The notes beneath the pieces were generated by a model, which worked only from the letters and a program-made list of their open reading frames with translations, searched no databases and was not told where the DNA came from. A stretch of DNA of 64,000 nucleotides from a virus (lineage: Duplodnaviria; Caudoviricetes), in the IMG/VR virus record IMGVR_UViG_3300012665_000528, positions 1 through 64,000 of that record. One strand, written 5' to 3'. Shown one piece after another: positions 1 to 64,000 of this stretch. How positions within the stretch are numbered: position 1 is the stretch's first letter; the number at the start of each line of letters is the position of its first letter. A program made the translations under genes and the position numbers.

Positions 1-27
1 TGTTGCGACTGCTACTCTTAGTCCCAT
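1..27 (-). CDS. 5' end of a gene running off the left edge; apparent paralog of 27..1820
   Basis: Minus strand reads ATG GGA CTA AGA GTA GCA GTC GCA ACA = MGLRVAVAT versus MALRVAVAN; ATG overlaps the upstream TAA (TAATG). Confidence 0.6.
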
Positions 28-1820
28 TATGGATTATTATTTAATGTGGTTTGAATTTGTGCTCCAGTAGTCTCCACCGTAGCAGCGTTTTTAACTCTTC
101 TTCCTATACTATTAAGCGTGTTAATGGAAGTCAAAGGGACAGCCCATATAGCGTTAGGGTCAAGGACTGCTGTGCCTACTGTGTTGTCTACAGGTACATT
201 GTTGGCTACGTTAGAGGGGGAAGGTACTACCATTGTGCCTGTTTGTGAACCTAATGAATAAACTGTTCCTTGTCTTACGTTTGCAGGAATAGGAGAATCA
301 GCTACTGTATCTGGACTTACCAGTTTAGTAGCAGGAGCTGATGCAGCTGGAGGTAAAGCTCCATTGGTAGAGTTGTTTCTAAACTCGTAATAAGAACCTA
401 TGGTTCTTCTGTAGTGCATACGAGATATATATAATGGTTGTATTCCTGTAGGAGAAGAAATAAACGGACCTGTTAAAATGTGGATAGCACTAGCTCCTGT
501 AGAAGATATAGCAACACTCGATTGCGACCCACCAATTCCAACTAAACCTGTGCAATTGATTGTACCATAATGATTTAAGTATATGTTACTCGAACTTCTA
601 AATGCTGAAGCAAGTCTTCCATACATAACCCCAGTCATAGTAATATTTGCATTATTATCGGCTTGTAGTCCAACACTAGTACTATCATATCCATTACCTC
701 CATATAAATCTCCTGTTATAGTTGCTGTTGTATTATTTAAATATACTCCATAGTGACTACCGTATGGTCCACCGACAGCAGATCCAACTAAGGTAAATAC
801 ACCCGTGGAATTAAATCTTAATCCTACTGCACCATTTGAGCTGTATCCTCCTGTAGCAATACCTACAAGATTAATAGTACAAACAACATCTGTACTGATT
901 CCGTGAGAAGAAACACCTGCCCCAGCGTTAATACTTCCTGTATAATTAAGAGTACTATTTACGCCCGTAATAGTAATTCCTGGACTACTTGCTGAGGTAG
1001 CTACAATAGTTCCAGTAACATTAAATGTACCTGCTCCTGAAAGAACTATTAAAGGCTGATTACTTACGTTTGCTCTAACAAAATTATTTCCAATCAGTGT
1101 TGATGTATTTCCTGTGGTAACGGGAACAGTAAGGACTGTAACCGACCCTTGAGAAATTGATGTTGTTCCTGTTAGTGTAACAGTTACTCCGTTATTAAGT
1201 ATAAAGGTTCCTCCTGCTACTGCTGCCGTTTCAGAATATCTTTCAAATAAGTTGATGTCATACCAAAGGGGTCTATTTACTGTAGTATTTGTAACAGTGA
1301 CGTTTATTCGATATCTTATATAAGCAGTATTATTTCCAATTGGAGGACTAAAATATGAACTAGTAGGTCCGTTTGTTACTGTATGCAAAACAACCCAAGC
1401 TGTACCATTCCACCCTTCAAATGTCCAATCTCTTGGGTTTTCACCACTACCTGTTAGCCATGAATACCCGTTAATGACAATAGCAGAAGGAAACTCGTAT
1501 GCAATCCACCCTGTATTTGCTGTAGCGACTTGAGCAACAGTTCCTCCGTTACCATCAAATGCTTGCCAAGCTCTTCTATCAGTTCCAGATTCAGAACTTG
1601 AAGTCACTATACCACTCGGTGTAGTGTAACCTGTCATGTTAGGGGTAACTTTTATTGGAGATTGTGCAGTATTTGTAATACTATCTACGTTGATGTTTTG
1701 ATCAATAGTTACAGTAAAGTTATTAGAGGCAACAACATCTCCTACAGTGGGAATTACTCCTCCGTTCCAAATAGCTGGATTACTCCAGTTACCATTAGCT
1801 ACTGCAACCCTTAACGCCAT
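27..1820 (-). CDS. Virion structural/adhesin protein with an F5/8-type C (discoidin/CBM32-like) insert and Gly-rich beta repeats
   Basis: AWQAFDG...WIAYEFPSAIVINGYSW...PRDWTFEGWNGTAW resembles F5/8C domains; very rich in G/T/S/N. Confidence 0.65.
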   Translation of the reverse strand: MALRVAVANGNWSNPAIWNGGVIPTVGDVVASNNFTVTIDQNINVDSITNTAQSPIKVTPNMTGYTTPSGIVTSSSESGTDRRAWQAFDGNGGTVAQVATANTGWIAYEFPSAIVINGYSWLTGSGENPRDWTFEGWNGTAWVVLHTVTNGPTSSYFSPPIGNNTAYIRYRINVTVTNTTVNRPLWYDINLFERYSETAAVAGGTFILNNGVTVTLTGTTSISQGSVTVLTVPVTTGNTSTLIGNNFVRANVSNQPLIVLSGAGTFNVTGTIVATSASSPGITITGVNSTLNYTGSINAGAGVSSHGISTDVVCTINLVGIATGGYSSNGAVGLRFNSTGVFTLVGSAVGGPYGSHYGVYLNNTTATITGDLYGGNGYDSTSVGLQADNNANITMTGVMYGRLASAFRSSSNIYLNHYGTINCTGLVGIGGSQSSVAISSTGASAIHILTGPFISSPTGIQPLYISRMHYRRTIGSYYEFRNNSTNGALPPAASAPATKLVSPDTVADSPIPANVRQGTVYSLGSQTGTMVVPSPSNVANNVPVDNTVGTAVLDPNAIWAVPLTSINTLNSIGRRVKNAATVETTGAQIQTTLNNNP

Positions 1821-1826
1821 AACCTG

Positions 1827-2123
1827 TTACAAACCTTTATCAGTAATAAATTCTTGAAGACCTGTCATGATCTTTTCAATGGCAGATGCAATTTCAGGAT
1901 CTGATTCAGCTTCTTTAAAAACATCGAAGTAAGAAACAGCCTTAGCGTAGTCTGGAAGTTGTTCGATGTTTCCTCCTAAGTCTCTGTAAGGAGTCAGACG
2001 CATAGCAACTGATGCTCCGATGATTCCTCCTTCTTGAACTAGAGGAGAGATAGCTAAGTTAACTAGAAGTAAAGGATACTCTACTCCGTCTACGATTGTT
2101 GGGTTTGTTGATGTGATTGCCAT
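1827..2123 (-). CDS. Hypothetical structural-region protein
   Basis: 98-aa ORF tightly packed in the minus-strand operon. Confidence 0.7.
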   Translation of the reverse strand: MAITSTNPTIVDGVEYPLLLVNLAISPLVQEGGIIGASVAMRLTPYRDLGGNIEQLPDYAKAVSYFDVFKEAESDPEIASAIEKIMTGLQEFITDKGL

Positions 2124-3418
2124 TATGTATATGTATTTGTTAGTCGGTTAGTCCAAGATGCACTTAATGCCTGGGTGATTAATATGTTTCCGTCCGTAAG
2201 GACTTGAATCCTTGTTATCTTCCAAACGTTTGCTCCTTCAGAACTTAACTGAGGTGCTCTTCCTACGTAAGAATATACTCCTTGATAATCGTGTCTTACA
2301 GTTGCAGTTACAGCAGAGTTGACCCACTTTGTTCCGTTGTAAGATAAGCTTTGTCCTATCTGTAGGTCTGTGAGTTGAACGTCTGAAAGATTAGCGATTT
2401 GTGAAATCAATCCAGTTAACTGAGAACCATCTACTGCAGGGAGTTTACCTGAACCATCTAATTTTAATAACTGGTTTACTCCGTTAAATGTATTTCCTTG
2501 AAGAGTTACATTAGAAGACAAACGGGAATCAGAAAGGGTGCCACTTGCTATATTCGAGGCTACCGTAGTGTCGACATTTGCTACGTTGCTTAATCCTACT
2601 TGTGCTTTAGTGACGTTGTGAGGATTAGAAGTATTGCCTGTGTGACTGGTTAAGGTATTTTTTGTTGTTGTGATTTGTGTTTGGGTTTTACCAAACGCTT
2701 GTAAGATTGTGTCTGTAGGAGATATTTGTGCATCTGCTCCATTACTAAACCCCGTCAAAGCAGAAGCTATAACTCTAGCTTGAGTAAAGTAGAGATTAGT
2801 TCCCTCCGACAAACTGGTGGTATCTTTTGTTGCTAGCGAGTTATCAAACAAAGTACTTGAATAATACTTATTTGTTGACCCTTGACTGATGTTATCACTA
2901 GTTAAAACTACATCACCACTTAAAGTATTTACAGACCGTACATTACCAGTACTGCTTATTGTTAGTCTGTTTAGATTATCATCGTAAGTCAGGGTAACGT
3001 TTGTACCTGCTTGAAGTAAAGCTGCTACCCTATCATCCACCCTTTCCTCAGTAAAGTATTTAGGAGTTCCTTCAGGGATATCATCAGTAGTCAAAGAGAC
3101 GTATCCTGTCTTTGTGTTGACGCTTCTTACATCTCCTGTTGCGTTTATTGTGATTGTTTCGTTGTTGTACCCAAGAGTAATATTACTTCCTGCTTGGAGC
3201 ATCTGGAACACCTTGTCTTTTACCTTGGTGTTCGTGTAATACTGATTGATTCCACCCTCAGATAAATTATCACTTGTCTTACCTACAAATGCAGCTAGTG
3301 TAACTGTAGTTACTTCAGCCAAAGAAGTTATCCCGTTCTGTAATACAACTACCCTATCGTTAGAAGCTAAACTTCCTACGAGTGGTAATTGGGAGACTCT
3401 TGTTTCTTTAGTTGCCAT
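2123..3418 (-). CDS. Tail-fibre-like structural protein with internal repeats
   Basis: Four TSDNLSEG/TTDDIPEG/TSDNISQG/DTTSLSEG + (N/K)(Q/K/L)Y(Y/F) repeats, two NVRSVNT repeats, HTGNTSNPHNVTKAQVGL fibre motif. Confidence 0.75.
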   Translation of the reverse strand: MATKETRVSQLPLVGSLASNDRVVVLQNGITSLAEVTTVTLAAFVGKTSDNLSEGGINQYYTNTKVKDKVFQMLQAGSNITLGYNNETITINATGDVRSVNTKTGYVSLTTDDIPEGTPKYFTEERVDDRVAALLQAGTNVTLTYDDNLNRLTISSTGNVRSVNTLSGDVVLTSDNISQGSTNKYYSSTLFDNSLATKDTTSLSEGTNLYFTQARVIASALTGFSNGADAQISPTDTILQAFGKTQTQITTTKNTLTSHTGNTSNPHNVTKAQVGLSNVANVDTTVASNIASGTLSDSRLSSNVTLQGNTFNGVNQLLKLDGSGKLPAVDGSQLTGLISQIANLSDVQLTDLQIGQSLSYNGTKWVNSAVTATVRHDYQGVYSYVGRAPQLSSEGANVWKITRIQVLTDGNILITQALSASWTNRLTNTYT

Positions 3419-3774
3419 TATATAAGTAATCTTGCATCCTCTTCCGTAAGTAAGTATCCTGAGTCTAACAATTCATCATACATCAGATATGCTACAGTCC
3501 TATACTTCTCTTGGAATCGGGGTTCTAAGTTTCTTACGTCACTTAATCCTACTATCGTAGTTTCAAATGTACCATTTCTATCTGTAACTGTAAGTAAGTT
3601 TCCTACTAAACTCACCCCATTAAGGGTATGAGCCATATTCTTAAGTATACTATAATCATAAATACTTAAATAACTAATCACACTTTTACCGATTATGATT
3701 AAGTCTAGGATTTCTCCAGCATAACCATTACCCATTAAGTGTAATCTTTGCCTCATACTTATAGTTAAGTACAA
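3418..3774 (-). CDS. Hypothetical protein (likely true start 3756, MRQRL)
   Basis: ORF track; a TATATTTG promoter element overlaps the annotated start. Confidence 0.6.
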   Translation of the reverse strand: MYLTISMRQRLHLMGNGYAGEILDLIIIGKSVISYLSIYDYSILKNMAHTLNGVSLVGNLLTVTDRNGTFETTIVGLSDVRNLEPRFQEKYRTVAYLMYDELLDSGYLLTEEDARLLI

Positions 3775-3779
3775 ATATA
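3772..3779 (-). promoter_or_regulatory. Bacteroidota sigma70-type -7 element TATATTTG
   Basis: Plus strand CAAATATA at 3772-3779, 15 nt upstream of ATG 3756. Confidence 0.65.
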
Positions 3780-3918
3780 ATAACTAATGAAATTAAATCA
3801 ACTCTTTCCTTTTCTCCTCTCTACTCCTCCCTTTTCTACCTTCCTTTGTCTACTTAGTAGCTTACCCCCCTGTAGTCCCCCCAAAACTACCCCTAAATCT
3901 AAACTTAAGTTGGGTAAG

Positions 3919-4010
3919 TTTTCCACACATACCCCTAAAAGACCATCTTAAAAAGCCGATGAAGTTAGACAAAAGGAAGGGAGAGCTCTATTACTTTTAA
4001 CTTATCCACA
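3919..4010 (+). promoter_or_regulatory. Two co-oriented DnaA-box-like sites
   Basis: TTTTCCACA at 3919-3927 and perfect TTATCCACA at 4002-4010 in a non-coding gap. Confidence 0.4.
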
Positions 4011-4029
4011 CAACTACTCTACTACCCTA

Positions 4030-4563
4030 CTACTCTACTCCATCCCAATGCTTGTTATCCTCTTCCCACCAGAAAGTAGGCATATCCTCACAATACATTC
4101 CAACTACATCACACTTAAACTTAGATTGTACTCTCTCTACCAATGCCACAGTAATAGGTCTCTCAAAACCAAACTCATCTATCATCCTACTCATCCAAGT
4201 ATAATTTCCCCCAGTAAGTATACCAGCCTCAACTAAAACAATCTTACTTACACTTCGTCTCCACTTACCTAACAATATCCTAAACTCTAACTTACACTCC
4301 TCAATAAACTCCTCATCACTATCAGGAAAAGAAACATCAGCACTATCATAATAAGGAAAAACTCTATCTCTACTTAACCCATGTAACACCCTCATCCCTA
4401 CTATACCACTATAGTCAGGACTAACACATACTACTAACACATCATCTACCTTCCAATCCCCCCACTCCTTACTCATAACACCCTTTAAACCCTCTATAAC
4501 CCTACCTATACCCTGTTCCTCTATTTCCTTACTTATATCCATATTACAAATATACTCCACCAC
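4030..4563 (-). CDS. Phosphoribosyltransferase-fold-like protein (likely start 4542)
   Basis: IVLVEAGILTGGN resembles the PRPP-binding loop (hhhhDDhhxTGxT); preceded by TATATTTG. Confidence 0.45.
   Translation of the reverse strand: MVEYICNMDISKEIEEQGIGRVIEGLKGVMSKEWGDWKVDDVLVVCVSPDYSGIVGMRVLHGLSRDRVFPYYDSADVSFPDSDEEFIEECKLEFRILLGKWRRSVSKIVLVEAGILTGGNYTWMSRMIDEFGFERPITVALVERVQSKFKCDVVGMYCEDMPTFWWEEDNKHWDGVE
4547..4554 (-). promoter_or_regulatory. Bacteroidota-type -7 element TATATTTG
   Basis: CAAATATA on plus strand, 4 nt upstream of ATG 4542. Confidence 0.6.
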
Positions 4564-4579
4564 TCATTCCCTCTTCCAG

Positions 4580-4730
4580 AATTTTAACCCCCTACCCCAC
4601 TTACCTACAAAAAAAAGTTAAGGACAATTTCTAACCCCCCCCACAAACAATTTATATCTATGAAGGGTTGGGGCTACAATTTTTAACCCCCCGTAGAAAT
4701 ACTTCACATCCATAAAAGGGTGGGGGATGT
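4580..4730. repeat. Degenerate ~52-bp tandem repeat at the transcription strand switch
   Basis: AATTT(T/C)TAACCCCC-like starts at 4580, 4626, 4678; AAGGGT(T/G)GGGG at 4663 and 4716. Confidence 0.65.
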
Positions 4731-4813
4731 ATGATTGATACTCCCCCTACTCTAAACCATAGTCGGTATACCCCCGTCAATGCGCAGAGGAGGTTGTTCT
4801 TTTCCATTGTGCT

Positions 4814-5128
4814 ATGATAGATAAATTTAATAAGTTAGTTGCTGTCGCAGAAGTGATGGTAGCTGAGTGGAACGAGATGACTGTTGGTGTGGCAGGTGTG
4901 GAAGTTCGAGTGGAAGGACTTGGAGGAACTGTGAGGCTTGGGATGATGAGAGAGTTTGCTGTTTACCATGCAGATGAGAATCAGTACATGCCTGAGTATG
5001 CTATGGATTATGATAGCTACTACTTTACTTGGATAGACAACAGGTGGATGAAGGATGAGCCAATGATAGTAGGAGCACCAAGTCCATTCGAGCTGAGAGA
5101 GGAAGAGTTCGACGAGCTTCCGTTCTAG
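4814..5128 (+). CDS. First rightward early protein; acidic tail EEEFDELPF
   Basis: ORF track; motif upstream and hairpin downstream. Confidence 0.75.
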   Translation: MIDKFNKLVAVAEVMVAEWNEMTVGVAGVEVRVEGLGGTVRLGMMREFAVYHADENQYMPEYAMDYDSYYFTWIDNRWMKDEPMIVGAPSPFELREEEFDELPF

Positions 5129-5177
5129 AGAGAAGAAAGCCTACCCTAGCGGGTAGGTTCTTCTTTACCCTTATGCT

Positions 5178-5354
5178 ATGAGTAGATATAAAATGATTCC
5201 AAGTCTGTTCCTGATAGGACTAGGCTTGATGGCTGCTTGGGTTACCTTGGCAGTTTGTGAGACAGGTACTCCTGTTCAATACTTCAGTGCGTTCATTGCC
5301 TTAGGCTACTGGTCATTAGGTTTACTTAGTTGGCCTAAAGAGGAGAAGAGATGA
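5178..5354 (+). CDS. 58-aa two-TM membrane protein (not in ORF track)
   Basis: Manual translation MSRYKMIPSLFLIGLGLMAAWVTLAVC...LGLLSWPKEEKR*; ATGA overlap with 5351. Confidence 0.7.
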   Translation: MSRYKMIPSLFLIGLGLMAAWVTLAVCETGTPVQYFSAFIALGYWSLGLLSWPKEEKR

Positions 5355-5566
5355 GAAAGACAATCGAGAATATACTGATTACCCTTGCGGTAGTCAGTAT
5401 GATTGCCTTCATAGTGGCAGGAGGCTTTATGACTGTGTACTTCCAATCAGGAATGATAAAGGAGTATGGTGAGGAGTTCACAAAGGTGGTGAAGTACTTC
5501 TTTGCCTTAGGATGGATACCTGCATTTGCATTGAGCATGGTACTTGCTGAGAGAAGAAAGGTCTAA
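5351..5566 (+). CDS. 71-aa two-TM membrane protein
   Basis: Two hydrophobic stretches. Confidence 0.7.
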   Translation: MRKTIENILITLAVVSMIAFIVAGGFMTVYFQSGMIKEYGEEFTKVVKYFFALGWIPAFALSMVLAERRKV

Positions 5567-5589
5567 GGACCTTTTTTCTTTACTATTCT

Positions 5590-5724
5590 ATGAGATATAT
5601 CGTAATAGTATTGGTGATTGTAGGACTAGCGTCTTGTGCATCAGGTCGTTCTGGTAGAGTTCCACACGGATGTGGTAAGGTTTCTAAGAAGTATTATCAT
5701 GGGGAATTCCTAGAATATAGATAG
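5590..5724 (+). CDS. 44-aa predicted lipoprotein (not in ORF track)
   Basis: MRYIVIVLVIVGLASC: lipobox LAS-C; sits in its own cassette. Confidence 0.7.
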   Translation: MRYIVIVLVIVGLASCASGRSGRVPHGCGKVSKKYYHGEFLEYR

Positions 5725-5754
5725 CCTTAGGGCTATCTTTTTCTTTACTCTTTT

Positions 5755-5901
5755 ATGATAGATCATTTCTCCTCCCATTATTACGTAGCTAAGTCTTATG
5801 GCTTAGAGAGAGAGTTTGTAGATACCTACAAGTTCTTTCGTAGACAAGGTGTAAGCAGAGCGTTTGCCGCTTACTATGCAGCTCAAGAGTGGGATATCTA
5901 A
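5755..5901 (+). CDS. 48-aa hypothetical early protein (not in ORF track)
   Basis: MIDHFSSHYYVAKSYGLEREF...QEWDI*; follows hairpin + motif. Confidence 0.6.
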   Translation: MIDHFSSHYYVAKSYGLEREFVDTYKFFRRQGVSRAFAAYYAAQEWDI

Positions 5902-5976
5902 CCCACTCTACGCTGATGCCTTACGTTATCATCTTAGACACATAATGAGAATGAGTAGGTTTTTCTTTTCCCTTTT

Positions 5977-6156
5977 ATGGAGAAATATGACTTAGTATTC
6001 GCTGCCTTGGAGTCTATCGTAGTAGGCATCCAAGTAGATTTAGATTGTTGTGAAGAGCACGAAGATCGTGCTTGGTTAGTTCGTGAGTACCACTATCTTG
6101 CTGAAGCAATAGATGCTTTGAAGAGTGCTCAGAACAGCAGTAAGAAAGAGTCCTAA
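5977..6156 (+). CDS. 59-aa hypothetical early protein (not in ORF track)
   Basis: MEKYDLVFAALESIVVG...SSKKES*; follows motif and ends in a hairpin. Confidence 0.6.
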   Translation: MEKYDLVFAALESIVVGIQVDLDCCEEHEDRAWLVREYHYLAEAIDALKSAQNSSKKES

Positions 6157-6183
6157 CGGACTTTTTTTCTTTTCCTTATTGCT

Positions 6184-6519
6184 ATGGATAACCTAACCCC
6201 TAAAGCTAAATCGTTGATTAACGACATGCTTAAGATTTGCGCTGACAACCTCGAAAGAAGAATGCGCCAAATGATTGAACGTCAACACGAATTCTATCAA
6301 GAGACAAAGCAAAAGACCATAGGTAAGATGCTAGGTCAAGTAGAGGATTCTTACTCGTTAGTACAAAACTTTAAGTACCAAGAAACCATAGGCTCTACCC
6401 TTAGGGAAATGGAGCAAACGTTCTTAGAGTACTTCGGTAAACCCTGGAACTATGTAGAACCAATGACTGAACCTACTCAACCACCTAAAGTTAAACGTGG
6501 TAGACCAAAGAAGAACTAA
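6184..6519 (+). CDS. Helical early protein with C-terminal AT-hook-like KRGRPKK
   Basis: ORF track; AT-hook core RGRP. Confidence 0.7.
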   Translation: MDNLTPKAKSLINDMLKICADNLERRMRQMIERQHEFYQETKQKTIGKMLGQVEDSYSLVQNFKYQETIGSTLREMEQTFLEYFGKPWNYVEPMTEPTQPPKVKRGRPKKN

Positions 6520-6555
6520 AGATAACCCCTTCGGGGGTTTTTTCTTTTCCTTCTT

Positions 6556-6867
6556 ATGAGATACCTTACCTTAACCCTACTTACCCTTCTTCTAAACTGC
6601 TCATGTGGGCAGACAACAGGGAAGAAGCATCCACGATTTACTCAGTTAACCGACCTTTCCAAAGATGACTCCATCTTTGTCTCTAACATACTACGTAACG
6701 AACAACCACTAACCTACTCAGTAGTAAACTCTATCAATGGAGTTGTACTTACCATGAGCTTTAAGGAATCAGTAGTTGTAATGATCCTTGATAAAGGAGA
6801 AATCGTAGATATGATAGAGAAAGGAAAAGATGGTAAACTCATAGTGTACGGTGGGGAGTCTGACTGA
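6556..6867 (+). CDS. Exported protein or lipoprotein
   Basis: MRYLTLTLLTLLLNCSCG|Q N-terminal signal. Confidence 0.65.
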   Translation: MRYLTLTLLTLLLNCSCGQTTGKKHPRFTQLTDLSKDDSIFVSNILRNEQPLTYSVVNSINGVVLTMSFKESVVVMILDKGEIVDMIEKGKDGKLIVYGGESD

Positions 6868-6875
6868 CTCCCTTT
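6853..6875 (+). terminator. Intrinsic terminator
   Basis: GGGAGTC-TGACT-GACTCCC followed by TTTT. Confidence 0.6.
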
Positions 6876-6922
6876 TGTCTTCCATACTACCTAAGCTCCC
6901 ATCTTACCCTTGTAATGAGGAT

Positions 6923-7135
6923 GGTAGCCCTACGCTATCACTTTGACTGGGTAATTAGAGTGACTTCCCTCTGTTTTGTCTAACTTCTAGTACCCAACTC
7001 TTACACAAAAAGTTAAACAAAAGGGGCTTGGTCATAAAAATCACGGGGGTTAGACAAATAAAAGTTAAACAAAACGACTTCCAAGGCTAATGACTCCCAA
7101 CCTCACTTCGTTCGGTTGTCCTAAACGGGGCTACC
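6923..7135 (+). ncRNA. Candidate structured ncRNA 1 (~210 nt; strand inferred from neighbours)
   Basis: Closing helix GGTAGCCC 6923-6930 / GGGCTACC 7128-7135; inner helix TTTGTCTAAC 6975-6984 / GTTAGACAAA 7049-7058; hairpin CAACC/GGTTG 7098-7118. Confidence 0.45.
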
Positions 7136-7186
7136 TCCCTTACTACGTAAGGGTTTTTCTTTTCCTTTACGCAAATTATATAAATT

Positions 7187-7768
7187 ATGAGCACAGTTAA
7201 CGCTTACTCCGCTTGGTTAAACGGCAAAGGTTCCGTTTCCGTTCTATGTGGCACTGAATCTGATTCACTTGCTACCTTCTCACTTGGTCTATCCGCTAAA
7301 TTAACACGGACAACCATTCATGTTTTTGCTCCTGCAGTATTCGAAACCTCTTTCGGTATTGCTATTGACAAAATCCAAGGTTCTGATTCTAAGAACCCCT
7401 TTCGTTTCATGGACAATGGCATCAAACCCATCAACCTTGAAAGTGTATTCGGACGTGCTGTACGTATCCAAATCGTTGAAACATCTGACTTTAACGAGGC
7501 AGTTGGTTACAAAATTATCAACGAGAAAGATGCCAATGGTGCTTACATCATTCGTGAATCTGCCTACAAGTTAGACAGAGAGACAAAGTCTAGGGTAACA
7601 GACAGCAACGGTAACTTTGTGTACCGCAAATGCTTCCTCCGTCCTGACATTGCTAAGTACGATGACGTAACTACTCAGGTAGCACAGTCTAACACAGTGG
7701 ATATCAACTCGTTAACCGAGAATGTTCCTGTAGAAGAAGATGCGAATGTGGACAATGTTCCCTTCTAA
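7187..7768 (+). CDS. Putative ssDNA-binding protein (beta-rich, acidic tail ending VPF)
   Basis: Acidic-aromatic C-terminus EEDANVDNVPF; fold not verified. Confidence 0.45.
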   Translation: MSTVNAYSAWLNGKGSVSVLCGTESDSLATFSLGLSAKLTRTTIHVFAPAVFETSFGIAIDKIQGSDSKNPFRFMDNGIKPINLESVFGRAVRIQIVETSDFNEAVGYKIINEKDANGAYIIRESAYKLDRETKSRVTDSNGNFVYRKCFLRPDIAKYDDVTTQVAQSNTVDINSLTENVPVEEDANVDNVPF

Positions 7769-7781
7769 CATCAACTAAATT

Positions 7782-7804
7782 AGCACCCTTCGGGGTGCTT
7801 TTTT
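7782..7804 (+). terminator. Intrinsic terminator
   Basis: AGCACCC-TTCG-GGGTGCT + T run. Confidence 0.8.
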
Positions 7805-8197
7805 CTTCATTAAATTACCAAAAATACAAGTACCACCTACTCTATCATCTTAAGCCCTTAATTAGAGTGACCTAACGCCACCATTACCATTCTGCTTTTC
7901 TTTCTTTCTTATAATTGTAATTAATAACTAATTTATCCGTAAATTCCCTATTGTTCTCGTATATTTATTTAATTGTAAGTTATTGATTCATAATATGTTA
8001 GAAGGAATAAAGGGGTAGCACTCCTCCCTAGTCCTCAACTATTGAGGTAGAAAGGGGTAAACTGAGAAAAAATAGCAGCGTGTTAATATACCTAAATAAA
8101 AGTTTGATATGGGTGTCTTACGGTTTCCTTGGAGTTAGGGCAGTTACTTGTTTTTCTTTACCTTACTACGACTAATACCTTTATCTAATAGGTTTAG

Positions 8198-8462
8198 TTA
8201 ACTGCACTATCAGTTCTAACACAAGAATAGTATGTTGTGACTTTAAAAGGGATATCAACGGTTTGTGTTACTTTAATGCACCATAACTCACTTCCAAAGG
8301 GTGAGCAGTTGTAATCACACAGAGCGTCTCCTCACTACCCATAGGATATGGGTGCTGCATAAAAAGCAGGTAGTAAAGAGCTTCGGGCTCAGGATGTCCT
8401 GATAGGTAAGATGTGATGTATATTGGTTTTGAGTATACCCAATAACAACTGAGTGCAGCTGG
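8198..8462 (+). ncRNA. Candidate multibranch ncRNA 2 (~265 nt)
   Basis: Nested helices CTGCACT/AGTGCAG, TAACACAA/TTGTGTTA, CAGTTGT/ACAACTG plus several internal hairpins; no ORF. Confidence 0.6.
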
Positions 8463-8472
8463 AAGTAAAAAT

Positions 8473-8562
8473 GGCCCTCTCGTCTAATGGTTTCCTTTGG
8501 GAATATAGGACAACAAGATTTTATCTTGGAGAAAGTGTGTTCGAATCACCTGGGGGCTACCA
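8473..8562 (+). tRNA. Atypical tRNA-like gene, anticodon most simply TTT (Lys), with enlarged D-loop and encoded CCA
   Basis: Acceptor GGCCCTC/GGGGGCT + A-CCA; D stem GTCT/GGAC; TTCGAAT T-loop; anticodon loop ATTTTAT at 8518-8524. Confidence 0.65.
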
Positions 8563-8696
8563 CATAGCGATTAGTGAAGTAGATAAAGATGACTGGCGGC
8601 TTATGTCGTCAGTTACTCTTTAGTTTATCTTCCTCTCTTCACTTCGTTCCGTTCGGATTTTTCTTTTCCTTTTTACTTACTAACTAATTAATCGCT

Positions 8697-9077
8697 ATGA
8701 GAACAAGAAAACTAAAAACAGTTGATGGTATTACCTATGAGAAGGTTGATACATCACGGTTCTTTAAAGTACGTGTACGTAACTTTAGAAGTGCCCTTCG
8801 TAAATTTGAATCTATTAACCACAGAGAGATTAAAGAGATGTTCTCTTTCTTAAGTGTTAACTCTATTCTTACAGACAAAAGAGAGGCTAGACTCTTATTA
8901 TCTGTTAGGGAGTCTTATGAGGAGTCTGTGACTTTTGTCGATACTGTAAAAGTGCCTACAAAATTCATAGAAACAGGAAGCTTTGGGTTTAACTACCCCA
9001 AATACACTCCTACTAACTTCATAGACCAGTTGAGAACAGTTACAGAAACTTTACCTACTGTGAAATGGATTGATTAA
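8697..9077 (+). CDS. Hypothetical early protein
   Basis: ORF track; motif upstream, hairpin downstream. Confidence 0.7.
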   Translation: MRTRKLKTVDGITYEKVDTSRFFKVRVRNFRSALRKFESINHREIKEMFSFLSVNSILTDKREARLLLSVRESYEESVTFVDTVKVPTKFIETGSFGFNYPKYTPTNFIDQLRTVTETLPTVKWID

Positions 9078-9132
9078 ACCTAATATCCTTCCTTTGACTA
9101 GGGAGGATATTTTTTACTTAAACTTAAAACCT

Positions 9133-9495
9133 ATGAACTACCTAAAGTTATCACTCATCTTCCTGTTGTCTAACTGTAACTCTCTAAAAGCCCCAAAAGC
9201 CCCAAGAGACTTCACCCAAGACACAACCTTCTTATCAGACTATCCACTGATACTCGACCCTTTGTCTTCCCCTTTAACTAGTGATGATACATCTATGATA
9301 GATGAGATTATATTTACTAGTGAGCTGTTTGATAGACAAATCATAGATAGTGCGTATGTCTACAAAGACACTAACTACACTTTCTACTTGGAGTACTATT
9401 CAAAGTCAACAACCATCACTTACTTTTTAAGTAAAGGTTACATACGTAAAAAACAACTAAATCGACATGAAAACAAAACTAGAAATCTTAGATGA
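9133..9495 (+). CDS. Predicted lipoprotein (track ORF 9070..9495, likely start 9133)
   Basis: MNYLKLSLIFLLSNC signal with Cys; starts after hairpin 9084-9111. Confidence 0.55.
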   Translation: MNYLKLSLIFLLSNCNSLKAPKAPRDFTQDTTFLSDYPLILDPLSSPLTSDDTSMIDEIIFTSELFDRQIIDSAYVYKDTNYTFYLEYYSKSTTITYFLSKGYIRKKQLNRHENKTRNLR

Positions 9496-9847
9496 AGTAG
9501 TAAATCACTATACATCAGACCCCAAACAACGAGCATTACTAAGCTCCTTCCAATGTGAGTACGTAATGGCTGATGGCAGAATGTGTGCCGTAGGTATGTG
9601 CCTCATTGACCCTAACACAATGCCTAGAGTAGCAATTACCGATGAATGCTTACTAACAAATAACCTAGGCTCTACTGAGTTCAGTCCAAAGACAATGGAA
9701 CGATTCAAAGAAGAATATCGTATTAATGATGTTAAGTTTTGGGGAATGCTTCAGAAGTTTCACGACTGCAAAAGATTCTGGACAGCTGACCAACTAACCG
9801 AAGAAGGATTAGCATATATCCAACAAATAGAAGAATATTGCAATTAA
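9467..9847 (+). CDS. Hypothetical protein (MCAVGMC motif)
   Basis: ORF track. Confidence 0.7.
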   Translation: MKTKLEILDEVVNHYTSDPKQRALLSSFQCEYVMADGRMCAVGMCLIDPNTMPRVAITDECLLTNNLGSTEFSPKTMERFKEEYRINDVKFWGMLQKFHDCKRFWTADQLTEEGLAYIQQIEEYCN

Positions 9848-9854
9848 GCTAACT

Positions 9855-10763
9855 ATGAAACATAACAACCAAGCCTTCAAACTAGAACAAGGCAAACCTA
9901 AACCCGTAATGCAACGTATTAGTCCTCGCTTGTCTATCAGTAGCCACATCTATGAAGTAATCCGTGAAGGTATTCTAGTAGGCTTTACCAATAGATTTAT
10001 AGCCGAGAACCTCAAAATAAGCTCCTATATAGTCGAACTATGTAGAACAAACCTAGTAGACCAAGGACTTATTAAGAAAAGCAGCTACGGCAGTAGAATC
10101 AATGCCTACAAACCTGTAACCCTCTACACTTACAACCACAAAGGAGAACAAGTAGAAATACCTAACTTCTTTAGTAAGTTCTGGAATATAGGTCCCAGTA
10201 GCCCAGTAGTAAATCCTACTTACTTTCAATTACCTGTAGTTACTGAGAAAGATCTTCTAACCAACAAAGGTAAACCTGTACCTAAATACCTCAGTAACGA
10301 TGCAGAGCCCATAGAAGCCATTACAGACACGATTGAGGTAAAAGAGGCAGAAACACCTGAGTTAATGACTATAGTGCCTGTAAACGGCCCTATTGACACT
10401 AAAACAGACTTCTTAGTAGTTGAGGAACAGACAACAATGAGAGTCCCTAGAAGACCTATCATTAAATCCTTAGACGAGTTAGAACTCTTTAACGTACCAG
10501 ATGTAGAGGAGAAAGAAAAGAAAGAAGTAGAAAAGATAGAAGAAACTGTCTACGATGTAATAGAAGTTACTCCTACTTCTCTTGTGTTGTCTGAGAAGAA
10601 AAATAAAATGCACCCAAAGAGTGCAATTTGTGCAACATCAGAAGTACCTAAGGATGAAACCACTCAAGAACCTGTTGTAGTTACACTTAAAGGAATAAAA
10701 TTTATCCTAAATGTAAAGACCACAGAAGTTATTATCACTGACTCCTCGATTGAGATTAAGTAA
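9855..10763 (+). CDS. Hypothetical protein, possible N-terminal winged HTH and acidic low-complexity C-half
   Basis: GFTNRFIAENLKISSYIVELCRTNLVDQGLIK resembles a wHTH. Confidence 0.55.
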   Translation: MKHNNQAFKLEQGKPKPVMQRISPRLSISSHIYEVIREGILVGFTNRFIAENLKISSYIVELCRTNLVDQGLIKKSSYGSRINAYKPVTLYTYNHKGEQVEIPNFFSKFWNIGPSSPVVNPTYFQLPVVTEKDLLTNKGKPVPKYLSNDAEPIEAITDTIEVKEAETPELMTIVPVNGPIDTKTDFLVVEEQTTMRVPRRPIIKSLDELELFNVPDVEEKEKKEVEKIEETVYDVIEVTPTSLVLSEKKNKMHPKSAICATSEVPKDETTQEPVVVTLKGIKFILNVKTTEVIITDSSIEIK

Positions 10764-10824
10764 AAGAAAGGGTGGGTAACTACCTACCCTTTTTCTTTCC
10801 CATTAACCACTAAACTTAAAAGCC

Positions 10825-11331
10825 ATGAAAAACACTTATTACAAAGTATCTAAAGACTTCAACGTTAGGATTATTCCTAACCTTGCTAAGTATTACAAAG
10901 TATCTGTATGGATAAACATAATCTTATTAATTATAGTTCTTATTCTATTGGCTAAACCTGACTCTATTTTAATCAAACATAAACACACCAGGGACACCAT
11001 TAGAGTTGGAGATGTACATCTATCAGATACAGGTATAGCTAGAGAGTTGGTAAAGCATGAATGTGTTTTACCAGCAGTAGCTATTGCCCAGGCTAGGATT
11101 GAGACAGGGAACTATACTTCTAGAGTATGTTTGGCTAATAAGAACCTATTTGGTATTAAGTTTCATAAGTGTAAATATGTCTTGGGAACTAATCTTAATC
11201 ATGCTAGTTATAAATCTTATCGAGATAACATCAAATGTTATATTCACATACAAAATCGTTATCTTCGTAATATAGATGGCAAGTATGCCGAAGCACAGAA
11301 TTATATATCGGTAGTAAAATCAGTTAAATAA
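10825..11331 (+). CDS. Membrane-anchored GH73/glucosaminidase (FlgJ-like) peptidoglycan hydrolase
   Basis: N-terminal TM; AIAQARIETG (catalytic Glu), NKNLFGIK, HASYKSYRDNI, YAE motifs. Confidence 0.8.
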   Translation: MKNTYYKVSKDFNVRIIPNLAKYYKVSVWINIILLIIVLILLAKPDSILIKHKHTRDTIRVGDVHLSDTGIARELVKHECVLPAVAIAQARIETGNYTSRVCLANKNLFGIKFHKCKYVLGTNLNHASYKSYRDNIKCYIHIQNRYLRNIDGKYAEAQNYISVVKSVK

Positions 11332-12494
11332 TGACCACTTATTTAGATCCAAACAATCAAGTAATAGACATGAGTACAACCCAAGGAATGAGGGACAAAA
11401 TCCAACAAGAAGCATTACGTGCAGTTCTACCCCACAGAAAGGCAGGACTGCACATAAGTATGGGTGTAGGTAAAACTTACATAGGTTTACAGTACATCAA
11501 CATACTAAAGGGTAAAGTTCTTGTAGTTGCTCCTAAAGTATCAATCTTTGAGTCTTGGAAGCAAGATGCACAAAAGTTCTCATTAGAACCTCTATTAGAC
11601 AACATCACCTTCACCACCTATTTGTCTCTTCATAAACACAATCCCAAGGATTACAACATTGTTGTCTTAGATGAAGCCCATAACACCAAGTATAGCCATG
11701 AACTCTTCCTAAGTGAGTTTAAAGGAAACATACTAGGTCTTTCAGGCACACCTCCAAGATATAAAAACGGAGAGAAAGGTGAAATGATGGAAACATACTA
11801 TCCTATAAGATACCAGTATACAGTCGATGAAGCCGTAGACAGCGATATACTCAACGATTATAAGATATATGTACACGTACTACCCTTAAACGAACAAAAG
11901 ACCTTACAGACAAAGCAAGGGTGGTATACGTCAGAAAGAAAACAATACGATTGGATAACTCAAGAAATAGCTAATGCACCTACTGAGAAGCAGGTTATGT
12001 TCAAGAGAATCATGCGTATTAATTACTTAAAACAGTTTGAAACCAAAGAAAGGTTTGTACAAATGATTATGAACTCTATTCCCACTGAAGAAAAATGTCT
12101 TGTATTTGCCAACACTACGGAGCAAGCAGACAATCTTTGTGAAGATTCTTATCATTCTAAACAAAACAAAACAACAAACTTAGAAAACTTAGCCTCCTTT
12201 GCAAGTGGTGAGATTAGATTTTTAAGTGCAGTAGAGCAATTAAGTGAAGGTATAAGTATACCTAACTTAAAGCACATTGTTATCTTACACGCTTACGGCA
12301 ACGAGAAACGTGCTAGCCAGAAGATAGGTAGAGCGTTACGTTTATCTGCAGATCAAACTGCTTACATCCATATTCTTTGTTACGATGAAACAGTAGACGA
12401 AGATTGGGTAGCAGCAGCATTAAAAGACTTCGATGAAGATAAAGTAACATATATCTATCGAGACACAAACTTTAAAAGAATTACAACTAACTAA
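11331..12494 (+). CDS. Superfamily 2 helicase
   Basis: MGVGKT (Walker A), VLDEAH, LSGT, QKIGRALR. Confidence 0.9.
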   Translation: MTTYLDPNNQVIDMSTTQGMRDKIQQEALRAVLPHRKAGLHISMGVGKTYIGLQYINILKGKVLVVAPKVSIFESWKQDAQKFSLEPLLDNITFTTYLSLHKHNPKDYNIVVLDEAHNTKYSHELFLSEFKGNILGLSGTPPRYKNGEKGEMMETYYPIRYQYTVDEAVDSDILNDYKIYVHVLPLNEQKTLQTKQGWYTSERKQYDWITQEIANAPTEKQVMFKRIMRINYLKQFETKERFVQMIMNSIPTEEKCLVFANTTEQADNLCEDSYHSKQNKTTNLENLASFASGEIRFLSAVEQLSEGISIPNLKHIVILHAYGNEKRASQKIGRALRLSADQTAYIHILCYDETVDEDWVAAALKDFDEDKVTYIYRDTNFKRITTN

Positions 12495-12515
12495 AACTAA
12501 CTAAAAACAACACTT

Positions 12516-12977
12516 ATGAAAAAACTATTAATCCTCACTCTCTTATTTGTCTCTAACTTAAGTTACGGACAGTGGATAGTTAAAACTGTCGACAACAAAC
12601 TAGACAATCCCTACAAGATTGCTTACTGCATGACCTCTGACAAGAAAGCATTACTTAAACTAGAAAAAGTAGGAGATGAACTTTACTTTTACTTAACAGG
12701 AAGTTATTTCTGTGATGAGTCTTTACAAACAGACATAGCCTTAATAGTAAACGGAGAGTCTAAGCGTTACACTTTCACTTGTACTAAATCTGCCGACAAC
12801 AACACTGTGTTTATCCTAGATGACATTACCTCAATACTTAACGATGACTTCCTCACTGACTTTAAGAGATGTTCTTCTGCCATAGTAAGAGTAAATGAAA
12901 CCTACTGCACAACAGACGTTTACAAGTTTACAATGTCTGGTTCTACCAACGCCATTAATGTAATGTCTAAGCAATGA
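12516..12977 (+). CDS. Secreted/periplasmic protein
   Basis: Signal peptide MKKLLILTLLFVSNLSYG|Q. Confidence 0.75.
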   Translation: MKKLLILTLLFVSNLSYGQWIVKTVDNKLDNPYKIAYCMTSDKKALLKLEKVGDELYFYLTGSYFCDESLQTDIALIVNGESKRYTFTCTKSADNNTVFILDDITSILNDDFLTDFKRCSSAIVRVNETYCTTDVYKFTMSGSTNAINVMSKQ

Positions 12978-13390
12978 CAAACAATAAACAACAGACGGCT
13001 GTGGATTTTGTACCATACGAACTTGCATTAGAGTTAAAGCAACTTGGATTTGATGAAAAGTGTTTTTGTAATTGGGAAGAGAGTTGGTCACCGGAACCAG
13101 AACACGAGATTAGAATGGTTCTGACAACTGACCAGACATGGTTAAGACCCGGATGGGTACGTGCACCAACATTCTCACAAGCATTTAGATTCTTTAGAGA
13201 GAAGCATAATCTTAGATGTCAAATCAATTATATTGGAGGACTAATTAATAAAACTACCTGGTGGGATATTTCTGTTGTTGGTCATTACAATACAGACCCT
13301 AAAGAATGGGAGATGAAGTATCAACCATACGAAGAAGCAGAACTTGCTTGTCTTAAAAAATTAATTGAAATAGCAAATGAGCAACAATAA
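12974..13390 (+). CDS. Hypothetical phage protein (LALELKQLGF...APTFSQAFRFFREKH)
   Basis: ORF track; N-terminus MTNNKQQTAV. Confidence 0.75.
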   Translation: MTNNKQQTAVDFVPYELALELKQLGFDEKCFCNWEESWSPEPEHEIRMVLTTDQTWLRPGWVRAPTFSQAFRFFREKHNLRCQINYIGGLINKTTWWDISVVGHYNTDPKEWEMKYQPYEEAELACLKKLIEIANEQQ

Positions 13391-13700
13391 ACAACAAACG
13401 GCAGTCAAACTATACACAGAAGAACAATTGCTAAACACTGCTGAGGCGATTAGAGATTATCTTAAAAATTACCCAGAAAAATTTCACGAATCAATGATTA
13501 AGAAACATCTAACAGCATTAACACCAATCACCACTAAAAGAACTCTTATTATCTACAATACCAAAGAAACAACGGAAGAAGAGGCAAGACATTTATTAGA
13601 GATTCTAAATTGTGATGATTCAACTTTATGGGACAACGCAGACCATTGCGGAGTTCAAGTAATTGAAGTTCCATTAACCTACGGAGGAGGTGAGCAATGA
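13377..13700 (+). CDS. Hypothetical protein
   Basis: N-terminus MSNNKQQTAV shared with the preceding gene. Confidence 0.7.
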   Translation: MSNNKQQTAVKLYTEEQLLNTAEAIRDYLKNYPEKFHESMIKKHLTALTPITTKRTLIIYNTKETTEEEARHLLEILNCDDSTLWDNADHCGVQVIEVPLTYGGGEQ

Positions 13701-13939
13701 GCAATAGTGTTGAATGGTTAATTGAAAAGTGTGCTTGTGCAGATTTAAGACCTGAACTTTGGGAGATCATTAAACAACAAGCCAGGGAAATGCACAAGAA
13801 GGAAATGAGTTATGACGATGGTTATAAAGCAGGTTACGATAGGGCATTGGATTATATGATACGGATGATAAAAGACCAATTAAAAGTCAAAAGCATCAAG
13901 CCTAGTAATAACTCTGACACAGTACTTGGAGATGATTAA
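13697..13939 (+). CDS. Hypothetical protein
   Basis: ATGA-coupled ORF starting MSNSVEWL. Confidence 0.65.
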   Translation: MSNSVEWLIEKCACADLRPELWEIIKQQAREMHKKEMSYDDGYKAGYDRALDYMIRMIKDQLKVKSIKPSNNSDTVLGDD

Positions 13940-13975
13940 CATTTATTAACAACAAACTGGTTTGATTATCACAAA

Positions 13976-14194
13976 ATGGAAGATATAAACAACAAAAAAG
14001 ATAATCAACAACCTTGTCTAGTTGAGTACATATCTCCTGACAACCCTTCTGTTGTCTTTAAAGCTACTATCTATAAAGTCAATAGGCACTTTACATTTAT
14101 AGAGTTTAGAGATGGTACAATCAAGCCTGTTCCTGCAGAGCATTTAACTTTAATTACACCACAACATGAAAGTGAAACTATTACATCTTATTAA
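13976..14194 (+). CDS. Small beta-rich hypothetical protein
   Basis: ORF track. Confidence 0.55.
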   Translation: MEDINNKKDNQQPCLVEYISPDNPSVVFKATIYKVNRHFTFIEFRDGTIKPVPAEHLTLITPQHESETITSY

Positions 14195-14331
14195 GTTTCT
14201 CATACACATTGAGAAACAATTACACCAAGTAGCATTGTACAACAATAAAGGAGGCTCATTTTAGTTAACCTATTGTTTATTTTGCTTTTAACATATTATG
14301 TTATTAATTTGCAATATTAAAAAACAAACCT

Positions 14332-14796
14332 ATGGAAACAATCTATCTAGTAATCGTGTTCTTAGCAACTTTAGTTGCTATCGTAACAGCAGTTCATCAT
14401 TATGCTAAAAATGATCGTTTAAGTACCGACTTAGAAGTTCTTAACTCAAGTCTTAAATCAGCCAACAAGCTACTTTTAGACAAAAAAGAAGAACTCTTTA
14501 GAGTAAATGCTAAACTTGCGGCAGGTTTAGAAGTTGGAAGAACTCTTCGTAAAGAAAGAGATATTCTTATTGTAGAGTTAGAGTCCGCTAATGCTAAGTT
14601 AGAGGCTCTAGTGGCTTTAAACAAAGACGTAGCAGTTAAAGAGCCTGAGGTTGAAGTCGTTGTAGAAGAGACAAAGGAAGAAGTTCAAGTTGCACCTGTT
14701 TTAGAGGTTGTTACACCTGTAACGCCTGTAACACCTGTAACTACTGCTCCCATTACACTTTCAACTAGTAAAAAGTCAAACAGACGTAAACGGTAA
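14332..14796 (+). CDS. N-terminal TM + coiled-coil protein with basic tail
   Basis: Hydrophobic residues 4-21, heptads, VTP repeats, SKKSNRRKR end. Confidence 0.75.
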   Translation: METIYLVIVFLATLVAIVTAVHHYAKNDRLSTDLEVLNSSLKSANKLLLDKKEELFRVNAKLAAGLEVGRTLRKERDILIVELESANAKLEALVALNKDVAVKEPEVEVVVEETKEEVQVAPVLEVVTPVTPVTPVTTAPITLSTSKKSNRRKR

Positions 14797-14984
14797 TGTT
14801 TGATAGGCCCAAGAACAAGTTTCGGGCATCTGTTGAAGAAAAAGCAGACAATTATATGGGGCGTACATGTTCAGTGTGTAGTAGACCACTGAGTAAACAA
14901 CGTCCCATATGTTTTGCTTGCCCTATTTATCCATTGCATTATTATGAAGAACGAGAACGTAGAAACAAACAGAAACAACTTTAA
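14796..14984 (+). CDS. Small Zn-finger protein
   Basis: CSVC...CFAC. Confidence 0.55.
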   Translation: MFDRPKNKFRASVEEKADNYMGRTCSVCSRPLSKQRPICFACPIYPLHYYEERERRNKQKQL

Positions 14985-15150
14985 GCGTGTAGATGTAATT
15001 ACAGAGTATAAACTTAAAACTCTGCGTGAGAAAATTAATGAGCATTTTATTGACTACTGTAATATCAACTGCATAAATTTGCACCAATGGTATAGGTGGA
15101 ACCTGCATCTTATATGGGAACATAGAAAGATACAAAAGAAACTGTTTTAA
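14914..15150 (+). CDS. Hypothetical protein (likely start 14944)
   Basis: ORF track; overlaps the previous ORF. Confidence 0.45.
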   Translation: MLALFIHCIIMKNENVETNRNNFKRVDVITEYKLKTLREKINEHFIDYCNINCINLHQWYRWNLHLIWEHRKIQKKLF

Positions 15151-15160
15151 AACTTAAATT

Positions 15161-15415
15161 ATGTTAGACAAAGAAATGTATAAAGTAAACTTTCAAGCAG
15201 GACAAGGAAAGATACAAATTCTTAGTATCTTAGAGAAACAAGACGATACATGGGTGTTGTCAAAGAACAATGACATTGAAACCCTTATCGAGCAGCGTTT
15301 ATTTAGTAAAAGTCACCACAATATATCAAACAGTTCAATAGGGTATGGACAAATTGTACTTACTGACAAACTAACGTATATTACTGGTAAGTTTGAAATC
15401 CCAAGTAAACTATAA
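15161..15415 (+). CDS. Hypothetical protein
   Basis: ORF track. Confidence 0.65.
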   Translation: MLDKEMYKVNFQAGQGKIQILSILEKQDDTWVLSKNNDIETLIEQRLFSKSHHNISNSSIGYGQIVLTDKLTYITGKFEIPSKL

Positions 15416-15417
15416 CT

Positions 15418-15723
15418 ATGGAAAATATAATGCCCGAATTAACTGCAGAACAACTTAATGCAGTTGTAGAAAAGAAAGCCCAAGAGATACTTGAGATGTT
15501 TGAAACAGCACTTAAGCCTCACTACGATTTGTCTCTAGAACACAACTCTGAGAAGACACTTCGTCAAATGATTAAAGCATGTAGCTTAACACACATCACT
15601 CCTTTTATAGATCCACTAGAAAAAATACCCCAAGATAAACTAAACGGTGCTGCTATGGATAGATTAAAGATGGTGGTAGAGTTTTGGAATGGAGTAAAGT
15701 CCGTACTAAACAGTTACGAGTAA
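15418..15723 (+). CDS. Hypothetical protein
   Basis: ORF track. Confidence 0.65.
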   Translation: MENIMPELTAEQLNAVVEKKAQEILEMFETALKPHYDLSLEHNSEKTLRQMIKACSLTHITPFIDPLEKIPQDKLNGAAMDRLKMVVEFWNGVKSVLNSYE

Positions 15724-15832
15724 CTCAACAAACTTACTTTTAATTAAATCTTGTGTCAAGAGGGTCCTAATAAGGCCCTCTTTTTCTTTTCCATTATATC
15801 TAACTAAAACTAAAAACAAAAAAGAACTTATT

Positions 15833-17392
15833 ATGCCAGATTTAGACATTCAACCAAACTTGTCAGAAACAGTTGAGCCAGTTATTACTTATGATTACCT
15901 GAACATATCTCAGGATCTAAGTATACGACTTGGTGCTATCAATGACAATCGAATTGCTGCCGCTATCCTAAAGCTTACTTGTAGTTTTGGAGCATCTATC
16001 CCTAAAATACCTACTAACTTAAACTATCTTGGTATAAGTATAGATGACCCTACTAAACTGTCTTATATGACGTATGATAGAGTTGCTAGAGCTTACGACA
16101 ACCATCAAGGACATAGGATTTGGGAAGACAAAGACTATCGTTACCACAGCGGAGCAGGTAAAGTAGTTAAGAAGTTACTTTCTTCAATTCCTCATCTTAC
16201 TTGCCTACAGGGTTTTGTAAGGGAAGAACTTGAGTACAAAGGGATGTCCCTTGAAGAAGTTTCTATTACCAATCTTGCAGAACTATTTACCGAAACAGAC
16301 TTTGACCAATTCAACAATCGATTCCGTATCGAAGGATTTAGGCAGGGAGATTCTGGTGAAGTAATCTTTGTAAAGGGTCATTGGATTGCAGAACTCTATC
16401 ACGAAAAGAACTATGCTTCTATTTCAGGTAACTTAGGTAGTTCTTGTATGCGTTATGATAGAACTAATGGGTATTTAGACATCTACACCAAGAACCTAAA
16501 CATCTGTAAGATGGCCGTACTACTGAACCAAGAAGGTAAAGTACAAGGTAGAGCTTTAGTGTGGACAGTTGGAAATACTGAATACTATGACAGGATTTAT
16601 GCTACTTCAGATCTTATACAAGATAGAATGAAAGCTTTCTTCTTAGTTAAAGGTATCAATACTTGTTATCCTGGCTATCCTAATTTTCTAGAAGTTGTAA
16701 TAGAGCAAGACACTACAAATCTTGACATCAACAAACGAGTACTTCTAAATCACCGTCAGTACCCTTATATGGACAGCTTAAAGTTCTTAAGTCTAGGTGG
16801 TAACATTCTTAGTAACGAAGTATCCAATATGGATAGCTCATGTGAGTACCTTCTCTTAAATGATACTGCAGGCGGTTACGAAGAAATAGGTAGCGATAGT
16901 TCAATAGAATGTCATGCTTGTGGTAGGGAGATGGACGAAGATGACAGTTGTTATGTAGATGTACGTGGAGACGACAATTACAATCAGACTCTTTGTTCTC
17001 GTTGTAGTGTGTATTCAGACCACCACAGTACTAACATAACTCGTGATAATGCTACTTATATAGAAAGCATTAATGACTGGGTACTAACTTCAGAAGTAAT
17101 TAGAGACTGGGACAACAACTACATCTTAGCTGAAAATGCAGTAGAGTTGGTGGATGGTTCTTATGCTTGTCACGATGATGAAGACTTATTCGAGTATGCT
17201 AGTGGAGGTTATTTCTTAATGAGTAATACCAACTTTGAGTCTATTGAGTGGAACGATTCGTACTACAAGCCCGAAGAATGTTTACAGGCTACCAACGGTA
17301 ATTATTATCCAATAGAATTTACTCAAGAACACGAAGGAGAAATATGGTATAAGCCAGACCTTGACGCTTACTTAAACTTACACTTAATTTAA
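15833..17392 (+). CDS. Phage protein with SCMRY / GRALVW / YYDRIY motifs and C-terminal Zn-ribbon
   Basis: Motifs read directly; CHAC...CSRC; loose resemblance to PcfJ-like domains is unverified. Confidence 0.6.
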   Translation: MPDLDIQPNLSETVEPVITYDYLNISQDLSIRLGAINDNRIAAAILKLTCSFGASIPKIPTNLNYLGISIDDPTKLSYMTYDRVARAYDNHQGHRIWEDKDYRYHSGAGKVVKKLLSSIPHLTCLQGFVREELEYKGMSLEEVSITNLAELFTETDFDQFNNRFRIEGFRQGDSGEVIFVKGHWIAELYHEKNYASISGNLGSSCMRYDRTNGYLDIYTKNLNICKMAVLLNQEGKVQGRALVWTVGNTEYYDRIYATSDLIQDRMKAFFLVKGINTCYPGYPNFLEVVIEQDTTNLDINKRVLLNHRQYPYMDSLKFLSLGGNILSNEVSNMDSSCEYLLLNDTAGGYEEIGSDSSIECHACGREMDEDDSCYVDVRGDDNYNQTLCSRCSVYSDHHSTNITRDNATYIESINDWVLTSEVIRDWDNNYILAENAVELVDGSYACHDDEDLFEYASGGYFLMSNTNFESIEWNDSYYKPEECLQATNGNYYPIEFTQEHEGEIWYKPDLDAYLNLHLI

Positions 17393-17396
17393 AGCC

Positions 17397-18782
17397 ATGA
17401 ATTGGATAAACAACACAATTAGAAAAATAGAAGATTTGAAAAACGCAACAAGACAAAACAGAAATACAGTTAAGTTACAAGTAACTAAAACTCCACCAAG
17501 AGATGTAATTAGGGTAGAGTCTCTAACAGCCATACCTAAGATGCATCTAGAGATAAAGCCTGACTATGATAAATTGACAATGCTACTTGACATGAGAACT
17601 TATTCTAAGGGACCAACTCAAGATAAGTTTATTGACAAACTACAGACTCATTTCTCTACTTTAGGTGCAACTACTACCAAAGATGCCTATGGGAACTTAT
17701 ATGTAACTAAAGGTAATGCTGAATTCTATCCTTGTGTAGTAGCTCATACAGACATCAACCAAGAGGTAAGACATAATGTTAAGATTATGACTGCATATCC
17801 TTGGATGTTTGGCTTTGACACTGAAGAAGCAGAACAATGTGGTATGGGTGCTGACGATAAAGTCGGTGTTTACTTTGCAATACACATGTTTGATTTGTTT
17901 GACAACATAAAACTATTCTTCCCCAAAGACGAGGAGGTAGGTCTTATAGGTACTTACAAAGCAACCAAAGAGTTCTTTACAGATTGCAGTATGCTTGTTC
18001 AACTAGACAGAAACTCTTACAAGAATGACTTAATTACTTACACAAATGGTCTTACCGTATGTAGTGATGAGTTTGTAACAGCTGCTGGCTCTATCATGGA
18101 TAAGTATATGTACAAGAAGAACAACGGTAGTTGTACAGACATCGGTGGTCTAAAGAAGTACGATACGGTAAAATGTGTAGCAATGAACGTATCTTGTGGT
18201 TACATCAATGAGCATGGTGACAACGAGATGATCTCTATACCTCACTTTGAGAATGCAATTAACTTTGGTTATGAACTCTTGAAGATGGGTGTAGACAAAG
18301 TGTGGGAGCATAAGGCAGAAATTCCTGTGTATGAGAACACTCGTTATGGCGGTTATGGAAGCTATGGTACTTATGGTACTGGGTATAGCTGGGGTGCAAA
18401 AGCTGATAAAAGCTTTGACTTGTTTGATGACTTAGAGGATGAGAAAGTTAAAGTAAACTCTTACATAGCAAACACACCTGCAGGAGCTATTAAACTTCCT
18501 CTAGATTGTAAGGACCAAGACGACTACTACAACGAAGTCTATCCTGATTTGCACTCTCACGAGCTCAGAGACAAGTATCTAACTCATACGATTGGCTATC
18601 CGTCTTACGTAGATAACGAACCATCAGTACAGAGTGATATTGACGAAGCTTTAACAGATTTACTTTGCCCTAATTGTTGGGGACCTGTAGAGGTGGATAA
18701 TAGTTTATTGCTGTACGTTACCTGTGATTGTTGTGAAAGCACTTGGAACATACCTAATGAAAACTGTGCCACATATGAATAA
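17397..18782 (+). CDS. M28/M20-clan zinc peptidase-like protein with C-terminal Zn-ribbon
   Basis: VAHTD, GADDKVG, DEEVG, QLDR, GYINEH metal-ligand motifs; CPNC...CDCC. Confidence 0.8.
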   Translation: MNWINNTIRKIEDLKNATRQNRNTVKLQVTKTPPRDVIRVESLTAIPKMHLEIKPDYDKLTMLLDMRTYSKGPTQDKFIDKLQTHFSTLGATTTKDAYGNLYVTKGNAEFYPCVVAHTDINQEVRHNVKIMTAYPWMFGFDTEEAEQCGMGADDKVGVYFAIHMFDLFDNIKLFFPKDEEVGLIGTYKATKEFFTDCSMLVQLDRNSYKNDLITYTNGLTVCSDEFVTAAGSIMDKYMYKKNNGSCTDIGGLKKYDTVKCVAMNVSCGYINEHGDNEMISIPHFENAINFGYELLKMGVDKVWEHKAEIPVYENTRYGGYGSYGTYGTGYSWGAKADKSFDLFDDLEDEKVKVNSYIANTPAGAIKLPLDCKDQDDYYNEVYPDLHSHELRDKYLTHTIGYPSYVDNEPSVQSDIDEALTDLLCPNCWGPVEVDNSLLLYVTCDCCESTWNIPNENCATYE

Positions 18783-19029
18783 TTTACCCTACAATCATTA
18801 TGGAGAGAGTCTGGACACAAGTCCAGATTTTCTCTTAATGAAGAAAATCCATGAAGATAATCTTGAGTACTTGCAATTGTGTGGAGAAGATGTTACATTT
18901 GAAACCCCCTTATTAGAAAATATACCTTCTATCAGGCTAGAGTCGAAAGATGACCTGACGATAGAAAGAGACTTAAATCTAATAACAGAAACTAAACCAA
19001 CCCAAATAGATGAAAAAAACGTTTTATGA
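18724..19029 (+). CDS. Hypothetical protein (likely start 18775)
   Basis: ORF track. Confidence 0.55.
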   Translation: MIVVKALGTYLMKTVPHMNNLPYNHYGESLDTSPDFLLMKKIHEDNLEYLQLCGEDVTFETPLLENIPSIRLESKDDLTIERDLNLITETKPTQIDEKNVL

Positions 19030-19543
19030 GATTCTTTGGAGTCTTCTTGTAAAAGAAGGTATCAAGGACAAATGGATTGAGGAAGGCTTACTTATATCAA
19101 CTAAAAACACCTATTCATGGTCGCCTAAAGCCTTAGATTTACTAAGGCTTGAAGCTTCTATAGGTGAGTTAAAAGTTGATGAAAATGTCAAACTAAGTCC
19201 TAAAGTCAAAGTAGTAGTAGATTTATCGTGGATAGACGATTATGTAGTTAAGTTCAGTCATAAGAAAATAGGCATAGCAGGTAAAGCTACTGATAAAAAG
19301 ACTGTACTTAAAAAAATGGAAAACTTCATGCTAGAGTATGACTATACTGTAGAAGAGATACTAGGCGGTACAGATTTGTATGTGGATAATTTGTTGAGTG
19401 CAGGAAACATCAACTTTGTCCAGGAGTGTGGTTATTTTATCAGCAAGGTAGTCGATAAAGTACCTACTAGCAACTTGGCTAAGTGGTGTGAGGAGTTTAG
19501 AAATGGTGGTGCAAAAAGATATACTAGCCACAACATTCTGTAA
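19010..19543 (+). CDS. Hypothetical protein preceding the replicative helicase
   Basis: ORF track; position only. Confidence 0.7.
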   Translation: MKKTFYEILWSLLVKEGIKDKWIEEGLLISTKNTYSWSPKALDLLRLEASIGELKVDENVKLSPKVKVVVDLSWIDDYVVKFSHKKIGIAGKATDKKTVLKKMENFMLEYDYTVEEILGGTDLYVDNLLSAGNINFVQECGYFISKVVDKVPTSNLAKWCEEFRNGGAKRYTSHNIL

Positions 19544-19591
19544 TCAGTTTTTTCTTTTTCTTTTCCCTCTCACAACCCTAAAGTAGCCACT

Positions 19592-20692
19592 ATGAAGTTC
19601 GAAGATTTAATTAAAGTCATTGAACGTAACAAAACTATAAAAGAAAACTCAGGTATTACTTCGATTTTAAGTCCATTTGAAAGACTATCTCAAGTATATG
19701 GAGGATTTACTAAAAGTTCTATTACGTGTATTACAGCTTCTTCGGGAGTAGGAAAAACAAAGTTTGTAAAGTTCTTAACCATTGACAATGTCATAAGAAA
19801 GACTCACGGCACTCACATAAAACCCAAGATATTTTATTTTGCATTAGAAGAAAATGCTACTGACTTCTGGTTGTCTTTCATTTGTAGCTATTTGTATAAA
19901 AAGTACAAACTAAACATAAGTGTAACTCAACTTAAATCTATTGGTGCTTTTACTGTGAACGCAGAGTTAATGGCTAAAATCAAAGACGCTGAACGATACA
20001 TTACAGCATTACAAGAGATTGTAGATGTAGTAGACTACGTAAGAAACCCTACGGGGATTGTTAAATATGTAGAAGCTTACTTCAACAACCCTGAGATAGG
20101 AGAGTATACTTACAAAGTATTGGAAGATGGCAAAAGAATAACTACTGGGTATAAGTACAAGTCAGATGATTTATGGGTGTTTTGTGTTATTGATCACATC
20201 AGTCTTGTCTCTAATGAAACACAACCAGGAAATGCAGGTAAGTATAGTTCTTACCAAACATTCGACTTACTAGTTAAAGATTATGTATTAGAAAGATTCT
20301 CTAAAAGATATCAGATGGTAAATATTATTGTACATCAGCAGACTCCTTCCTCAGAGAAAGCAGTATACACTAATAAAGGAATGCTAATAGAAGAACGTAT
20401 AGAACCTTCGTTAGAAGAATTACACATCAATAAGGGAGTCCATCAAGACTATGAGATTGTAATGGGCTTATTTAACCCCTCAAGGTACGATATAGAGACA
20501 CACAACGGATATGATATAGCTCTGTTGGGTCGTGGGTATCGTGCTCTTAAATTCCTCAAGGATAGACACTACGGACTAGAAAACACTAGTCTTGGGTTAC
20601 ACTTTGAAGGTGCTAGTGGATTCTTTGAAGAATTACCTAAAGCAGAATTAATGATTAGTGGGAATCACTATGATAAATACACAAAAAGATAA
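19592..20692 (+). CDS. dnaB: DnaB-like (SF4) replicative helicase
   Basis: ASSGVGKT Walker A, FALEE, VIDHISL, ALKFLKDRHYG. Confidence 0.8.
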   Translation: MKFEDLIKVIERNKTIKENSGITSILSPFERLSQVYGGFTKSSITCITASSGVGKTKFVKFLTIDNVIRKTHGTHIKPKIFYFALEENATDFWLSFICSYLYKKYKLNISVTQLKSIGAFTVNAELMAKIKDAERYITALQEIVDVVDYVRNPTGIVKYVEAYFNNPEIGEYTYKVLEDGKRITTGYKYKSDDLWVFCVIDHISLVSNETQPGNAGKYSSYQTFDLLVKDYVLERFSKRYQMVNIIVHQQTPSSEKAVYTNKGMLIEERIEPSLEELHINKGVHQDYEIVMGLFNPSRYDIETHNGYDIALLGRGYRALKFLKDRHYGLENTSLGLHFEGASGFFEELPKAELMISGNHYDKYTKR

Positions 20693-21050
20693 CGTGAACA
20701 AGAAATTTAAATTTGGAATACATACACAACACATTCTAAAGACAATGTGTGGGATAATCAATGTAGATGTCCGAGAAATTAACTTTAATGCACCTGATTG
20801 GCAAGATATGTACAGTTGGTCATTTGCTAATGAAGTGGGTTTTCAAAACTGGCTCGTACATTATTTACAAGATAACCCTGCAGCTGTCTTAGAACTAATC
20901 AGTATGGATGCTATGGGAGGTAAAGAGAGGTGGATTGACAAAGCACCTCAAAGAATTGCTAAGAGGTTTACTTTATTTTATGGCTGGGCTTTAGATAGTT
21001 TTGAAGACGAGTTAAGTAAAGTTACCGAACAGACAACACACAAACACTAA
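20658..21050 (+). CDS. Hypothetical protein
   Basis: ORF track. Confidence 0.65.
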   Translation: MGITMINTQKDNVNKKFKFGIHTQHILKTMCGIINVDVREINFNAPDWQDMYSWSFANEVGFQNWLVHYLQDNPAAVLELISMDAMGGKERWIDKAPQRIAKRFTLFYGWALDSFEDELSKVTEQTTHKH

Positions 21051-21078
21051 TAAACAGATAAACAGATAAACTAAAATT

Positions 21079-21750
21079 ATGTCAAGCAAATTAATCGCAG
21101 TTGTAGGAGCCACAGGAAGTGGCAAATCCACATCCATCAAGTCATTAGACCCAAAGGAAACTTACATTATTAACGTAGCCCGTAAGGAGTTACCATTCAA
21201 AGGTGCAAACAGATTGTACAATGCAGAAAACAAGAACTACTTAGAAGTAGACGATGCTATCAGTATTGTTAAAGCTTTGCAAAGTATCAGTGAAAGAGGC
21301 ACCCACATTAAGCAAGTTATCCTAGATGATAGTAATTACATTATGGGATTTAGCATGGTTAAGAAGGCCACAGAGACGGGTTTTACCAAGTTTTCTATAA
21401 TGGCTAAGGACATGGTTACTCTATTAACTGAAGCACGTAAACTTAGGGACGACTTGAAAATCTTCTACTTTTCCCATCCCGAGGAGGTCATGGACGATGG
21501 AGCAATTATTTCCTACAAAATGAAAACAGCAGGCAAGCTGTTGGACAATCAGATTGTGCTAGAAGGTTTATTTACAATTGCATTGTATACTCACGTAGAC
21601 GAAGACAAGAACGGAGATGCAACGTATGAATTTGTAACTAACCGTTGGAAGAAATATCCAGCTAAATCACCTGCTGGTATGTTTGATGCTACAAGAATTC
21701 CTAACGACCTTAAAGAGGTTTGTGATAGAATCAATGAGTACTATTCGTAA
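21079..21750 (+). CDS. AAA-family ATPase (Sak4/AAA_24-like recombination protein)
   Basis: GATGSGKS Walker A, ILDD Walker B, YFSH, KYPAKSP. Confidence 0.8.
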   Translation: MSSKLIAVVGATGSGKSTSIKSLDPKETYIINVARKELPFKGANRLYNAENKNYLEVDDAISIVKALQSISERGTHIKQVILDDSNYIMGFSMVKKATETGFTKFSIMAKDMVTLLTEARKLRDDLKIFYFSHPEEVMDDGAIISYKMKTAGKLLDNQIVLEGLFTIALYTHVDEDKNGDATYEFVTNRWKKYPAKSPAGMFDATRIPNDLKEVCDRINEYYS

Positions 21751-21794
21751 CCAAGAAAAACAAAAACAAAACAACACTTTAAAACAAATTAATC

Positions 21795-22637
21795 ATGAAC
21801 TTAGAATCATTAGAAACAAGACAACCCAGCAGTTTTAGTAAGAAGCTGTACACAGGATTTGCTAACTTACAAATCATTGCAGTTAATCCTACTAGAGAAG
21901 AGATTGCTAAACTTTACGATGTAGATGTAGAGAAGACAAAAGAACCTAACTATTTCCTAGAGAACAGCACTAGGATTGATTTGTGGTATCGTAACCATTC
22001 AACACATTCAACACCATTGTTGGGCAAGTTTTGTATATTTATTTCAAAAGACTATCGTGTTAGTCAAGGAGGTAAGAATCAATACATTGATGCACATAGT
22101 CGTGTGTGTTGGGCAGATAGCATTAGCGATTTGTCTGCACGTAACGAAAGGTTGGCAGACTTCAACAAGTTAAACATTGGAACAGCACGTCAAGCTTTTA
22201 AAGGTGAAGAAGATATTCTTAACCTAATGAAAGTCTATGGTAACATCGATATCACCAATGGACCTTTTGCACTTGACGATTTTATTGCCATCGTAAAAGG
22301 TAATGTACGTGAGTTGACAGAGTTCTTTGACCACTTCAACAAGAAGAGTGGAGGTGTTAAAGTATTGTTTGGTGTTAAAGACGGTCAGTATCAAGATGTA
22401 TGTAGTTTGGTGTTCTTACCTGTGAATGGTAAAATCACTGACTATGCTACCAAACGTATTACAGCAGATGACTACGGCTACAAGCAGTATTATGGTAACT
22501 CTTTTGAGTTTAAGGAGTTTGTTGCAGAAGCAGAACCTACTAAAGCCACTGAGGTTTTAGATTGGGCTGACAACTCAACACCTGAGAAGAGCACGTCGAC
22601 TAGTCCATTTGTTAGTGATGACGAAGACATATTCTAA
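21795..22637 (+). CDS. Putative ssDNA-binding/annealing partner with acidic tail
   Basis: Follows the Sak4-like ATPase; ends SDDEDIF. Confidence 0.55.
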   Translation: MNLESLETRQPSSFSKKLYTGFANLQIIAVNPTREEIAKLYDVDVEKTKEPNYFLENSTRIDLWYRNHSTHSTPLLGKFCIFISKDYRVSQGGKNQYIDAHSRVCWADSISDLSARNERLADFNKLNIGTARQAFKGEEDILNLMKVYGNIDITNGPFALDDFIAIVKGNVRELTEFFDHFNKKSGGVKVLFGVKDGQYQDVCSLVFLPVNGKITDYATKRITADDYGYKQYYGNSFEFKEFVAEAEPTKATEVLDWADNSTPEKSTSTSPFVSDDEDIF

Positions 22638-22652
22638 TTAAACTTTCCAATC

Positions 22653-22679
22653 GTAGCAGGGGTCGAAAGGCCCCTACTA
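22653..22679 (+). terminator. GNRA-capped hairpin between operons
   Basis: AGGGGTC-GAAA-GGCCCCT; weak U-tract. Confidence 0.45.
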
Positions 22680-22692
22680 TTATATTAGAACT

Positions 22693-23658
22693 ATGAATTT
22701 AGAAGCATTAACTACGGTAATTACAAAAGAAACCCTATTGGCTAAGTATAGTCAAGAGATGGTTATGGAGTTTTATTTTGAGCAGCCTGTTCGATTAGGT
22801 AAGTTTTATTGCAATCCTTTTAGAGAGGACAAAACTCCTGGATGTAGATTCTTCTATACCCGCCAAGGATTTTTAGTGTTCAATGACTTCAGTATAAATA
22901 AACAGTACAACTGCTTCCAAGTAGCTGCCCTAAGAACAGGTAAGTCAATAACTGCCAATGAGATTAACTCTCAGATGGGAGGTGTGCCTACTAAGAGTCT
23001 TCCTAAACCTACAATAAGATTCTTTAACGAAGAAGAGAAACAAAGTAATACAACCATTAGTGTTAAGATAATGCCTTATACACAGGCAGACTTAGAGTAT
23101 TGGGCACAGTTTAACATTGGTTTGTCTACTTTGAAGAAGTTTAATGTACGTAAGGTAGAGAAAGCTTGGATTAATGGAGTACTAAAGTACATAGACTTAA
23201 AGTCAGACCCTTGTTACAGATATCAGGAGGGAGATAGAATTAAGTTGTACCGACCTAATAGCAGAAAGAATAAGTTTAGAAATAACTACACCGAAGAGTT
23301 AGAAGGTATTAAACATCTTCCAGAAAGAGGTAGTAAACTAATCATAACTAAAGCATTGAAAGATGTTATGACCTTTGACAGCATAGGGCTGTTGGCAGTA
23401 TGTCCTCGGTCAGAAACAAGTTTAATTAGTGAAAAGGTTATGGATGATTTACTCTCTCGATTTGATGAGGTATTTATCTGGTTTGACTCAGACCCTACTG
23501 GTGTTGAAAGGTCTATTATTCTCTATGAAAAGTACAAAGAACAGGGACTCATCCGCTTGACTCATAGTGAATTTCTAGCAAAAGATACCAGTGACATAGT
23601 AAAGTTATACGGAGTAGACAAACTAATAGAATTATGCAAACAGTGCGAGATATTGTAG
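22693..23658 (+). CDS. dnaG: DNA primase (Zn-domain-like N-terminus + TOPRIM)
   Basis: CNPFREDKTPGC, ITKALKD, WFDSD. Confidence 0.8.
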   Translation: MNLEALTTVITKETLLAKYSQEMVMEFYFEQPVRLGKFYCNPFREDKTPGCRFFYTRQGFLVFNDFSINKQYNCFQVAALRTGKSITANEINSQMGGVPTKSLPKPTIRFFNEEEKQSNTTISVKIMPYTQADLEYWAQFNIGLSTLKKFNVRKVEKAWINGVLKYIDLKSDPCYRYQEGDRIKLYRPNSRKNKFRNNYTEELEGIKHLPERGSKLIITKALKDVMTFDSIGLLAVCPRSETSLISEKVMDDLLSRFDEVFIWFDSDPTGVERSIILYEKYKEQGLIRLTHSEFLAKDTSDIVKLYGVDKLIELCKQCEIL

Positions 23659-24221
23659 AGATGGTTGTTAGGCATTGCTCTAAGGATGTAAATAATCTAG
23701 ATGCTTACTATGTAGACAAAACAGTGGCTATAATCTTAAACCTAGAAGAAATAAAGCCTTACAAGAATAAATCGTTTGGTGGTAGTCATAAAGGTAAACT
23801 AATGACAATCAATCCTTGTAGACTAATGACGGCACAAGAGTTGAAGATTGCTCAGATTGTATGTGAAACAACGCATACAGACTTTAATGACTTGTTCAGT
23901 AGAACTAGGAAACGCTGTGTAGTAGAAGTTCGTATGCAGTTGGTTAGTTTCTTTTACTTCTACCGTTCATACACCTATAGTAATCTGGGTAGTTTGTTTG
24001 GTAGAGACCACAGTACAATGATACACAACGTAACTACACACCAAGACTTAGTAGACGGTAACTATTTGTATGCTGTAAAATTCTACAATCTGATAAACAA
24101 AATCAAGGAAGAAATGCCTCACTTGTTTATAGAAAAGACAAAGCTAGAAGACCAATCTAAAGAGTATGCTAAGATTAAACTAGAACGTAGGGCTAAAAGA
24201 AACACACATGCTGCTAAATAA
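23634..24221 (+). CDS. DnaA domain IV (Bac_DnaA_C)-like DNA-binding protein
   Basis: RKRCVVEVRMQL...LGSLFGRDHSTMIH matches the DnaA C-terminal HTH signature. Confidence 0.8.
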   Translation: MQTVRDIVEMVVRHCSKDVNNLDAYYVDKTVAIILNLEEIKPYKNKSFGGSHKGKLMTINPCRLMTAQELKIAQIVCETTHTDFNDLFSRTRKRCVVEVRMQLVSFFYFYRSYTYSNLGSLFGRDHSTMIHNVTTHQDLVDGNYLYAVKFYNLINKIKEEMPHLFIEKTKLEDQSKEYAKIKLERRAKRNTHAAK

Positions 24222-24903
24222 ACGAATAGACATACCTGATGACTGGTATCACAAGTTAAAGCATTTTATAGAGTCTGATAAATTTACCTCTCTAGGTAGG
24301 CAAATTGCTCAAGTAAGAAAAACTACAACTGTCTACCCACCTAAGGAAGAAGTATTTAAAGCATTCCAACTAACTCCTTTTAGGCAAGTTCAAGTTGTTA
24401 TACTTGGTATGGATCCTTATCCAGGAGTTTATCAGGGTAAACCTGTGGCTTGTGGGTTAGCTTTTGCTCCAAGAAATACGGAATTTACAACTCCATCATT
24501 GAGGAAGATTTACGATAGAGTAAAAGAAGACTTCTATATGAATGAGTTATCCTTTCCAGTAGATCTAAACTTACACAAATGGGCAAGACAAGGAGTACTT
24601 TTACTTAACACAGCCCTTACAGTAGAGGCAGGTAAGTCGGGTAGTCATATGAAATTATGGTCAGAATGGACAGAAGAGGTACTTAAAGCTCTCAACGAGC
24701 ACAACACAGATGTTATCTTTTGCTTTTGGGGTAAGGACGCAGCTAAACATGCACACCTAATAGGAGAAAACAACATCGTATTAACATCTTCTCATCCAAT
24801 GGCTGCACACTACTCAGGTTCTCAATGGGACTGTGACCACTTTATTAAGATTAACGAACACTTAAAGAAACAAAACAACCACCCAATCAAATGGATAAAC
24901 TAG
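24208..24903 (+). CDS. ung: Uracil-DNA glycosylase, family 1
   Basis: ILGMDPY, WARQGVLLLNTALTV, SHP motifs. Confidence 0.92.
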   Translation: MLLNKRIDIPDDWYHKLKHFIESDKFTSLGRQIAQVRKTTTVYPPKEEVFKAFQLTPFRQVQVVILGMDPYPGVYQGKPVACGLAFAPRNTEFTTPSLRKIYDRVKEDFYMNELSFPVDLNLHKWARQGVLLLNTALTVEAGKSGSHMKLWSEWTEEVLKALNEHNTDVIFCFWGKDAAKHAHLIGENNIVLTSSHPMAAHYSGSQWDCDHFIKINEHLKKQNNHPIKWIN

Positions 24904-25139
24904 AAAATGTACTTGCTCTTTTGGAAACTCTAGAGGAAGGCAAAATACAAGATGTACGCATCCTCCAACAGATTAAACTCAATGATATACGGACTACTTT
25001 AAAGTCTTACATTGCTGACAGAATACACTTAGCAGAAAGTATCACTGCAGGTCGGGTGGATGAGTATAGCTATCATGAGAATGTAGCTAGACTAGATGAA
25101 CTAATTAAACTATCAAACAAAATAAACACATTAACTTAA
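24891..25139 (+). CDS. Hypothetical protein
   Basis: ORF track. Confidence 0.65.
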   Translation: MDKLENVLALLETLEEGKIQDVRILQQIKLNDIRTTLKSYIADRIHLAESITAGRVDEYSYHENVARLDELIKLSNKINTLT

Positions 25140-25144
25140 AAGAC

Positions 25145-25966
25145 ATGGAACTCGAAGCATTATTATCAAAATCAAACACAAATTGGACAGTGTCCAAACG
25201 TCCTCTAACAGGACCAGAAGGAGAACTTTCACCTGCATTTGGCATCTTTAGAGATGACAACCTAAGATGTTTAGGTACAGTTAAAAGTAAGTACACAATT
25301 ACCCAGAATCATGAGGTAGCTGCACTTATGGTAGAAGCTGCTGACACCCTAAACATTAAAGCCACACGTGGTGGTTATTTAGGTCACGGAGAAAGAGTTT
25401 ATTATCAGTTTGAACTACCACAAGTTCAGATCGGTGGATCAAACAACCTTAGATACCTCACAGGGCTTACAGCTCATGACGGCTTGACTAAAATTGGCTT
25501 CGGTGCAACTAACGTAGTTGTGGTATGTGCTAATACGTTTTACAGTGCATTACAAGACTGTGAATCAGTAAAACACACACCCAACCACAAGGGTAAACTG
25601 ACTCAGATCATCAATAGTTTGAAGTTATCTCTAACTGCAGAAGAAATGCTTGTAGAGAAACTAGTAAAACTAAGTAGAACAACAATCCCTAGCAAGATTG
25701 ATGATGACTTCTTAATTAGTATTCTAGGAGGTACAGTAGATACTTCTAGAACTAAGAACAGAATAGAAGGATTACGTAGTGCAATGATTCCTGAGTTCAA
25801 CACTCACGGAGAAACAGCTTACGGACTCTTTAACGCTGTAACTCGTTTTACAAATCACGTAGTAACCTACAAGGATGTAGATACTAAACGCAAGGCATTG
25901 ATGTTTGGTACTGCTGCTAGAATTAACGAGAATGCTCTAAAGCTAATAGAGTCTACTTACGCATAA
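25145..25966 (+). CDS. DUF932/DUF945-like phage/plasmid protein
   Basis: YTITQNHEV, LTAHDG, VVVCANT, TAYGLFNAVTRFTNH. Confidence 0.8.
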   Translation: MELEALLSKSNTNWTVSKRPLTGPEGELSPAFGIFRDDNLRCLGTVKSKYTITQNHEVAALMVEAADTLNIKATRGGYLGHGERVYYQFELPQVQIGGSNNLRYLTGLTAHDGLTKIGFGATNVVVVCANTFYSALQDCESVKHTPNHKGKLTQIINSLKLSLTAEEMLVEKLVKLSRTTIPSKIDDDFLISILGGTVDTSRTKNRIEGLRSAMIPEFNTHGETAYGLFNAVTRFTNHVVTYKDVDTKRKALMFGTAARINENALKLIESTYA

Positions 25967-25997
25967 CTTACCTGGAATTGGACAACCTACTTAGTAG

Positions 25998-26648
25998 GTG
26001 GGTTGTTCTTTTCCTTTTTATACAAACAAGATGTTAAATAGAAACAGTTCAAAAGAGAAAAAAATACCTGTAAAAGGTTTGGCTATAAAAGTTGAGAAAG
26101 TCTTAATCGATACAATATGCTCAGAATGTGGTAAAAAGCGCCCTTATAGTAACAAAACGAAGAAGTTATGTGCCGTTTGTGTGAAAAAATCACAAATAAT
26201 CAAGGTTAAGGAAAGAAAAGCCAAGGTAAGACAGAAGAAAGCCGAATCTATTGGTGTGTTGACTAAGAAACTAGACAGAATATTTAGCGTCTTTGTAAGA
26301 TTATCAGGGACTCAAGAAACAGGTTCTTGCACTTGTTTTACTTGTAGTAAAGTTTTGCACTGGCGGGAGATACAATGTGGACATTTTCAATCAAGAAGAT
26401 ACTACTCAACTCGATTTCATGAGCTAAATTGCAAGCCTCAGTGTTATGGATGTAACATAGGATTAAGTGGCGCACAATACATATTTGGAATAAACTTAGA
26501 TAAACTTCACGGACAAGGAACAGCTGACTCTATGGTTAGACTTTCTAAAGAGGTTAAAAAGTTTACAAGTCAGGAAATGATGACACTTATAGAACACTAT
26601 GAAAAGGAAGTATCTGAGTTAAGAAAAACATTAAACTTGTGGGAGTAA
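25998..26648 (+). CDS. ninG: NinG/Rap-like HNH-type nuclease (likely start 26031)
   Basis: LDRIFSVFVR, CFTC, QCGHF, NCKPQCYGCN. Confidence 0.8.
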   Translation: MGCSFPFYTNKMLNRNSSKEKKIPVKGLAIKVEKVLIDTICSECGKKRPYSNKTKKLCAVCVKKSQIIKVKERKAKVRQKKAESIGVLTKKLDRIFSVFVRLSGTQETGSCTCFTCSKVLHWREIQCGHFQSRRYYSTRFHELNCKPQCYGCNIGLSGAQYIFGINLDKLHGQGTADSMVRLSKEVKKFTSQEMMTLIEHYEKEVSELRKTLNLWE

Positions 26649-28654
26649 GTATGATATATTTTGTTACGGAGAACCAAGTTCTACGTCAAGAGATTAGAAA
26701 TAATCCATTGAGACGTATTGATACTTGTACTGTACAGATGTGTATAGACTCCATCACAGCAATGGAAGATGATTGTATAGGGTTTGATGTCGAGACACTT
26801 GGTTTTGACCCTTACACAGACCCTTTAGTATGTATTCAGATAGGTAATGCTCGTGCTCAGTTTGTTATCGATACATTTACAGTAGACATTCAACTCTTTA
26901 AACAGATACTAGAGACTAAAACTCTTATAGGTCATAACTTAAAGTTTGATATTAGATTCTTATTACACAATCGTATTATACCTAGTAGAGTGTTTGACAC
27001 TTTCCTAGCAGAGAAGACAACACACCTAGGGCTGGAAAGTCATAGATGTTCGTTGGCTGAGTGTGTGTTTAGGTATTTAGGTCTTGTAATGGACAAATCT
27101 GAGAGAGGAAAGATAAACGGAACATTTACTTACGATTTTATAATCTACAGTGCAATGGACGTAGCTTATCTGCACGAACTCAAGAGAATACAAGAGGAAC
27201 AAATCAATGAACTTGGATGTAATATATCCATAGAACTTGATAATAAGTTTGTCATCGTATTATCCTACATAGAGTATTGTGGGATGAAGCTAGACGTAGA
27301 CCAATGGTTAAGTAGGTTAGAAAGGATTAAGCAAGAATCAGAGGTTCATTTGTCTATCCTAGAAGACTTTGTTACCAAGAACTATAGAAAGTTTGTTGAA
27401 GAACAGATTGATATGTTCCAAACTAAAGTAAGGACTAAGATTAACTGGAACTCAGCTGCACAAGTAATCAAGCTGTTTACCTTAATGGGAGTAGATACTG
27501 AAGTTATCGTAGATGGTCAAGTAAAACACACTACAGAGAGCAGTCAACTAGTACCACAAATCGATAAGTTCCCTATTCTCGACACATACATTAAGTATAA
27601 AGAATGTCAGAAGAATATTGGAACCTATGGAGAGAACTGGATAAAGATGATTAACCCTGTAAGTGGAAGAATCCACACTCAGTACAAACAACTAATGAAT
27701 ACTGGTCGTTTGTCTAGTGGCGGTAAAAACATAGCCACTAAAGAATCCTATCCAAACTTTCAAAACATTCCTAGTGATGAGGAAACTAGAAGTTGTTTTG
27801 TAGCAGAGGAAGGGAATGTACTTATTGGCTGTGATTACACAGGTCAAGAACAGATTGTCCTAGTAAATAAGTGTTTAGACGAGAACCTATTAGAATTTTA
27901 TAGGAAAGATTTAGGTGACATGCATTCATTTGTAGCTTCTAAGATGTACGCAGAACTAGATGGATTGCCGTTAGACGAAATCAAGAAAAAGCACAAGGAC
28001 AAAAGACAAGCGGCAAAAGTCGCAGGATTTGCCATCAACTATGGCGGTAGTGGTAAGGGTATTGCTGAACAATTAGGATTATCTTTAGAGCAGGGACAAC
28101 ATATATACGAGTCCTACTTTAATGCATTTCCTGGTTTGAAGAATTACTTTGAAGAAGCCAAGAAATTTGGTACTACAAATGGCTACGTTCTTATATCAGA
28201 AGTAACAGGTAAAAGGTCTTTTGTAGACAATTACAAAGATTACTTAGAATTAAAGAAGAAGCAAGACAATGCGTTTTGGGAAAAGTACAAGAAACATAAG
28301 AAATCAGATACTCCTACTTACAAAGAGATGAAGAAGGAAGTACAGATTGTTAGTCAAAAGCGAGGAGCTATTGAACGTATGTCATTGAACTATCCAATCC
28401 AAGGTGAATCCGCAGAGATAACTAAGTTATCCTGTGTGAACTTCTGGAACAAATATCTGATTCCTCAGAACTTAGTATTTACTGTAAAATTTGTAAATAC
28501 AATACATGACGAGAATCTAATAGAATGTCCAGAGTCACTATCTGTAAGCTGTGCAGAAGCATTAAAATCAGCAATGGAAGTAGCAGGTGACAAGTTCTGT
28601 AAAACAATACCGTTAAGAGCAGAACCATGTACAGCAACTTATTGGAAAAAGTAA
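26639..28654 (+). CDS. polA: Family A DNA polymerase with 3'-5' exonuclease
   Basis: FDVET, GHNLKFD, YSAMDV exo motifs; TGRLSS, NFQNIP, DYTGQE (A), RQAAKVAGFAINYG (B), TIHDE (C). No intein or intron. Confidence 0.95.
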   Translation: MGVSMIYFVTENQVLRQEIRNNPLRRIDTCTVQMCIDSITAMEDDCIGFDVETLGFDPYTDPLVCIQIGNARAQFVIDTFTVDIQLFKQILETKTLIGHNLKFDIRFLLHNRIIPSRVFDTFLAEKTTHLGLESHRCSLAECVFRYLGLVMDKSERGKINGTFTYDFIIYSAMDVAYLHELKRIQEEQINELGCNISIELDNKFVIVLSYIEYCGMKLDVDQWLSRLERIKQESEVHLSILEDFVTKNYRKFVEEQIDMFQTKVRTKINWNSAAQVIKLFTLMGVDTEVIVDGQVKHTTESSQLVPQIDKFPILDTYIKYKECQKNIGTYGENWIKMINPVSGRIHTQYKQLMNTGRLSSGGKNIATKESYPNFQNIPSDEETRSCFVAEEGNVLIGCDYTGQEQIVLVNKCLDENLLEFYRKDLGDMHSFVASKMYAELDGLPLDEIKKKHKDKRQAAKVAGFAINYGGSGKGIAEQLGLSLEQGQHIYESYFNAFPGLKNYFEEAKKFGTTNGYVLISEVTGKRSFVDNYKDYLELKKKQDNAFWEKYKKHKKSDTPTYKEMKKEVQIVSQKRGAIERMSLNYPIQGESAEITKLSCVNFWNKYLIPQNLVFTVKFVNTIHDENLIECPESLSVSCAEALKSAMEVAGDKFCKTIPLRAEPCTATYWKK

Positions 28655-28678
28655 AACTAACTAAAACAAAGAAAAATT

Positions 28679-29236
28679 ATGGGAGCAAGTTTAATTGAAG
28701 TAAGAGGCAGAGGAGCCTCAATGCGTGAGGCATACAACAATGCAGTAGAAGATGCCACTTATGAACAGGGCAACGATCCGTATAATGGTACTATTAGTAC
28801 CACTAACGGAATTGTAGACGTAACTAAAGAGTTTAGAGCGTCAGGTAAAAGTATGGATGAATATGTAGACTACCTTTACGAAAATAATAAGTTACAGAAG
28901 TGGGGACCTGCACTAGGTATTTGTGTCAGTGAGCCAATAGTTAATACCAACAAGATTAAAACTCAAGTTGCTACTACACCTCAAAAGGGAACTCGTACCT
29001 GGAAGACAGTCTACCAAGTAAAAGTATACAATGGAGAAGTTATTGCTAGTAGTGAGTTTCAGATTGATGCTATTAAGAAAGGCCGTGAGTATACCGAAAG
29101 AACCAAAGAAGCTACGTCTGTGCATATTTCTAAGCAGTTAGTAGGTAGTAAAACACTAGTCTCTGAGATTACTTATAAGAAAGCAGACAAAGAATGTCCT
29201 GGTTTCTATCACTTTATAGCACTAGCAGCAGAATAA
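28679..29236 (+). CDS. Hypothetical protein
   Basis: ORF track. Confidence 0.75.
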   Translation: MGASLIEVRGRGASMREAYNNAVEDATYEQGNDPYNGTISTTNGIVDVTKEFRASGKSMDEYVDYLYENNKLQKWGPALGICVSEPIVNTNKIKTQVATTPQKGTRTWKTVYQVKVYNGEVIASSEFQIDAIKKGREYTERTKEATSVHISKQLVGSKTLVSEITYKKADKECPGFYHFIALAAE

Positions 29237-29481
29237 TGAAAGCAATGATAGAATATCAAGTAGAAAGAATGGAACTAGCTCAAGATATCTTTGTTGGAAA
29301 GAAGATTAAGTCAGTACGTTATGCTTCTCAAGAAGAACTTGAAGATTTACATTGGGACGAGGAGTTAATCGTTCTAGAGTTGGAAGACGGCACTTTGTTT
29401 TACCCTAGTAAAGATGGAGAAGGTAATAACTCTGGAGTATTAGTTGTACAACTACCTTCTGCTAAATTTCATCAGTTTTAA
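29194..29481 (+). CDS. Hypothetical protein (likely start 29236)
   Basis: TAATG coupling at 29234-29238. Confidence 0.65.
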   Translation: MSWFLSLYSTSSRIMKAMIEYQVERMELAQDIFVGKKIKSVRYASQEELEDLHWDEELIVLELEDGTLFYPSKDGEGNNSGVLVVQLPSAKFHQF

Positions 29482-29483
29482 TT

Positions 29484-30167
29484 ATGGCAAATCATTGTTA
29501 CAACTACGGTTACTTTATAGGTAAGCCAGAGGAGATTAAGAAGTTATTTGCACAGGTTAAAAAGATTGACCTAGAGACAGAGACTAATTACCGTCGTGGT
29601 GATGAAAGTGCTGAATTTACTCTATGGGCAGGTAACTATAGTAAAATCTTGATGAACAAACCTGAGCAAAAACCAGATGGTTCATTTCCTACTAAGTTTG
29701 ATGTGTATGACAAGTACGGCTCTAAGTGGTTTGAAGCTCACTTTGAGATAGCAACAGGACATACTGGAGATGAAGCAGGTATAATAATCTCAGGTGACAG
29801 CGCTTGGAGTCCCGTATTACCTTTCTTTGCTAAACTCTGTAAAAAGTATAAGTTGACTTGTGAAGGTAACTACGAAGAGTCAGGGATGGATTTTGCAGGA
29901 GAGTTTGTAATTGACGAAGATGGTAACATAGGAGAAGACCACATGACTTATCGGGAGTTTGAACAAAAGAACAACCCTGATAGTTACTGGGACTTAGTAG
30001 TTAATGAAATTCAAGAAGGTTACTACAATACGTTTGAAGATGTACTTGAACTGTTTAGTGATGAGTATTGGAAACTAACTAAAGAAGAGAAGGAAGAACT
30101 TAAAATTTACTTCAACGACTATAAAGACTCTGTAGAAGAGACTAGTAATGACCAAGAAACCATCTGA
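29484..30167 (+). CDS. DUF1281/YubB ferredoxin-like domain protein
   Basis: MANHC, KYGSKW, SAWSP, YEESGMDFAG motifs. Confidence 0.7.
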   Translation: MANHCYNYGYFIGKPEEIKKLFAQVKKIDLETETNYRRGDESAEFTLWAGNYSKILMNKPEQKPDGSFPTKFDVYDKYGSKWFEAHFEIATGHTGDEAGIIISGDSAWSPVLPFFAKLCKKYKLTCEGNYEESGMDFAGEFVIDEDGNIGEDHMTYREFEQKNNPDSYWDLVVNEIQEGYYNTFEDVLELFSDEYWKLTKEEKEELKIYFNDYKDSVEETSNDQETI

Positions 30168-30450
30168 AGAACAAATCTTAAAGGATATAAGAAGGGCCTA
30201 TGTGTTAGCACGGGCCCTTAATATCCAATATCAGTTTATCAGAGAGTATGTCAATTCAGACTTGTACAAAGCCATAAGTAGTGCTAAGGGTACTAACTCT
30301 TACTTCTTGAAACAGATTGACTTAGCCTTTGGGCGTAGGAATGTTACAAATCAATTGGATTATGACGAAGAAATGGCTTTTAAACTTCTTGAAGAATTAG
30401 AGAAGTTTGAGGAGTTAGAGCGAACTAACAAAAAAGAAAAGAATGATTAA
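30148..30450 (+). CDS. Hypothetical protein
   Basis: ORF track. Confidence 0.7.
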   Translation: MTKKPSEEQILKDIRRAYVLARALNIQYQFIREYVNSDLYKAISSAKGTNSYFLKQIDLAFGRRNVTNQLDYDEEMAFKLLEELEKFEELERTNKKEKND

Positions 30451-30880
30451 CAGAGTTTATTTACCTGCACAGCTGGTAAAAAAGAATGATGGTACTAGTT
30501 ACCTTAAAATAGATAGAGACTTGCTACAAGAGTATTATGGTGCCGTTATGAACAACTCTAATGAGGTAGATGTCGAGGTATGTATTACCCGAGTAGACAG
30601 TAAGAAGAGTTTGCAACAACTAAGATATTTTTATAGTGTAGTTGTACCTATAATCAGAGGGGGATTAGAAGATCTACAGGGAGAAAGTTTAACTAAAGAA
30701 GAAGTTATTATGTTCCTTAAAGATAAATTCTTCTACGAAGATGTCCCAACAAACAACACATACGTAAGACTACCTATGTCTTTGTCTAAAGCAACTAAAG
30801 AAGAAACTACTAAGTTTATTTCTAATGTTATTAACTTTGGAAATGACATATTAGGAGTACGTTTCCCAGAATCTAACTAA
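30443..30880 (+). CDS. NinB/Orf-like recombination accessory protein (tentative)
   Basis: KSLQQLRYFY...SLSKATKEE resembles NinB-like proteins. Confidence 0.5.
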   Translation: MINRVYLPAQLVKKNDGTSYLKIDRDLLQEYYGAVMNNSNEVDVEVCITRVDSKKSLQQLRYFYSVVVPIIRGGLEDLQGESLTKEEVIMFLKDKFFYEDVPTNNTYVRLPMSLSKATKEETTKFISNVINFGNDILGVRFPESN

Positions 30881-30887
30881 ATTTATT

Positions 30888-31274
30888 ATGAGCTTTGAAA
30901 ATAACACAATAAGAAAAGAAATAGCCCAAGAGGTTAAGGACTTTGAACAAGCCTTACTAGACAGAGATAAGAACGAGCAAGCCTTACGATACAATCAAGG
31001 TAAGTTAGAATGGTCATTGGTTGACTTTGACTCATTAGAAGGTCTAGTTAGAGTTTTAGAGTACGGGAAAGACAAGTATGCTAGAGACAACTGGAAGCTA
31101 GGTATGCCAGTAACTCAAGTTACAGAGAGTTTAATGAGGCATTTGTTTGCTTTTGCTAAAGGTGAAGATGTAGACCCTGAGTCAGGCTGTCGGCACATCT
31201 CCCACGTATTGTGCAATGCAATGTTCTTAGAATACATCTTAAGAGAAAAACAACACTATGATGATAGGAAATAG
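30888..31274 (+). CDS. dATP/dGTP diphosphohydrolase-domain protein (DUF5664-like)
   Basis: RYNQGKLEWSL, EYGKDKYARDNW, SLMRH, DPESGCRHISH. Confidence 0.85.
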   Translation: MSFENNTIRKEIAQEVKDFEQALLDRDKNEQALRYNQGKLEWSLVDFDSLEGLVRVLEYGKDKYARDNWKLGMPVTQVTESLMRHLFAFAKGEDVDPESGCRHISHVLCNAMFLEYILREKQHYDDRK

Positions 31275-31500
31275 AGTAACCCTAACGACTTATAATTTCT
31301 TCCGTAAGAAAAAAGGACAGAGAAATACTGTTTTTCTCTTTTTCTTTCTCATTCCACAATGTTCGTTGTCTAGAACATCCACTCAAGTACTAGTAAATGT
31401 ACATTTGGGTTGGTTGTTTTGGTCACTTACGCTAACCATTTTAAAAGATTATGATACTAAACGAACAATACTTAGAAAGCACGGCAGTAAGCCAAAGTAG
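31258..31500 (+). CDS. Small hydrophobic hypothetical protein
   Basis: ORF track; fills the gap between neighbours. Confidence 0.4.
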   Translation: MMIGNRVTLTTYNFFRKKKGQRNTVFLFFFLIPQCSLSRTSTQVLVNVHLGWLFWSLTLTILKDYDTKRTILRKHGSKPK

Positions 31501-32422
31501 ACTTAAAAAGCTGCTGCTACACCCACAGATGTATCTGAATGCCTATAGCAATTCAGAATTAGAAGAGCCTAAAGAAACTTCAGTTATAGGAGATGCAGTA
31601 GACTTAATCTTAACTCAAGGAGATGATATCTTTCACAATAGTTTTTATATTACCGATGCAGAAAGACCTACAGCACAGATGGGAGACTTTGTTTGGAACT
31701 TATATATAAACCGAAATGATTCTAATGCAGAACAAATTGCATATGATACTGTAGGATTTAAGAGAGACAAAATAGAGAAGGTTCGTGAAAGATTTGATAA
31801 GGAAGGCAGAATGTACTATGAAGCTTTGTTAGAGGCTGAAGGTAAAAGTACTATCAGCACACATCAGATGTCTAAAATTAATGCAATCGTAGATAGTTTA
31901 AGGACAAATCCTTTTACTGCAGATTGGATTATGGGTAATGACGATTTAGAGCTATATAAACAAGTTGTGCTGGACTTTGAGTACTTAGGTGTACAATGCA
32001 AAGGTTTAGTGGATTTGATTGCCGTAGATCGCAAAAGATGCATCGTATATCCAATCGACATAAAGACTAGTTCATCTTCTACAGGGACATGGGCACATAC
32101 TATGTTTTGGAAATTCCGATATGATATCCAAGCAGCATTTTATACCTTTGGAATTAAGAGCAGTGGTTTACTTAATGAGTTAGGTTGTGATAAGGTACAT
32201 CCGTTTAGATTTATCGTAGAGAACCAAGACTTTCCAGGTAATCCTCTTATCTATCAGGTAAGTGATGCTATTGCACAGCTAGGTCAATTTGGAGGTACTG
32301 TAGATGGTAGAACTTACGAAGGGTTTCATCAAGCTATTGAAAGATATAAATGGCATACAAAGAACGACTTATGGCAATATCCAATGCACGATTATATAAA
32401 CAACGGTATAAGGACCATATAA
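31451..32422 (+). CDS. PD-(D/E)xK exonuclease (DUF3799/RecE-like)
   Basis: SQSRLK, CKGLVD, DIKT, YDIQAAFY. Confidence 0.85.
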   Translation: MILNEQYLESTAVSQSRLKKLLLHPQMYLNAYSNSELEEPKETSVIGDAVDLILTQGDDIFHNSFYITDAERPTAQMGDFVWNLYINRNDSNAEQIAYDTVGFKRDKIEKVRERFDKEGRMYYEALLEAEGKSTISTHQMSKINAIVDSLRTNPFTADWIMGNDDLELYKQVVLDFEYLGVQCKGLVDLIAVDRKRCIVYPIDIKTSSSSTGTWAHTMFWKFRYDIQAAFYTFGIKSSGLLNELGCDKVHPFRFIVENQDFPGNPLIYQVSDAIAQLGQFGGTVDGRTYEGFHQAIERYKWHTKNDLWQYPMHDYINNGIRTI

Positions 32423-32423
32423 A

Positions 32424-32903
32424 ATGAGCAGTAAGAATTTTATGATCCTCAACAAACAAACTTTAACTAGTCGATACTTAAGTGCGCTTATATTTAATAA
32501 GGAAGCACTACCGACACTACGTAGTTTTGGTTTGATAAATGCCTATCTAGATGATTACGGATATCATAAGCGTTACTCAGCGGATTGTCTATTCTTTCTC
32601 TTTAGTAGTAAGGGAAAACAAGAGTATGATAGCTTTGAAAGAAAGATAAGTGACTTTGCATCCTTTCATGACTATTATGAAGTACCTCAACCTGAAGACT
32701 TACAGAGAATGTATGTCTTTAAAGTACACCCTGTCTACAAGAGAGACCTGTTTAGTTTTAAGCATAATCGTTTTGATGAACTTAGTAAGCAGTTCTTTCA
32801 TGTGGTAGACTCTGAGATAAATTTAGCAGAATTATCCGTAGAACTTGACAAAGAAATCTATCGGTTTAACAATTACTTAGAAACAATAAAGGAGGGTTTA
32901 TAG
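32424..32903 (+). CDS. Hypothetical protein
   Basis: ORF track. Confidence 0.75.
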   Translation: MSSKNFMILNKQTLTSRYLSALIFNKEALPTLRSFGLINAYLDDYGYHKRYSADCLFFLFSSKGKQEYDSFERKISDFASFHDYYEVPQPEDLQRMYVFKVHPVYKRDLFSFKHNRFDELSKQFFHVVDSEINLAELSVELDKEIYRFNNYLETIKEGL

Positions 32904-32912
32904 CCCTCCTTT
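32888..32912. terminator. Bidirectional terminator between convergent genes
   Basis: AAAGGAGGG-TTTATAG-CCCTCCTTT. Confidence 0.7.
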
Positions 32913-32942
32913 ACTTTTAACTAAACAAATATAAACACTCAA

Positions 32943-33266
32943 TTACAGAATCTCGTCAGAAATCTCTGACAAGTCTTCTGGAATCGGCAATTCTTGAACG
33001 GGTTCTACAACTACTTCCTCAACTTCTTCAACCTCCTCTTCTGTAGTAGGAGTAGCACTAAGCTTACCTTCATCAGCAAGTCTTTCCATGATGCTATTCT
33101 TAGCTTGAGTTGCCAATGCAAACATCTCCATTAAAGTGTTTAATGGCACTTGGCTAATAGCAACAGTTTGTAAATCTACTACTTGTAATAGAGCAGCTAG
33201 TTCAGTTCCTTTAAGTGTAATTACCTCGTCAGGTTTCCAGTACACGGTTGATTGTTGGCTTTCCAT
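32943..33266 (-). CDS. Solitary minus-strand protein with acidic tail
   Basis: ORF track; own TATATTTG element at 33286-33293. Confidence 0.75.
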   Translation of the reverse strand: MESQQSTVYWKPDEVITLKGTELAALLQVVDLQTVAISQVPLNTLMEMFALATQAKNSIMERLADEGKLSATPTTEEEVEEVEEVVVEPVQELPIPEDLSEISDEIL

Positions 33267-33285
33267 AATTTTATTTATTATGTTT

Positions 33286-33313
33286 CAAATATACCTCTAA
33301 GTTAATAACTTTG
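33286..33313. promoter_or_regulatory. Back-to-back Bacteroidota-type -7 elements
   Basis: TATATTTG on minus (33286-33293) and TAACTTTG on plus (33306-33313). Confidence 0.6.
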
Positions 33314-33739
33314 CAAATTAAGATGTCAAAACTAAGTCACCAAATCAAGAAAAATAAGCTCTACATGGACATAGCCCATAGAGTAGCTAAAGAGTCGTAT
33401 TGTAAACGGTTAGAGGTAGGTGCTGTTATAGTCAAAGATGGGAATATTATATCATTCGGATATAACGGAACACCTAGTGGTATGCCTAACAAATGTGAAG
33501 AGAACGATGTAACTTTGAGCTACATTCTTCATGCAGAGTCTAACGCTATTACAAAAGCTTGTAAGAGCACTATAAGTACATTGGGAGCAAGTATGTATAT
33601 CACACACTCTTGTTGTCTTGAATGCGCTAGGCTAATTATACAAAGTGGTATTAAAGAAGTATACTATGCAGAAGAATATAGATCACCCGCAGGACTTAAC
33701 CTACTTAAGAATTGTAAAATAAAACTAACCAAACTATAA
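33311..33739 (+). CDS. dCMP deaminase (likely start 33323)
   Basis: HAESNAI and CxxC (CLEC) Zn motifs; FGYNGTPSG. Confidence 0.9.
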   Translation: MQIKMSKLSHQIKKNKLYMDIAHRVAKESYCKRLEVGAVIVKDGNIISFGYNGTPSGMPNKCEENDVTLSYILHAESNAITKACKSTISTLGASMYITHSCCLECARLIIQSGIKEVYYAEEYRSPAGLNLLKNCKIKLTKL

Positions 33740-33741
33740 AT

Positions 33742-34026
33742 ATGAGCACATTTAAATTAAGAGGACACAGAGTATTACTTACTCGTCCTGAAAAGAAAGA
33801 CCTAGGCTTAGTTGTAAGCAAGGAAATGCAAGAACAACTAATTATAGAAGAGCTTCAGAACATGAAGTCTTTATCTGTATTTGCAGTTGGAGATGAAGTA
33901 ACAGATATTTTTCCTGAAGACTTGGTACTTGTACCTACTTCTACTTTAATGCACGCAGAAGTAGTCAAAGTAGACGAGCAAGACAGAATCATGGTAAGAG
34001 CTATGGACATTGCAATCATTTGGTAA
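33742..34026 (+). CDS. groES: GroES-like co-chaperonin
   Basis: LRGHRVLL, mobile-loop-like GLVV, VFAVG. Confidence 0.65.
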   Translation: MSTFKLRGHRVLLTRPEKKDLGLVVSKEMQEQLIIEELQNMKSLSVFAVGDEVTDIFPEDLVLVPTSTLMHAEVVKVDEQDRIMVRAMDIAIIW

Positions 34027-34035
34027 CCTAAAGAC

Positions 34036-34371
34036 ATGAATAAACTATTTTATTACTCGGAAGTAGAAAAGACATCTCACGAAGATGAGATGGACATTAT
34101 CCGCAAGAACGGATACTCTTTTAACATTGACATGGTTATGTTAACTTATCCTGATAAAGATGGATTAGCTATCGTTTTATCTAGTAATGCAGATAAGATG
34201 AATCCTATCGACTATCAATATAAGATTAATCCAGAGACAAAGCAGAAAGAGCCAGTAAAGATTACAAAGTTTGAGGTGACTAGTGAGCCCATCGTGCTTG
34301 TCTTAAAAGATCAAAGTGATATCTTAAGATTCTTAAAAGCTACGGGAGGTCCCGATAAGCTAGAGAACTAA
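34036..34371 (+). CDS. Hypothetical protein
   Basis: ORF track. Confidence 0.7.
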   Translation: MNKLFYYSEVEKTSHEDEMDIIRKNGYSFNIDMVMLTYPDKDGLAIVLSSNADKMNPIDYQYKINPETKQKEPVKITKFEVTSEPIVLVLKDQSDILRFLKATGGPDKLEN

Positions 34372-34392
34372 AACTAAACATTAATTAATAAT

Positions 34393-34418
34393 AAGGGGGC
34401 TTCGGTCCCCTTTTTTTT
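34393..34418 (+). terminator. Intrinsic terminator ending the replication block
   Basis: AAGGGGGC-TTCG-GTCCCCTT + T run. Confidence 0.85.
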
Positions 34419-34432
34419 ACTTATAGCTATGG

Positions 34433-34462
34433 TTTACTTTTTTATAGGTTAACTTATATTTG
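34433..34462 (+). promoter_or_regulatory. Bacteroidota-type promoter for the tail fibre
   Basis: TTTA (34433) and TATATTTG (34455-34462), 8 nt before ATG. Confidence 0.7.
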
Positions 34463-34470
34463 TACTAGTT

Positions 34471-37400
34471 ATGCCTAGTAATCCATTATTACCTCAGGAG
34501 TTATTGTCCTTCATTCAAGCATCTGCACAGAATGGCATTAATCCTCCCAGCCTGCCTTCTGGATATGTTTATGCTACTCCACCAACAAGTGACGGGCATT
34601 TATACTTAAGAAGGTTTGATGCTGCTTATATTCAGACAGGAATCATTGACCCTAATCGTTTGGGTACAGGGGCTACAGGTGCAGGTAATCTTTACTTAGC
34701 CGATGACGGAGTGTGGAAACCTGTTGCAGGAGGAGGTGGAGGTGGTGATATGTATAAGGCCACTTACGACACAGACAATAGTGGAATCGTAGACAAAGCA
34801 GAAGCCTTAATGACCTTGGGAAGAAACTCTACAGGGGCTGTTCTACGTAAGGGTACAGTAATCAGAATACAAGGCTCAACAGGGCATCTTCCTAATTTTG
34901 TAAAAGCCCAAGGTAACAACGATGCTAACTCGGCACAAACCTTTGGTGTAGTTGCAGCGGACATAAACAACAACTCAGATGGGTATGTTATTGTTCAAGG
35001 AACGATTGATACTTTAGATACTCGTTCAGTAGCAACACATCCTTTTACAGACGTAACTTTAGCAGATGGAGATATTCTTTATCTTCACCCTACCATAGCA
35101 GGTTATCTTACAAATGTAAAACCTTCTGCCCCTCAACACTTAGTTTACGTAGGGGTCGTAACTAGAACCTCTCCAACTAACGGAACAATAGTTTATCGTA
35201 TTCAGAACGGATACGAGTTAGATGAGATTCATGATGTAGCTATTTCTTCAAAGACCAATAACGATCTTTTGGTTTATGAATCGGCTTCATCTCTTTGGAA
35301 AAACAAAACCTTCTCAGCAATCTTTGGAGGTACTCCTTTGGTCTCAGTTCCTACACTTGATGCAGTTACAACGGCTGGGAATACGACTACTAATGCGATT
35401 ACTGTAGGTGGGTTTACAAGCAATGCAAGTTCAACAATTGTTGGAGCAGCCGCAGGAACCATTGGTACAAGAGTTCTCACAATAGAGGGAAGTCATCCCG
35501 AAATATGGTTTAAGGATACTTTTGTAGGAGAGCCAAGTTTTGCGTTAAGTCAATATGGAAGTGCTTTTTACTTTGCAAGAACATCAAGTACAGGAGTATT
35601 TACAAGTTATGCAGGAGCAATAGTTGGCGCTAGATGGTCTTTTGGGCATGGTGGAAATCCTACTGCTACTGTACATATTAAAGGTTCTGATGTATTGTCC
35701 TCTACAAAAGCATTCCTTGTTCAAAACAGTTCTCCTAGTGATTTATTAACTATATGGAATGACGGAGCAGTAGGAATTAACACATCTACCAATGCAGGAT
35801 ATAAGTTAGATGTTAATGGGACTGCGAGAATAGTAAATAAAACAAACATAGGTAGTGAGACCGTTTCTCAAGGATCATTATACATTGGGCATAACGGAAC
35901 CGCTGGTGGAAGTAATGGAACCTCAACTGTATTCTTTGTGTCTCAGTTTGGAAACTATCCTTATAGACTAGGGGCTGAAGGTAACGGATATGACTTTTAT
36001 TTAAGACAAGCAAATGGAGGTCAAGGGAGTATAAATATTGACTTTAGTGGATTAAATAGTATTTCTTACAACATAACAAATACAAATGTATTAAATCAGT
36101 CTTTTGGAAAAAGCGTTGTTATAGACGCTAAAATGAGCCTTAACTCCTACTTAGCAATAGGAACACGTTTTGGGTATAGCGACTCAGTTACAGCAGGCGA
36201 TAGTCCGTTGATATTCTTTAGATCAATGAGTGGCAGTTACTATGATAAAACATTAGATGCTGCTGTGACTATTCGTAATGGTTTACCAACAGTTGCTGAT
36301 AATAACATTACCAAAAATACAGCATATTGGTATAGAAACGGATATATCGGAATAGGAACTTCAACAACCCTCTCTGCAACAAATACATTAAAAGGTGCAA
36401 TTACTATAAACCAAGGGACAACAATAGGATATCAGAACCTAACCCCTGGAAGTTTATCGTCTGTAATTACGTCTGGAACATCTGCAACAGTAACATTTAC
36501 TCCAAACAACGGAAATGGAGTTCCAGGATACGATATTATTGTAGGTACAATTATCACAGCCAACGGAGTTAGTAGAAGAGTAACAGCAGTAAATTACCAA
36601 AGTGTCACAGTTGACAGCGCAGTAGATTGGAGTGCAGGATATAACTATACTTATAGAAATCCATACGTAAGTATAGCGGATGGGTCTACACCAATTTTTG
36701 ATATATCTCCGTCAGGAAACGTAGGTATTGGAACAACAAGTCCAACAGCTAAGTTACATATAAAAGGAACAGGAGATAGTTCTGTTTGGATAACTACAGA
36801 CGATTTTAATGGTGGAACCAATACTGGATCTGTTATAAGAATTGGAACAAGAAATTCAACTGGAAATACGGCAGGTTGGATTGACACATTAAACAACGGT
36901 TACTCTTCTTATGGGAACTTAATGCTTAATGCTTTTGGCGGAAACGTACTCATAGGCACTACTACCGATGCAGGATATAAGTTAGATGTTAATGGGACTA
37001 TGAGGGTAACTGGAGTTGCGTCATTAAGTTCTATAGCATCTCAAACAACTATTGTTAATGGAGCAGTATTTAATGCAGATACAATCAGTTTTAATATTAT
37101 TGGTGGTAGAGGAAATAATCAAGAAGGAATTTTAAATCTAACTAGCACAGTAGGTTCTTATACTCCAAACTTTGGTGGAATTAAGAATATGCTTAATATT
37201 GGTGGAAACTTTACAGTAGGAACATCAGCTACAGGAGATGTTAACTTTCTTAATATTAATCCAACAATAAATTACCCAGTTGGGTCATCTGGAACTCAAA
37301 GAGGAATATACATTAATCCTACATTAACAAGAGTAACCAACTATAAAGCAATTGAAGTAGCTCAAGGTGTGATAGTTACGACTTCACCAATCACAGCAGC

Positions 37401-39477
37401 CTCACTACTTGCACAAGGAGTATACTTTAACAACACTTTAGTAGCAGCAGCAAACAATGACGTATTAGTAGGACTAGACATCAATCCTACGTTTACAAAT
37501 GGTGCGTTTACGGGGGTACAGAATTGGGGTCTTAGAGTACAAAGTTCAAATATACTTTTAAGTACTACTAAAGGAATTTATTTTGGAAACTCAGGTTATG
37601 GTATTACTGGAGAAGTAGGACTTGGTTCTTTAAGTTTTTATACCAACTCAACCGAAAGACTTAAGATTGATAACGCAGGAGCAATTACTGCTGGAGGTAC
37701 TGGTCGTTTTGCTAGTATTTTTTTAACAGGTTCTAACATTCAACTGTTAAATGGATTATGGTATTTTAACATTGAAAATGATGGTAATGGTCTTCAAGTA
37801 AAAAACGTTACTGGAAGCAACACTGTACCGTTTAGAATATTTAAAACAGATAACGTAGCAATAGGAACAACCACAGACTCAGGATACAAACTAGATGTAA
37901 ATGGTAGTAGTAGGGTAAAAGGCTTGGATAATAGTTCTTCAACTACAGCATTTTTAGTACAGAACACGGGAGGATGGGATAATTTAAAAGTAACTAACGA
38001 TGGACAGGTTTCAATTGGTGGTAATGGATTGACAACTTTTCCTTTGCTAGTTTATGGGAATAGCGGTTTACAGATACGAGTTGGTAACAGTTTTTTTTCT
38101 TACGATGCAGTCAGAACAATTCGTTTTATAAATTCAAATAACGGAATACCTTTAAATCATGAAGTTGTTAACCAAGTATCATCAACTGATAATTCAAATT
38201 ATGTATATTTTAGAAATCAAACTATACAAACGGCAGGTTCAACTGCTCCTTGGAAAGGTATTTCTATTGAAACTCCTGTTAACACGCAAACTTCAGCAAT
38301 AGTTACGCAACTTTCAATTACACCAACGTATGATCTACAAGCAAATACAACAAGTGCATCTATTCAAAGGGGCATATATTATAACCCCACAATTACAACA
38401 TTACAAACTGCAATACACAGAGCAATAGAGACAACTAGTGGTGATGTAATATTCAATACACAGACAGCAACAACCAACGCAGGGCATACCACTATGGCAA
38501 TCGGTGGTAGCACTGGAGTTTATTTACAAATGTACGTAGGTACAAATCCAGCAGCACAAACACTAAGAGGACAAATCTGGGCAGTAGGAAATAACTTACT
38601 ATTTAATAACCCATCAACAGGGTATCTAGGGCTATATACGACTCTTTACAGTGGTATTACTGTTTGGCCAACTACGGGTAATGTTTATGTAGGAGCAAGT
38701 CCGTCAACGGATACTGGGTATAAGTTGGATGTGAGTGGTACGGCTAGAGTTAAAACTGACCTAAAGATTGAGACAGGGACCGGTGGCTTGACGATAGAGG
38801 GAGATGCATCTGGCTACCCTACTTTATCAATAAATACATTGCGCTCTGGCGTAGACAGAAGAAATTGGAAGTTTGCAACAGAGCAAGTTACCGTAGGTGA
38901 TTTTATTTTCTACAGAAGTTCTACAGGGGGCGGTGCTGCAAATACTGTTGTGTACGCTGTTTCTAAAGATGGTAATTTTGGGTTAGGCACGTCTTCTCCA
39001 TCTTACCCTTTCCACATCTCATCTGCTGCGGCTGCTAATATATACGGAACAGTTCAATCTACAAGTGCAAGTGGAACAGCAGCGTGGGTAGCCTTTAACG
39101 ACCAGAGCGATAACGTGGTTTATCGTGTATTTGGTTCTACTGTTGGTGGTACACAGTTTGGACAATCTCTAGTACGTAGTGCAAGCTTAATGGTTAACTT
39201 GGGAGGTGCTGGTAAGTTCTTAATCGGTAGCTATTCTGCTACAGACGTGGTATTTGGAACAAGTGACACAGCCAGATTACGCTTAGTTGACTCTACAGGA
39301 AACTTCTTAATAGGCACAATGACAGATGCTGGTAATAAACTAGAAGTAAGTGGGTCAATAAACGCCACAGACTACAAGGTCGGTAATGTGGCAGGTTGGA
39401 ATGGAATCATTAACATCCCTACTATGCCTCCTGTTATGATAACTGTAACTAATGGAATTATTACAAATGTTATGTAA
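34471..39477 (+). CDS. Modular tail fibre / receptor-binding protein
   Basis: 1668 aa, G/T/N/S-rich; five (I/V)G(T)xxxx(A/S/T)G(Y/N)KL(D/E)VxG linkers and several GIGTTSP motifs. Confidence 0.85.
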   Translation: MPSNPLLPQELLSFIQASAQNGINPPSLPSGYVYATPPTSDGHLYLRRFDAAYIQTGIIDPNRLGTGATGAGNLYLADDGVWKPVAGGGGGGDMYKATYDTDNSGIVDKAEALMTLGRNSTGAVLRKGTVIRIQGSTGHLPNFVKAQGNNDANSAQTFGVVAADINNNSDGYVIVQGTIDTLDTRSVATHPFTDVTLADGDILYLHPTIAGYLTNVKPSAPQHLVYVGVVTRTSPTNGTIVYRIQNGYELDEIHDVAISSKTNNDLLVYESASSLWKNKTFSAIFGGTPLVSVPTLDAVTTAGNTTTNAITVGGFTSNASSTIVGAAAGTIGTRVLTIEGSHPEIWFKDTFVGEPSFALSQYGSAFYFARTSSTGVFTSYAGAIVGARWSFGHGGNPTATVHIKGSDVLSSTKAFLVQNSSPSDLLTIWNDGAVGINTSTNAGYKLDVNGTARIVNKTNIGSETVSQGSLYIGHNGTAGGSNGTSTVFFVSQFGNYPYRLGAEGNGYDFYLRQANGGQGSINIDFSGLNSISYNITNTNVLNQSFGKSVVIDAKMSLNSYLAIGTRFGYSDSVTAGDSPLIFFRSMSGSYYDKTLDAAVTIRNGLPTVADNNITKNTAYWYRNGYIGIGTSTTLSATNTLKGAITINQGTTIGYQNLTPGSLSSVITSGTSATVTFTPNNGNGVPGYDIIVGTIITANGVSRRVTAVNYQSVTVDSAVDWSAGYNYTYRNPYVSIADGSTPIFDISPSGNVGIGTTSPTAKLHIKGTGDSSVWITTDDFNGGTNTGSVIRIGTRNSTGNTAGWIDTLNNGYSSYGNLMLNAFGGNVLIGTTTDAGYKLDVNGTMRVTGVASLSSIASQTTIVNGAVFNADTISFNIIGGRGNNQEGILNLTSTVGSYTPNFGGIKNMLNIGGNFTVGTSATGDVNFLNINPTINYPVGSSGTQRGIYINPTLTRVTNYKAIEVAQGVIVTTSPITAASLLAQGVYFNNTLVAAANNDVLVGLDINPTFTNGAFTGVQNWGLRVQSSNILLSTTKGIYFGNSGYGITGEVGLGSLSFYTNSTERLKIDNAGAITAGGTGRFASIFLTGSNIQLLNGLWYFNIENDGNGLQVKNVTGSNTVPFRIFKTDNVAIGTTTDSGYKLDVNGSSRVKGLDNSSSTTAFLVQNTGGWDNLKVTNDGQVSIGGNGLTTFPLLVYGNSGLQIRVGNSFFSYDAVRTIRFINSNNGIPLNHEVVNQVSSTDNSNYVYFRNQTIQTAGSTAPWKGISIETPVNTQTSAIVTQLSITPTYDLQANTTSASIQRGIYYNPTITTLQTAIHRAIETTSGDVIFNTQTATTNAGHTTMAIGGSTGVYLQMYVGTNPAAQTLRGQIWAVGNNLLFNNPSTGYLGLYTTLYSGITVWPTTGNVYVGASPSTDTGYKLDVSGTARVKTDLKIETGTGGLTIEGDASGYPTLSINTLRSGVDRRNWKFATEQVTVGDFIFYRSSTGGGAANTVVYAVSKDGNFGLGTSSPSYPFHISSAAAANIYGTVQSTSASGTAAWVAFNDQSDNVVYRVFGSTVGGTQFGQSLVRSASLMVNLGGAGKFLIGSYSATDVVFGTSDTARLRLVDSTGNFLIGTMTDAGNKLEVSGSINATDYKVGNVAGWNGIINIPTMPPVMITVTNGIITNVM
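35792..36999 (+). repeat. Identical 32-bp direct repeat in the tail fibre (35792-35823 and 36968-36999)
   Basis: ATGCAGGATATAAGTTAGATGTTAATGGGACT at both positions. Confidence 0.85.
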
Positions 39478-39508
39478 TCCCATCAATTGACTTTTTAACT
39501 TTAAGCAT

Positions 39509-39516
39509 TATATTTG
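39509..39516 (+). promoter_or_regulatory. Bacteroidota-type -7 element TATATTTG
   Basis: 5 nt upstream of ATG 39522. Confidence 0.65.
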
Positions 39517-39803
39517 TGATTATGATAAAGATTCAAGATGTAATCGTACCAACTAAAGGGACTGCAAAATACTTTAATGTTATTGCATTGAACTTCCCTA
39601 TGAATCCAACTTCTGTAACCTTCTATTGGCAGATCTTTTCTGAGGTCGAAGAGACAGAAGATGAGTTAGTTGTAAGCAAGCCAGGTTCTAGTCTAATGGA
39701 TGGTAATCTTGTTATGAACGCAGAGCAATATGCCTTGTGGTCTACTGATGACAGCTATGTTACTAACTGGGCTTTAGCAGAACTAGGATTTACTAAACTT
39801 TAA
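39516..39803 (+). CDS. Small tail-fibre-associated protein (likely start 39522)
   Basis: Directly downstream of the fibre gene. Confidence 0.65.
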   Translation: MIMIKIQDVIVPTKGTAKYFNVIALNFPMNPTSVTFYWQIFSEVEETEDELVVSKPGSSLMDGNLVMNAEQYALWSTDDSYVTNWALAELGFTKL

Positions 39804-39824
39804 TTAAATAAAAAACCAACCTAT

Positions 39825-40091
39825 ATGACCACTATTAATTTAAACAACCCACTTACTGACCTAAGTGGTAAAGAGATTGCAGATTCCAACATGGGAAGAA
39901 TCGTAGCTCAAATGCTAGTAACTGCAACTAAAGGAGATGCACTCAAGTTTATGGCTTGGGCTCTTAAGTTACATGCAGGAGAGTCTTTGGAGTTAGATCC
40001 TAGTGATATAGAAACTTTGAAGCATTTCGTTAAAGACCATGAGCAACTTACTATTCTTTCTAAAGCACAAATCTTAACGTGCTTTTCCTAA
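39825..40091 (+). CDS. Small tail-fibre-associated/chaperone-like protein
   Basis: ORF track; position. Confidence 0.65.
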   Translation: MTTINLNNPLTDLSGKEIADSNMGRIVAQMLVTATKGDALKFMAWALKLHAGESLELDPSDIETLKHFVKDHEQLTILSKAQILTCFS

Positions 40092-40125
40092 AACACCCCG
40101 CCATTGTTTTTAGGTCGTTGCTCAG

Positions 40126-40151
40126 AACCCCTCTTCGTGAGGGGTTTTTTT
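40126..40151. terminator. Terminator at convergence of the fibre and lysis operons
   Basis: AACCCCTC-TTCGT-GAGGGGTT + T run. Confidence 0.8.
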
Positions 40152-40155
40152 ATTC

Positions 40156-40437
40156 TTAGGCAGTAGGAAGTTCTCTTAAGTATAAAACCTTTGGCTCTTC
40201 TACATGTTCTGTGAAGACAACCTGTAGTCCTTCTATTGAGAGTATCTTTACTTCAAAGATTATATCCTCTGATATGTCTTCTACTAACTTAAATAACTCT
40301 TTAATTAGAATTACATACTGTTCTTTAGTTAAAAGAATAGCATTAGGGTATACACCCTTTTGTCTGTTTAACCCCACGTCTTTCTCAGAATCAAGATAGT
40401 AGGAGTTGATTGCTTTTTGTACTTCGTATAGGTTCAT
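40156..40437 (-). CDS. Hypothetical protein, last gene of the lysis operon
   Basis: ORF track. Confidence 0.65.
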   Translation of the reverse strand: MNLYEVQKAINSYYLDSEKDVGLNRQKGVYPNAILLTKEQYVILIKELFKLVEDISEDIIFEVKILSIEGLQVVFTEHVEEPKVLYLRELPTA

Positions 40438-40448
40438 GACAGTGCTTT

Positions 40449-41081
40449 TTACTGCACCTTATACTTAGTGTAATCTGTAGTAGCGGGTGCTTCGTTTGCA
40501 AAGTAATACACTTCTTTTTTATTTCCAAACTTTATGGTCTTATAAAAGGCAGTAGGTATAGTTGCACCTGTTGGTAGTTTAGCTGCTTTAGGGCCATAGA
40601 TAACCCTTATCTCTACTTCTACTTTAGTTGTCTTAGCCAACTCTCTCTCGTAAGCTTCAAGTAATCTCCAAGCACCTCTGTTAAGTTTCTCGTGTTGTAA
40701 GATACAATTCAAGTAAGAGAACGTCTGCCACAGAGTCTCTCTGGTACAGTTAAAGTCAGCAGCTGGAGCACAGTGTCCTTTGTCCCAAACATTTCCTTCA
40801 TAATCCTTACCATCAGATGTCTTTACACTATCGTTAGTGTAGAAGTCCATTCCTTTACGAGGATAAGAACCTGTAGGGCATTGTACCGTGTACCACACAC
40901 GTTTAGGTTGTTGCAGAATCTCAGAATAAACACAAGAATAGATCGGTGTTTTAATCAACACGCTGTCTCTTTGAGCACTTAGAAAGGTGGTAACAAAGAG
41001 GAATAAAGATAAAGTAAAGTTTTTCATACACAAATGTATGTTATAAATCCATTCTTTCCTTCTTAGCAAAATGCTGGTCAA
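40449..41081 (-). CDS. Secreted DNA/RNA non-specific endonuclease (NucA/EndA-like, His-Me finger); likely start 41027
   Basis: Signal MKNFTLSLFLFVTTFLSA|Q; WDKGH, LNRGAWRLLE, IPTAFYK. Confidence 0.88.
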   Translation of the reverse strand: MTSILLRRKEWIYNIHLCMKNFTLSLFLFVTTFLSAQRDSVLIKTPIYSCVYSEILQQPKRVWYTVQCPTGSYPRKGMDFYTNDSVKTSDGKDYEGNVWDKGHCAPAADFNCTRETLWQTFSYLNCILQHEKLNRGAWRLLEAYERELAKTTKVEVEIRVIYGPKAAKLPTGATIPTAFYKTIKFGNKKEVYYFANEAPATTDYTKYKVQ

Positions 41082-41190
41082 AGAAAAAACTCAAACCAAA
41101 GGCCATAATAATAATCATAGAAGCATTAAAGAAGCATACGATGTATACCTCTGCTACTTTTGCCCACTCTTGTATAGATAGTAGTATCAT
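41041..41190 (-). CDS. 49-aa single-TM protein (not in ORF track)
   Basis: MILLSIQEWAKVAEVYIVCFFNASMIIIMAFGLSFFFDQHFAKKERMDL*; ATGA overlap at 41187-41190. Confidence 0.65.
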   Translation of the reverse strand: MILLSIQEWAKVAEVYIVCFFNASMIIIMAFGLSFFFDQHFAKKERMDL

Positions 41191-41744
41191 TTTCTTGAAT
41201 CTTTAGAATCTGTTATGTGCTTGACTCCCATTATCGTTCCGATAATAGAAAAACAGTTAGTTAGAATTATACCAAACATATTACTCCAGGTACTCTCAAT
41301 GATCTTAGAGTCTAATCCTTTGCTTAATACGTAAAGATAAAGTACAGTTGTAAATACACAGACAGCAGCTACAGCTCCTAACGCTACTTTTACTATCAAT
41401 CCTATGAGTTCAAACTGAGTCTTCTTCTGAAGGGTCTCTAAATCATCTAGGGCTACTTCTCTTAACTTCTCAGACTCAGACAAAGCTCGTTTCAATTCAA
41501 GCATTAACTTCTCTTTCTCTGCTTGACTATCTATTAGGTCTTTGTTCTGGGACTGTACTTGCTTGGTTACTTCTAGTCTTTTTCTACGAGTGTCTTGGTC
41601 TTTGGTCTTAGCCTCGTCTAAGTAGTCTTGAAAGTCTTTATCTTGAGTTTTTACTACTTTAAGTAAGTTCCCCTCTAGTGCAATCTTCTTAGATTTGTAG
41701 AGGGAGACAAGAGAGCTTTCAATATCTTTACCAAAGGATATCAC
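41187..41744 (-). CDS. Coiled-coil + two C-terminal TM protein coupled to the response regulator
   Basis: Charged helical N-part; hydrophobic LIGLIVKVALG...YVL and MFGIILTNCFSIIGTIMGV. Confidence 0.8.
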   Translation of the reverse strand: MISFGKDIESSLVSLYKSKKIALEGNLLKVVKTQDKDFQDYLDEAKTKDQDTRRKRLEVTKQVQSQNKDLIDSQAEKEKLMLELKRALSESEKLREVALDDLETLQKKTQFELIGLIVKVALGAVAAVCVFTTVLYLYVLSKGLDSKIIESTWSNMFGIILTNCFSIIGTIMGVKHITDSKDSRK

Positions 41745-42178
41745 TTATATACTTTAAAGGGAGCAGTTTTACTCTTATACCCGTCGTAGTCCTTACGGAA
41801 GGCTTCTAGTCTAGGTTCAATCTCATCTGACTTAATTATCCAGAACTGAGCACCAACAGCTTTTGCTTTCTCTATCTCCTGTTTATCATCAGAAGAAGAA
41901 ATAATCCCTATCACTACACCATTGCCGTACTCAAAGTTAATCTTACGAATCAATTCTATGCCGTCAAAAGACGAACCTATAATATTAAGGTCAACAAATA
42001 CGCAGTCAGGCTTCTCTTCCATAGGGCCTTCCTGAAACCACTTCTTAAATAGTTTATCAGCTTCATCAGAAGAAGTTAAACTCTGCAAACTTAAAGTAAT
42101 GTCTAACAGACTGCAAGAGTCTTCAAACACTAGGTGGAATAAGTCTTCATCGTCTACAAGTAATATTGAGTCTATCAT
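41741..42178 (-). CDS. Single-domain response regulator (REC, CheY/Rcp1-like)
   Basis: LLVDDED acidic pocket, phosphoacceptor D63 (FVDLN), S94, K116; no output domain. Confidence 0.93.
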   Translation of the reverse strand: MIDSILLVDDEDLFHLVFEDSCSLLDITLSLQSLTSSDEADKLFKKWFQEGPMEEKPDCVFVDLNIIGSSFDGIELIRKINFEYGNGVVIGIISSSDDKQEIEKAKAVGAQFWIIKSDEIEPRLEAFRKDYDGYKSKTAPFKVYK

Positions 42179-43368
42179 TTTATTTTTATCTTAAGTTTAG
42201 TTCCTGATTCTAGTTTCTCTGCAAATACTTCAAACTTATGCTCTTCCATAATTGCAGTACATATATTTAGTCCAAGACCTGTTCCTGTTTCTTTCTGCCC
42301 TTCTTTTCTTTTATAGGGCTGAGACCACTGGATTAAGTCTTCTTGAGACATTCCCCTACCGTTGTCTTGAATGATTAGGTAATCTCCCTCTACAAAGATA
42401 CGCACTAACTTAGTACCTGAATCGTTGTACTTGAGTCCGTTCCTAATAAGGTTGTCTACAGCTGTACAGAACAAAGACTCGTTAACTTCAATCTCTGGTA
42501 ACTCTTCTATAACTACTTGTTTCTCGTAAGAGGTAGAAGACAAGTAGCTGTGTAGGATATCTTTAAGGTTGTGTAACTTAAGTTCTAGGTGAGCATCTTG
42601 CTTAACCAAGTTAGTAAATTCTTTAACTCCATTATACACCTTTTGAGTATGAGTCAACCCTTCCTCTATCATTCTTAACGGAGCGTCTATCTTTAACTCT
42701 TTAATCTGCTCCTCAGTCAGTCTTCTCTTTAAGGAAGAAAGTCCACGAGGAATGTAAGTGTTGATTCCAGAGTGCATGTCATGTCTTAAAATTTTAGCAG
42801 CGTGTTCTAAGTAAGAATTTTTCTTAGCAATCTCTGCTTCAATCTTTTTCTTCTCAGTAATCTCAGTAGCAATTAAAAGGATTTTGTAAACCTCTCCATA
42901 GGGATCTTTGATAGGGTTAAAGTTCCCGTACAGCCAAACTCCATTACAGTTATACTCTCCTTGTTTAAAGTAACCTATCCTTAAGTGTGTCCAGAACTCC
43001 TTCCACTCTTTCATAGGAGAATCGTCTACATCTCTGTGACTTGTTATTTCTCCAAAGAGTTTCTTAAATTTAGCGTTAGCATTAAGTATCTCTCCGTAAG
43101 TATCAAACTCTACCAGTATATTACTAGAGTTAATTGCATGAAAGGTAGCGTCAATGCTTTGAAACTTATACCTAGCCTTCCTGACAAACTCAATACAACC
43201 AAAGAAAAAGAATGGTAAGAAAGCTACCACTAACCAAAACTCTAAGATTGCCTTTTCGTAATCTAACGAGTTGTACTTTAGTACAACTGTAGACTTAGTA
43301 TAAAGTAGACAAAGCATGAGTATGCCCGCTACTACTATACTTATTCTAGCTCTTGTGCTTAACTGCAT
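42175..43368 (-). CDS. Membrane sensor histidine kinase (2 TM - PAS - HisKA - HATPase_c)
   Basis: H-box LRHD (H196), N-box DNLIRNGLKYN, G1 QDNGRGM, G2 GTGLGL; PAS segment VEFDTYGEILNAN...FW..L..G...YGNFNPIKD...ATEIT. Confidence 0.95.
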   Translation of the reverse strand: MQLSTRARISIVVAGILMLCLLYTKSTVVLKYNSLDYEKAILEFWLVVAFLPFFFFGCIEFVRKARYKFQSIDATFHAINSSNILVEFDTYGEILNANAKFKKLFGEITSHRDVDDSPMKEWKEFWTHLRIGYFKQGEYNCNGVWLYGNFNPIKDPYGEVYKILLIATEITEKKKIEAEIAKKNSYLEHAAKILRHDMHSGINTYIPRGLSSLKRRLTEEQIKELKIDAPLRMIEEGLTHTQKVYNGVKEFTNLVKQDAHLELKLHNLKDILHSYLSSTSYEKQVVIEELPEIEVNESLFCTAVDNLIRNGLKYNDSGTKLVRIFVEGDYLIIQDNGRGMSQEDLIQWSQPYKRKEGQKETGTGLGLNICTAIMEEHKFEVFAEKLESGTKLKIKIK

Positions 43369-43371
43369 ACA

Positions 43372-43761
43372 TTATAAGATAAAGCTAAATATAGCTAACA
43401 AGGACATACCCAAGAATCCGTACTTATACATCTTCATCTCAAGGTTCTTGCGGTCTATCACACGATTAAGTCTAGTTACTTCTTTCTTTGACTCTTCTAC
43501 CATAACCTGATAGTTAGGGACAATAGAATCCCTATACAAATTAATTTGTTGACTGTCTAAATGGATTACGTTCTTAAGAACAACTACTCTCTCTCTGGCT
43601 TTGATACCTTTGAGGAATTCGTTATTCAACTCCTTTAGCGGTAAGCTGTCTAGAGATTGTGAGTAAGAACTTTGTGCCGTCAATATCAGGCATAGTGTCA
43701 AGAGCAATCTGAATAGTGTCATACTTGAGGTTGATTTTTTCATAGTAACTAAATTGTTCAT
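43372..43761 (-). CDS. Spanin-like protein: signal peptide, coiled coil, C-terminal TM
   Basis: MTLFRLLLTLCLILTAQSSYS|Q; ends GFLGMSLLAIFSFIL; overlaps the upstream gene out of frame. Confidence 0.55.
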   Translation of the reverse strand: MNNLVTMKKSTSSMTLFRLLLTLCLILTAQSSYSQSLDSLPLKELNNEFLKGIKARERVVVLKNVIHLDSQQINLYRDSIVPNYQVMVEESKKEVTRLNRVIDRKNLEMKMYKYGFLGMSLLAIFSFIL

Positions 43762-43942
43762 GTTTAAGTGTAGATAAAGAATCTACCCTACTGAGGAAAC
43801 TTTCGTTGCGTTTCTCCATAGAGTCCATGTAAGACATAAACTTCTCTTCACTACCGCTACTTAAGCTTTGTCTTTCCCATAACAAAAAAGCTACTGTGAT
43901 TAGTAGTAGCCCTATAACAATAACTTCAATCTTGTTTTTCAT
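43622..43942 (-). CDS. i-spanin (Rz)-like: N-terminal TM + coiled coil
   Basis: IEVIVIGLLLITVAFLLW then helical region; follows the holin. Confidence 0.55.
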   Translation of the reverse strand: MKNKIEVIVIGLLLITVAFLLWERQSLSSGSEEKFMSYMDSMEKRNESFLSRVDSLSTLKHEQFSYYEKINLKYDTIQIALDTMPDIDGTKFLLTISRQLTAKGVE

Positions 43943-44345
43943 TTACTTTATGTTGGTCGATTTTATCTAAGATTAACTGCAGTAACTCATTCTTTATGAA
44001 GCCTGCCCTAGCTGCGTTCTTGAGTGCACTTATAAGCTGAAAGAGAATAAAGGGAGCACAGATAGTCTCACTTAACCAGAAAGTACCTTCAAAGCCCTTC
44101 TCAATCATTAAAATACCTGTAAGCATAAATACCCACACCATTAAAGTTTTAAGCACGCTAAGAGCTTTATGTGTCTTAAAGCCTTCCAGCTTAGTTCCTG
44201 CCCATACCCCAAAGAATCCATCTATAAACACAACAGCAACTACAGCTAAGTATTGTTCAGCATTATCTGCTCCTAGATTAAGGAAGTAAGCTCCTAAAAA
44301 AGCTAAGAGAGTTGTACCTGTGTATAAGAGGAAAGAGGTCTTCAT
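43926..44345 (-). CDS. Phage holin (multi-TM, holin_4_1-like)
   Basis: YLAVVAVVFIDGFFGVWAG, ISALKNAARAG, basic C-terminus. Confidence 0.75.
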   Translation of the reverse strand: MKTSFLLYTGTTLLAFLGAYFLNLGADNAEQYLAVVAVVFIDGFFGVWAGTKLEGFKTHKALSVLKTLMVWVFMLTGILMIEKGFEGTFWLSETICAPFILFQLISALKNAARAGFIKNELLQLILDKIDQHKVNEKQD

Positions 44346-44578
44346 TATTCAGTAGTAGTAATAGGCGGGTATGTAGTATTAAATACAGTTTGTAGTTCTG
44401 TTATCCAAGCCTTCTCATCTGTTGTTTGATATAGTTCAGGTTGACCGCTTGTCATTTGTTGGTCTGGATCAACATAACCATAATTAAAAATACTCGTATC
44501 AGTATAGGTGATAAAGTATGTTCTCTGTGTTGGGAATTTTATCTCACTCATTATATACCTCCGTCTGTTATTGTCCAA
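44345..44578 (-). CDS. Hypothetical protein (likely start 44551)
   Basis: TAATG coupling to both neighbours. Confidence 0.65.
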   Translation of the reverse strand: MDNNRRRYIMSEIKFPTQRTYFITYTDTSIFNYGYVDPDQQMTSGQPELYQTTDEKAWITELQTVFNTTYPPITTTE

Positions 44579-45561
44579 TTGTTAGGTGCAAAGTCTAAAA
44601 TATTCTTACCTACTTGAGCTTCTGCAGTGTACTTAATAGTTCCAAAATTAATATCCAAATTTGATTGTACAGGTCGTGAACTCCATCCATTATAAATAGC
44701 ATCAAGATTGGCTGCTGAATAGTTGGCTGCGGTTTTGCCCGCCATAAAGTTGGTTAAAATCAATGCGTTTGACACATTCCAACTTCCAATATTTTGGTTG
44801 AATGCGGATGCCCCGCTAAACATTGACTGAAAAGTTGTTACATTAGATACATTCCAATTGCCTATGGGCTGATTAAATGCAAACGCATTAATAAACATAT
44901 CACGCATATTAGTGACAGCTGATGTATTCCAAGAGTTAATAGGTTGATTAAATATATTTGCACTTGCAAACATACTTTCCATATTAACAGCACTTGAAGT
45001 TTTAATTTGCCAATTGTTTATATTTGGTGACCCCCCATTGTTAAATATATAATTATTAGAAAACATATAATAAAAACTATTTACATTAAATACGTCCCAA
45101 TTTCCTACAGCACTATTAAAATTACTACAAAGTCTAAAATAATTCGCTAAACTCGTACTTGTAATAGTAGGAGCATCTGTTGCACTTGCAGTTAGATTTG
45201 TACATCCATAAAATCCAGCGTCAACACTAATATTTAAACTACTCCAGTTAATAATATTAAGGATTTTTAATTTATCTCCTCCATTATTAAACTGCCATCC
45301 TAAAATAAAACCCGTTACACTAATAGTGTAAGTACCTGCACTTGCATAAGTGTGAATTGCTAAGGTATGGTTTGTAATTGTTTCTACAGTTCCGTCCCCC
45401 CAATCTACTCGCATATTTAATCCTGTAGAAGTAGTAAGGGGCATTCTAAACTGCGTGCTAGTACTACTACCTGCTGAGGTATTATTTGTATTTACTGTAA
45501 ATCTAAAAGGAAGTTGATCTACTATACCACCTCCTACTAGTCCAATACCAACACCAATCAT
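44551..45561 (-). CDS. BspA/DUF285-repeat protein with PKD-like N-terminal domain
   Basis: VDWGDGT; repeats FNQPINSWNTSAVTNMRDMF, FNQPIGNWNVSNVTTFQSMF. Confidence 0.85.
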   Translation of the reverse strand: MIGVGIGLVGGGIVDQLPFRFTVNTNNTSAGSSTSTQFRMPLTTSTGLNMRVDWGDGTVETITNHTLAIHTYASAGTYTISVTGFILGWQFNNGGDKLKILNIINWSSLNISVDAGFYGCTNLTASATDAPTITSTSLANYFRLCSNFNSAVGNWDVFNVNSFYYMFSNNYIFNNGGSPNINNWQIKTSSAVNMESMFASANIFNQPINSWNTSAVTNMRDMFINAFAFNQPIGNWNVSNVTTFQSMFSGASAFNQNIGSWNVSNALILTNFMAGKTAANYSAANLDAIYNGWSSRPVQSNLDINFGTIKYTAEAQVGKNILDFAPNNWTITDGGI

Positions 45562-45863
45562 TACTTATAAGCAATTACACTACCTGAAGAGATAGCAAAA
45601 CCAGTAATCACTCCTCCAGGAAGAAATGCTCCTTGCTTGAAGGTGATAGTACTCATACCATTGTTAGACAACTCAGAAGCACCATTGACAAGAAATTCTG
45701 TGAATACAGTATCTTCTTGTACTACTAGTGCATTGTAGCGTACGTTTGATACAGTACCTGTGCCGTGGCGTTTAAAGCCTCCAGAGCCTACAGAAAGTCC
45801 AGTGTGTGCTGAAATCGCTCTCAAGCGTTTTCCTTGTTCGTTTACTTGTTGATAATTATCCAT
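45561..45863 (-). CDS. Small structural-type protein
   Basis: First gene after the TAAATTTG promoter. Confidence 0.7.
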   Translation of the reverse strand: MDNYQQVNEQGKRLRAISAHTGLSVGSGGFKRHGTGTVSNVRYNALVVQEDTVFTEFLVNGASELSNNGMSTITFKQGAFLPGGVITGFAISSGSVIAYK

Positions 45864-45901
45864 TTTCTTTCGTTATTAAAACCGACTTGCGTCCGACATT
45901 A

Positions 45902-45909
45902 CAAATTTA
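45902..45909 (-). promoter_or_regulatory. Bacteroidota-type -7 element TAAATTTG for the lysis/TCS operon
   Basis: CAAATTTA on plus strand. Confidence 0.55.
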
Positions 45910-45935
45910 AGTTTATTTCTAAATAAGTCAAGTAG

Positions 45936-48900
45936 TTAATCAGGGTCACTAAAAGAACTATCTTCTATAGGTTCTAGTTCTCTTAGTTGGCTTTTAAGAG
46001 TTCTTATCAAGTCTCTAGTGTATTTCTTTTCAGTACGTATAGACTCCTCATAGCTTTCACTCTTCTCAGGTTCTGGAATACGAATACCAGGCATAGCTAC
46101 CTTTAGTAACTTATCTAGTACTTTGCGTGACTCTTGTCCTTCTTTTGCTGCTATCTTCTTTTCTTCTTCGTAATCACGGATAGCATTGTTACTACCTTGC
46201 ATTTCTACTTTAGCTAGCCTTCTTTCTGCCCACTCTAAAAGATTAGTTCTAAACTCTTGTATGTTCTCAGACTGTAAAGCAGTCAAGTCACCTGATTCGT
46301 AGCGTTCAATGTTTCCTAAGTTCCTAGATAATAAACTCTTTTGTAACTCTTGAATTTTAATATCATTCTGAGTGTACTCTCCTAAAGGATCACTTAGGGC
46401 TAACTTTGGATTCAACTTAAGTGTTTGTTGTAAAACTCTTTTAGAGTCAAGCACGGGCTTTAATCCTAACTCTGCTCCGCTAAGTTTAAGTACAGCGGCT
46501 TTCCATCTAGCCAATCCTCTAGTAGGTACTGGAGTATTTGCTATACTTCTACCGCCTATACCACCTCTACGCTGCTCATAGTAGTTCCCAAAAGGATCAG
46601 TCCATAAGTCTGCATCAAACAATACGTTTATTAGTTGGTCAAAGCTTCTTACCTGCTGTCCTACAAGCATATAGGCAATGCCTGTAGCCATATTTTGTAC
46701 TCGTTTGTCTTCATCTCCAGGTTCTGCCATAGGTTGTCTAAACCCAATCTTATAAATCATATTTGCAGTAGCTAGTATCGGATGTAAACTTATGTATTCA
46801 TCATAGGTTCCCAATGCAATAAGTGCTAAGTAAGATAATGTATTGTCATCATCATCACCTCCCATACTACTAAGAACTAAACCTATAAGAGATTGTGCAA
46901 GTACGTGTAACCCTAATACATTTACAGTATCTCTAGCTATTCTTTGATATTTTTCTCTGTCTAGTGGCGTGCTTTTTAAATCTAATCTTTCTCTATGGGC
47001 TAGGTATCGTAGCTTCCTAAGAATTGCCCTACCTCCTGCACGATAAAATCCTTCCTCTACGTTCCCAGTATAAAGACTTAGTCTTTGTCTACCATAGTTA
47101 GTCTGTAGTGAAGGCATCAACCAACGCTTCATACTAAGTAAGAAAGAAGTTAGTACGTTACCCTCATAGTAAGAACGAGTTCTTGTGAAGTAGTTACCCT
47201 GTGTGCTAGTGTAGAGTTCGTGTATCTGGTCTCTTAAGTACTGTTCTACTTGACGTAGCTTCTCTCTCTTTACTTGGTTAGACTCTTCTAGTGACTTAAT
47301 CTTATTGTCGTGCTTTTTAAGTAAGTCATTTAGAGCAATCTTTTTAGGAGTAGACAAGCCCTCATAGTTTGGAACTTGTGCGGTTGCTAGGTAATTGTTT
47401 ATGATTTGTGCACGTTCTACCATCAAACTCCTCATGGCATTCTGCTCTAAACCAAACACACCCTCTTTAGGTACTAGGATGCCGTCTATTACATCGTAAG
47501 CATCTTCTAATTTAATCTGTACTTCCTGTCCGTTAACCATCATAGGTACGGTCATACGTGCCATCAATGCCTCATAGATAGGAATTGTAGAAGACATCTC
47601 TGTATAACCAAACACTTGAGAGTTAAAGTTCTCTAAACTTGCGTACTTATAGATATTACGTTGGTTTACATTGTTTGCTCTTGATGTTGGGTTTGCACTA
47701 GGTAAAGCCCTAAAGTACATTAACTTTAATGCATAATCATTATACTGACGAGACCCATTCTCCAACTGCATTAAAGTAGTATGATTCTTAAGTCCCTTGA
47801 ACCAAGCTTTTAACAACTCTGCTCTAGTTAGTCCATATCTATTTTTAGACATCATAATCTTTAAGAAGTTGTTGAATACGTTCTTAAAGACACGTGTAAT
47901 GTTAAACAGCAAGGCTCTGGTTTGAGTAAACTTAAACAGTCTTCTAAAAGTACGAGACATTATCTTTAAGTACTTGTTACTTGGGTTTCTAACCTGACCT
48001 CCAAAGAAGAATCTACTTATCTCGTTGTCAATAACATCTAAATCATATTGAGGTACTTTAGACTTTACTGGACCCTCACCTTCTAGGGCTTCTCTAGCTG
48101 CAAACATTGCAGGCATAGCTTTTTGTAGTCCCTGAAACTCTGCTGCATACACTCCATAGTTAGCTAACGTCTGAGTTAATAGGTGAGATACTTGGTAAAC
48201 ATTTAAAGGTTGTTTGTACCTAGTCTTAATTAACTGTGCCTTACGACCCTTACCTCTGCTCTCTGCATTTTTATTGGCTTGAATAAGACTAGATTCTACT
48301 TCGTCTATGTCTTCTCCAGGAAGTCCCTCTCTCCATATAAGTTTTATACTATCAGCAAAAGTATGAACTCTTGTTTTAAAGTTCTGCTCACGTACTCTTT
48401 CTTGTCCACTCTTAACTTGGTTGGGTACTACATAACCTCTAAGTCGTTGACTTGAAGGAAGTTTCCTTTGGATGTCTTCGTACAAACCTACTAAATCATC
48501 TACCAAACCTTTGTCTTGAGAATCTAACTTCTCATACTCTAGGTTAGTATACTTGCCGTCAGTGGTTTCTTTGGGTCTTAAATCACCTAGGAAATTATAA
48601 TCTTTGTTCTTGTACTCGTCTCTTACCCTAGGAATAGTCCATTCAAAGCTAGGGTTCTCTTGTCTGATATATTTAGCAGCATCTGTTGGAACAGTCTTAG
48701 TCCAAATGTAAATAGGACGCTCAGTAACTTCCGTAAGTACCTCTCCCGAATCTTTGTCTACTTTATTCCGACTTATGATTATGTGGTTCGCTTGGTACCA
48801 ATCAGTTTGCTTTGTTCTCTTGCTAACTTCCTGAGAATATAAAATACTATAGTAAGCATCTATTAGATTTTTTCTATAGATAGCAGACTTCAGGTCACTT

Positions 48901-51900
48901 AAACTTTGAGCTGTAGGTAACTCATCTAAGGCACTAGGGTCTGAGAAAATATCTACATCTAAATGGTCTCCCTCTGTCTCAATATAGTGGTCAGCCATCT
49001 TCTCAGCTTTATCCTGCATCTCTTGCAGTAATACTGTTTCTGTTGCTAACCCTCCACGTACACTACGTTTAATACTTTCTAAAGCTTCGTAGTAGTAAGT
49101 TGTTTTTTCTTTTGTTTGAAGTGCAAATAACTTTTTAAAGTATCCTCTTAAAAGTAACTTGTCTGCATCACTCATATTACGATTGTCTTCAGCAGCATCC
49201 TTCAACATCTCTATCTCTGCCTCAATGGCCTTAATAGTTTGACTTAAACCTAGTTGTACTGAAGAACCTACTATAACTCCGTCTTGGTCTCTAAAACCTT
49301 TAACAGCATTAAAAAGTCTAGTGTATGCATCTGTAATCTCTGGACTCTCTCCATACTTAACAAACACAGCTTTAATCTGATCAGCAATGGTTTGCTGTGC
49401 TGCAAAGAACTTAGGGTCTATCTCAACCTTAGTGTTACGTGAAATCCACGTAGCTAAATCATTCTGAGCTTGAACTAAATTTGCTTTTTCTTCAAAGAGT
49501 TTTTCTTGAAGAGCAATAGTACTTTGACCTAAAGCTTCAGCATCTGCTAAGTTTATCTCAAGAATATTGATACGAGTCTTTGCTTTACTTACTACTTCTT
49601 TACGACTCGTCTTTTCTATGTCGAACCGTTTTAATACAGCTTCAGGAATAGTAAACTCAACAACGTCTAGGTCTTTTCTTTTCTGCTTGTAGGCAATGAT
49701 AGATTCAGCTATGTTTCTTTCTTTGGTACCTACTGGTTTCTCACTTCCGTCTTCATTGAATATGGAACCTAACCTTTCGTATTGTCTTCTAAGGTCTCCA
49801 CGTATCTTACGGTCTTCTTCTGTACTGTCAACGTCTCCGAATATATCTATGTTCTGTTGGATGTCGTCTAGTAACTCTGTTCTAGCTTGACGTGCTTCCT
49901 CAGACAAAAGTGCTTCTGCTTCATAGTATTCCTCTGTGTATCTACCTACTGCATATCTTTCTTGGAAATCTCCCAATGCTTTTTCTGCTGCAAGTATATC
50001 AGCCTCTATTCCTGACTTCTCCGCTAACTCTAAGTTCTGCTGTAGATCAAGTAGGTCAGAATAAAACTCTGCTTCTTTAAACTTAGTGTTATAGGCTAAC
50101 TGTTTTATTTTAGTTCTTCTTCCCTGCTCATCGTAGTAAATCATATCTACCTCACGAGTCAACCCTTGATAATGGTTACTAACAATCTGACTTGGGTTTA
50201 AGATTCCTTTATTTCTATTCCTCTCTTCTACTCTGCGTTCTATTGCTTCAGCTCTTATAGTTGTAACTTGACTTGAGTTCTCTGCCTCTGTCAAATGGAC
50301 ATCTAGGAATTGTTTAAGTACTTGAACCATAGGGCTACCAGAACCTGTAGCTATACCCATATAAACAGAAAATATGTTACCCCCTTTGTATCTAGGGTCC
50401 ATACCATTCTGCAATAGATTTTTTATATTCTCCGTAGTAGGAACCCAACTTAACAACTGCTCTAAGTTCTCTACGTCAGAAGTAAAATCTTTAATTCTTT
50501 TAGGTTCATTCCTTGCTACTGCATCTGCTAGGGCTTCTCTCTTAGCAGTTAATTGTTGGTTTAGTTGACTGTCAGGTGCTTTTATCTTATCTGCCATAAG
50601 TCTAAAAGACTTTGACAACTCTACTGCAACAGGAGTCAACATAGCATCTTGTGCTACTTGTCTAAGTTGTTCTGCCTTACTACGTAGATTTAATAACTGC
50701 TCGGTTAATTGCTTAACTGTTGTATCGTAATTTTCAATCTGTCTTCTGCGTTCATTTTCAAAGTCACCTTTTTTATATGGATCTTCTTTGAACTGATCCA
50801 AAGTAATATTCATTGTTAACTCTGGCAACAAGTTAGTCTGAAAGTTTATTGCCTGTTCTTGGAGTAACTCTGCAAGATTTTTAGTATAGTTAAACTGCTT
50901 GATAGCTTCAGCAGCTGTAAACTGTGCTAGATTATTGTTTGTGGTATTTGTATTTCTTTGTACCCTATTCAATAATTCTGTTAAAGTATTAATGTAATCT
51001 ACCGATGATGTTATTATATCTGCTACACCTGCAGTAGATACGTTACCTAGTTTTTGTTTGATTCTTTCTATAGAACCAAAACGAGGATCTATTTCAGACA
51101 AAGCCTGGGACATTTGTGCCCAAGTAGAACTGTTTAAACTTTCTCGTACGAATGCTTGGAACTTACTTAAATCTACTGCAGCAGGTGTTGGAACTGCACT
51201 AGTGTAGGGAGCATTAAACCTTAACTGATGCTCTCCTGCTAAGTCAGGCATATCCTCTAAACTTTCTAAGTAATCAAAGTACTCGTTTAAGGTAGTGTCT
51301 AAATCATTTAAAGATACGTTTGTAAACTGACCCTTTAAAAATCTTTTTATAGTTGCAACAAGTCTTCCTAGTAAGCCAGTATTCTTAGCTTTCTGTTCTG
51401 CGTCTTGCAGGTCTTCTCTAAAATAAGGATTAGATAGATACTCACTTACAAACTCTTCAGTATTCTTAAACCCATAGTTATTCTGAAGTAAAGGAAAGTT
51501 ACTTCTGTATTGGGATAGATACCTATCCATCTCTTGAGAGAATTGTATCTCTGCAGGAGTTTGAGGGTTAGTCAAAGCGTGGATAGTGTATGCGTGTAAG
51601 GTCTCGTGAATAAGCTCCCTTACAAAACTTTTACTATTAAAGTCAGATGAAACTGTCTTACCTACGTATACCGTGTTGGTTTTAGGATCATAGAAAGACC
51701 TCTGATACTCGTCTGCTACAGTGGCATCATCAAATACTACCAACTTTAAAGTTGGATTAATTCTAAGTAAGCTACTAAGTCTGGTTAAGATTTCCTTCTG
51801 GAAGTTCTCTATCTCCCCGCTATTAACAACTCCGTCAATAAGTTCTTTTAACTGTGCATTAGAAAAATCCTGCACGCTGTTGACTATCAAAGAAGGAAAC

Positions 51901-52952
51901 TTTACTTTGTTTAAGTATACTTTACTTACAGGCTTTAATGGCTTTTGTGCTGGAGCAGTTGAAAGAGATTTGTTATCTGCTGAGTCAAGTACTTTTACTT
52001 GCTCTGGATTAAATACAATAAACTCAAGTGCCTTATTCAAGTTCAACAAATCTCTGTTGTCACGGCCTTTTACATTATTGTTTATGTTTTGATTCTTAAT
52101 GTACTCATCTATCGCTAGACTCTCATCTGTACTTACAGGTACATACCTATCGTACCTATACTCAGGGTGAGTTATTACACCATCGTATCCAGCATCTTTT
52201 AACTTTTGTATGTCTGCTTCTTTTCTTATCTCATTGTTTGCAGCGTAGTATGGATTCTTGATATTTAAAACTGCTCCATACTTAGTAGCACCATACTCAG
52301 AGAACATTTCAACATTCGGAGTAAAGAATAAACCTGTAGGTCGGCCTTCTGTAAATCTAGTTGCAGGTTCGTTTGTATTGTTGTAAACTACAATAGCATT
52401 TCCGTCTGCATCCGCAACAACAGAATCTTTTGTAAACTCGATGTTATCACTCTCTATAGTACGTTTGTCTAACCTCTGCTTAAACTCTAAGGCGTTCTGT
52501 GTAGTAGGGATAGCTGGTTTAACTGATAGATAATATTTACCATCACGAGCTACTACCTCACTTGTAATTAAATCATACTTAGGATTTAGATTAATCTCTT
52601 CGTGGATAAACTCAAAGGCATTGGGATTTGTATACCCTATGTTCAAGTATCCCAAGGAAGCTACCTCTTCTATTTGTTCTGCTGACCTAATCTCTTGGTC
52701 AGTCATATTCAATCTAAGATGTTTGTTAATCTCTTGTATGCTAGGCTCTCCTACAAAGTTTAACTTAGGACTATATCCTAGCTGTTGCTTTGTCCAGTCA
52801 AAACCAAACTCTGTTTTAAATGTATTTGTAGTCAGTGCTTCATAAATACTCTTACCTTGTGCAGGTGGGAAGAATGAAGTCAACTGATAGTATGCAGGGC
52901 TTGTAACTTGAAGACCTGACAGGGGGGATTTTATGGTAGCAAAACAAGACAT
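45936..52952 (-). CDS. Giant virion cargo (polyvalent) protein with ART-like and zincin metallopeptidase domains
   Basis: VVADADGNAIVVY..GLFFT..LNIKNP..GYDGVI..EFIVFNPEQVK; ELIHETLH..EEFVSE; hydrophobic helices near the C-terminus. Confidence 0.85.
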   Translation of the reverse strand: MSCFATIKSPLSGLQVTSPAYYQLTSFFPPAQGKSIYEALTTNTFKTEFGFDWTKQQLGYSPKLNFVGEPSIQEINKHLRLNMTDQEIRSAEQIEEVASLGYLNIGYTNPNAFEFIHEEINLNPKYDLITSEVVARDGKYYLSVKPAIPTTQNALEFKQRLDKRTIESDNIEFTKDSVVADADGNAIVVYNNTNEPATRFTEGRPTGLFFTPNVEMFSEYGATKYGAVLNIKNPYYAANNEIRKEADIQKLKDAGYDGVITHPEYRYDRYVPVSTDESLAIDEYIKNQNINNNVKGRDNRDLLNLNKALEFIVFNPEQVKVLDSADNKSLSTAPAQKPLKPVSKVYLNKVKFPSLIVNSVQDFSNAQLKELIDGVVNSGEIENFQKEILTRLSSLLRINPTLKLVVFDDATVADEYQRSFYDPKTNTVYVGKTVSSDFNSKSFVRELIHETLHAYTIHALTNPQTPAEIQFSQEMDRYLSQYRSNFPLLQNNYGFKNTEEFVSEYLSNPYFREDLQDAEQKAKNTGLLGRLVATIKRFLKGQFTNVSLNDLDTTLNEYFDYLESLEDMPDLAGEHQLRFNAPYTSAVPTPAAVDLSKFQAFVRESLNSSTWAQMSQALSEIDPRFGSIERIKQKLGNVSTAGVADIITSSVDYINTLTELLNRVQRNTNTTNNNLAQFTAAEAIKQFNYTKNLAELLQEQAINFQTNLLPELTMNITLDQFKEDPYKKGDFENERRRQIENYDTTVKQLTEQLLNLRSKAEQLRQVAQDAMLTPVAVELSKSFRLMADKIKAPDSQLNQQLTAKREALADAVARNEPKRIKDFTSDVENLEQLLSWVPTTENIKNLLQNGMDPRYKGGNIFSVYMGIATGSGSPMVQVLKQFLDVHLTEAENSSQVTTIRAEAIERRVEERNRNKGILNPSQIVSNHYQGLTREVDMIYYDEQGRRTKIKQLAYNTKFKEAEFYSDLLDLQQNLELAEKSGIEADILAAEKALGDFQERYAVGRYTEEYYEAEALLSEEARQARTELLDDIQQNIDIFGDVDSTEEDRKIRGDLRRQYERLGSIFNEDGSEKPVGTKERNIAESIIAYKQKRKDLDVVEFTIPEAVLKRFDIEKTSRKEVVSKAKTRINILEINLADAEALGQSTIALQEKLFEEKANLVQAQNDLATWISRNTKVEIDPKFFAAQQTIADQIKAVFVKYGESPEITDAYTRLFNAVKGFRDQDGVIVGSSVQLGLSQTIKAIEAEIEMLKDAAEDNRNMSDADKLLLRGYFKKLFALQTKEKTTYYYEALESIKRSVRGGLATETVLLQEMQDKAEKMADHYIETEGDHLDVDIFSDPSALDELPTAQSLSDLKSAIYRKNLIDAYYSILYSQEVSKRTKQTDWYQANHIIISRNKVDKDSGEVLTEVTERPIYIWTKTVPTDAAKYIRQENPSFEWTIPRVRDEYKNKDYNFLGDLRPKETTDGKYTNLEYEKLDSQDKGLVDDLVGLYEDIQRKLPSSQRLRGYVVPNQVKSGQERVREQNFKTRVHTFADSIKLIWREGLPGEDIDEVESSLIQANKNAESRGKGRKAQLIKTRYKQPLNVYQVSHLLTQTLANYGVYAAEFQGLQKAMPAMFAAREALEGEGPVKSKVPQYDLDVIDNEISRFFFGGQVRNPSNKYLKIMSRTFRRLFKFTQTRALLFNITRVFKNVFNNFLKIMMSKNRYGLTRAELLKAWFKGLKNHTTLMQLENGSRQYNDYALKLMYFRALPSANPTSRANNVNQRNIYKYASLENFNSQVFGYTEMSSTIPIYEALMARMTVPMMVNGQEVQIKLEDAYDVIDGILVPKEGVFGLEQNAMRSLMVERAQIINNYLATAQVPNYEGLSTPKKIALNDLLKKHDNKIKSLEESNQVKREKLRQVEQYLRDQIHELYTSTQGNYFTRTRSYYEGNVLTSFLLSMKRWLMPSLQTNYGRQRLSLYTGNVEEGFYRAGGRAILRKLRYLAHRERLDLKSTPLDREKYQRIARDTVNVLGLHVLAQSLIGLVLSSMGGDDDDNTLSYLALIALGTYDEYISLHPILATANMIYKIGFRQPMAEPGDEDKRVQNMATGIAYMLVGQQVRSFDQLINVLFDADLWTDPFGNYYEQRRGGIGGRSIANTPVPTRGLARWKAAVLKLSGAELGLKPVLDSKRVLQQTLKLNPKLALSDPLGEYTQNDIKIQELQKSLLSRNLGNIERYESGDLTALQSENIQEFRTNLLEWAERRLAKVEMQGSNNAIRDYEEEKKIAAKEGQESRKVLDKLLKVAMPGIRIPEPEKSESYEESIRTEKKYTRDLIRTLKSQLRELEPIEDSSFSDPD

Positions 52953-52958
52953 TATTTA

Positions 52959-52966
52959 CAAATTTA
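52959..52966 (-). promoter_or_regulatory. Bacteroidota-type -7 element TAAATTTG
   Basis: 6 nt upstream of ATG 52952. Confidence 0.6.
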
Positions 52967-52984
52967 ATCTATTTAAGAACTAAA

Positions 52985-53596
52985 TCAAGGTGCTTCACAA
53001 CTCGTCTCCTCAAACCCTATACTACTAAGGTCTGGAGCATCGGCAGCACTGGTCTTATCTAAAGACAAAGTAAGCTGTAAGGGTTGTTGTTTCAGAGGAG
53101 CTTGGTATACTGGAGTATCAACTATTTCATAGGAAGTTTCTGTTACCTCAAACAAACTCTCTTCTAAATCGTTAAGCTCTTGTAAGGCAAGTGCTGAGTC
53201 TTCATTATAAAAACCCTCTGGTCTGTAGTTTACAGGTATCTCAAAAGCTTCTTGTAGGGATAACTCTTCGTACTTTACTTGATAAGAAGTAAACAACTGA
53301 GGCGTAATATAGATTTGAATTGCTGCTCCATCCTTATAACTTACTCCCCCAAAGACAGAGCCGAACTTAGCTCTAGGTATATTTAACTGGTTAGCTATTG
53401 TTGCAGCAGCCCTATTAACTATACTTCTTACTTTACTTACTGTATCTCTTGTTGACTCCTTAGTATTTAAAGGTAAGAATATTTCCCCTGTCCGTAGTAA
53501 TCTAAAGTCCTTATTCTCTACTTGTGCAATCGTAACTGCTTCGGGAGTTATCTGACTTTTGATTGTTTGAAATGATACTTTACATGCTTGTGCCAT
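52985..53596 (-). CDS. Small protein between the giant cargo genes
   Basis: 203 aa; Cys only at positions 5 and 200. Confidence 0.8.
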   Translation of the reverse strand: MAQACKVSFQTIKSQITPEAVTIAQVENKDFRLLRTGEIFLPLNTKESTRDTVSKVRSIVNRAAATIANQLNIPRAKFGSVFGGVSYKDGAAIQIYITPQLFTSYQVKYEELSLQEAFEIPVNYRPEGFYNEDSALALQELNDLEESLFEVTETSYEIVDTPVYQAPLKQQPLQLTLSLDKTSAADAPDLSSIGFEETSCEAP

Positions 53597-53600
53597 AGTC

Positions 53601-56600
53601 TTATCCGCAAGGATTTATATTAGGTAAGTTATTAATATCGTTTTGGTTAGGAGTTGTAGAGGACTGAGATACTTGAATTCTAGGTGTAGCACCTGTGTGA
53701 TATATTGTAAACTTAGCTCCTATTTCTTGTAAGTAATCTATAAATTGAGAGTCTACATTAGGCATGTCTCCTACTACAAAAGTTGCTCCTTGTTCGGATA
53801 GTACTTTAATTTTTCTTTTTGTTTCTGCAGACAACACTTGTCCTGCAAGCTTTCCATTTCTTGCTAGCATTACAACTAACGATTGACCTTTTAGTTTAAT
53901 AGAAGCGGAATCTATCTCATTAACATATTTATTCTTGTCTCCATCTAGATATCTTGCTCCTGAAGTATTAGGTTCTTCTCCTTGTTTTTGAGCTATTTCT
54001 TTAGCAGAAGTCAAAGTAGAACCTTTACCATTCTTAGAAAGTTCTCCTATAAATACATTAGCAACTTGTCTCATTGCTTTATCCTTACCATCTCCTTGTG
54101 GAGTTCCTTTACCTGTGTTTTCAAAACCACCTTGGTATCCTTGGAATCCTTGAACAGTAATAGACGGTTGAGTAGGTTTATTTACTACTTCAAACTCTAT
54201 AGCATAAGGATATTGACCTACATTTTTATCAGTTACAGATTTTACCCATCCTTCTTTTTGCCAGGTAGCATCTTGATATTCTTGTGTAAATGGAGTAACT
54301 TTAGTAATTCTAGTATATACTTGTCTTCCTGTTTTATCAGTCATTCTTATAACTTTACCTACAAGATCTGATATTTTAGATAAACCATAATCCTTAGACA
54401 TTCTTTGTATGTCAGTATTAGCTCTAGTAGTTCTAGTTCTATCCCCTGATATAATAAGATCCATAGTAGACTTTCCTTTAAACTGCGGTTGCATTTGACC
54501 GCCTTGACCATCTGCAAAGTTTTGTGCTATAGGTGTTAGTTTATCTGCTAGGTTAAATTCATCAACACTAGTAGATGGTTGAGTAGCCTCAGTAGGCATA
54601 CTCTCAGGTGAGTATACGCTGCGTTCTAGTGTAATCAAACTCTTTACTACTGAGTCCTGTAACCTCATAGTTTTTAACTTCTCTGGGTTTGTTCTAGCTA
54701 AGAAGTCTATACTTGTAGTTATAGGTGATAGTGTAGTACTGAACATCTTAGTAGCATATCTTACGAGAGTCAAATAGGACTTGAACTTTTGTGGTTCTTC
54801 TTTCCTCATTGTTTCCAACTCGTTGTGCGATTTAGTTGTAAACTCTATGTAAGCTTCATGTGGAACAATAGCAGATACGTTGTCAGTATTAAAGTGACCC
54901 CCGTACTGCATAAACGAACCTAGTGCTAAGTCAGTAAAGAATTCTTTGACTTCAGGTATTGAACTGTTCAATCCCTCTAAGAATGCCGTTCTGTATAATT
55001 TGTTAGTCTCAGGCACTACAACGTTCTTTAACTTAAAGTTTATCTCTCCAGACAAATGTATTTCTGGGTAGAGATTTTGTACTACGTAATTCCTATTAAA
55101 GTCAGGGTCGCTAATCAATACTTCAAATCTCTTTGCTAAGTTGTTAGGGTTTGTCTTTTGCATAACCCCGTTCTTACCTCTATAGTAATCTAGTAAGTTA
55201 CCCTTCTCGTTAGTAGCTGTCTTTTGAGTGTAGTTAAAAAGTAAGTTTGTCTTTAACCTCTTGATAGCTTTGATGCGATCTTCTTGCCCTACAATACTAT
55301 TCTTGTCTAAGAAGGTGTTTATAGTCTCGTGAACTTCTGTAGAGTCAGACAACGGGTAAATCTTACCCATAATCTCCTGCACAAATCCACTAACATTAAA
55401 CTGAGCTAATGCAGACTTGTTAAACATAAAGTCAATTGCATCAACATTAAAGTTTTCTTTCAAACCACCCTCTTTAGCTACAGTGTCTGTACTTTGGAAT
55501 GAAGTTCTATAGTTTGTAGTATTGAAATCACTTATACTAGTTAACTCCCTTAGTCCTCCTTGTTGAGCTACAACTACACCAAACTGCAACAAGTAGGCAA
55601 TATTTCTCATTGCTTTGTCTTCCGCACTAAGTTCTGCACTGGGATTAAAGTTTGTAATGTATTGACTAAGTGTAGGTATGCCTAACATCTTCTCAATGTA
55701 TATAGCTAACTTAGGTTTAGATCCTTTGATACCAGCAGTTTTAATCTCAGCTTCAATGCTAGCAACAAACTTTTCTAAATTTTTATTACCTGCTTTTGGT
55801 ATGTTGTTTTTAATTAATGCTAGAATAGCTGAGTTCTTACTAACAAATACATCAGAAAGTTTCTTATGCACCTCTGCTCTATCTGATATTGTTAGAGCTA
55901 GTTTTATTACATCAGAGTTCAAGAAGTCCAATATATCTTCTACAGGCGTTCCTGCAAGAATCATTGCGTGAGCCAATGGACTTGTCTGCTCGTTAAGTCC
56001 TAGAAGAATAATCCAGTCTTCATTTGCAATGTCCACGTGTCCATTTACAAACTCACTCAATACCTTAGATATACGATTTTTTCCTACGGCATCTTTTTTT
56101 CCACCCAACATTATCTGACCCTCAGCATTTCTATTTGCTCTAAAGTAATAACTGTTGAACAAACTAGAAGTATACGTTAGTCCTGCCCTCTGAAACTCCT
56201 TCTGAAGAGTGTTTATCTTAGCATCAATACCTAATGCATCCTTAGAAAGAATGTTCTCTAAGAAGATTCTCCAAGAAGTCATTGGATTAAATACATCAGT
56301 AGAAGTAATCTTCTTACCTGGTTTTACATACTGGGTAAGAATGCTATTATTATTAGGTGTAGTCAAAGAGTCGTATAACTCTCCTGTCTTGAGTACTCCT
56401 TTGATTGTATTTATGAGTTCGTTGTGTAATGACTTTTTAAAATTGTCTACTACTGCAATCTCACTCTTTACTTCTTTAATGTCTTTTCTTACTTCTGCTA
56501 ATATAGACAACGCTTCGAATGAATTCTCCCTATCTAGTTTACCTAACTCGGCAAACTTACGGGCAATTTTTTTCTTCTCCTTGCGTATACCAACCAATAC

Positions 56601-59600
56601 ATCTGCTTCTTCTTGTGTAACAAACTTATCTACAAGTAGATTGTTGATACTTTCAAGTAACTCATCAATCTCTATATTCAAATCATTGATGTCGTCCTTG
56701 ATGTCTTGACGTTGTTGGTAGATAGGATTCTCACCTATCTCTGCACGCATCTCTTGTTGGATAGCTTTTAATCTAGCTGCACTTATCTTTAACTCTTTTT
56801 GTCTAGACAACTGGTCGGTGTACTCTTGTACGTCAAACTCCCTTTGAATCACTTCTCCTGACTCGTCTAAAGCGGTCATAAAGAAAGTTAACTTATCAAT
56901 GTCGTAGTCACCTCCTGTTTTAGTTACTATCTGTGCAGGAAGAATCATTACTGCACCTGCAGATTCGTCAAGGAACTCCCTTACGATAGCATACTCCATT
57001 TGAGAAAAGTTTCCTACTGGAATACGAACTCCCACCATAGTAAGTTTATCTTGATGCAGTTCTTTCCAACTAGTGGCAGCTTGAGTATCAGAGGTCAAAA
57101 TACTATTCAACGTCTGAAGTGTTCCTATCCTCTTGCCTTCGTACGTTAGATTAAGTAATGCCCCATGCTTCTTAGGATTAAACGAAATCATAACCTCCAT
57201 AGGATCTGTCTCTCCTGTAGTAGGATTAAGGGTGTAAAACTTAAGACTGTTTGCTCCGTAAAGTTTTAGTTGCTCTTGAGTAGGGTTGGCAAATCTTAAT
57301 CTCTCTAATCCTGTACCAGCCACTTGAATAAAACTATCTCCATTGATTTTCTGAGAAATGATTTTATTGTTGAAGATGTTTAGGATAAGAGATTCAATCT
57401 CTGCTCTATCGTTGTTTGCATCTAAAGGATTAATAAAGTTACCTGCATCATCTACTTTAATGTAGTTACGTAAACCGTCAGAAACTTCCTTCTCTTCAAA
57501 CTGCTCTGCAATAAATCTAGCCAACTGAAGCTGATTGATATCTTCAATCACTCCGTTAGTTCTAGTTATGCCTAACTTCTTTTCTAATTTGATTGTCTCA
57601 AACTGTACTAAGTTGTTTAGTTGTCCTGTAAATTGACTGTATAAATTACCAATACTTGCTTGGGTCTCTGGACTAAAGTCTTGTGATATTGTTCCAAACT
57701 CATAGAAGTCCCCAAACAACAACTTCATCATCTGAGTTGCTAACGTACTTTCTTCCTTGTATTTAGGAGCTTGGTACTGCTGCTCACGTAGGTTTTCTAT
57801 ATGAATAGTAGTAACTAAACTATCGTCTATAGCTTGTTTTACTTCTAAATATTCTATGCCATTGCGTGTTACTTTCTCATAAAAGTCAGAAGGCTCTGCG
57901 TTGTCAGACATCTTAGAACCTGACTTAAACGTAAAGTAATTTACTTGACCATTATACATAACAACCATCTGCTTCTCCATTTGTCTACCTTCTACCACAC
58001 TAGGTATCATAGGTATTAAAGAGAACTTATGTAATGCTACTTGCTTAGGGTCTCTTTCTGTAGGACCAAAGTGACCTAACTTTAACGGAGGAAAGGGAGA
58101 CAAACCAGTAGAATTGATTAGGTTTGTTTTCTCTCTTATTAACTCCTGACTGTTTGTAGGGTTGTTGCGTAACTCTTGATTAATTTCTGCTATACGGACT
58201 TGCTGATGATAAGCTTTTTCCTGCTTGTCTGCATCCCATCTACCAATACTAATTAAATAGTTTCTATAAAAGTCAAGTGTAACTACTCCTTGTGCATCTG
58301 CTTCTTTAGGATTGTTTACATAAGCGTCAAACTCTGTTTTCTCTTCTGCAGTTAATGAATCCCAGTTGCCACTATCGTAGACTTGTTTGTAATTCTCAAA
58401 GTCACTCTCACTAAAAGTAAGTACATCTTTGTAAACAACTGTACGAACTACAGGATTAAATTTATTCTCAACTCCCGTATATGCTACACTTAAAGCATCT
58501 TGCCAAATGTCAGCATCAAAGAAATCTTGTAACGCAGCGTCCCAGAATACAGGACTACCTGGAGATGCTGCAAATGCAGGTCGTTTAAACAACTCTCTGT
58601 AATCTGCTTTAACATTAAAGTTAGACATATCTCCGATAAAGAACTTTAAAAATTCTACATTGTTGATGAAGGCATTCTTTAACATTACTTGTACTAAGTA
58701 AGGAAGATTCTCACCCGTAATAACAGGTGGATTTTTTCTATCGGCAGCTGGTAGTAACTGAGCGTTAATCATATTTAACCGAGTCAATGATGCTGCGGTT
58801 TGTCTTAAACGTTCTCCTTCTGATATTGTCTGTCCTGTAAATAAACTTACGGGAGTTGATAATATATCTACAATGTTTTGTGTTAACTCAGCACCTTTAT
58901 CTGCAAAGTAAGTAGCTAACGACTGAGGTAATGCAGCTACAGCTTTGTGGTATCCAGCTATAAGAGCTTCTTTGGTAGTTGCTTGTGTAATTTCCTGTAC
59001 AATGTCTGCAGGTAGAATATCACTAAAGATGAATAGGTTCCTAGCATTTTTATTATAAGTAGTCTTTACTGCAGTATCTCCCTCTTCTATTGCATTTGAT
59101 ATCCTAGTAACTTCTGATATTAAATAATTCTTGAATGCATTAACCAACTCTGGCTCTACGGGTATATCTGTAACAGGTTGTTTAATAAGACCAATGTTGA
59201 TAGGTACATAGATTTTTTCTGCAAGAATAGGATTAGAAAAACTAGTACTAAAAGAAGCCGTCTTATCTCCAAAACGCATGTTCTCTATCTCTGTAGATTG
59301 AAAGAAACTAACAACGTCTTGAATGATTTTATCTCCAGGATGTAGATTGGTTGTATGACCGCCAAAGTTATCTGACTCAAAGTCTTTAAGTTCTAGACCT
59401 CCAAAGTCAGTTACATTGATTGTACGTGGTCCTGTAGTCTTGTCTACGACTTTACTATAACTACTTAATGGATTCTTTTCTATCTCTGCTTTAGTTAAGG
59501 GTAATCCAAACAAACGGTTTAACCAAATAGATCCAAGCATATCTGGATTTCTTCTATAGTCAAAGCGAGCATAGGCAGGTTGGCTTATTAGTTCTTCGTA

Positions 59601-61709
59601 ATTCTTAGCTTTGTTTACTGCGGCAGCTTGTTGAGTCATAAATGACCAAGGAGAACGTATAAACTTTTTCTTCTGTTCTGCAGTTGTGTATGCTGTAGGT
59701 CTAGACTCTACCTCAAAACTTGAAAAGAACTTAGTAAAAGGATTTAACTCTGTCTCTTTCTTTTGTAAGTACGCAGTAGCTTTTGTTACATCGTAACTTA
59801 CTACTCTATCTGCAACTGCTTTCTTAAGAGCCTGTGAGATGCTACTTACGTCTACTCTCCAGTTCTTAAAAGAAGTTGTCTCAGTACCTGCAATACGTCT
59901 GTCAATAAAACTTTCAACTAAAGCTTCTTGCAGTGAAGATACCTCATAGCCTCTTTCTTTAATCTTCTCAAGTGCTTCTTCTTTAGTTGTACTGAAAGAA
60001 ATAATCTTATCAATCAAGTCATCAGCTTCTGCAAGTTCTACCGCATTCATGCTTGCTTGACCTGTCTTAGTAATATCTAGAGTTCTAGGTATCTTTCTGC
60101 CGTCAGGAAAGGTACGTGTGTCAGTACCAATAATATAGGTAAGAGGTCTATAAATTTTAATCTGATCTGCAGGATCTAAGTTGGCATTGATAGCAGCAGT
60201 TACACGTAACTTCTGGAAGATAGTTGTTAACTGTGAAAGGTTATCAACTATAAACTTTGTAGTCAAATCTTTGTTGGTAGCTCTTAGGTAGTCTTGGTTA
60301 TTTAAACCTAATCCAAGGTCTTGTAAAAAAGTCAACAAGGCAGCCATGCGGTTATCTGTCATGTACAGATTCATGTCACTCTTCCTTGCTAACCCAGCTG
60401 CTATGTTCTTAAATGTCTGTTCGTAATTTGCAACTAAAGCTGCTACGTTTAAGTACTGCTCACCTTCTTCATCAATAAGTTTATACTTTGGTCTGTATAA
60501 AAAGTATTGTCCATCATATTGACTTAGAATATTGCGTACGTTTTGGAAGCCTTTCTTCTGCATCGTACTAGCAATTACTCCGTTATCCTTAACCGAGATA
60601 TCAATTACATTAGAAACTACTTCGGGGTTGCTTAAAATACCTTTAAACGCAGACACCAAGACCATCTTCTTAATATCCTTTGTAGATCCTTTTACTGTAG
60701 GATCTGGCATCTCGGATAATAGATACTCAAACTGAGGATACTTCTTAGAAAGATTAAGTATAATATCATACATCTCAGGGTAAGTATTAATACCTGATAA
60801 TTTGTCACTTAGAATTTTCCAGTTCTTTAGGAAGTCTCCGCTCTTAGGTAGTCCTAATAAATTACCCTCTACCTGAATAGCATTACCTGGACGTACTAAC
60901 CCTCCCTCTACTTCACTACGTAGTGAATTCCTATAGGAAGGTAGTGCTGTTACTAATGCAATGACTGCACTCCCTGCTCTTTCTATTTGTGACTTCTCTT
61001 TAGTTCTCCAATCCTCAGAATCTTCGTTCTTTACTTCAAGTTCTTCTACACCAACAATTCCTTCTTGAGACAAATACCAGTCTACAAACTTGTCAAAGTT
61101 CTGTATAATTTTTTCTAGGTTAACAACCTTTGCGAGGTCTCCCTCAAACTGCCTATTCTCTTGGAACCTAGAAAGTATCTCATTCCTTTTGTCTACTAAA
61201 CCTGTAAAGACTGATGTCCAGTTTTTACCATAACCTACTAAGAACTGAAAGGTATCATAAATCTCTTGTGCTTCTTCAGGTGCAAAGTGTATAGGAGTTA
61301 CGTTACCATCAATCTCAGCATCAAAAAAGTTGATAGCCATACTACTAGGAGTATTGATAGCAGCTTTAATGCGTTCTTGTAATTCTCTAACACGTTGTCT
61401 TTGTTTCTCTTGAGAGTCAACTACTTGATCTACAGAGTATCTGCCTTCAGCATCGGCAACATATTGATTTTGAAAGTTCTTCTGTAAAGTACGAGCTACT
61501 AACTCTAAGGCAACCTTTCTATTACCTTGTGTAATTGGATGAACCATTAAAGCCTCATAAAGAGGATTGTCTATTACCTCATCACCGACTTTAATTTTAT
61601 CCAGGGGTTGTTCATTGTTCTGTGTCCATACATAATATACAGCAGAGGGGGTTAGAAACTCTAAGTATTCTTTCTCGTAATCAGTACCTTTAATGCTACA
61701 AGCGTTCAT
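53601..61709 (-). CDS. Virion-packaged crAss-type RNA polymerase (single polypeptide) with C-terminal accessory domains
   Basis: TGGDYDIDKL metal-binding motif at 56892-56915 preceded by VGVRIP; EADAQG and LHKFSL segments; 2702 aa. Confidence 0.9.
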   Translation of the reverse strand: MNACSIKGTDYEKEYLEFLTPSAVYYVWTQNNEQPLDKIKVGDEVIDNPLYEALMVHPITQGNRKVALELVARTLQKNFQNQYVADAEGRYSVDQVVDSQEKQRQRVRELQERIKAAINTPSSMAINFFDAEIDGNVTPIHFAPEEAQEIYDTFQFLVGYGKNWTSVFTGLVDKRNEILSRFQENRQFEGDLAKVVNLEKIIQNFDKFVDWYLSQEGIVGVEELEVKNEDSEDWRTKEKSQIERAGSAVIALVTALPSYRNSLRSEVEGGLVRPGNAIQVEGNLLGLPKSGDFLKNWKILSDKLSGINTYPEMYDIILNLSKKYPQFEYLLSEMPDPTVKGSTKDIKKMVLVSAFKGILSNPEVVSNVIDISVKDNGVIASTMQKKGFQNVRNILSQYDGQYFLYRPKYKLIDEEGEQYLNVAALVANYEQTFKNIAAGLARKSDMNLYMTDNRMAALLTFLQDLGLGLNNQDYLRATNKDLTTKFIVDNLSQLTTIFQKLRVTAAINANLDPADQIKIYRPLTYIIGTDTRTFPDGRKIPRTLDITKTGQASMNAVELAEADDLIDKIISFSTTKEEALEKIKERGYEVSSLQEALVESFIDRRIAGTETTSFKNWRVDVSSISQALKKAVADRVVSYDVTKATAYLQKKETELNPFTKFFSSFEVESRPTAYTTAEQKKKFIRSPWSFMTQQAAAVNKAKNYEELISQPAYARFDYRRNPDMLGSIWLNRLFGLPLTKAEIEKNPLSSYSKVVDKTTGPRTINVTDFGGLELKDFESDNFGGHTTNLHPGDKIIQDVVSFFQSTEIENMRFGDKTASFSTSFSNPILAEKIYVPINIGLIKQPVTDIPVEPELVNAFKNYLISEVTRISNAIEEGDTAVKTTYNKNARNLFIFSDILPADIVQEITQATTKEALIAGYHKAVAALPQSLATYFADKGAELTQNIVDILSTPVSLFTGQTISEGERLRQTAASLTRLNMINAQLLPAADRKNPPVITGENLPYLVQVMLKNAFINNVEFLKFFIGDMSNFNVKADYRELFKRPAFAASPGSPVFWDAALQDFFDADIWQDALSVAYTGVENKFNPVVRTVVYKDVLTFSESDFENYKQVYDSGNWDSLTAEEKTEFDAYVNNPKEADAQGVVTLDFYRNYLISIGRWDADKQEKAYHQQVRIAEINQELRNNPTNSQELIREKTNLINSTGLSPFPPLKLGHFGPTERDPKQVALHKFSLIPMIPSVVEGRQMEKQMVVMYNGQVNYFTFKSGSKMSDNAEPSDFYEKVTRNGIEYLEVKQAIDDSLVTTIHIENLREQQYQAPKYKEESTLATQMMKLLFGDFYEFGTISQDFSPETQASIGNLYSQFTGQLNNLVQFETIKLEKKLGITRTNGVIEDINQLQLARFIAEQFEEKEVSDGLRNYIKVDDAGNFINPLDANNDRAEIESLILNIFNNKIISQKINGDSFIQVAGTGLERLRFANPTQEQLKLYGANSLKFYTLNPTTGETDPMEVMISFNPKKHGALLNLTYEGKRIGTLQTLNSILTSDTQAATSWKELHQDKLTMVGVRIPVGNFSQMEYAIVREFLDESAGAVMILPAQIVTKTGGDYDIDKLTFFMTALDESGEVIQREFDVQEYTDQLSRQKELKISAARLKAIQQEMRAEIGENPIYQQRQDIKDDINDLNIEIDELLESINNLLVDKFVTQEEADVLVGIRKEKKKIARKFAELGKLDRENSFEALSILAEVRKDIKEVKSEIAVVDNFKKSLHNELINTIKGVLKTGELYDSLTTPNNNSILTQYVKPGKKITSTDVFNPMTSWRIFLENILSKDALGIDAKINTLQKEFQRAGLTYTSSLFNSYYFRANRNAEGQIMLGGKKDAVGKNRISKVLSEFVNGHVDIANEDWIILLGLNEQTSPLAHAMILAGTPVEDILDFLNSDVIKLALTISDRAEVHKKLSDVFVSKNSAILALIKNNIPKAGNKNLEKFVASIEAEIKTAGIKGSKPKLAIYIEKMLGIPTLSQYITNFNPSAELSAEDKAMRNIAYLLQFGVVVAQQGGLRELTSISDFNTTNYRTSFQSTDTVAKEGGLKENFNVDAIDFMFNKSALAQFNVSGFVQEIMGKIYPLSDSTEVHETINTFLDKNSIVGQEDRIKAIKRLKTNLLFNYTQKTATNEKGNLLDYYRGKNGVMQKTNPNNLAKRFEVLISDPDFNRNYVVQNLYPEIHLSGEINFKLKNVVVPETNKLYRTAFLEGLNSSIPEVKEFFTDLALGSFMQYGGHFNTDNVSAIVPHEAYIEFTTKSHNELETMRKEEPQKFKSYLTLVRYATKMFSTTLSPITTSIDFLARTNPEKLKTMRLQDSVVKSLITLERSVYSPESMPTEATQPSTSVDEFNLADKLTPIAQNFADGQGGQMQPQFKGKSTMDLIISGDRTRTTRANTDIQRMSKDYGLSKISDLVGKVIRMTDKTGRQVYTRITKVTPFTQEYQDATWQKEGWVKSVTDKNVGQYPYAIEFEVVNKPTQPSITVQGFQGYQGGFENTGKGTPQGDGKDKAMRQVANVFIGELSKNGKGSTLTSAKEIAQKQGEEPNTSGARYLDGDKNKYVNEIDSASIKLKGQSLVVMLARNGKLAGQVLSAETKRKIKVLSEQGATFVVGDMPNVDSQFIDYLQEIGAKFTIYHTGATPRIQVSQSSTTPNQNDINNLPNINPCG

Positions 61710-61712
61710 TTT

Positions 61713-64000
61713 TTAACAAGTTTTAGGATTAATATTATCAGGTGTTTTGTCTCCATCCCCTAAGCCAGTTCTACCTAACTCAGAGTTAATATCAAAGCCT
61801 AGCGAAGATAACACATTTAATGTGCTTTGTGAATTTGCCCCTCCTAGTTCAGGTATATTTTCTGTGATACTGTTTATACCTGCAGTAGTGGTAGACTCAA
61901 TAGGTTTAACAGAAGACTCAACAGCCGCTATATCTTTGTATAAATTTGAAATATTACTTATAGCCTGTTCGTTAAGAAGGTCTACAATATTACTTGGTAA
62001 ACTTCCATTGTCTTCTATCATAGCAAATGAATAGCCATCCCTACCCGAAGTTCTAGCACCTACATCTTGAATTATACGTAACGCTACTAGTACGTATTTT
62101 TTGCCCTTTCTTTCTACAGTAGTTGAAAATGACTTGTTGCTATTTATTTGATTCATCACATTCACGTCACTTCGTATGTCAAATGATGAGTATGACACTC
62201 CTTGAAATCCTTCCCGTAAACCACTAAGTATAACTTCCTTACTTATATCAATTGAAGGTGCTACAGCAGCAGTAGGTTGAGTAGTAACTACAGGAGTAAC
62301 TGTAGTAACTGGAGCAGCAGCAGGTTGAACAGCCACTTGCTCTTGAGGAGTATTGGTTCTTGCTTTAATCTGCTTGATGACTTGGAAGTCATATCCTAAA
62401 CTAATAATCTTATCTGAGATAGGACTCTTGTGCTTCTCTACGATAGGTGCTTTGTTAGATGCTAGAGTTAATCCTTTTATTGTTATAACTCCTGGCTTAA
62501 CAAATAAGCTTCCTTCGTTTTCGTTTAAGTAGTTATGCATAGCTAAGAAAGTCTTACTATCATACTTACTGAACTTTGGATTCTTACCATTCCACATAGA
62601 TTTAATAAACCATCCATTGGTAGCAAACCCAGTAATAGGAGTCCACTCACCCTCAGACTCTGCACCAGTACCTGTGCCTGTTGATTTATACACTAGGAAA
62701 TGTTCTCCTCCTGCAAATACATCTACCATTCTACGACCTGATACCTCTGCACGAAAACTACCTATAGTCCAAGGTGCACTTTCGTTGTCAAGTTTTTGTC
62801 CTAAGTCAAATAGTTTCTGAGTCTCTGCATTTACTAAGAAGGCTGAACCACTTGAGCCATCTATCTTTTGATTTATCCAAGGATTAAATATACTTGGTTT
62901 GTTTTGTGCGTCTTGTGTAACTACTACTTCTACGTTACTGCCTACTGTTTTAGGGTTGTTTTGTACTCCAGGTATCTGTGGTGCTTTAGGTTGACTAGCT
63001 GTATCAGGGATACTACTCTCTTCGTACTCTGATGCAAATGCTAGAATGTTAATTGATGCAGGAGACAAATCAAAGTCCTCACTAAGTATAGCGTAGGTCG
63101 ATTGTTGTATGCCCCACTTAGATATTGCTGAAGGATATCTAGGATGCATCAAGTACATGCTGTCAGTAAACTTCTGAAGTGTGTTAAACTTCTTGTTCTT
63201 GAAGTCAATGATGTGCGTATTACCTTCCGTGTCCACGGCTACAATATCCATAGCTCCAGCTACTCCAAAGAATCCTGTGGCATCTTTCTCTTCTTGAGTA
63301 AACTCACGATGCACAATCAATCCTTCTGTAAATACTTGCCAGCCTTTGTCTGTAAGTTCTTTTGCTACTGATTGCATCTCTGCAACTAAAGCATTAAACT
63401 GCTCAGGAGTAATTGCTAACTCGTATCCTTGCTTTCCTCTGAGGGGTTTGTTCATCTCACGGGCTTCAGCTAAGTAATCTTTAAGTGACTTAACAGGCTT
63501 GCCTCCTAAGATATCACGACCTAAAATATCTACAAAGTTTCCTACAGCTGCACCCATCTCCATGTTACGAGTACTGTCTTCTGTATCTACTCTTTTCTCT
63601 CCTAATACCCTTTGAACAAATCTTGATTGACGTTCATATCTATTACCATTGATAACATATCCTTCTTTACTAGGATCTCCAATGGCTTTAGACTCTTCTA
63701 TGAGTTTTCCTAAAGCAGCTACTGTACTTGCTTGAGTTTTAACTTTAGGCATAGATAGCTGCTCTTTTATCTTAGCTGCTTCTTTCTGAGCAGTAGCAGT
63801 AGGATAAGACATAGTAGGCATAATGTCAGAGTTATTAAACTCTATCACATAACCAGAGTTTTGATTAATGGTTTGTCCAGGGTTGTTTGGATCTTCAATA
63901 GTCTTTATCTCTTGTGCGTAAGGAATACTCACTAAAGATACTTGATGTTTTACTCTACTCCCTACTACTAATTGTTTTCTCATAGAATCAAATTGTTGCT
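61713..64000 (-). CDS. C-terminal part of another giant virion cargo protein with a PD-(D/E)xK nuclease domain (5' truncated)
   Basis: Frame stays open beyond ATG 63983 to the window edge (QQFDS-M); GAMDIV...IIDFK. Confidence 0.8.
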   Translation of the reverse strand, partial: QQFDSMRKQLVVGSRVKHQVSLVSIPYAQEIKTIEDPNNPGQTINQNSGYVIEFNNSDIMPTMSYPTATAQKEAAKIKEQLSMPKVKTQASTVAALGKLIEESKAIGDPSKEGYVINGNRYERQSRFVQRVLGEKRVDTEDSTRNMEMGAAVGNFVDILGRDILGGKPVKSLKDYLAEAREMNKPLRGKQGYELAITPEQFNALVAEMQSVAKELTDKGWQVFTEGLIVHREFTQEEKDATGFFGVAGAMDIVAVDTEGNTHIIDFKNKKFNTLQKFTDSMYLMHPRYPSAISKWGIQQSTYAILSEDFDLSPASINILAFASEYEESSIPDTASQPKAPQIPGVQNNPKTVGSNVEVVVTQDAQNKPSIFNPWINQKIDGSSGSAFLVNAETQKLFDLGQKLDNESAPWTIGSFRAEVSGRRMVDVFAGGEHFLVYKSTGTGTGAESEGEWTPITGFATNGWFIKSMWNGKNPKFSKYDSKTFLAMHNYLNENEGSLFVKPGVITIKGLTLASNKAPIVEKHKSPISDKIISLGYDFQVIKQIKARTNTPQEQVAVQPAAAPVTTVTPVVTTQPTAAVAPSIDISKEVILSGLREGFQGVSYSSFDIRSDVNVMNQINSNKSFSTTVERKGKKYVLVALRIIQDVGARTSGRDGYSFAMIEDNGSLPSNIVDLLNEQAISNISNLYKDIAAVESSVKPIESTTTAGINSITENIPELGGANSQSTLNVLSSLGFDINSELGRTGLGDGDKTPDNINPKTC

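Follow-up and report, generated by a model that had tools for sequence, protein, structure and literature searches.

A Predicted Twister-Type Ribozyme Upstream of a Phage tRNA-Like Gene and the Phage Subfamily to Which It Belongs

Introduction

What does a phage encode in a 930-nt gap (7769–8696) that holds no open reading frame (ORF), is flanked on either side by plus-strand genes, and contains a series of complementary segments? The initial annotation of this locus had read positions 8198–8462 as one multibranch RNA of 265 nt, with an outer helix enclosing two domains, and had called it unclassified, with a ribozyme, a decoy, or a scaffold as guesses at its function. The window (the whole stretch of DNA analyzed, 64,000 nt, to which all coordinates refer unless another locus is named) is the start of a 75.9-kb IMG/VR virus record that is approximately 65% complete. 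The DNA polymerase of this record is nearest to those of crAss-like phages (33–38% identity) and of a cyanophage. By comparing the locus with related phage sequences, we arrive at the reading that positions 8268–8468 probably form a twister-type self-cleaving ribozyme of type P1 (i.e., one that ends in P1), belonging to a large subfamily that occurs in phage contigs and lies outside Rfam.

Twister ribozymes are built from the stems P1, P2, and P4 and two pseudoknots: T1 joins loop L4 to the 3′ strand of L1 through three Watson–Crick pairs and an A–A contact, and T2 joins the dinucleotide after P2, canonically GC, to two bulged bases of L4 (PMC5408937, PMC6154101, PMC11662667). They have a U–A scissile step adjoining P1, a conserved A, a P2 of 4 bp, and a general-base G right after the 3′ strand of P2; among known examples, the optional stems P0 (just upstream of the 5′ end), P3, and P5 occur in 21%, 78%, and 1%, respectively (PMC5408937, PMC6154101, PMC11662667). 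Chemically, twisters are well understood, and their biological role is almost unestablished. A sizeable phage subfamily that Rfam models leave unscored offers a specific case in which to ask what a phage gains from self-cleavage.

Results and Discussion

Genomic Setting of the Gap

The RNA at 8268–8468 lies, as the initial annotation had placed it, in the ORF-free gap directly upstream of a tRNA-like gene; the further proposal made there, that it heads an RNA-only transcription unit, is a conjecture. The remaining landmarks of the gap, with the evidence for each, are as follows (L-numbers denote loci fetched from IMG/VR).

7782–7799, plus strand: terminator-like hairpin closing the upstream gene (ORF 7187–7768); consensus scan, seven pairs followed by a T run, common to L002–L008
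8473–8562, plus strand: tRNA-like gene, 4 nt downstream of the ribozyme; alignment with the standard tRNA-Glu(UUC) of L003 (4506–4580)
8590–8615, plus strand: hairpin past the tRNA-like gene, a possible terminator whose T tract is weak; consensus scan only

Compared with the tRNA-Glu(UUC) of L003, the D-loop of the tRNA-like gene is longer by approximately 14 bases, its anticodon loop is of the UUU type, its first pair is G–U, and its T-stem contains a mismatch; L002 carries a different insert of 12 nt at the same position of the D-loop. Neither ARAGORN nor Rfam calls the gene at 8473–8562, and ARAGORN reports no tRNA or tmRNA in the window.

Several features of the surroundings were recorded in passing. 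The approximately 390 nt between the upstream terminator and the conserved leader (7810–8197) contain no ORF and do not resemble the closest relatives in sequence. They include T-rich and CT-rich motifs that could be promoters and that are similar to motifs ahead of other genes (e.g., near 8640–8690 and 15780–15830). Two giant ORFs of 2,338 and 2,702 aa (45936–61709, minus strand) and an ORF of 1,668 aa (34471–39477, plus strand) have no PHROG match at E ≤ 1e-5. A blastn search of 7770–8700 against 50,697 GenBank phage records returned no match. In a search of 185,579 species genomes for a host, eight matches were obtained, mostly on short contigs; no host call is possible, because all eight are in MAG records of mixed, probably mis-binned taxa.

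Relatives of the RNA and Its Boundaries

The gene upstream of the gap has seven relatives in IMG/VR, and the RNA is common to only two of them, L002 and L003. In L004–L008, the upstream gene and a tRNA-Glu are kept, with neither a match to the ribozyme nor similarity in the spacer. Aligned with L002 and L003, the window is 93–94% identical over 8198–8315 and 8441–8470; the part between these blocks comprises approximately 17 nt in L002, an unrelated insert of approximately 107 nt in L003, and approximately 125 nt in the window. An additional insert of 65 nt is found in L003 within the loop of the hairpin corresponding to 8287–8305.

Beyond these near relatives, a 21-mer from the core was found exactly in 23 IMG/VR contigs with unrelated flanks, and many further copies were recovered with a 14-mer taken from the 3′ part. 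An alignment of 36 short copies (A2) has a structure of four nested helices and two pseudoknots, and a covariance model (R1) was built from the nested helices alone, with the pseudoknots left out. R1 scores the window at 82.8 bits (E 2.5e-20) with a conserved unit at 8263–8474, detects 77 copies (E < 1e-12) among the IMG/VR phage loci that were fetched, and finds one copy in the whole source record. A candidate second copy at 15450 was rejected as a chance match within a gene. It should be noted that the invariance of P2 and of the base of P5 in the family is partly built in by the exact-word search patterns. The boundaries initially drawn at 8198 and 8462 are replaced: the conserved RNA occupies 8268–8468, starting near 8268 rather than at 8198.

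The family shows a fixed genomic habit. Copies lie between co-directional genes, sharing the orientation of the nearest ORF downstream in 63 of 68 cases and upstream in 68 of 72, and overlap with an ORF (≥80 aa) is seen in only 5 of 85 distinct copies. Each of five long phage records checked (100–122 kb) has one or two copies, which are close together. A tRNA directly downstream, as in the window, is rare in the family and otherwise found only in L002, L003, and L149; in most other phages, the ribozyme stands ahead of protein genes, not of a tRNA.

Covariation Evidence for the Fold

Folded as a single sequence, the plus strand reaches −70.9 kcal/mol with z = −1.38, and 17 of 200 shuffles fold as well. 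This is no better than chance, and support for the fold therefore rests on comparison with related copies. In the A2 alignment, 92% of cells are paired and 16 of 30 pairs show double changes, values that none of 500 shuffles reach. In the larger alignment of 77 copies, 92.2% of cells are paired versus 80.9% in shuffles, and compensatory changes are present at 21 of the 30 pairs; again 0 of 500 shuffles equal the observed values, and in slid controls pairing drops to just 31–42%. Broken down by helix, the covarying pairs are five of five in P4, seven of seven in P1, two of three in T1, and two of four in P2. Judged by this comparison, 8268–8468 is a real conserved folded RNA. The proposal of a structured noncoding RNA on the plus strand is thus borne out by the family covariation, which in the related copies extends to the pseudoknot T1.

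Comparison with Twister Ribozymes

The elements that make up the core of the RNA in the window are the following.

8268–8273, plus strand: 5′ strand of P1, pairing with 8463–8468; compensatory changes at all seven family pairs, 68% of cells paired, six pairs formed in the window
8274–8276, plus strand: predicted cleavage site between U8274 and A8275, then A8276 (5′ strand of loop L1); family conservation and spacing
8277–8280, plus strand: 5′ strand of P2, 4 nt, pairing with 8454–8457; 100% paired in 75 distinct copies, two pairs with one compensatory change each
8281–8282, plus strand: putative 5′ half of T2 (CC), complementary to G8299 and G8300 in L4; 99% paired
8287–8305, plus strand: stem P4 (8287–8291 with 8301–8305) and its 9-nt loop L4 (8292–8300); all five pairs covary, 100% paired
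8294–8296, plus strand: 5′ half of T1 in L4, pairing with 8460–8462; 98% of cells paired
8454–8459, plus strand: 3′ strand of P2 (8454–8457), G8458 at the general-base position, and C8459; family conservation
8460–8468, plus strand: 3′ half of T1 (8460–8462) and 3′ strand of P1 (8463–8468); R1 model and family alignment

The strands follow one another in the order P1, P2, T2, P4, T1, T2′, P4′, P5, P5′, P2′, T1′, P1′. Twisters of type P1 (Oryza sativa Osa-1-4 and env22; Roth et al. 2014) have the same order of P1, L1, P2, L2, P4, and L4 and the same pseudoknot T1, and their T2 has a putative counterpart here. The likeness extends to single bases: U–A followed by A at the cleavage site, a P2 of 4 bp, an L4 containing UCCCAAG, and, on the 3′ side between P2 and P1, a G–A followed by the three T1 bases; the optional hairpin at the P0 position is shared as well. 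At the predicted cleavage site, the family has U in 73 of 76 copies and A in all 76 at each of the next two positions, and the general-base position is G in 75 of 76 (G8458 in the window). Relative to P1 and P2, the U–A step is placed and spaced as in the twister of O. sativa, in which the scissile bond is U6–A7. Four bases separate the general-base G from P1 and one separates P1 from the conserved A, which equals the O. sativa numbering U6/A7/G45 (54-mer). The L4 consensus U-UCCCAAG-G agrees with the rice sequence UCCCAAGC at seven of eight positions, with one extra U.

Although T1 was outside the search model, two of its three pairs exchange C–G for A–U jointly, in 17 and 8 sequences, respectively. 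The single C-to-A change in the L4 of the window is compensated in T1, and the resulting A–U pair is common to 17 copies. Variation in T2 is one-sided only (C-to-U, giving a G–U wobble), with no double changes, and the first C of T2 could instead extend P2 by pairing with the base before the P2 3′ strand. At the A–A contact flanking T1, one side is A in all 76 copies and the other in 75 of 77. The second of these positions is the base after the general-base G, where the window is one of two exceptions in the family (C8459) and so has A/C at the contact. In the high-throughput assay CHiTA, an A-to-C change at the T1-side A–A contact was tolerated (PMC5408937, PMC6154101, PMC11662667). With the compensated A–U in T1, C8459 in place of the conserved A, and one A–A mismatch in P5, the window copy appears, on paper, to hold nothing disabling.

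The phage family departs from known twisters in several respects. P3, which most known twisters have, is missing, and the P5 position is occupied by a stem in every copy; the T2 bases read CC/GG where GC/GC is canonical; one U is added to L4; and the near-invariant G–C pair closing L4 is not retained, the closing pair varying within the family (C–G, A–U, and others). Rfam at gathering thresholds, run over the whole window, gave no match for 8268–8468, and at E ≤ 10 only chance-level matches were obtained for 7700–8750, for three short loci, and for a 121-nt slice of L070, the shortest copy. The absence of an Rfam match, as initially noted, thus holds at both levels. RF03160 and related twister models likewise found nothing, even at E ≤ 10, in the source record and five others. 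This failure may plausibly reflect an obligatory and large P5, the lack of P3, and altered T2 bases. The class, twister, is a known one, and the RNA is not a new RNA class; the subfamily is absent from Rfam 15. Its traits are an obligatory large P5, no P3, an altered T2, optional arms in L4, and P5 contents that are modular. A literature search turned up no description of twisters in crAss-like phages and none of this subfamily. The label “unclassified” no longer applies: the RNA agrees with twister in the order of its stems, in T1 and the putative T2, in its loop sequences, and in its spacing; of the functions guessed at the outset, ribozyme is the one to which the fold points by comparison.

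Other classes were considered and set aside. Twister-sister ribozymes resemble the RNA in their multistem junction, similar-looking loops, and association with phages; they lack pseudoknots, however, and cut the opposite strand, whereas here T1 covaries, the conserved A–A is on the 5′ strand, and no Rfam match is seen. HDV-like ribozymes form a nested double pseudoknot with the strand order P1, P2, P3, P3′, P1′, P4, P4′, P2′. The strand order found here does not fit this arrangement, and here too there is no Rfam match. Hammerhead, hatchet, and pistol ribozymes, RNase P RNA, tmRNA, a group I intron, a riboswitch, and a put-like antiterminator were rejected on strand topology, missing signature motifs, or a missing Rfam signal.

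A conserved arm of two hairpins is present inside L4 in many members of the family (L003, at 4283–4347; L017, L020, L026, L047, L060, L103, L136, and others). It follows the P4 5′ strand, precedes the first conserved U of L4, and has conserved internal-loop sequences of its own; the window copy is without it.

The Leader and Alternative Readings of the Locus

Upstream of the ribozyme, two further elements are shared with the near relatives.

8198–8216, plus strand: lineage-specific 5′ leader, with a small local hairpin and the 5′ strand of the “outer helix” (8202–8208); identical in L002 and L003, absent from all other copies
8217–8270, plus strand: hairpin bordering the ribozyme on its 5′ side, in the P0 position (“domain I” of the initial annotation); sequence complementarity, conserved in L002 and L003 only, with one-sided changes

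All of the complementary segments from which the 265-nt structure had been assembled exist in the sequence: 8202–8208 with 8452–8458, 8217–8224 with 8263–8270, the hairpin 8287–8305, 8306–8312 with 8445–8451, and the inner arms. Their fates in the family differ. The hairpin 8287–8305 is P4, with its full covariation, and the helix 8306–8312/8445–8451, proposed as the closure of a second domain, shows compensatory changes. Domain I survives as a hairpin at 8217–8270 and does not extend family-wide, being confined to three sequences; it has 3 nt in common with P1, and in many other copies its place is taken by an unrelated hairpin. The outer helix is unsupported by the family, because its 3′ strand is that of P2 together with the catalytic G: in 77 copies this strand pairs with 8277–8280 and carries G8458. 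The partner strand 8202–8208 is present only in the window and in the near-identical relatives L002 and L003. A single multibranch RNA of 265 nt is also at odds with the predicted cut between 8274 and 8275, which would split the 5′ third (8198–8274) from the rest.

A version of that proposal nevertheless has to be weighed, namely that 8198–8462 acts as one scaffold or decoy in this lineage, with the twister fold unused and the ribozyme silenced by its leader. L002 and L003 share both the outer helix of 7 bp and domain I with the window without a difference. With constrained folding, the outer-helix fold reaches −70.5 kcal/mol, near the unconstrained minimum of −71.7 and below the −62.2 of the nested twister part, so that the competing leader fold is favored by approximately 8 kcal/mol, a nearest-neighbor figure in which the pseudoknots receive no credit. 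Twisters with a P0 stem-loop were, moreover, cleaved less in the high-throughput assay (PMC5408937, PMC6154101, PMC11662667). Against this reading, the outer helix and domain I lack informative variation, and every catalytic and pseudoknot position is retained in the window, L002, and L003, a sign of continued selection on the twister fold. The contents of P5 differ wholesale among the three (approximately 17 nt in L002, the unrelated insert in L003, and a 135-nt module in the window), a misfit with one integrated RNA of 265 nt. We consider this reading distinctly unlikely. The pairing of 8202–8208 with 8452–8458 may instead be a lineage-specific, ribozyme-blocking alternative fold that hides the P2 3′ strand and G8458, as the folding energies would allow.

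It is also unlikely, in our assessment, that the family is a conserved pseudoknotted leader RNA that merely resembles twister and does not cleave, serving as a protein-binding platform, in processive antitermination, or as an mRNA-stabilizing element. Such a role would suit the position of the copies in intergenic leaders of co-oriented genes and the failure of the Rfam twister models, and there are relatives with a tiny L4 and a T1 partner in the 5′ flank that cannot be twisters and yet keep the rest of the scaffold. The invariant positions are, on the other hand, the catalytic and tertiary bases of twister at equal spacing, and one would not expect a protein scaffold to retain the A–A and G-A-GGG loop strands together with the sequence of L4 and both pseudoknots. 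That the locus is a repeat at the level of DNA (a promoter, a recombination site, or a mobile-element remnant) and not a functional RNA is extremely improbable: a core that is near-identical across phages with unrelated flanks and P5 contents that are swapped as modules would be in keeping with it, but compensatory changes maintain Watson–Crick and G–U pairing on one strand, including in the long-range pseudoknot, and the orientation is fixed relative to the genes. A twister-type ribozyme thus remains our preferred reading.

The relatives with a tiny L4 were found at L035 (10120–10235 and 10727–10900), L053 (11802–11938 and 12518–12651), L075 (6529–6655), and L073 (903–1028). They keep the scaffold of P2, P4, and P5, with an L4 of 2–4 nt, lack the U-A-A site, and have a plain long helix. 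One L053 variant searched against Rfam at E ≤ 10 gave chance-level matches only. These relatives may be degenerate or functionally different derivatives.

Proposed Processing of the Transcript

In the fold obtained by comparison, P1, P2, and P4 stack in series, and L4 reaches back to pair with the 3′ strand of L1 (T1) and, putatively, with the dinucleotide that follows P2 (T2). By analogy with the twister class, the transcript would cut itself between U8274 and A8275, with G8458 as the general base and A8275 as the general acid. An upstream piece consisting of the leader and the P0-position hairpin (8198–8274) would be left with a 2′,3′-cyclic phosphate, and a downstream piece consisting of the ribozyme and the tRNA-like RNA with a 5′-OH. 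The mechanism with the best support is a cotranscriptional cut, which would part the upstream RNA from the downstream unit and set the 5′ end of the transcript that contains the tRNA-like gene; RNase P would then separate the ribozyme from the tRNA-like RNA. From its context, the role of the ribozyme is likely the processing or insulating of co-directional phage transcripts. We infer catalysis, its timing, and the benefit to the phage from a fold established by comparison.

A precedent for such an arrangement is found among HDV-like ribozymes. The “theta” ribozymes are small self-cleaving RNAs adjoining phage tRNA genes, a position that suggests tRNA or transcript processing, and they lie 3′ of the tRNA. 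The adjacency to a tRNA is alike in the two cases, whereas here the ribozyme is 5′ of the tRNA-like gene and of another fold class.

The P5 Insert and Its Nested Module

Between the 3′ strands of P4 and P2, the window contains a large insert composed of a stem and a second conserved element nested within it.

8306–8451, plus strand: stem at the twister P5 position (from the P4 3′ strand to the P2 3′ strand), greatly expanded, equivalent to “domain II” of the initial annotation; family alignment
8313–8445, plus strand: conserved module of approximately 135 nt nested in P5; copies 86–91% identical (133 nt) within the P5 of L064, L137, L076, L149, and L150

We assign the stem to P5 because the order of elements in the twister literature and the numbering of env22 fit this position. 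Its base helix (8306–8312/8445–8451) is 99% paired, with compensatory changes at five of nine pairs. The stem is present in every copy of the family, and its inner part ranges from approximately 17 nt (L002) to more than 180 nt. Twisters thus accommodate inserts at the P5 position, which no copy of this family is without and which in the window include a separately conserved RNA module; such inserts bear on the annotation of ribozymes and on the design of ribozyme switches.

The module itself is also found without the twister core and closed by a different stem, in L040 (6470–6618), L145 (7529–7684), L147 (394–549), and L151 (3610–3764). Within it, compensatory support, amounting to a few changes, exists for the hairpin 8379–8391, the helix 8315–8320/8413–8418, and the hairpin 8422–8444; the remainder, including two small arms at 8338–8368, is invariant. 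The module has no match in Rfam (E ≤ 10, 7700–8750). A second covariance model, built for the P5 module, found no diverged copies, and its internal structure is for this reason weakly tested. We interpret 8313–8445 as a separate conserved RNA module that was captured in P5, and in its stand-alone form it may have a function of its own as an RNA. A more ambitious reading is that it is an independent functional RNA, either of a new class or a domain that senses a ligand or a protein, and that when nested in P5 it gates self-cleavage, possibly together with a leader sequestering the P2 3′ strand and the catalytic G. We regard this as doubtful; if true, the locus would represent a natural allosteric twister controlling the release of a phage tRNA-like RNA.

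Public RNA libraries that share sequence with the window are freshwater and river metatranscriptomes only, and the evidence from them consists of assembled contigs. These hold the conserved ribozyme core, from other copies, and also a near-identical P5 module joined to different downstream sequence. One contig matches 8316–8469, a stretch that takes in the P5 module and the ribozyme's 3′ part, with just two differences, and runs on into downstream sequence like that of L015 and L018, not into the tRNA-like gene; this swapped downstream sequence suggests modular exchange between phages. Stand-alone copies of the module are in several cases located just past a stop codon or shortly ahead of a start codon.

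Follow-up and report, generated by a model that had tools for sequence, protein, structure and literature searches.

A phage-specific cassette of histidine kinase, stand-alone receiver and membrane protein with a possible role in lysis timing

Closest described systems

HisKA-type kinases that signal to single-domain receivers, as in CheA/CheY, DivJ-PleC/DivK, KinA/Spo0F and Cph1/Rcp1, have a DHp histidine followed by an acidic residue and the N, G1 and G2 boxes of the ATP lid, and their receivers carry an acidic pocket, a phospho-Asp, a Ser/Thr, an aromatic switch and a Lys. A locus that shares all of these elements by sequence is found in the uncultured phage record IMGVR_UViG_3300012665_000528, which is approximately 65% complete and of which a window of 64,000 nt was analyzed. 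All coordinates are positions of this window, and the genes in question lie on its minus strand. They encode a membrane histidine kinase, a stand-alone receiver and a 185-aa protein, p185, which together are referred to as the trio (Table 1). As in systems of the CheY/DivK type, output by protein contact is predicted. In contrast to the cellular HisKA-type systems, the trio is encoded by phages, its receiver is very diverged, its DHp falls below the Pfam HisKA model, and a third gene, which belongs to no known family, is a fixed part of it.

The sensor kinase LytS has a role connected with membrane potential. The LytSR system of staphylococci governs CidAB/LrgAB, which are holin-like and antiholin-like proteins (PMC2996381). 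The likeness to the trio lies in the link of a membrane-bound sensor kinase to membrane proteins of the holin type and to murein hydrolase activity, and in the concept of timing cell death by a phosphorelay. The components are different, given that LytS combines a 5TM-Lyt/GAF sensor with a core of the His_kinase type and LytR regulates transcription as a DNA-binding protein of the LytTR type, whereas the trio has a HisKA-like PAS kinase and a receiver devoid of a DNA-binding domain. Among the proteins of the trio block, no match to the 5TM-Lyt, LytTR or Cid/Lrg families was obtained with Pfam or NCBIfam. LytSR/Cid-Lrg is best regarded as an analogue only.

Lysis inhibition in T4 involves the holin T and the antiholins RI and RIII (PMC11413866). 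There, as is proposed for the trio, the time of lysis is adjusted to a sensed signal via membrane-protein contacts next to the holin. T4 relies, however, on direct periplasmic protein binding and no phosphorylation, it has no sequence or fold relation to the trio, and the partner protein of the trio is not matched to one holin family. Ten neighboring proteins gave no PHROG or Pfam match to homologues of T, RI or RIII.

In intramembrane-sensing kinases such as LiaS and BceS, a loop of approximately 10 residues connects the two TM helices. This layout recurs in the phage kinases, some of which consist only of TM-TM-DHp-CA. Most members of the phage family, including the kinase of the window, differ from LiaS and BceS by the addition of cytoplasmic PAS/GAF domains, and one relative is soluble; unlike LiaR and BceR, the receiver has no DNA-binding output. 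The kinase and receiver genes of cultured phages (PHROG 857, 10912 and 731) gave weak profile matches to the trio proteins, and literature searches yielded no account of a two-component system within the lysis cassette of a phage.

The phage was expected to be crAss-like. This is supported by its family-A DNA polymerase, which is 33 to 38% identical to those of the crAss-like phages IAS virus, cr108_1 and DAC15, and by distant matches of a 2702-aa protein to crAss-type virion RNA polymerase genes (22 to 25% identity over ∼500 aa), the affiliation being a tentative one based on these two proteins of a 65% complete record. The Phage_integrase model had zero matches across 76 kb of the record (∼65% complete), in line with the original prediction that no integrase is visible. 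The Bacteroidota-type promoter pattern (TTTG ... TAnnTTTG) was no more frequent in the window than by chance, and sigma-70-type promoter-like sites were rarer than in shuffles. A hairpin located between convergent gene blocks is the likely end of the minus-strand transcription unit.

Table 1. Features of the trio and its surroundings, with coordinates in the 64,000-nt window
Feature	Position	Strand	Characteristics and basis
GC-rich hairpin	40124..40148	.	T-runs on both sides; between convergent gene blocks; terminator scan
Secreted non-specific nuclease (Endonuclease_NS)	40449..41081	-	Pfam 8e-24; PHROG nuclease; signal-peptide-like N terminus
49-aa single-TM peptide	41041..41190	-	ATGA-coupled to p185; restricted to the lineage of the window and those close to it (tblastn)
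p185, 185-aa coiled-coil/2-TM protein	41187..41744	-	Directly downstream of the receiver; alignment, AlphaFold model
CheY-like stand-alone receiver, 145 aa	41741..42178	-	D9/D10, D63, S94, W113, K116; conserved C-terminal tail ending FKVYK
Membrane histidine kinase, 397 aa	42175..43368	-	TM1, short loop, TM2, cytoplasmic PAS, DHp with H196, CA with N/G1/G2
129-aa protein (p129)	43372..43761	-	Signal/lipobox-like N terminus, hydrophobic C terminus; o-/u-spanin-like topology; overlaps the 106-aa gene
106-aa protein (p106)	43622..43942	-	N-terminal TM, helical remainder; i-spanin-like topology (hydropathy)
Holin candidate, 139 aa	43926..44345	-	Phage_holin_4_1; PHROG 199; Flavobacterium phage match
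PKD + DUF285 protein	44551..45561	-	Pfam DUF285 2.5e-37, PKD 3.7e-6; upstream, same co-oriented run

Architecture of the kinase, the receiver and p185

The catalytic boxes that the original prediction had assigned to the kinase (H196, N, G1 and G2) were confirmed by Pfam, by alignment with PDB chains and by conservation in relatives. HATPase_c was matched above the cut-off (5e-13). In the H box, LRHDMHS, H196 is followed by D197 and aligns with the histidine that is phosphorylated in HisKA-type kinases of the PDB, where this pair stands opposite the H-D/E of 8f71 and of HK853-type chains. The N box (DNLIRNGLKYN), G1 (DNGRG) and G2 (GTGLGL) show little or no variation across 28 to 81 relatives. 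The Pfam HisKA model gave no match to the DHp, and the AlphaFold model of the kinase (overall pLDDT of 79) contains a long helix at residues 171 to 205.

The two expected TM helices are present at residues ∼5 to 29 and ∼37 to 60, but the loop that connects them comprises ∼7 to 11 aa and is shorter than the ∼15 aa first estimated. This TM region is the least conserved part of the protein in the alignment of relatives. A PAS domain described as shortened is also present; the AlphaFold model, however, suggests that it is slightly trimmed and not truncated, with a complete five-stranded fold at residues ∼84 to 169 (pLDDT of ∼90). Pfam PAS models remained below threshold for the kinase of the window, and PAS_3/PAS_9 were found in relatives at 70% identity. 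The profile of the kinase family matched the flavin-PAS of MmoS (3ewk) at 7.5e-20, and also Aer, DosP and LOV domains. By profile, flavin and oxygen sensors are therefore the closest PAS types, and cofactor binding is predicted; of the motif aligned with DHRIV of MmoS, only HR (H111-R112) is found.

The inputs of the kinase family, for which the search returned more than 5,000 matching proteins, are modular. Across lineages, the sensor takes the form TM-only (300 aa), TM-PAS, TM-PAS-PAS, TM-GAF-PAS(-PAS) or soluble GAF-PAS-PAS, while the DHp/CA core, the receiver and the membrane protein p185 stay constant.

The receiver passed the Pfam Response_reg model (2e-8, 34.7 bits versus a cut-off of 30.2), and its best PDB profile matches are CheY, Rcp1 and RcpA. 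Down to 30% identity, D63 and K116 do not vary in the alignment, and D10 is at least 90% conserved. These residues, together with S94 read from the sequence, agree with the REC-only regulator with D9/D10, D63, S94 and K116 that had been proposed, to which the aromatic switch residue W113 can be added. The protein lacks an output domain, having only a tail of approximately 25 conserved residues, and its length is constant in 67 distinct sequences; it would therefore have to act by contact. By sequence, the receiver is a very diverged CheY-like protein and represents a new protein family. The presence of a phage-encoded two-component system is thus upheld by an intact kinase and a receiver-only partner, whose catalytic residues are retained in relatives of as little as 30% identity and whose genes are co-oriented and closely packed with holin and spanin-like genes, and the sequences make it very probable that the two proteins form a functional pair.

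In p185, a small N-terminal domain is followed by a long coiled-coil helix of variable length that runs into TM1, and by a near-invariant TM2 with a stripe of polar and small residues (N155, T162, S166, G169 and G173). The AlphaFold model has a pLDDT of 81. No family could be assigned in Pfam, PHROG, NCBIfam or PADLOC, a fold search against viral models matched only an uncharacterized homologue, and a hairpin-only search of the Atlas gave zero matches. Searches for longer proteins, made with p185 and with its alignment, gave only two, on contigs of 1.4 kb and 1.9 kb, that resemble assembly chimeras, which constitutes weak negative evidence on one-piece fusions of a sensor with the hairpin. Judged from its sequence, p185 is a coiled-coil/TM-hairpin protein that defines a new family.

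Linkage, distribution and neighborhood of the trio

The kinase-receiver pair is two-thirds of a fixed three-gene unit, to which p185 contributes the third gene. A kinase lies upstream of the receiver in all 118 receiver loci, and p185 lies downstream in 112 of them, at least some of the six misses being contig ends. The reverse search, starting from p185, revealed kinase and receiver upstream in 63 of 67 loci, the remaining 4 being truncated where their contigs end. ATGA overlaps occur at 60 of 80 kinase-receiver junctions and at 45 of 80 receiver-p185 junctions. In the window, these overlaps were read directly at the kinase/receiver, receiver/p185 and p185/49-aa gene junctions; the 129-aa gene is separated from the kinase by a 3-nt gap (TAA-TGT-ATG).

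The trio is phage-specific, and the receiver family is essentially virus-only. Only 183 matches to the receiver (E ≤ 1e-3) were obtained among 1.84 billion representative proteins. IMG/VR contains 462 receiver loci, the best 80 of which are all at least 81% identical, and the receiver or p185 is found on hundreds of its contigs with a fixed gene order. Among 185,579 species genomes, the receiver occurs in just two, both as MAG contigs that bear the trio; one of these is flanked by T4-type topoisomerase genes and is probably mis-binned T4-like phage DNA. No cellular orthologues were found, and no NCBIfam equivalog came near the cut-off. The cultured phages of INPHARED contain neither the receiver nor the trio, and the kinase match in this set is one 92-residue PAS stretch. 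The backbones that carry the trio include 30.6-kb, 68-kb and 116-kb crAss-like genomes as well as incomplete 150- to 155-kb and T4-like contigs. The 30.6-kb phage, which is 98% complete, has only the trio and one fiber gene in common with the phage of the window. The trio is thus a cassette of phage backbones with little else in common, and not a trait of crAss-like phages.

This distribution bears on the possibility that the pair was recently captured from a host and is carried as a passenger without phage function, under relaxed selection. Two-component genes are typically bacterial and phages do acquire host genes, but dN/dS values of 0.016 to 0.13 for all three genes show that the trio is under strong purifying selection. 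Because all genes are under such selection and the receiver family is essentially virus-only, with a fixed gene order at hundreds of viral loci, a recent host passenger was rejected and is effectively refuted.

The receiver is far more conserved across backbones than the kinase or p185 (83 to 96% identity), with a dN of 0.06 to 0.07 where that of the kinase is 0.30 and synonymous sites are saturated. Such extreme conservation is the pattern expected if a fit to an unchanging host partner were required, and single-domain receivers such as CheY and DivK commonly have several partners. The phosphorylated receiver might then bind a conserved host protein, for example, one of motility, division, envelope or transcription, and reprogram the cell, p185 serving only to tether or buffer the receiver. 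This is unlikely, given that the trio is located at the 3′ end of the late/virion block and not among early genes, that p185 is never absent, and that no host target can be named. Moreover, the carrier phages need not share a single host target.

The open reading frames around the trio and their order, from a small protein through the holin, the spanin-like pair, the kinase, the regulator and the TM proteins to the nuclease, are as originally predicted. The holin is a predicted function, with a marginal pass in Pfam (Phage_holin_4_1, 23.1 bits versus a cut-off of 22.2), a PHROG holin match of 5e-5 and 68% nucleotide identity to a Flavobacterium phage gene with a holin annotation. This similarity, together with that of the RNA polymerase, points to hosts of the Flavobacterium type. 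The topology of p106 fits an i-spanin, whereas p129 has an LTLC lipobox-like site but also a C-terminal hydrophobic segment. Neither has a family match in Pfam or PHROG or an assignment by NCBIfam or PADLOC, and the spanin-like label describes topology only. In four related loci, a single site downstream of the trio shows local similarity to the pair; the spanin-like pairs of other lineages could not be confirmed as homologues. The PKD + DUF285 protein is a probable surface or fiber accessory. PADLOC defense models matched none of seven proteins of the block. Neither a tblastn search of the record with lysin families from related loci nor Pfam on ten larger ORFs revealed an endolysin.

Linkage to holins, proposed as a check of the original prediction, is common without being general. 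In 11 of 29 kinase lineages, strict calls place a holin, amidase or endolysin-like gene no more than 3 kb away, and looser lysis-type calls do so in 16 of 29, DUF5675 being counted only in the latter; 13 of the 29 have no recognizable lysis gene nearby. The lysis genes differ in order, lie upstream or downstream, and belong to differing lysin families (Amidase_2, PHROG 3000/33083). In the 116-kb relative, the closest that is near-complete, 37 kb or more separate the trio from either copy of the holin, and the small peptide and the nuclease stay with the trio. The constant partner of the kinase-receiver pair is p185, not the holin.

The nuclease, predicted to be secreted, follows the trio in the window lineage and in the 116-kb relative. 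Its presence would suit a kinase that detects envelope perturbation by a second phage and elicits lysis inhibition or exclusion, with the nuclease destroying incoming or released foreign DNA. The TM hairpin with its minimal loop has the intramembrane-sensing layout, some relatives have no PAS domain, and T4 lysis inhibition provides a precedent for superinfection-dependent lysis control (PMC11413866). However, only two lineages have the nuclease, the PAS and GAF domains lie in the cytoplasm, one variant of the kinase is soluble, and homology to RI, RIII or T is absent, which makes such sensing of superinfection or competition quite unlikely.

Kinases in which the loop is very short often depend on an accessory protein in the membrane, as in the LiaFSR and Bce systems, and p185 is both membrane-anchored and translationally coupled. 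It could act as an input or accessory of the kinase, as a LiaF- or YycHI-like modulator or scaffold, with the true output of the receiver elsewhere. This role is rather improbable in view of the contrast between the poorly conserved TM region of the kinase and the near-invariant TM2 of p185, and of the gene order, which couples p185 to the receiver. In addition, p185 is retained beside the soluble kinase variant, which argues that it acts downstream rather than as a membrane co-sensor. Its TM2 is invariant while the adjoining holin families differ, and p185 is therefore unlikely to be a classical antiholin paired to a single holin. We consider it reasonably likely that p185 is the output or partner of the receiver.

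Proposed mechanism and significance

We tentatively propose that the trio is a self-contained, phage-specific phosphorelay that reads the state of the host and times permeabilization and lysis. The kinase would be held in the inner membrane by its TM hairpin, with almost no periplasmic loop, and would read a cytoplasmic or membrane-intrinsic cue through its PAS domain. Because this domain is of the flavin type by profile, redox or energy state is the likeliest cue. The kinase would autophosphorylate on H196 and transfer the phosphate to D63 of the receiver, which would contact, most likely, the cytoplasmic N-terminal domain and coiled coil of p185. The polar-striped TM2 of p185 would then act in the membrane. 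Since the trio is predicted to be co-transcribed with late genes, and since holin, lysin and spanin-like genes recur next to it, this event would most likely be the timing of permeabilization, i.e., lysis. Small phage genomes, however, put any late gene near lysis genes by chance, and our confidence that the output concerns lysis timing is somewhat less than even. In more general terms, phages probably use the trio to match a late event at the membrane, lysis being one example, to the condition of the host cell.

In a more specific and rather doubtful form of this proposal, p185 would itself be the lysis trigger, a receiver-gated depolarizing hairpin of a new kind. The receiver, phosphorylated or unphosphorylated, would bind p185, the coiled coil would oligomerize, and TM2 would leak protons. 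Holins in general trigger upon loss of membrane potential, and the depolarization would fire whichever holin the phage carries. This would account for the movement of the cassette between unrelated phages, for its location beside differing holin and lysin families, and for the freely swapped sensor domains.

For a lytic phage, the main life-history decision is when to lyse. To our knowledge, the means of timing described so far are holin clocks and, for T4, antiholins that bind directly. If the proposed phosphorelay operates, many environmental phages, whose sequences range from near-complete genomes of 30 kb to contigs that are still incomplete at 150 kb or more, would actively read the state of the infected cell via a virus-only pathway with exchangeable sensors. 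The locus also offers two new protein families for study, the very diverged CheY-like receiver and the coiled-coil/TM-hairpin protein p185, in a compact three-gene system in which the path from kinase to receiver to membrane output could be reconstituted. Should p185 prove to be the trigger, lytic phages would decide the time of burst by a true signal transduction pathway that reads the redox or energy state of the host.

Kinase and receiver in the minus-strand gene run

The window supplies the first 64 kb of a linear 75.9-kb IMG/VR virus record with a completeness of ~65% (CheckV). The label "crAss-like" appears reasonable for this phage, since its family-A DNA polymerase shares 33-38% identity with crAss-like phage counterparts and its 2702-aa protein is a distant match to crAss-type virion RNA polymerase genes. 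The plus-strand replication block encodes a dCMP/cytidine deaminase (8e-27) together with a DUF3799 PDDEXK-like nuclease.

Downstream of the giant virion proteins lies a run of co-oriented, tightly packed genes, closed by a predicted hairpin terminator facing the convergent plus-strand block. The gene order of the original prediction, from DUF285 through the holin, a spanin-like pair, the kinase and the regulator to a secreted nuclease, was recovered. A 3-nt gap, TAA-TGT-ATG, precedes the kinase gene, and successive ATGA overlaps follow at the kinase/receiver, receiver/p185, and p185/49-aa gene junctions. Ahead of the 100-aa gene, a gap of 72 nt contains TTGACT...TAAATTTG, whose second element looks like TAnnTTTG, the Bacteroidota -7 motif; the complete two-box Bacteroidota promoter pattern showed no enrichment in the window.

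Features of the window, with the genes of the minus-strand run in their order
Feature	Order in run	Position	Strand	Remark
TTGACT...TAAATTTG stretch		45902-45931	-	
100-aa protein	1		-	
PKD/DUF285 protein	2		-	
77-aa protein	3		-	
Holin candidate, 139 aa	4	43926-44345	-	Phage_holin_4_1, score barely over Pfam cut-off
106-aa protein	5		-	N-terminal TM
129-aa protein	6		-	Overlaps 106-aa gene; lipobox-like signal
Kinase, 397 aa	7	42175-43368	-	
Receiver, 145 aa	8	41741-42178	-	
p185, membrane protein, 185 aa	9	41187-41744	-	
49-aa TM peptide	10	41041-41190	-	
Nuclease, secreted	11	40449-41081	-	Endonuclease_NS
93-aa protein	12		-	
DUF3799 nuclease		31451-32422	+	
dCMP/cytidine deaminase		33311-33739	+	
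1668-aa protein		34471-39477	+	
Fiber-like protein, 431 aa		2123-3418		

Alignments, and for the kinase also a structural model, indicate that kinase and receiver are both intact. H196 matches the phospho-histidine position of solved HisKA-type kinases, and relatives share the N, G1, and G2 boxes in invariant or near-invariant form; these are the catalytic boxes of the original prediction. In the kinase model, H196-D197 lies on the DHp helix and a CA domain is present. The two predicted TMs are also seen in the model (residues ~5-29 and ~37-60), but the loop between them has ~7-11 residues instead of ~15, and the PAS domain, first described as shortened, contains all five strands (residues 84-169). 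The window kinase itself gave no match to Pfam PAS models, whereas 70%-identical relatives do; the family profile matches the flavin-PAS of MmoS (7.5e-20), with Aer, DosP, and LOV domains as the next matches. The receiver likewise has the residues attributed to an intact REC-only regulator (D9/D10, D63, S94, and K116), together with the aromatic switch W113. In homologues as distant as 30% identity, D63 and K116 never vary and D10 hardly does. By sequence profile, its closest structures are CheY, Rcp1, and RcpA.

A three-gene unit with p185

Kinase and receiver belong to a three-gene unit with p185. Among the IMG/VR loci retrieved (56 through the kinase, and the best 80 of 462 matches through the receiver), the kinase lies immediately 5' of the receiver in 118 of 118 receiver loci, and a p185 homologue lies immediately 3' or one ORF further in 112; contig ends cut at least some of the other 6. 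With p185 as the query, at least 543 viral loci were found; of 67 newly retrieved ones, 63 have kinase and receiver 5' and 4 are truncated. ATGA overlaps predominate at the kinase/receiver and receiver/p185 junctions.

No family in Pfam, PHROG, NCBIfam, or PADLOC could be assigned to p185. Its model comprises a small N-terminal domain and a very long helix, of differing length between lineages, that continues into TM1. TM2 is almost invariant among homologues, and one face of its helix carries N155, T162, S166, G169, and G173. Two database proteins (347 and 508 aa) attach a p185 piece to unrelated sequence, in one case of a GEVED-like repeat protein and in the other of HisKA plus an SNF2 helicase; given such short contigs (1.4 and 1.9 kb), they look like assembly chimeras rather than natural fusions.

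Searching 1.84 billion representative proteins with the receiver returned 183 matches at E≤1e-3, of which 65 reached E≤1e-10, remarkably few for a domain among the commonest in bacteria. The receiver is absent from the cultured phages of INPHARED and is encoded on only two contigs among 185,579 species genomes, both being MAG contigs with the whole trio. One of them (WBXG01000047.1, 13.5 kb, "Verrucomicrobia" MAG) carries a PAS-PAS kinase, a 245-aa unknown, a second kinase, the receiver, and a 226-aa p185 homologue, and the large and small subunits of a T4-type topoisomerase II come after this two-kinase module; it is probably phage DNA mis-binned into a bacterial MAG. The dN/dS values are 0.016-0.13 for kinase, receiver, and p185 alike. 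This near virus-only distribution and the low dN/dS dispose of the objection, raised with the original prediction, that the pair is a recent host-derived passenger under relaxed selection. Where synonymous sites are saturated, dN is still 0.06-0.07 for the receiver versus 0.30 for the kinase. A rival reading gives the receiver a conserved host component as its target.

Exchangeable sensors on differing backbones

The trio is a cassette with exchangeable inputs, carried on phage backbones having little else in common. A 30.6-kb phage (98% complete) shares only the trio and one fiber gene with the window phage, and a 68-kb phage (99% complete) shares 12 of 74 genes; a 116-kb relative (98% complete) has the crAss-type RNAP. 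Further carriers are incomplete 150-155 kb contigs, a 41-kb fragment (14% complete), and a T4-like contig. The kinase occurs as TM-TM-DHp-CA (300 aa), TM-TM-PAS (the window kinase), TM-TM-PAS-PAS, TM-TM-GAF-PAS(-PAS), and soluble GAF-PAS-PAS forms, while DHp/CA, receiver, and p185 stay constant.

p185 could alternatively be an accessory of the kinase. However, it is retained even beside a soluble kinase, and no part of the kinase is less conserved than its TM region, which argues that p185 would act downstream of the receiver and not as a membrane co-sensor.

The soluble-kinase trio sits at the same coordinates in two records of one sample, IMGVR 3300044568_006268 (129 kb, labelled "provirus") and 3300044568_003163 (294 kb). 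Given this label and the 294-kb length, some carriers may be integrated elements or very large phages. Within the 1668-aa window protein, 223 aa match part of an 880-aa protein (34608-37250) of the otherwise dissimilar 68-kb phage at 90% identity, and the fiber-like protein is 56% identical to its counterpart in the 30.6-kb phage. It looks as if host-recognition modules are exchanged among phages probably sharing hosts.

Lysis genes and the proposed phosphorelay

In other lineages, the trio is bordered on either side, in varying order, by lysis-type genes: a holin of the same family as that of the window, an Amidase_2 endolysin, an endolysin-like PHROG 3000/33083 protein, DUF5675, spanin-like pairs, and small TM proteins. 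When kinases were clustered at 85% identity, a holin, amidase, or endolysin-like gene was found within 3 kb in 11 of 29 clusters, and 16 of 29 once spanin-like and DUF5675 genes were counted too. The linkage to holins, which the original prediction proposed to test, is partial: in the 116-kb relative the trio-peptide-nuclease block is at least 37 kb from either holin copy, and several large-phage loci have no recognizable lysis gene close by. Although real, the association does not hold everywhere, and in small genomes chance is expected to account for part of it. No endolysin was recognizable in the 75.9-kb record. The holin copies of the 116-kb relative, 99% and 78% identical to the window holin, lie at both ends of its linear record (402-818 and 115830-116180); either a terminal duplication has diverged or two strains were joined in assembly.

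The Endonuclease_NS nuclease is linked to the trio, with a small TM peptide between, in the window lineage and the 116-kb relative (10425-11000), staying with the trio even where the holin is distant; the remaining lineages lack it. It may degrade periplasmic or extracellular DNA, and superinfection sensing together with this nuclease is another rival explanation.

A full-text literature search found no account of such a phage module. The closest known analogues are ordinary HisKA kinases with single-domain receivers; LytSR/Cid-Lrg (PMC2996381), which has no homology to the trio and in which LytSR works on transcription; and T4 lysis inhibition (PMC11413866), which uses direct binding and no phosphorylation. 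The best reading of the trio is a phage-specific phosphorelay, in which the membrane-anchored kinase, probably sensing redox or energy state, would phosphorylate the CheY-like receiver. Late in infection, the receiver would then act at the membrane upon p185, and the most plausible effect would be to set the time of permeabilization.

What the first reader, a model, noticed from the sequence alone, without database searches (positions are those of the whole stretch)
45936..63983. Cysteine daisy-chain: ~6000 aa of virion cargo with Cys only at adjoining termini
Seen (manual reading of the four translations, codons checked at the junctions): the truncated cargo protein has one Cys, its last residue (DNINPKTC*). 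The 2702-aa RNAP has two (MNAC..., ...PNINPCG*). The 203-aa protein has two (MAQAC..., ...TSCEAP*). The 2338-aa protein has one (MSC...) and none at its C-terminus, where the block ends. So every gene junction offers a C-terminal Cys facing an N-terminal Cys, and two tails share NINP(x)C. Established: crAss-like cargo proteins are packaged in the head and are thought to be ejected unfolded through the tail. Inference: terminal disulfides or metal clasps link the proteins head-to-tail into an ordered chain for packaging and sequential ejection, released in the reducing cytoplasm; the 203-aa protein would be a linker. Alternative: the termini are a shared packaging signal.
Basis: partly seen in the sequence, partly recalled or inferred. 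Interest (0 to 1): 0.88.

Follow-up and report, generated by a model that had tools for sequence, protein, structure and literature searches.

The report
Terminal cysteines chain crAss cargo proteins
Four neighbouring virion proteins of this crAss-like phage, its injected RNA polymerase among them, total 7,766 residues with only six cysteines, one at each end that faces the next protein; relatives keep this rule, which points to end-to-end disulfide links that I found in no paper on these phages.

Summary
Observation confirmed and extended. The truncated first protein is 2,523 aa in the full contig, and its only Cys is its last residue. The chain is A (2,523 aa) - B (RNA polymerase, 2,702 aa) - C (203 aa) - D (zincin protein, 2,338 aa). 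It has six Cys, all within 5 residues of an inner end. The two outer ends have none.

The rule is conserved:
- 99 of 103 B hits have a Cys in the last 9 residues; internal Cys density is 0.016%.
- 19 of 19 A relatives have only a C-terminal Cys.
- 29 of 30 D relatives have Cys3 and no C-terminal Cys.
- All 7 full-length C relatives have both.
- Over 197 distinct gene junctions in 46 loci, tail Cys and head Cys go together (53 both, 133 neither, 11 one-sided).

Fused forms lack the pair at the fusion point. crAss001 keeps the rule although gp47 lies on the opposite strand, so it is not a DNA-level artefact.

In cyanophage A-4L the same signature (gp27 Cys-3, gp26 Cys5) is a disulfide seen by cryo-EM. 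The bond itself is untested in crassviruses. The papers I searched and read do not describe it there.

This scan has noted the same pattern before on other DNA: 62 notes in at least 56 genomes.

The parts
61713..64000 (-). Protein A, C-terminal 761 residues in the window. The full gene is 61713..69284 of the contig, 2,523 aa. It is the gp47-like first member of the chain, and its only Cys is the last residue.
   Evidence: The A-family profile hits crAss001 gp47 at E 1e-7.
61716..61718 (-). Codon of A Cys2523 (TGT), the last residue; tail motif ..DNINPKTC.
   Evidence: 19 of 19 A relatives have a Cys at -1 to -5, and none has any other Cys.
53601..61709 (-). Protein B, virion-type RNA polymerase, 2,702 aa, with Cys4 and Cys2701 only.
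61698..61700 (-). Codon of B Cys4; head motif MNACSIKGT.
   Evidence: C4 is invariant in alignment A2.
56895..56909 (-). DYDID catalytic motif of the RNA polymerase (residues 1601-1605).
   Evidence: It corresponds to DFDID of phi14:2 gp66 (preprint 10.1101/2020.03.07.982082).
53607..53609 (-). Codon of B Cys2701; tail motif ..NLPNINPCG.
52985..53596 (-). Protein C, 203-aa adaptor. It has a globular domain (about residues 8-118) and a disordered tail, with Cys5 and Cys200.
53582..53584 (-). Codon of C Cys5; head motif MAQAC.
   Evidence: invariant.
52997..52999 (-). Codon of C Cys200; tail motif ..IGFEETSCEAP.
   Evidence: invariant. The same tail ends the RNA polymerase in relatives that lack gene C.
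45936..52952 (-). Protein D, 2,338 aa, the gp49/g065-like last member. It has Cys3 only and no Cys at its C-terminus.
52944..52946 (-). Codon of D Cys3; head motif MSCFATIKSP.
   Evidence: C3 is invariant in alignment A1.
51594..51608 (-). HETLH zincin motif of D (residues 449-453).

Best explanation
The four proteins are the RNA-polymerase cargo block of a divergent crAss-like phage: A is gp47-like, B is the virion RNA polymerase, C is a small adaptor, and D is the zincin-bearing gp49-like protein.

Each inner end carries one reactive thiol. In the particle, the C-terminal Cys of one protein most likely bonds to the N-terminal Cys of the next, A-B, B-C and C-D. This would make the four polypeptides one linear thread of 7,766 residues, a post-translational stand-in for the single fused polyprotein that some relatives encode.

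Two features keep such a thread workable. Each Cys lies within a few residues of a chain end, so each joint leaves only a short stub and the thread stays thin enough for the tail channel. Internal Cys are purged, so no wrong pairs can form.

The tether would keep the block together in fixed order and 1:1 ratio during storage and ejection. The reducing host cytoplasm would then release the free polymerase.

Shown here: the pattern, its conservation, the pairing, and its loss on fusion. Shown elsewhere: a disulfide with the same signature in phage A4, and disulfides in crAss001 virions. Inferred: the bond in crassviruses, the time it forms, and its role in ejection.
For: (1) Pattern in the window and contig: 6 Cys in 7,766 aa, all at inner ends.

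(2) Conservation:
- B hits: 99 of 103 have a Cys in the last 9 residues and 76 of 103 in the first 9; internal Cys density is 0.016% against about 10% per terminal position window.
- A family: 19 of 19 have a tail Cys only.
- D family: 29 of 30 have a head Cys only.
- C family: 7 of 7 full-length relatives have both.

(3) Pairing: 35 of 35 junctions in the first 15 genomes examined are paired. One of these has its tail Cys at -18, and two in L007 span inserted genes. Over 197 distinct adjacent junctions in 46 loci the counts are 53 both, 133 neither, 7 tail only and 4 head only, giving an odds ratio of 252. The junctions are not phylogenetically independent.

(4) Fusion and split:
- Relatives without gene C have the C-type tail directly on the polymerase and no Cys at the place of the B|C joint.
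- Polymerases with the NLPxxxPC tail are always followed by a C-family protein.
- A+B fusions have no Cys near the fusion point; these are P0088 and P0089, four further long forms that lack an N-terminal Cys and have no internal Cys at all (their A-like part was not tested), and the 4,401-aa protein of Fpv1.

(5) Not a DNA artefact: in crAss001 and DAC15 the first member is encoded on the opposite strand, and the rule still holds. In L007 a homing-endonuclease gene sits inside the block without breaking the pairing.

(6) Precedent: A-4L gp27 (1,717 aa, sole Cys at -3) and gp26 (1,114 aa, sole Cys5) are joined by a disulfide seen by cryo-EM (PMC12002296).

(7) Disulfides do exist in crAss001 virions, and gp47, gp49 and gp50 are packaged cargo thought to pass the tail partly unfolded (PMC10172136).

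(8) The tail of C is predicted to be disordered, and the head Cys precedes the first helix.
Against: - No direct evidence of a bond in any crassvirus.
- Assembly takes place in a reducing cytoplasm, so the bond could form only after packaging or release.
- Gut phages live at low redox potential. The disulfides seen in crAss001 were in virions whose purification conditions I did not check, so they could have formed in air.
- No thioredoxin-fold or Erv1-type oxidase was found in the 76-kb contig, which is about 65% complete. The Erv1 search rang in no control genome, so it says little.
- Head and tail sequences differ widely between lineages, and I found no complementary motif or charge pattern specific to Cys-bearing ends.
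- Parity alone also allows other pairings.
Confidence: 0.58

Rival explanations
1. The ends are joined through a bridging metal ion (a clasp) rather than a disulfide. The architecture and purpose are otherwise the same.
For: Acidic residues often flank the tail Cys, as in GFEExSCE and DPC. The link would not need an oxidant, which suits an anaerobic habitat.
Against: There is only one Cys per end. No CxxC or His partner is conserved. The distance from the terminus and the flanking residues vary freely, which is unusual for a metal site. The only solved case with this signature is a disulfide.
Confidence: 0.12
2. The terminal Cys do not bond to each other. They are part of packaging or ejection signals, or they attach each protein to another virion part such as the portal, inner capsid or tail.
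For: Heads and tails are short conserved peptides within a lineage (MNACSIKGT, MSCFAKIKSP). Other crAss001 virion proteins use disulfides.
Against: A signal would not be missing precisely from the first N-terminus and the last C-terminus. It would not vanish in pairs at fusion points, or appear in pairs at a split. The other virion genes upstream in this contig have no Cys to pair with.
Confidence: 0.12
3. Different pairing: the middle proteins close on themselves (B Cys4 with Cys2701, C Cys5 with Cys200), and A pairs with D.
For: The Cys parity of the window allows it.
Against: It would require partners to change whenever genes fuse or split, whereas the chain model removes or adds one joint only. 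In A4 the pair is between neighbours.
Confidence: 0.05
4. The thiols serve a ligation or processing chemistry, an acyl shift at the tail Cys and attack by the head Cys, which makes a true peptide bond between the proteins.
For: Only the geometry: a Cys close to each end.
Against: No intein-like or other catalytic module lies next to the ends. Pfam finds nothing there, and heads and tails share no domain. The head Cys is never residue 2, so it would not become N-terminal through removal of the initiator Met alone.
Confidence: 0.03

Closest known systems
Cyanopodophage A4 (A-4L) ejection proteins gp27 and gp26, joined by the disulfide Cys1715-Cys5 in the pre-ejectosome (PMC12002296)
   Same: The upstream giant protein has its only Cys 3 residues from the C-terminus, and the next gene's product has its only Cys at position 5. 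The two are bonded in the virion. Both are internal proteins ejected into the host.
   Different: There is no detectable homology to A, B or D. It is one joint, not three. It belongs to an ordered five-fold core on the portal of a T7-like phage. No RNA polymerase is involved. The paper states no general rule.
RNA-polymerase cargo block of cultured crassviruses: crAss001 gp47, gp50, gp49 and phi14:2 g067, g066, g065 (PMC10172136; preprint 10.1101/2020.03.07.982082)
   Same: B, D and A are homologous to gp50/g066, gp49/g065 and gp47 respectively. The DxDxD and HExxH motifs are present. The same terminal-Cys rule holds. These proteins are detected in virions.
   Different: The window's phage is distant, about 22% identity in the polymerase core. 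It has a fourth member, the 203-aa adaptor. The two papers do not mention the cysteines.
Cys-free ejection proteins of Schitoviridae: N4 gp50, DEV gp71, gp72 and gp73 (PMC11445570)
   Same: Giant virion RNA polymerase and companions with strong suppression of Cys. That paper cites an earlier suggestion that this reflects passage through the periplasm.
   Different: Those proteins lack Cys altogether. Here one Cys is kept at each inner end.
Fused polyprotein forms of the crAss RNA-polymerase block (noted in the phi14:2 preprint; Fpv1 4,401-aa protein)
   Same: The same modules in the same order act as one unit.
   Different: They are joined by peptide bonds. In the window there are four separate ORFs, and two of the three junctions are out of frame.

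Membership tests
Crassvirales virion RNA-polymerase cargo block | Giant protein with the DxDxD catalytic motif, homologous to phi14:2 gp66 / crAss001 gp50 | tested here: met
   DYDID at residues 1601-1605, invariant in alignment A2. tblastn hits to crAss-like polymerases reach E 2e-18. The profile hits g066 at 5e-17 and gp50 at 5e-15, collinear. A smaller profile found nothing in the PDB at E 0.001 or below.
Crassvirales virion RNA-polymerase cargo block | Downstream zincin (HExxH) protein homologous to gp65 / gp49 | tested here: met
   HETLH at residues 449-453, with H449, E450 and H453 invariant. The D profile hits g065 at 3e-27 and gp49 at 4.5e-13.
Crassvirales virion RNA-polymerase cargo block | Upstream giant protein homologous to gp47 / g067 | tested here: inconclusive
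   The A profile hits crAss001 gp47 at E 1e-7 in a database of eight proteins, but does not hit phi14:2 g067. Position and size agree.
Crassvirales virion RNA-polymerase cargo block | The proteins are present in the virion and enter the host | not testable with these tools
   Known by mass spectrometry for crAss001 and phi14:2 only.
Disulfide-linked consecutive ejection proteins (A4 gp27-gp26 type) | A Cys near the C-terminus of one protein and near the N-terminus of the next, with otherwise Cys-free proteins | tested here: met
Disulfide-linked consecutive ejection proteins (A4 gp27-gp26 type) | The disulfide is observed in the particle | not testable with these tools
   Needs gels, mass spectrometry or cryo-EM.
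Disulfide-linked consecutive ejection proteins (A4 gp27-gp26 type) | Sequence homology to gp27 / gp26 | tested here: not met
   Profiles of A, B and D give E above 0.2 against both proteins. This is an analogue, not a relative.
Split inteins / protein trans-splicing | Intein halves flanking the junction | tested here: not met
   Only 2-6 residues precede the head Cys, and 0-8 follow the tail Cys (one exception at -18, in L005). There are no Pfam hits and no shared head or tail domain.
Single read-through polyprotein | The genes lie in one frame, joined by read-through of the stops | tested here: not met
   Only A|B is in frame. B|C has a 4-nt gap and C|D a 32-nt gap. In crAss001 the first member lies on the other strand.

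The most novel reading that the evidence does not exclude
Crassviruses, and by convergence at least one T7-like cyanophage, build a redox-gated delivery thread. Separately translated giant proteins are stapled head to tail by single disulfides into one linear chain of 7,000-9,000 residues. The chain is threaded through the tail in gene order and is cut into active enzymes by the reducing cytoplasm. Gene fission and fusion would then be neutral, because a Cys pair replaces the lost peptide bond.
Probability: 0.4. Interest if true: 0.88.

Novelty: new variant of a known kind. Interest (0 to 1): 0.8.

Why it matters
How crAss-like phages, the most abundant viruses of the human gut, store about 0.7-0.9 MDa of cargo protein and deliver it through a narrow tail is an open question (PMC10172136; PMC13434306).

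A covalent end-to-end tether would fix the order and ratio of the ejected proteins. It would explain why the block is freely split or fused in evolution. It also gives simple tests: non-reducing gels, cross-link mass spectrometry and Cys-to-Ser mutants.

It also offers a sequence signature for finding chained ejection proteins in uncultured phages: Cys-free giant proteins with one Cys at adjoining ends.

Tried and rejected
- Close relatives of the 203-aa protein were not found in viral contigs by peptide patterns or in the phage collection by tblastn. They were found later by the exhaustive HMMER search and in neighbouring genes of related contigs.
- PHROGs and Pfam gave no useful family for A, B or C.
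- PDB profile searches with alignments A1 and A2 gave nothing.
- The model of C has no fold match in the PDB by Foldseek.
- hhalign of the first 110 and last 90 residues of the four families found no shared head or tail module. The only match was the C-type tail on some polymerases.
- Charge complementarity was tested and dropped. Tails are acidic (-1.9), but Cys-free C-termini are too (-2.1).
- A phage-encoded oxidase was sought in the contig. The thioredoxin fold gave no hit. Erv1 gave no hit either, but that control rang nowhere, so the result is uninformative.
- Literature searches found no description of the rule in crassviruses.
- The DNA-level explanation, a junction motif that happens to encode Cys, was rejected because of the opposite-strand arrangement in crAss001 and DAC15.
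Full report
**1. The observation**

All four ORFs lie on the minus strand. Scripted translation gives these Cys positions:
- B, 53601..61709, 2,702 aa: Cys4 and Cys2701.
- C, 52985..53596, 203 aa: Cys5 and Cys200.
- D, 45936..52952, 2,338 aa: Cys3 only.
- The ORF that runs off the window: one Cys, its last residue.

The window is bases 1-64000 of a 75,916-base virus record. In the rest of the record the first protein, A, is 2,523 aa. It has that single terminal Cys and none at its N-terminus. The four genes upstream of A (three complete ORFs of 551, 194 and 728 aa and a 610-aa ORF cut by the contig end) have no Cys at all.

So 7,766 residues hold six Cys, each within 5 residues of an end that faces the next protein. 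The two outer ends are bare. Codon positions were checked. The other ORFs of the window mostly hold 0.5-5% Cys.

**2. What the proteins are**

- B matches crAss-like virion RNA polymerases by tblastn at about 22% identity over some 500 residues. It carries an invariant DYDID motif. A profile of its relatives hits phi14:2 g066 (5e-17) and crAss001 gp50 (5e-15) collinearly.
- D has an invariant HExxH motif, and its profile hits g065 (3e-27) and gp49 (4.5e-13).
- A weakly hits gp47 (1e-7).

The block is therefore the RNA-polymerase cargo block of a divergent crAss-like phage. Its counterparts are virion proteins by mass spectrometry. They are thought to pass the tail partly unfolded (PMC10172136).

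C has no family in PHROGs or Pfam. Its model shows a compact domain (residues 8-118, pLDDT about 90) followed by some 85 disordered residues that end in the Cys tail. It has no PDB fold match.

**3. Conservation**

- B: of 103 proteins related to B (2,000-4,650 aa, down to about 23% identity), 99 have a Cys in the last 9 residues and 76 in the first 9. Internal Cys number 54 in about 336,000 residues, or 0.016%, and 78 proteins have none.
- Positions: head Cys lie at positions 3-7, tail Cys at -1 to -8.
- A: all 19 relatives have a tail Cys, no head Cys and no internal Cys in 46,659 residues.
- D: 29 of 30 relatives have Cys3, the exception being an N-terminal fragment. None has a tail Cys.
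- C: all 7 full-length relatives from an exhaustive search have both Cys. C5 and C200 are among only 15 invariant columns.

**4. Pairing**

In ten related metagenome contigs the first giant protein has only a tail Cys, the middle ones have both, and the last has only a head Cys.

The same holds in cultured phages:
- crAss001: gp47 (-3), gp50 (5, -9), gp49 (5).
- phi14:2: g067 (-1), g066 (3, -2), g065 (3).
- DAC15: gp61, gp63, gp62.
- Fpv1: a 4,401-aa fused protein (-2) followed by a 1,596-aa protein (3).

That gives 35 junctions in 15 genomes, all paired. One has its tail Cys at -18 (L005). Two, in L007, span inserted genes.

A further scan of viral contigs with the D alignment gave 35 loci. 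All 30 with a visible junction have Cys on both sides or on neither. The four distant loci whose zincin protein lacks a head Cys also lack a tail Cys upstream.

Over all 197 distinct adjacent same-strand junctions in 46 loci, the counts are 53 both, 133 neither, 7 tail only and 4 head only. The odds ratio is 252 and Fisher p is 3e-35. This is descriptive only, because the loci are related. The one-sided cases inside cargo blocks are the -18 case and a block interrupted by inserted genes, among them a GIY-YIG endonuclease gene (L007).

**5. Fusion and split**

Relatives P0005-P0007 (52% identical polymerase; contig L003) have no gene C. Their polymerase runs from the conserved AKFTIYHTG..RIQ domain straight into the C-type tail (..LTL.LD..LGFEE.SCE..) and is followed directly by D. 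There is no Cys where the window has ..NINPCG stop and MAQAC.

Conversely, polymerases ending in NLPxxxPC are followed by a C-family protein and then D.

P0088 and P0089 are A+B fusions. The A profile matches P0089 at residues 55-943 (its near-twin P0088 gave no significant hit), and position 26 of the B profile falls at about residue 2,204 in P0088 and 2,211 in P0089. They have no Cys near that point. Four other long forms that lack an N-terminal Cys, and so are probably fused, have no internal Cys at all.

A Cys pair thus appears exactly where a peptide bond is missing.

**6. Artefacts excluded**

In crAss001 and DAC15 the first member is encoded on the opposite strand, so junction DNA cannot explain the pattern. 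Only one of the three junctions in the window is in frame, so read-through is excluded. No intein-like module exists.

**7. Mechanism**

The best reading is one disulfide per joint. The points in its favour:
- There is a single Cys per end, with free spacing and free flanking residues.
- Internal Cys are purged, which avoids wrong pairs.
- Cyanophage A-4L is a direct precedent. I verified from its genome that gp27 (1,717 aa) has its only Cys at -3 and gp26 (1,114 aa) its only Cys at position 5. Cryo-EM shows these two bonded in the pre-ejectosome (PMC12002296).
- Disulfides are present in crAss001 virions.
- N4-like phages purge Cys from their ejection proteins completely (PMC11445570), so the retained terminal Cys here are the special feature.

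The role in ordered ejection, 1:1 packaging and release by cytoplasmic reduction is inference.

The points against:
- Assembly occurs in a reducing cytoplasm.
- The gut has a low redox potential.
- No oxidase gene was found in the incomplete contig.
- No motif or charge complementarity specific to Cys-bearing ends was found.

**8. Novelty**

Neither the crAss001 atlas nor the phi14:2 preprint mentions these cysteines. Five library searches found no description. The one solved example is in an unrelated podophage and was not generalised.

Earlier notes of this scan report the same rule in at least 56 other genomes. One of them gave me the A4 lead, which I checked. I tested the claims of these notes independently here.

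What this window adds is the four-member form, with a conserved adaptor family, and a clean split/fusion polymorphism at the B|C joint.

Noticed in passing
window 34471-39477 (+): A 1,668-aa ORF with no Cys at all and no PHROG family. It lies at the end of the plus-strand gene block. Possibly another virion or ejected protein.
   Followed up: partly
window 52956-52967 and 45899-45910 (-): Exact 12-mer TTAAATTTGTAA a few bases upstream of the start of D (4 nt) and about 35 nt upstream of the next gene. From my own knowledge it fits the Bacteroidota -7 promoter element TAnnTTTG. This would suit late genes read by the host polymerase.
   Followed up: partly
window 45936-52952 (-), residues 181-323 of D: Weak match to ART-PolyVal (ADP-ribosyltransferase of polyvalent proteins), E 6e-6 and 27.5 bits, below the 31.2-bit cut-off.
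   Followed up: no
proteins P0004-P0103 (relatives of B): The giant proteins carry varied inserted enzyme domains according to precomputed Pfam: AlkB-like dioxygenase, NADAR, zeta-toxin/AAA_33 kinase, PIF1-type helicase, YkuD, RNase H and ART-PolyVal. They resemble a swappable payload on a common scaffold.
   Followed up: no
L007:23811-24296: A GIY-YIG homing-endonuclease gene (161 aa, no terminal Cys) is inserted between the adaptor and the last chain member. The first chain member is separated from the polymerase by five genes.
   Followed up: partly
L004:145-594 and L008:4139-4711: A small DUF6321 protein ends in ..RRWKC in two distant phages, but the next protein has no head Cys. This is a conserved terminal Cys with no evident partner.
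   Followed up: no
L039:1-9900: The polymerase gene is broken into three ORFs (1,332, 210 and 630 aa), probably by sequencing or assembly errors. Cys occur only at the true ends.
   Followed up: no
L046, L048, L050, L053: Distant giant proteins share the zincin region of D but have no terminal Cys, and the proteins upstream of them have none either. These may be unchained or fully fused forms in other phage groups.
   Followed up: no
window 45561-45863 (-) and L004, L005, L008, L016: A conserved protein of about 100 aa just after D ends in ..SGSVIAYK (a variant..SGSLIAYNA, in L005; not in L004). In L004 and L005 it carries an adjacent Cys-Cys pair; in the window, L008 and L016 it has none.
   Followed up: no
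own contig 71645-73831 (L002): The 728-aa gene upstream of the block contains a masked or undetermined stretch, read as XXXX. The record is rated about 65% complete.
   Followed up: no
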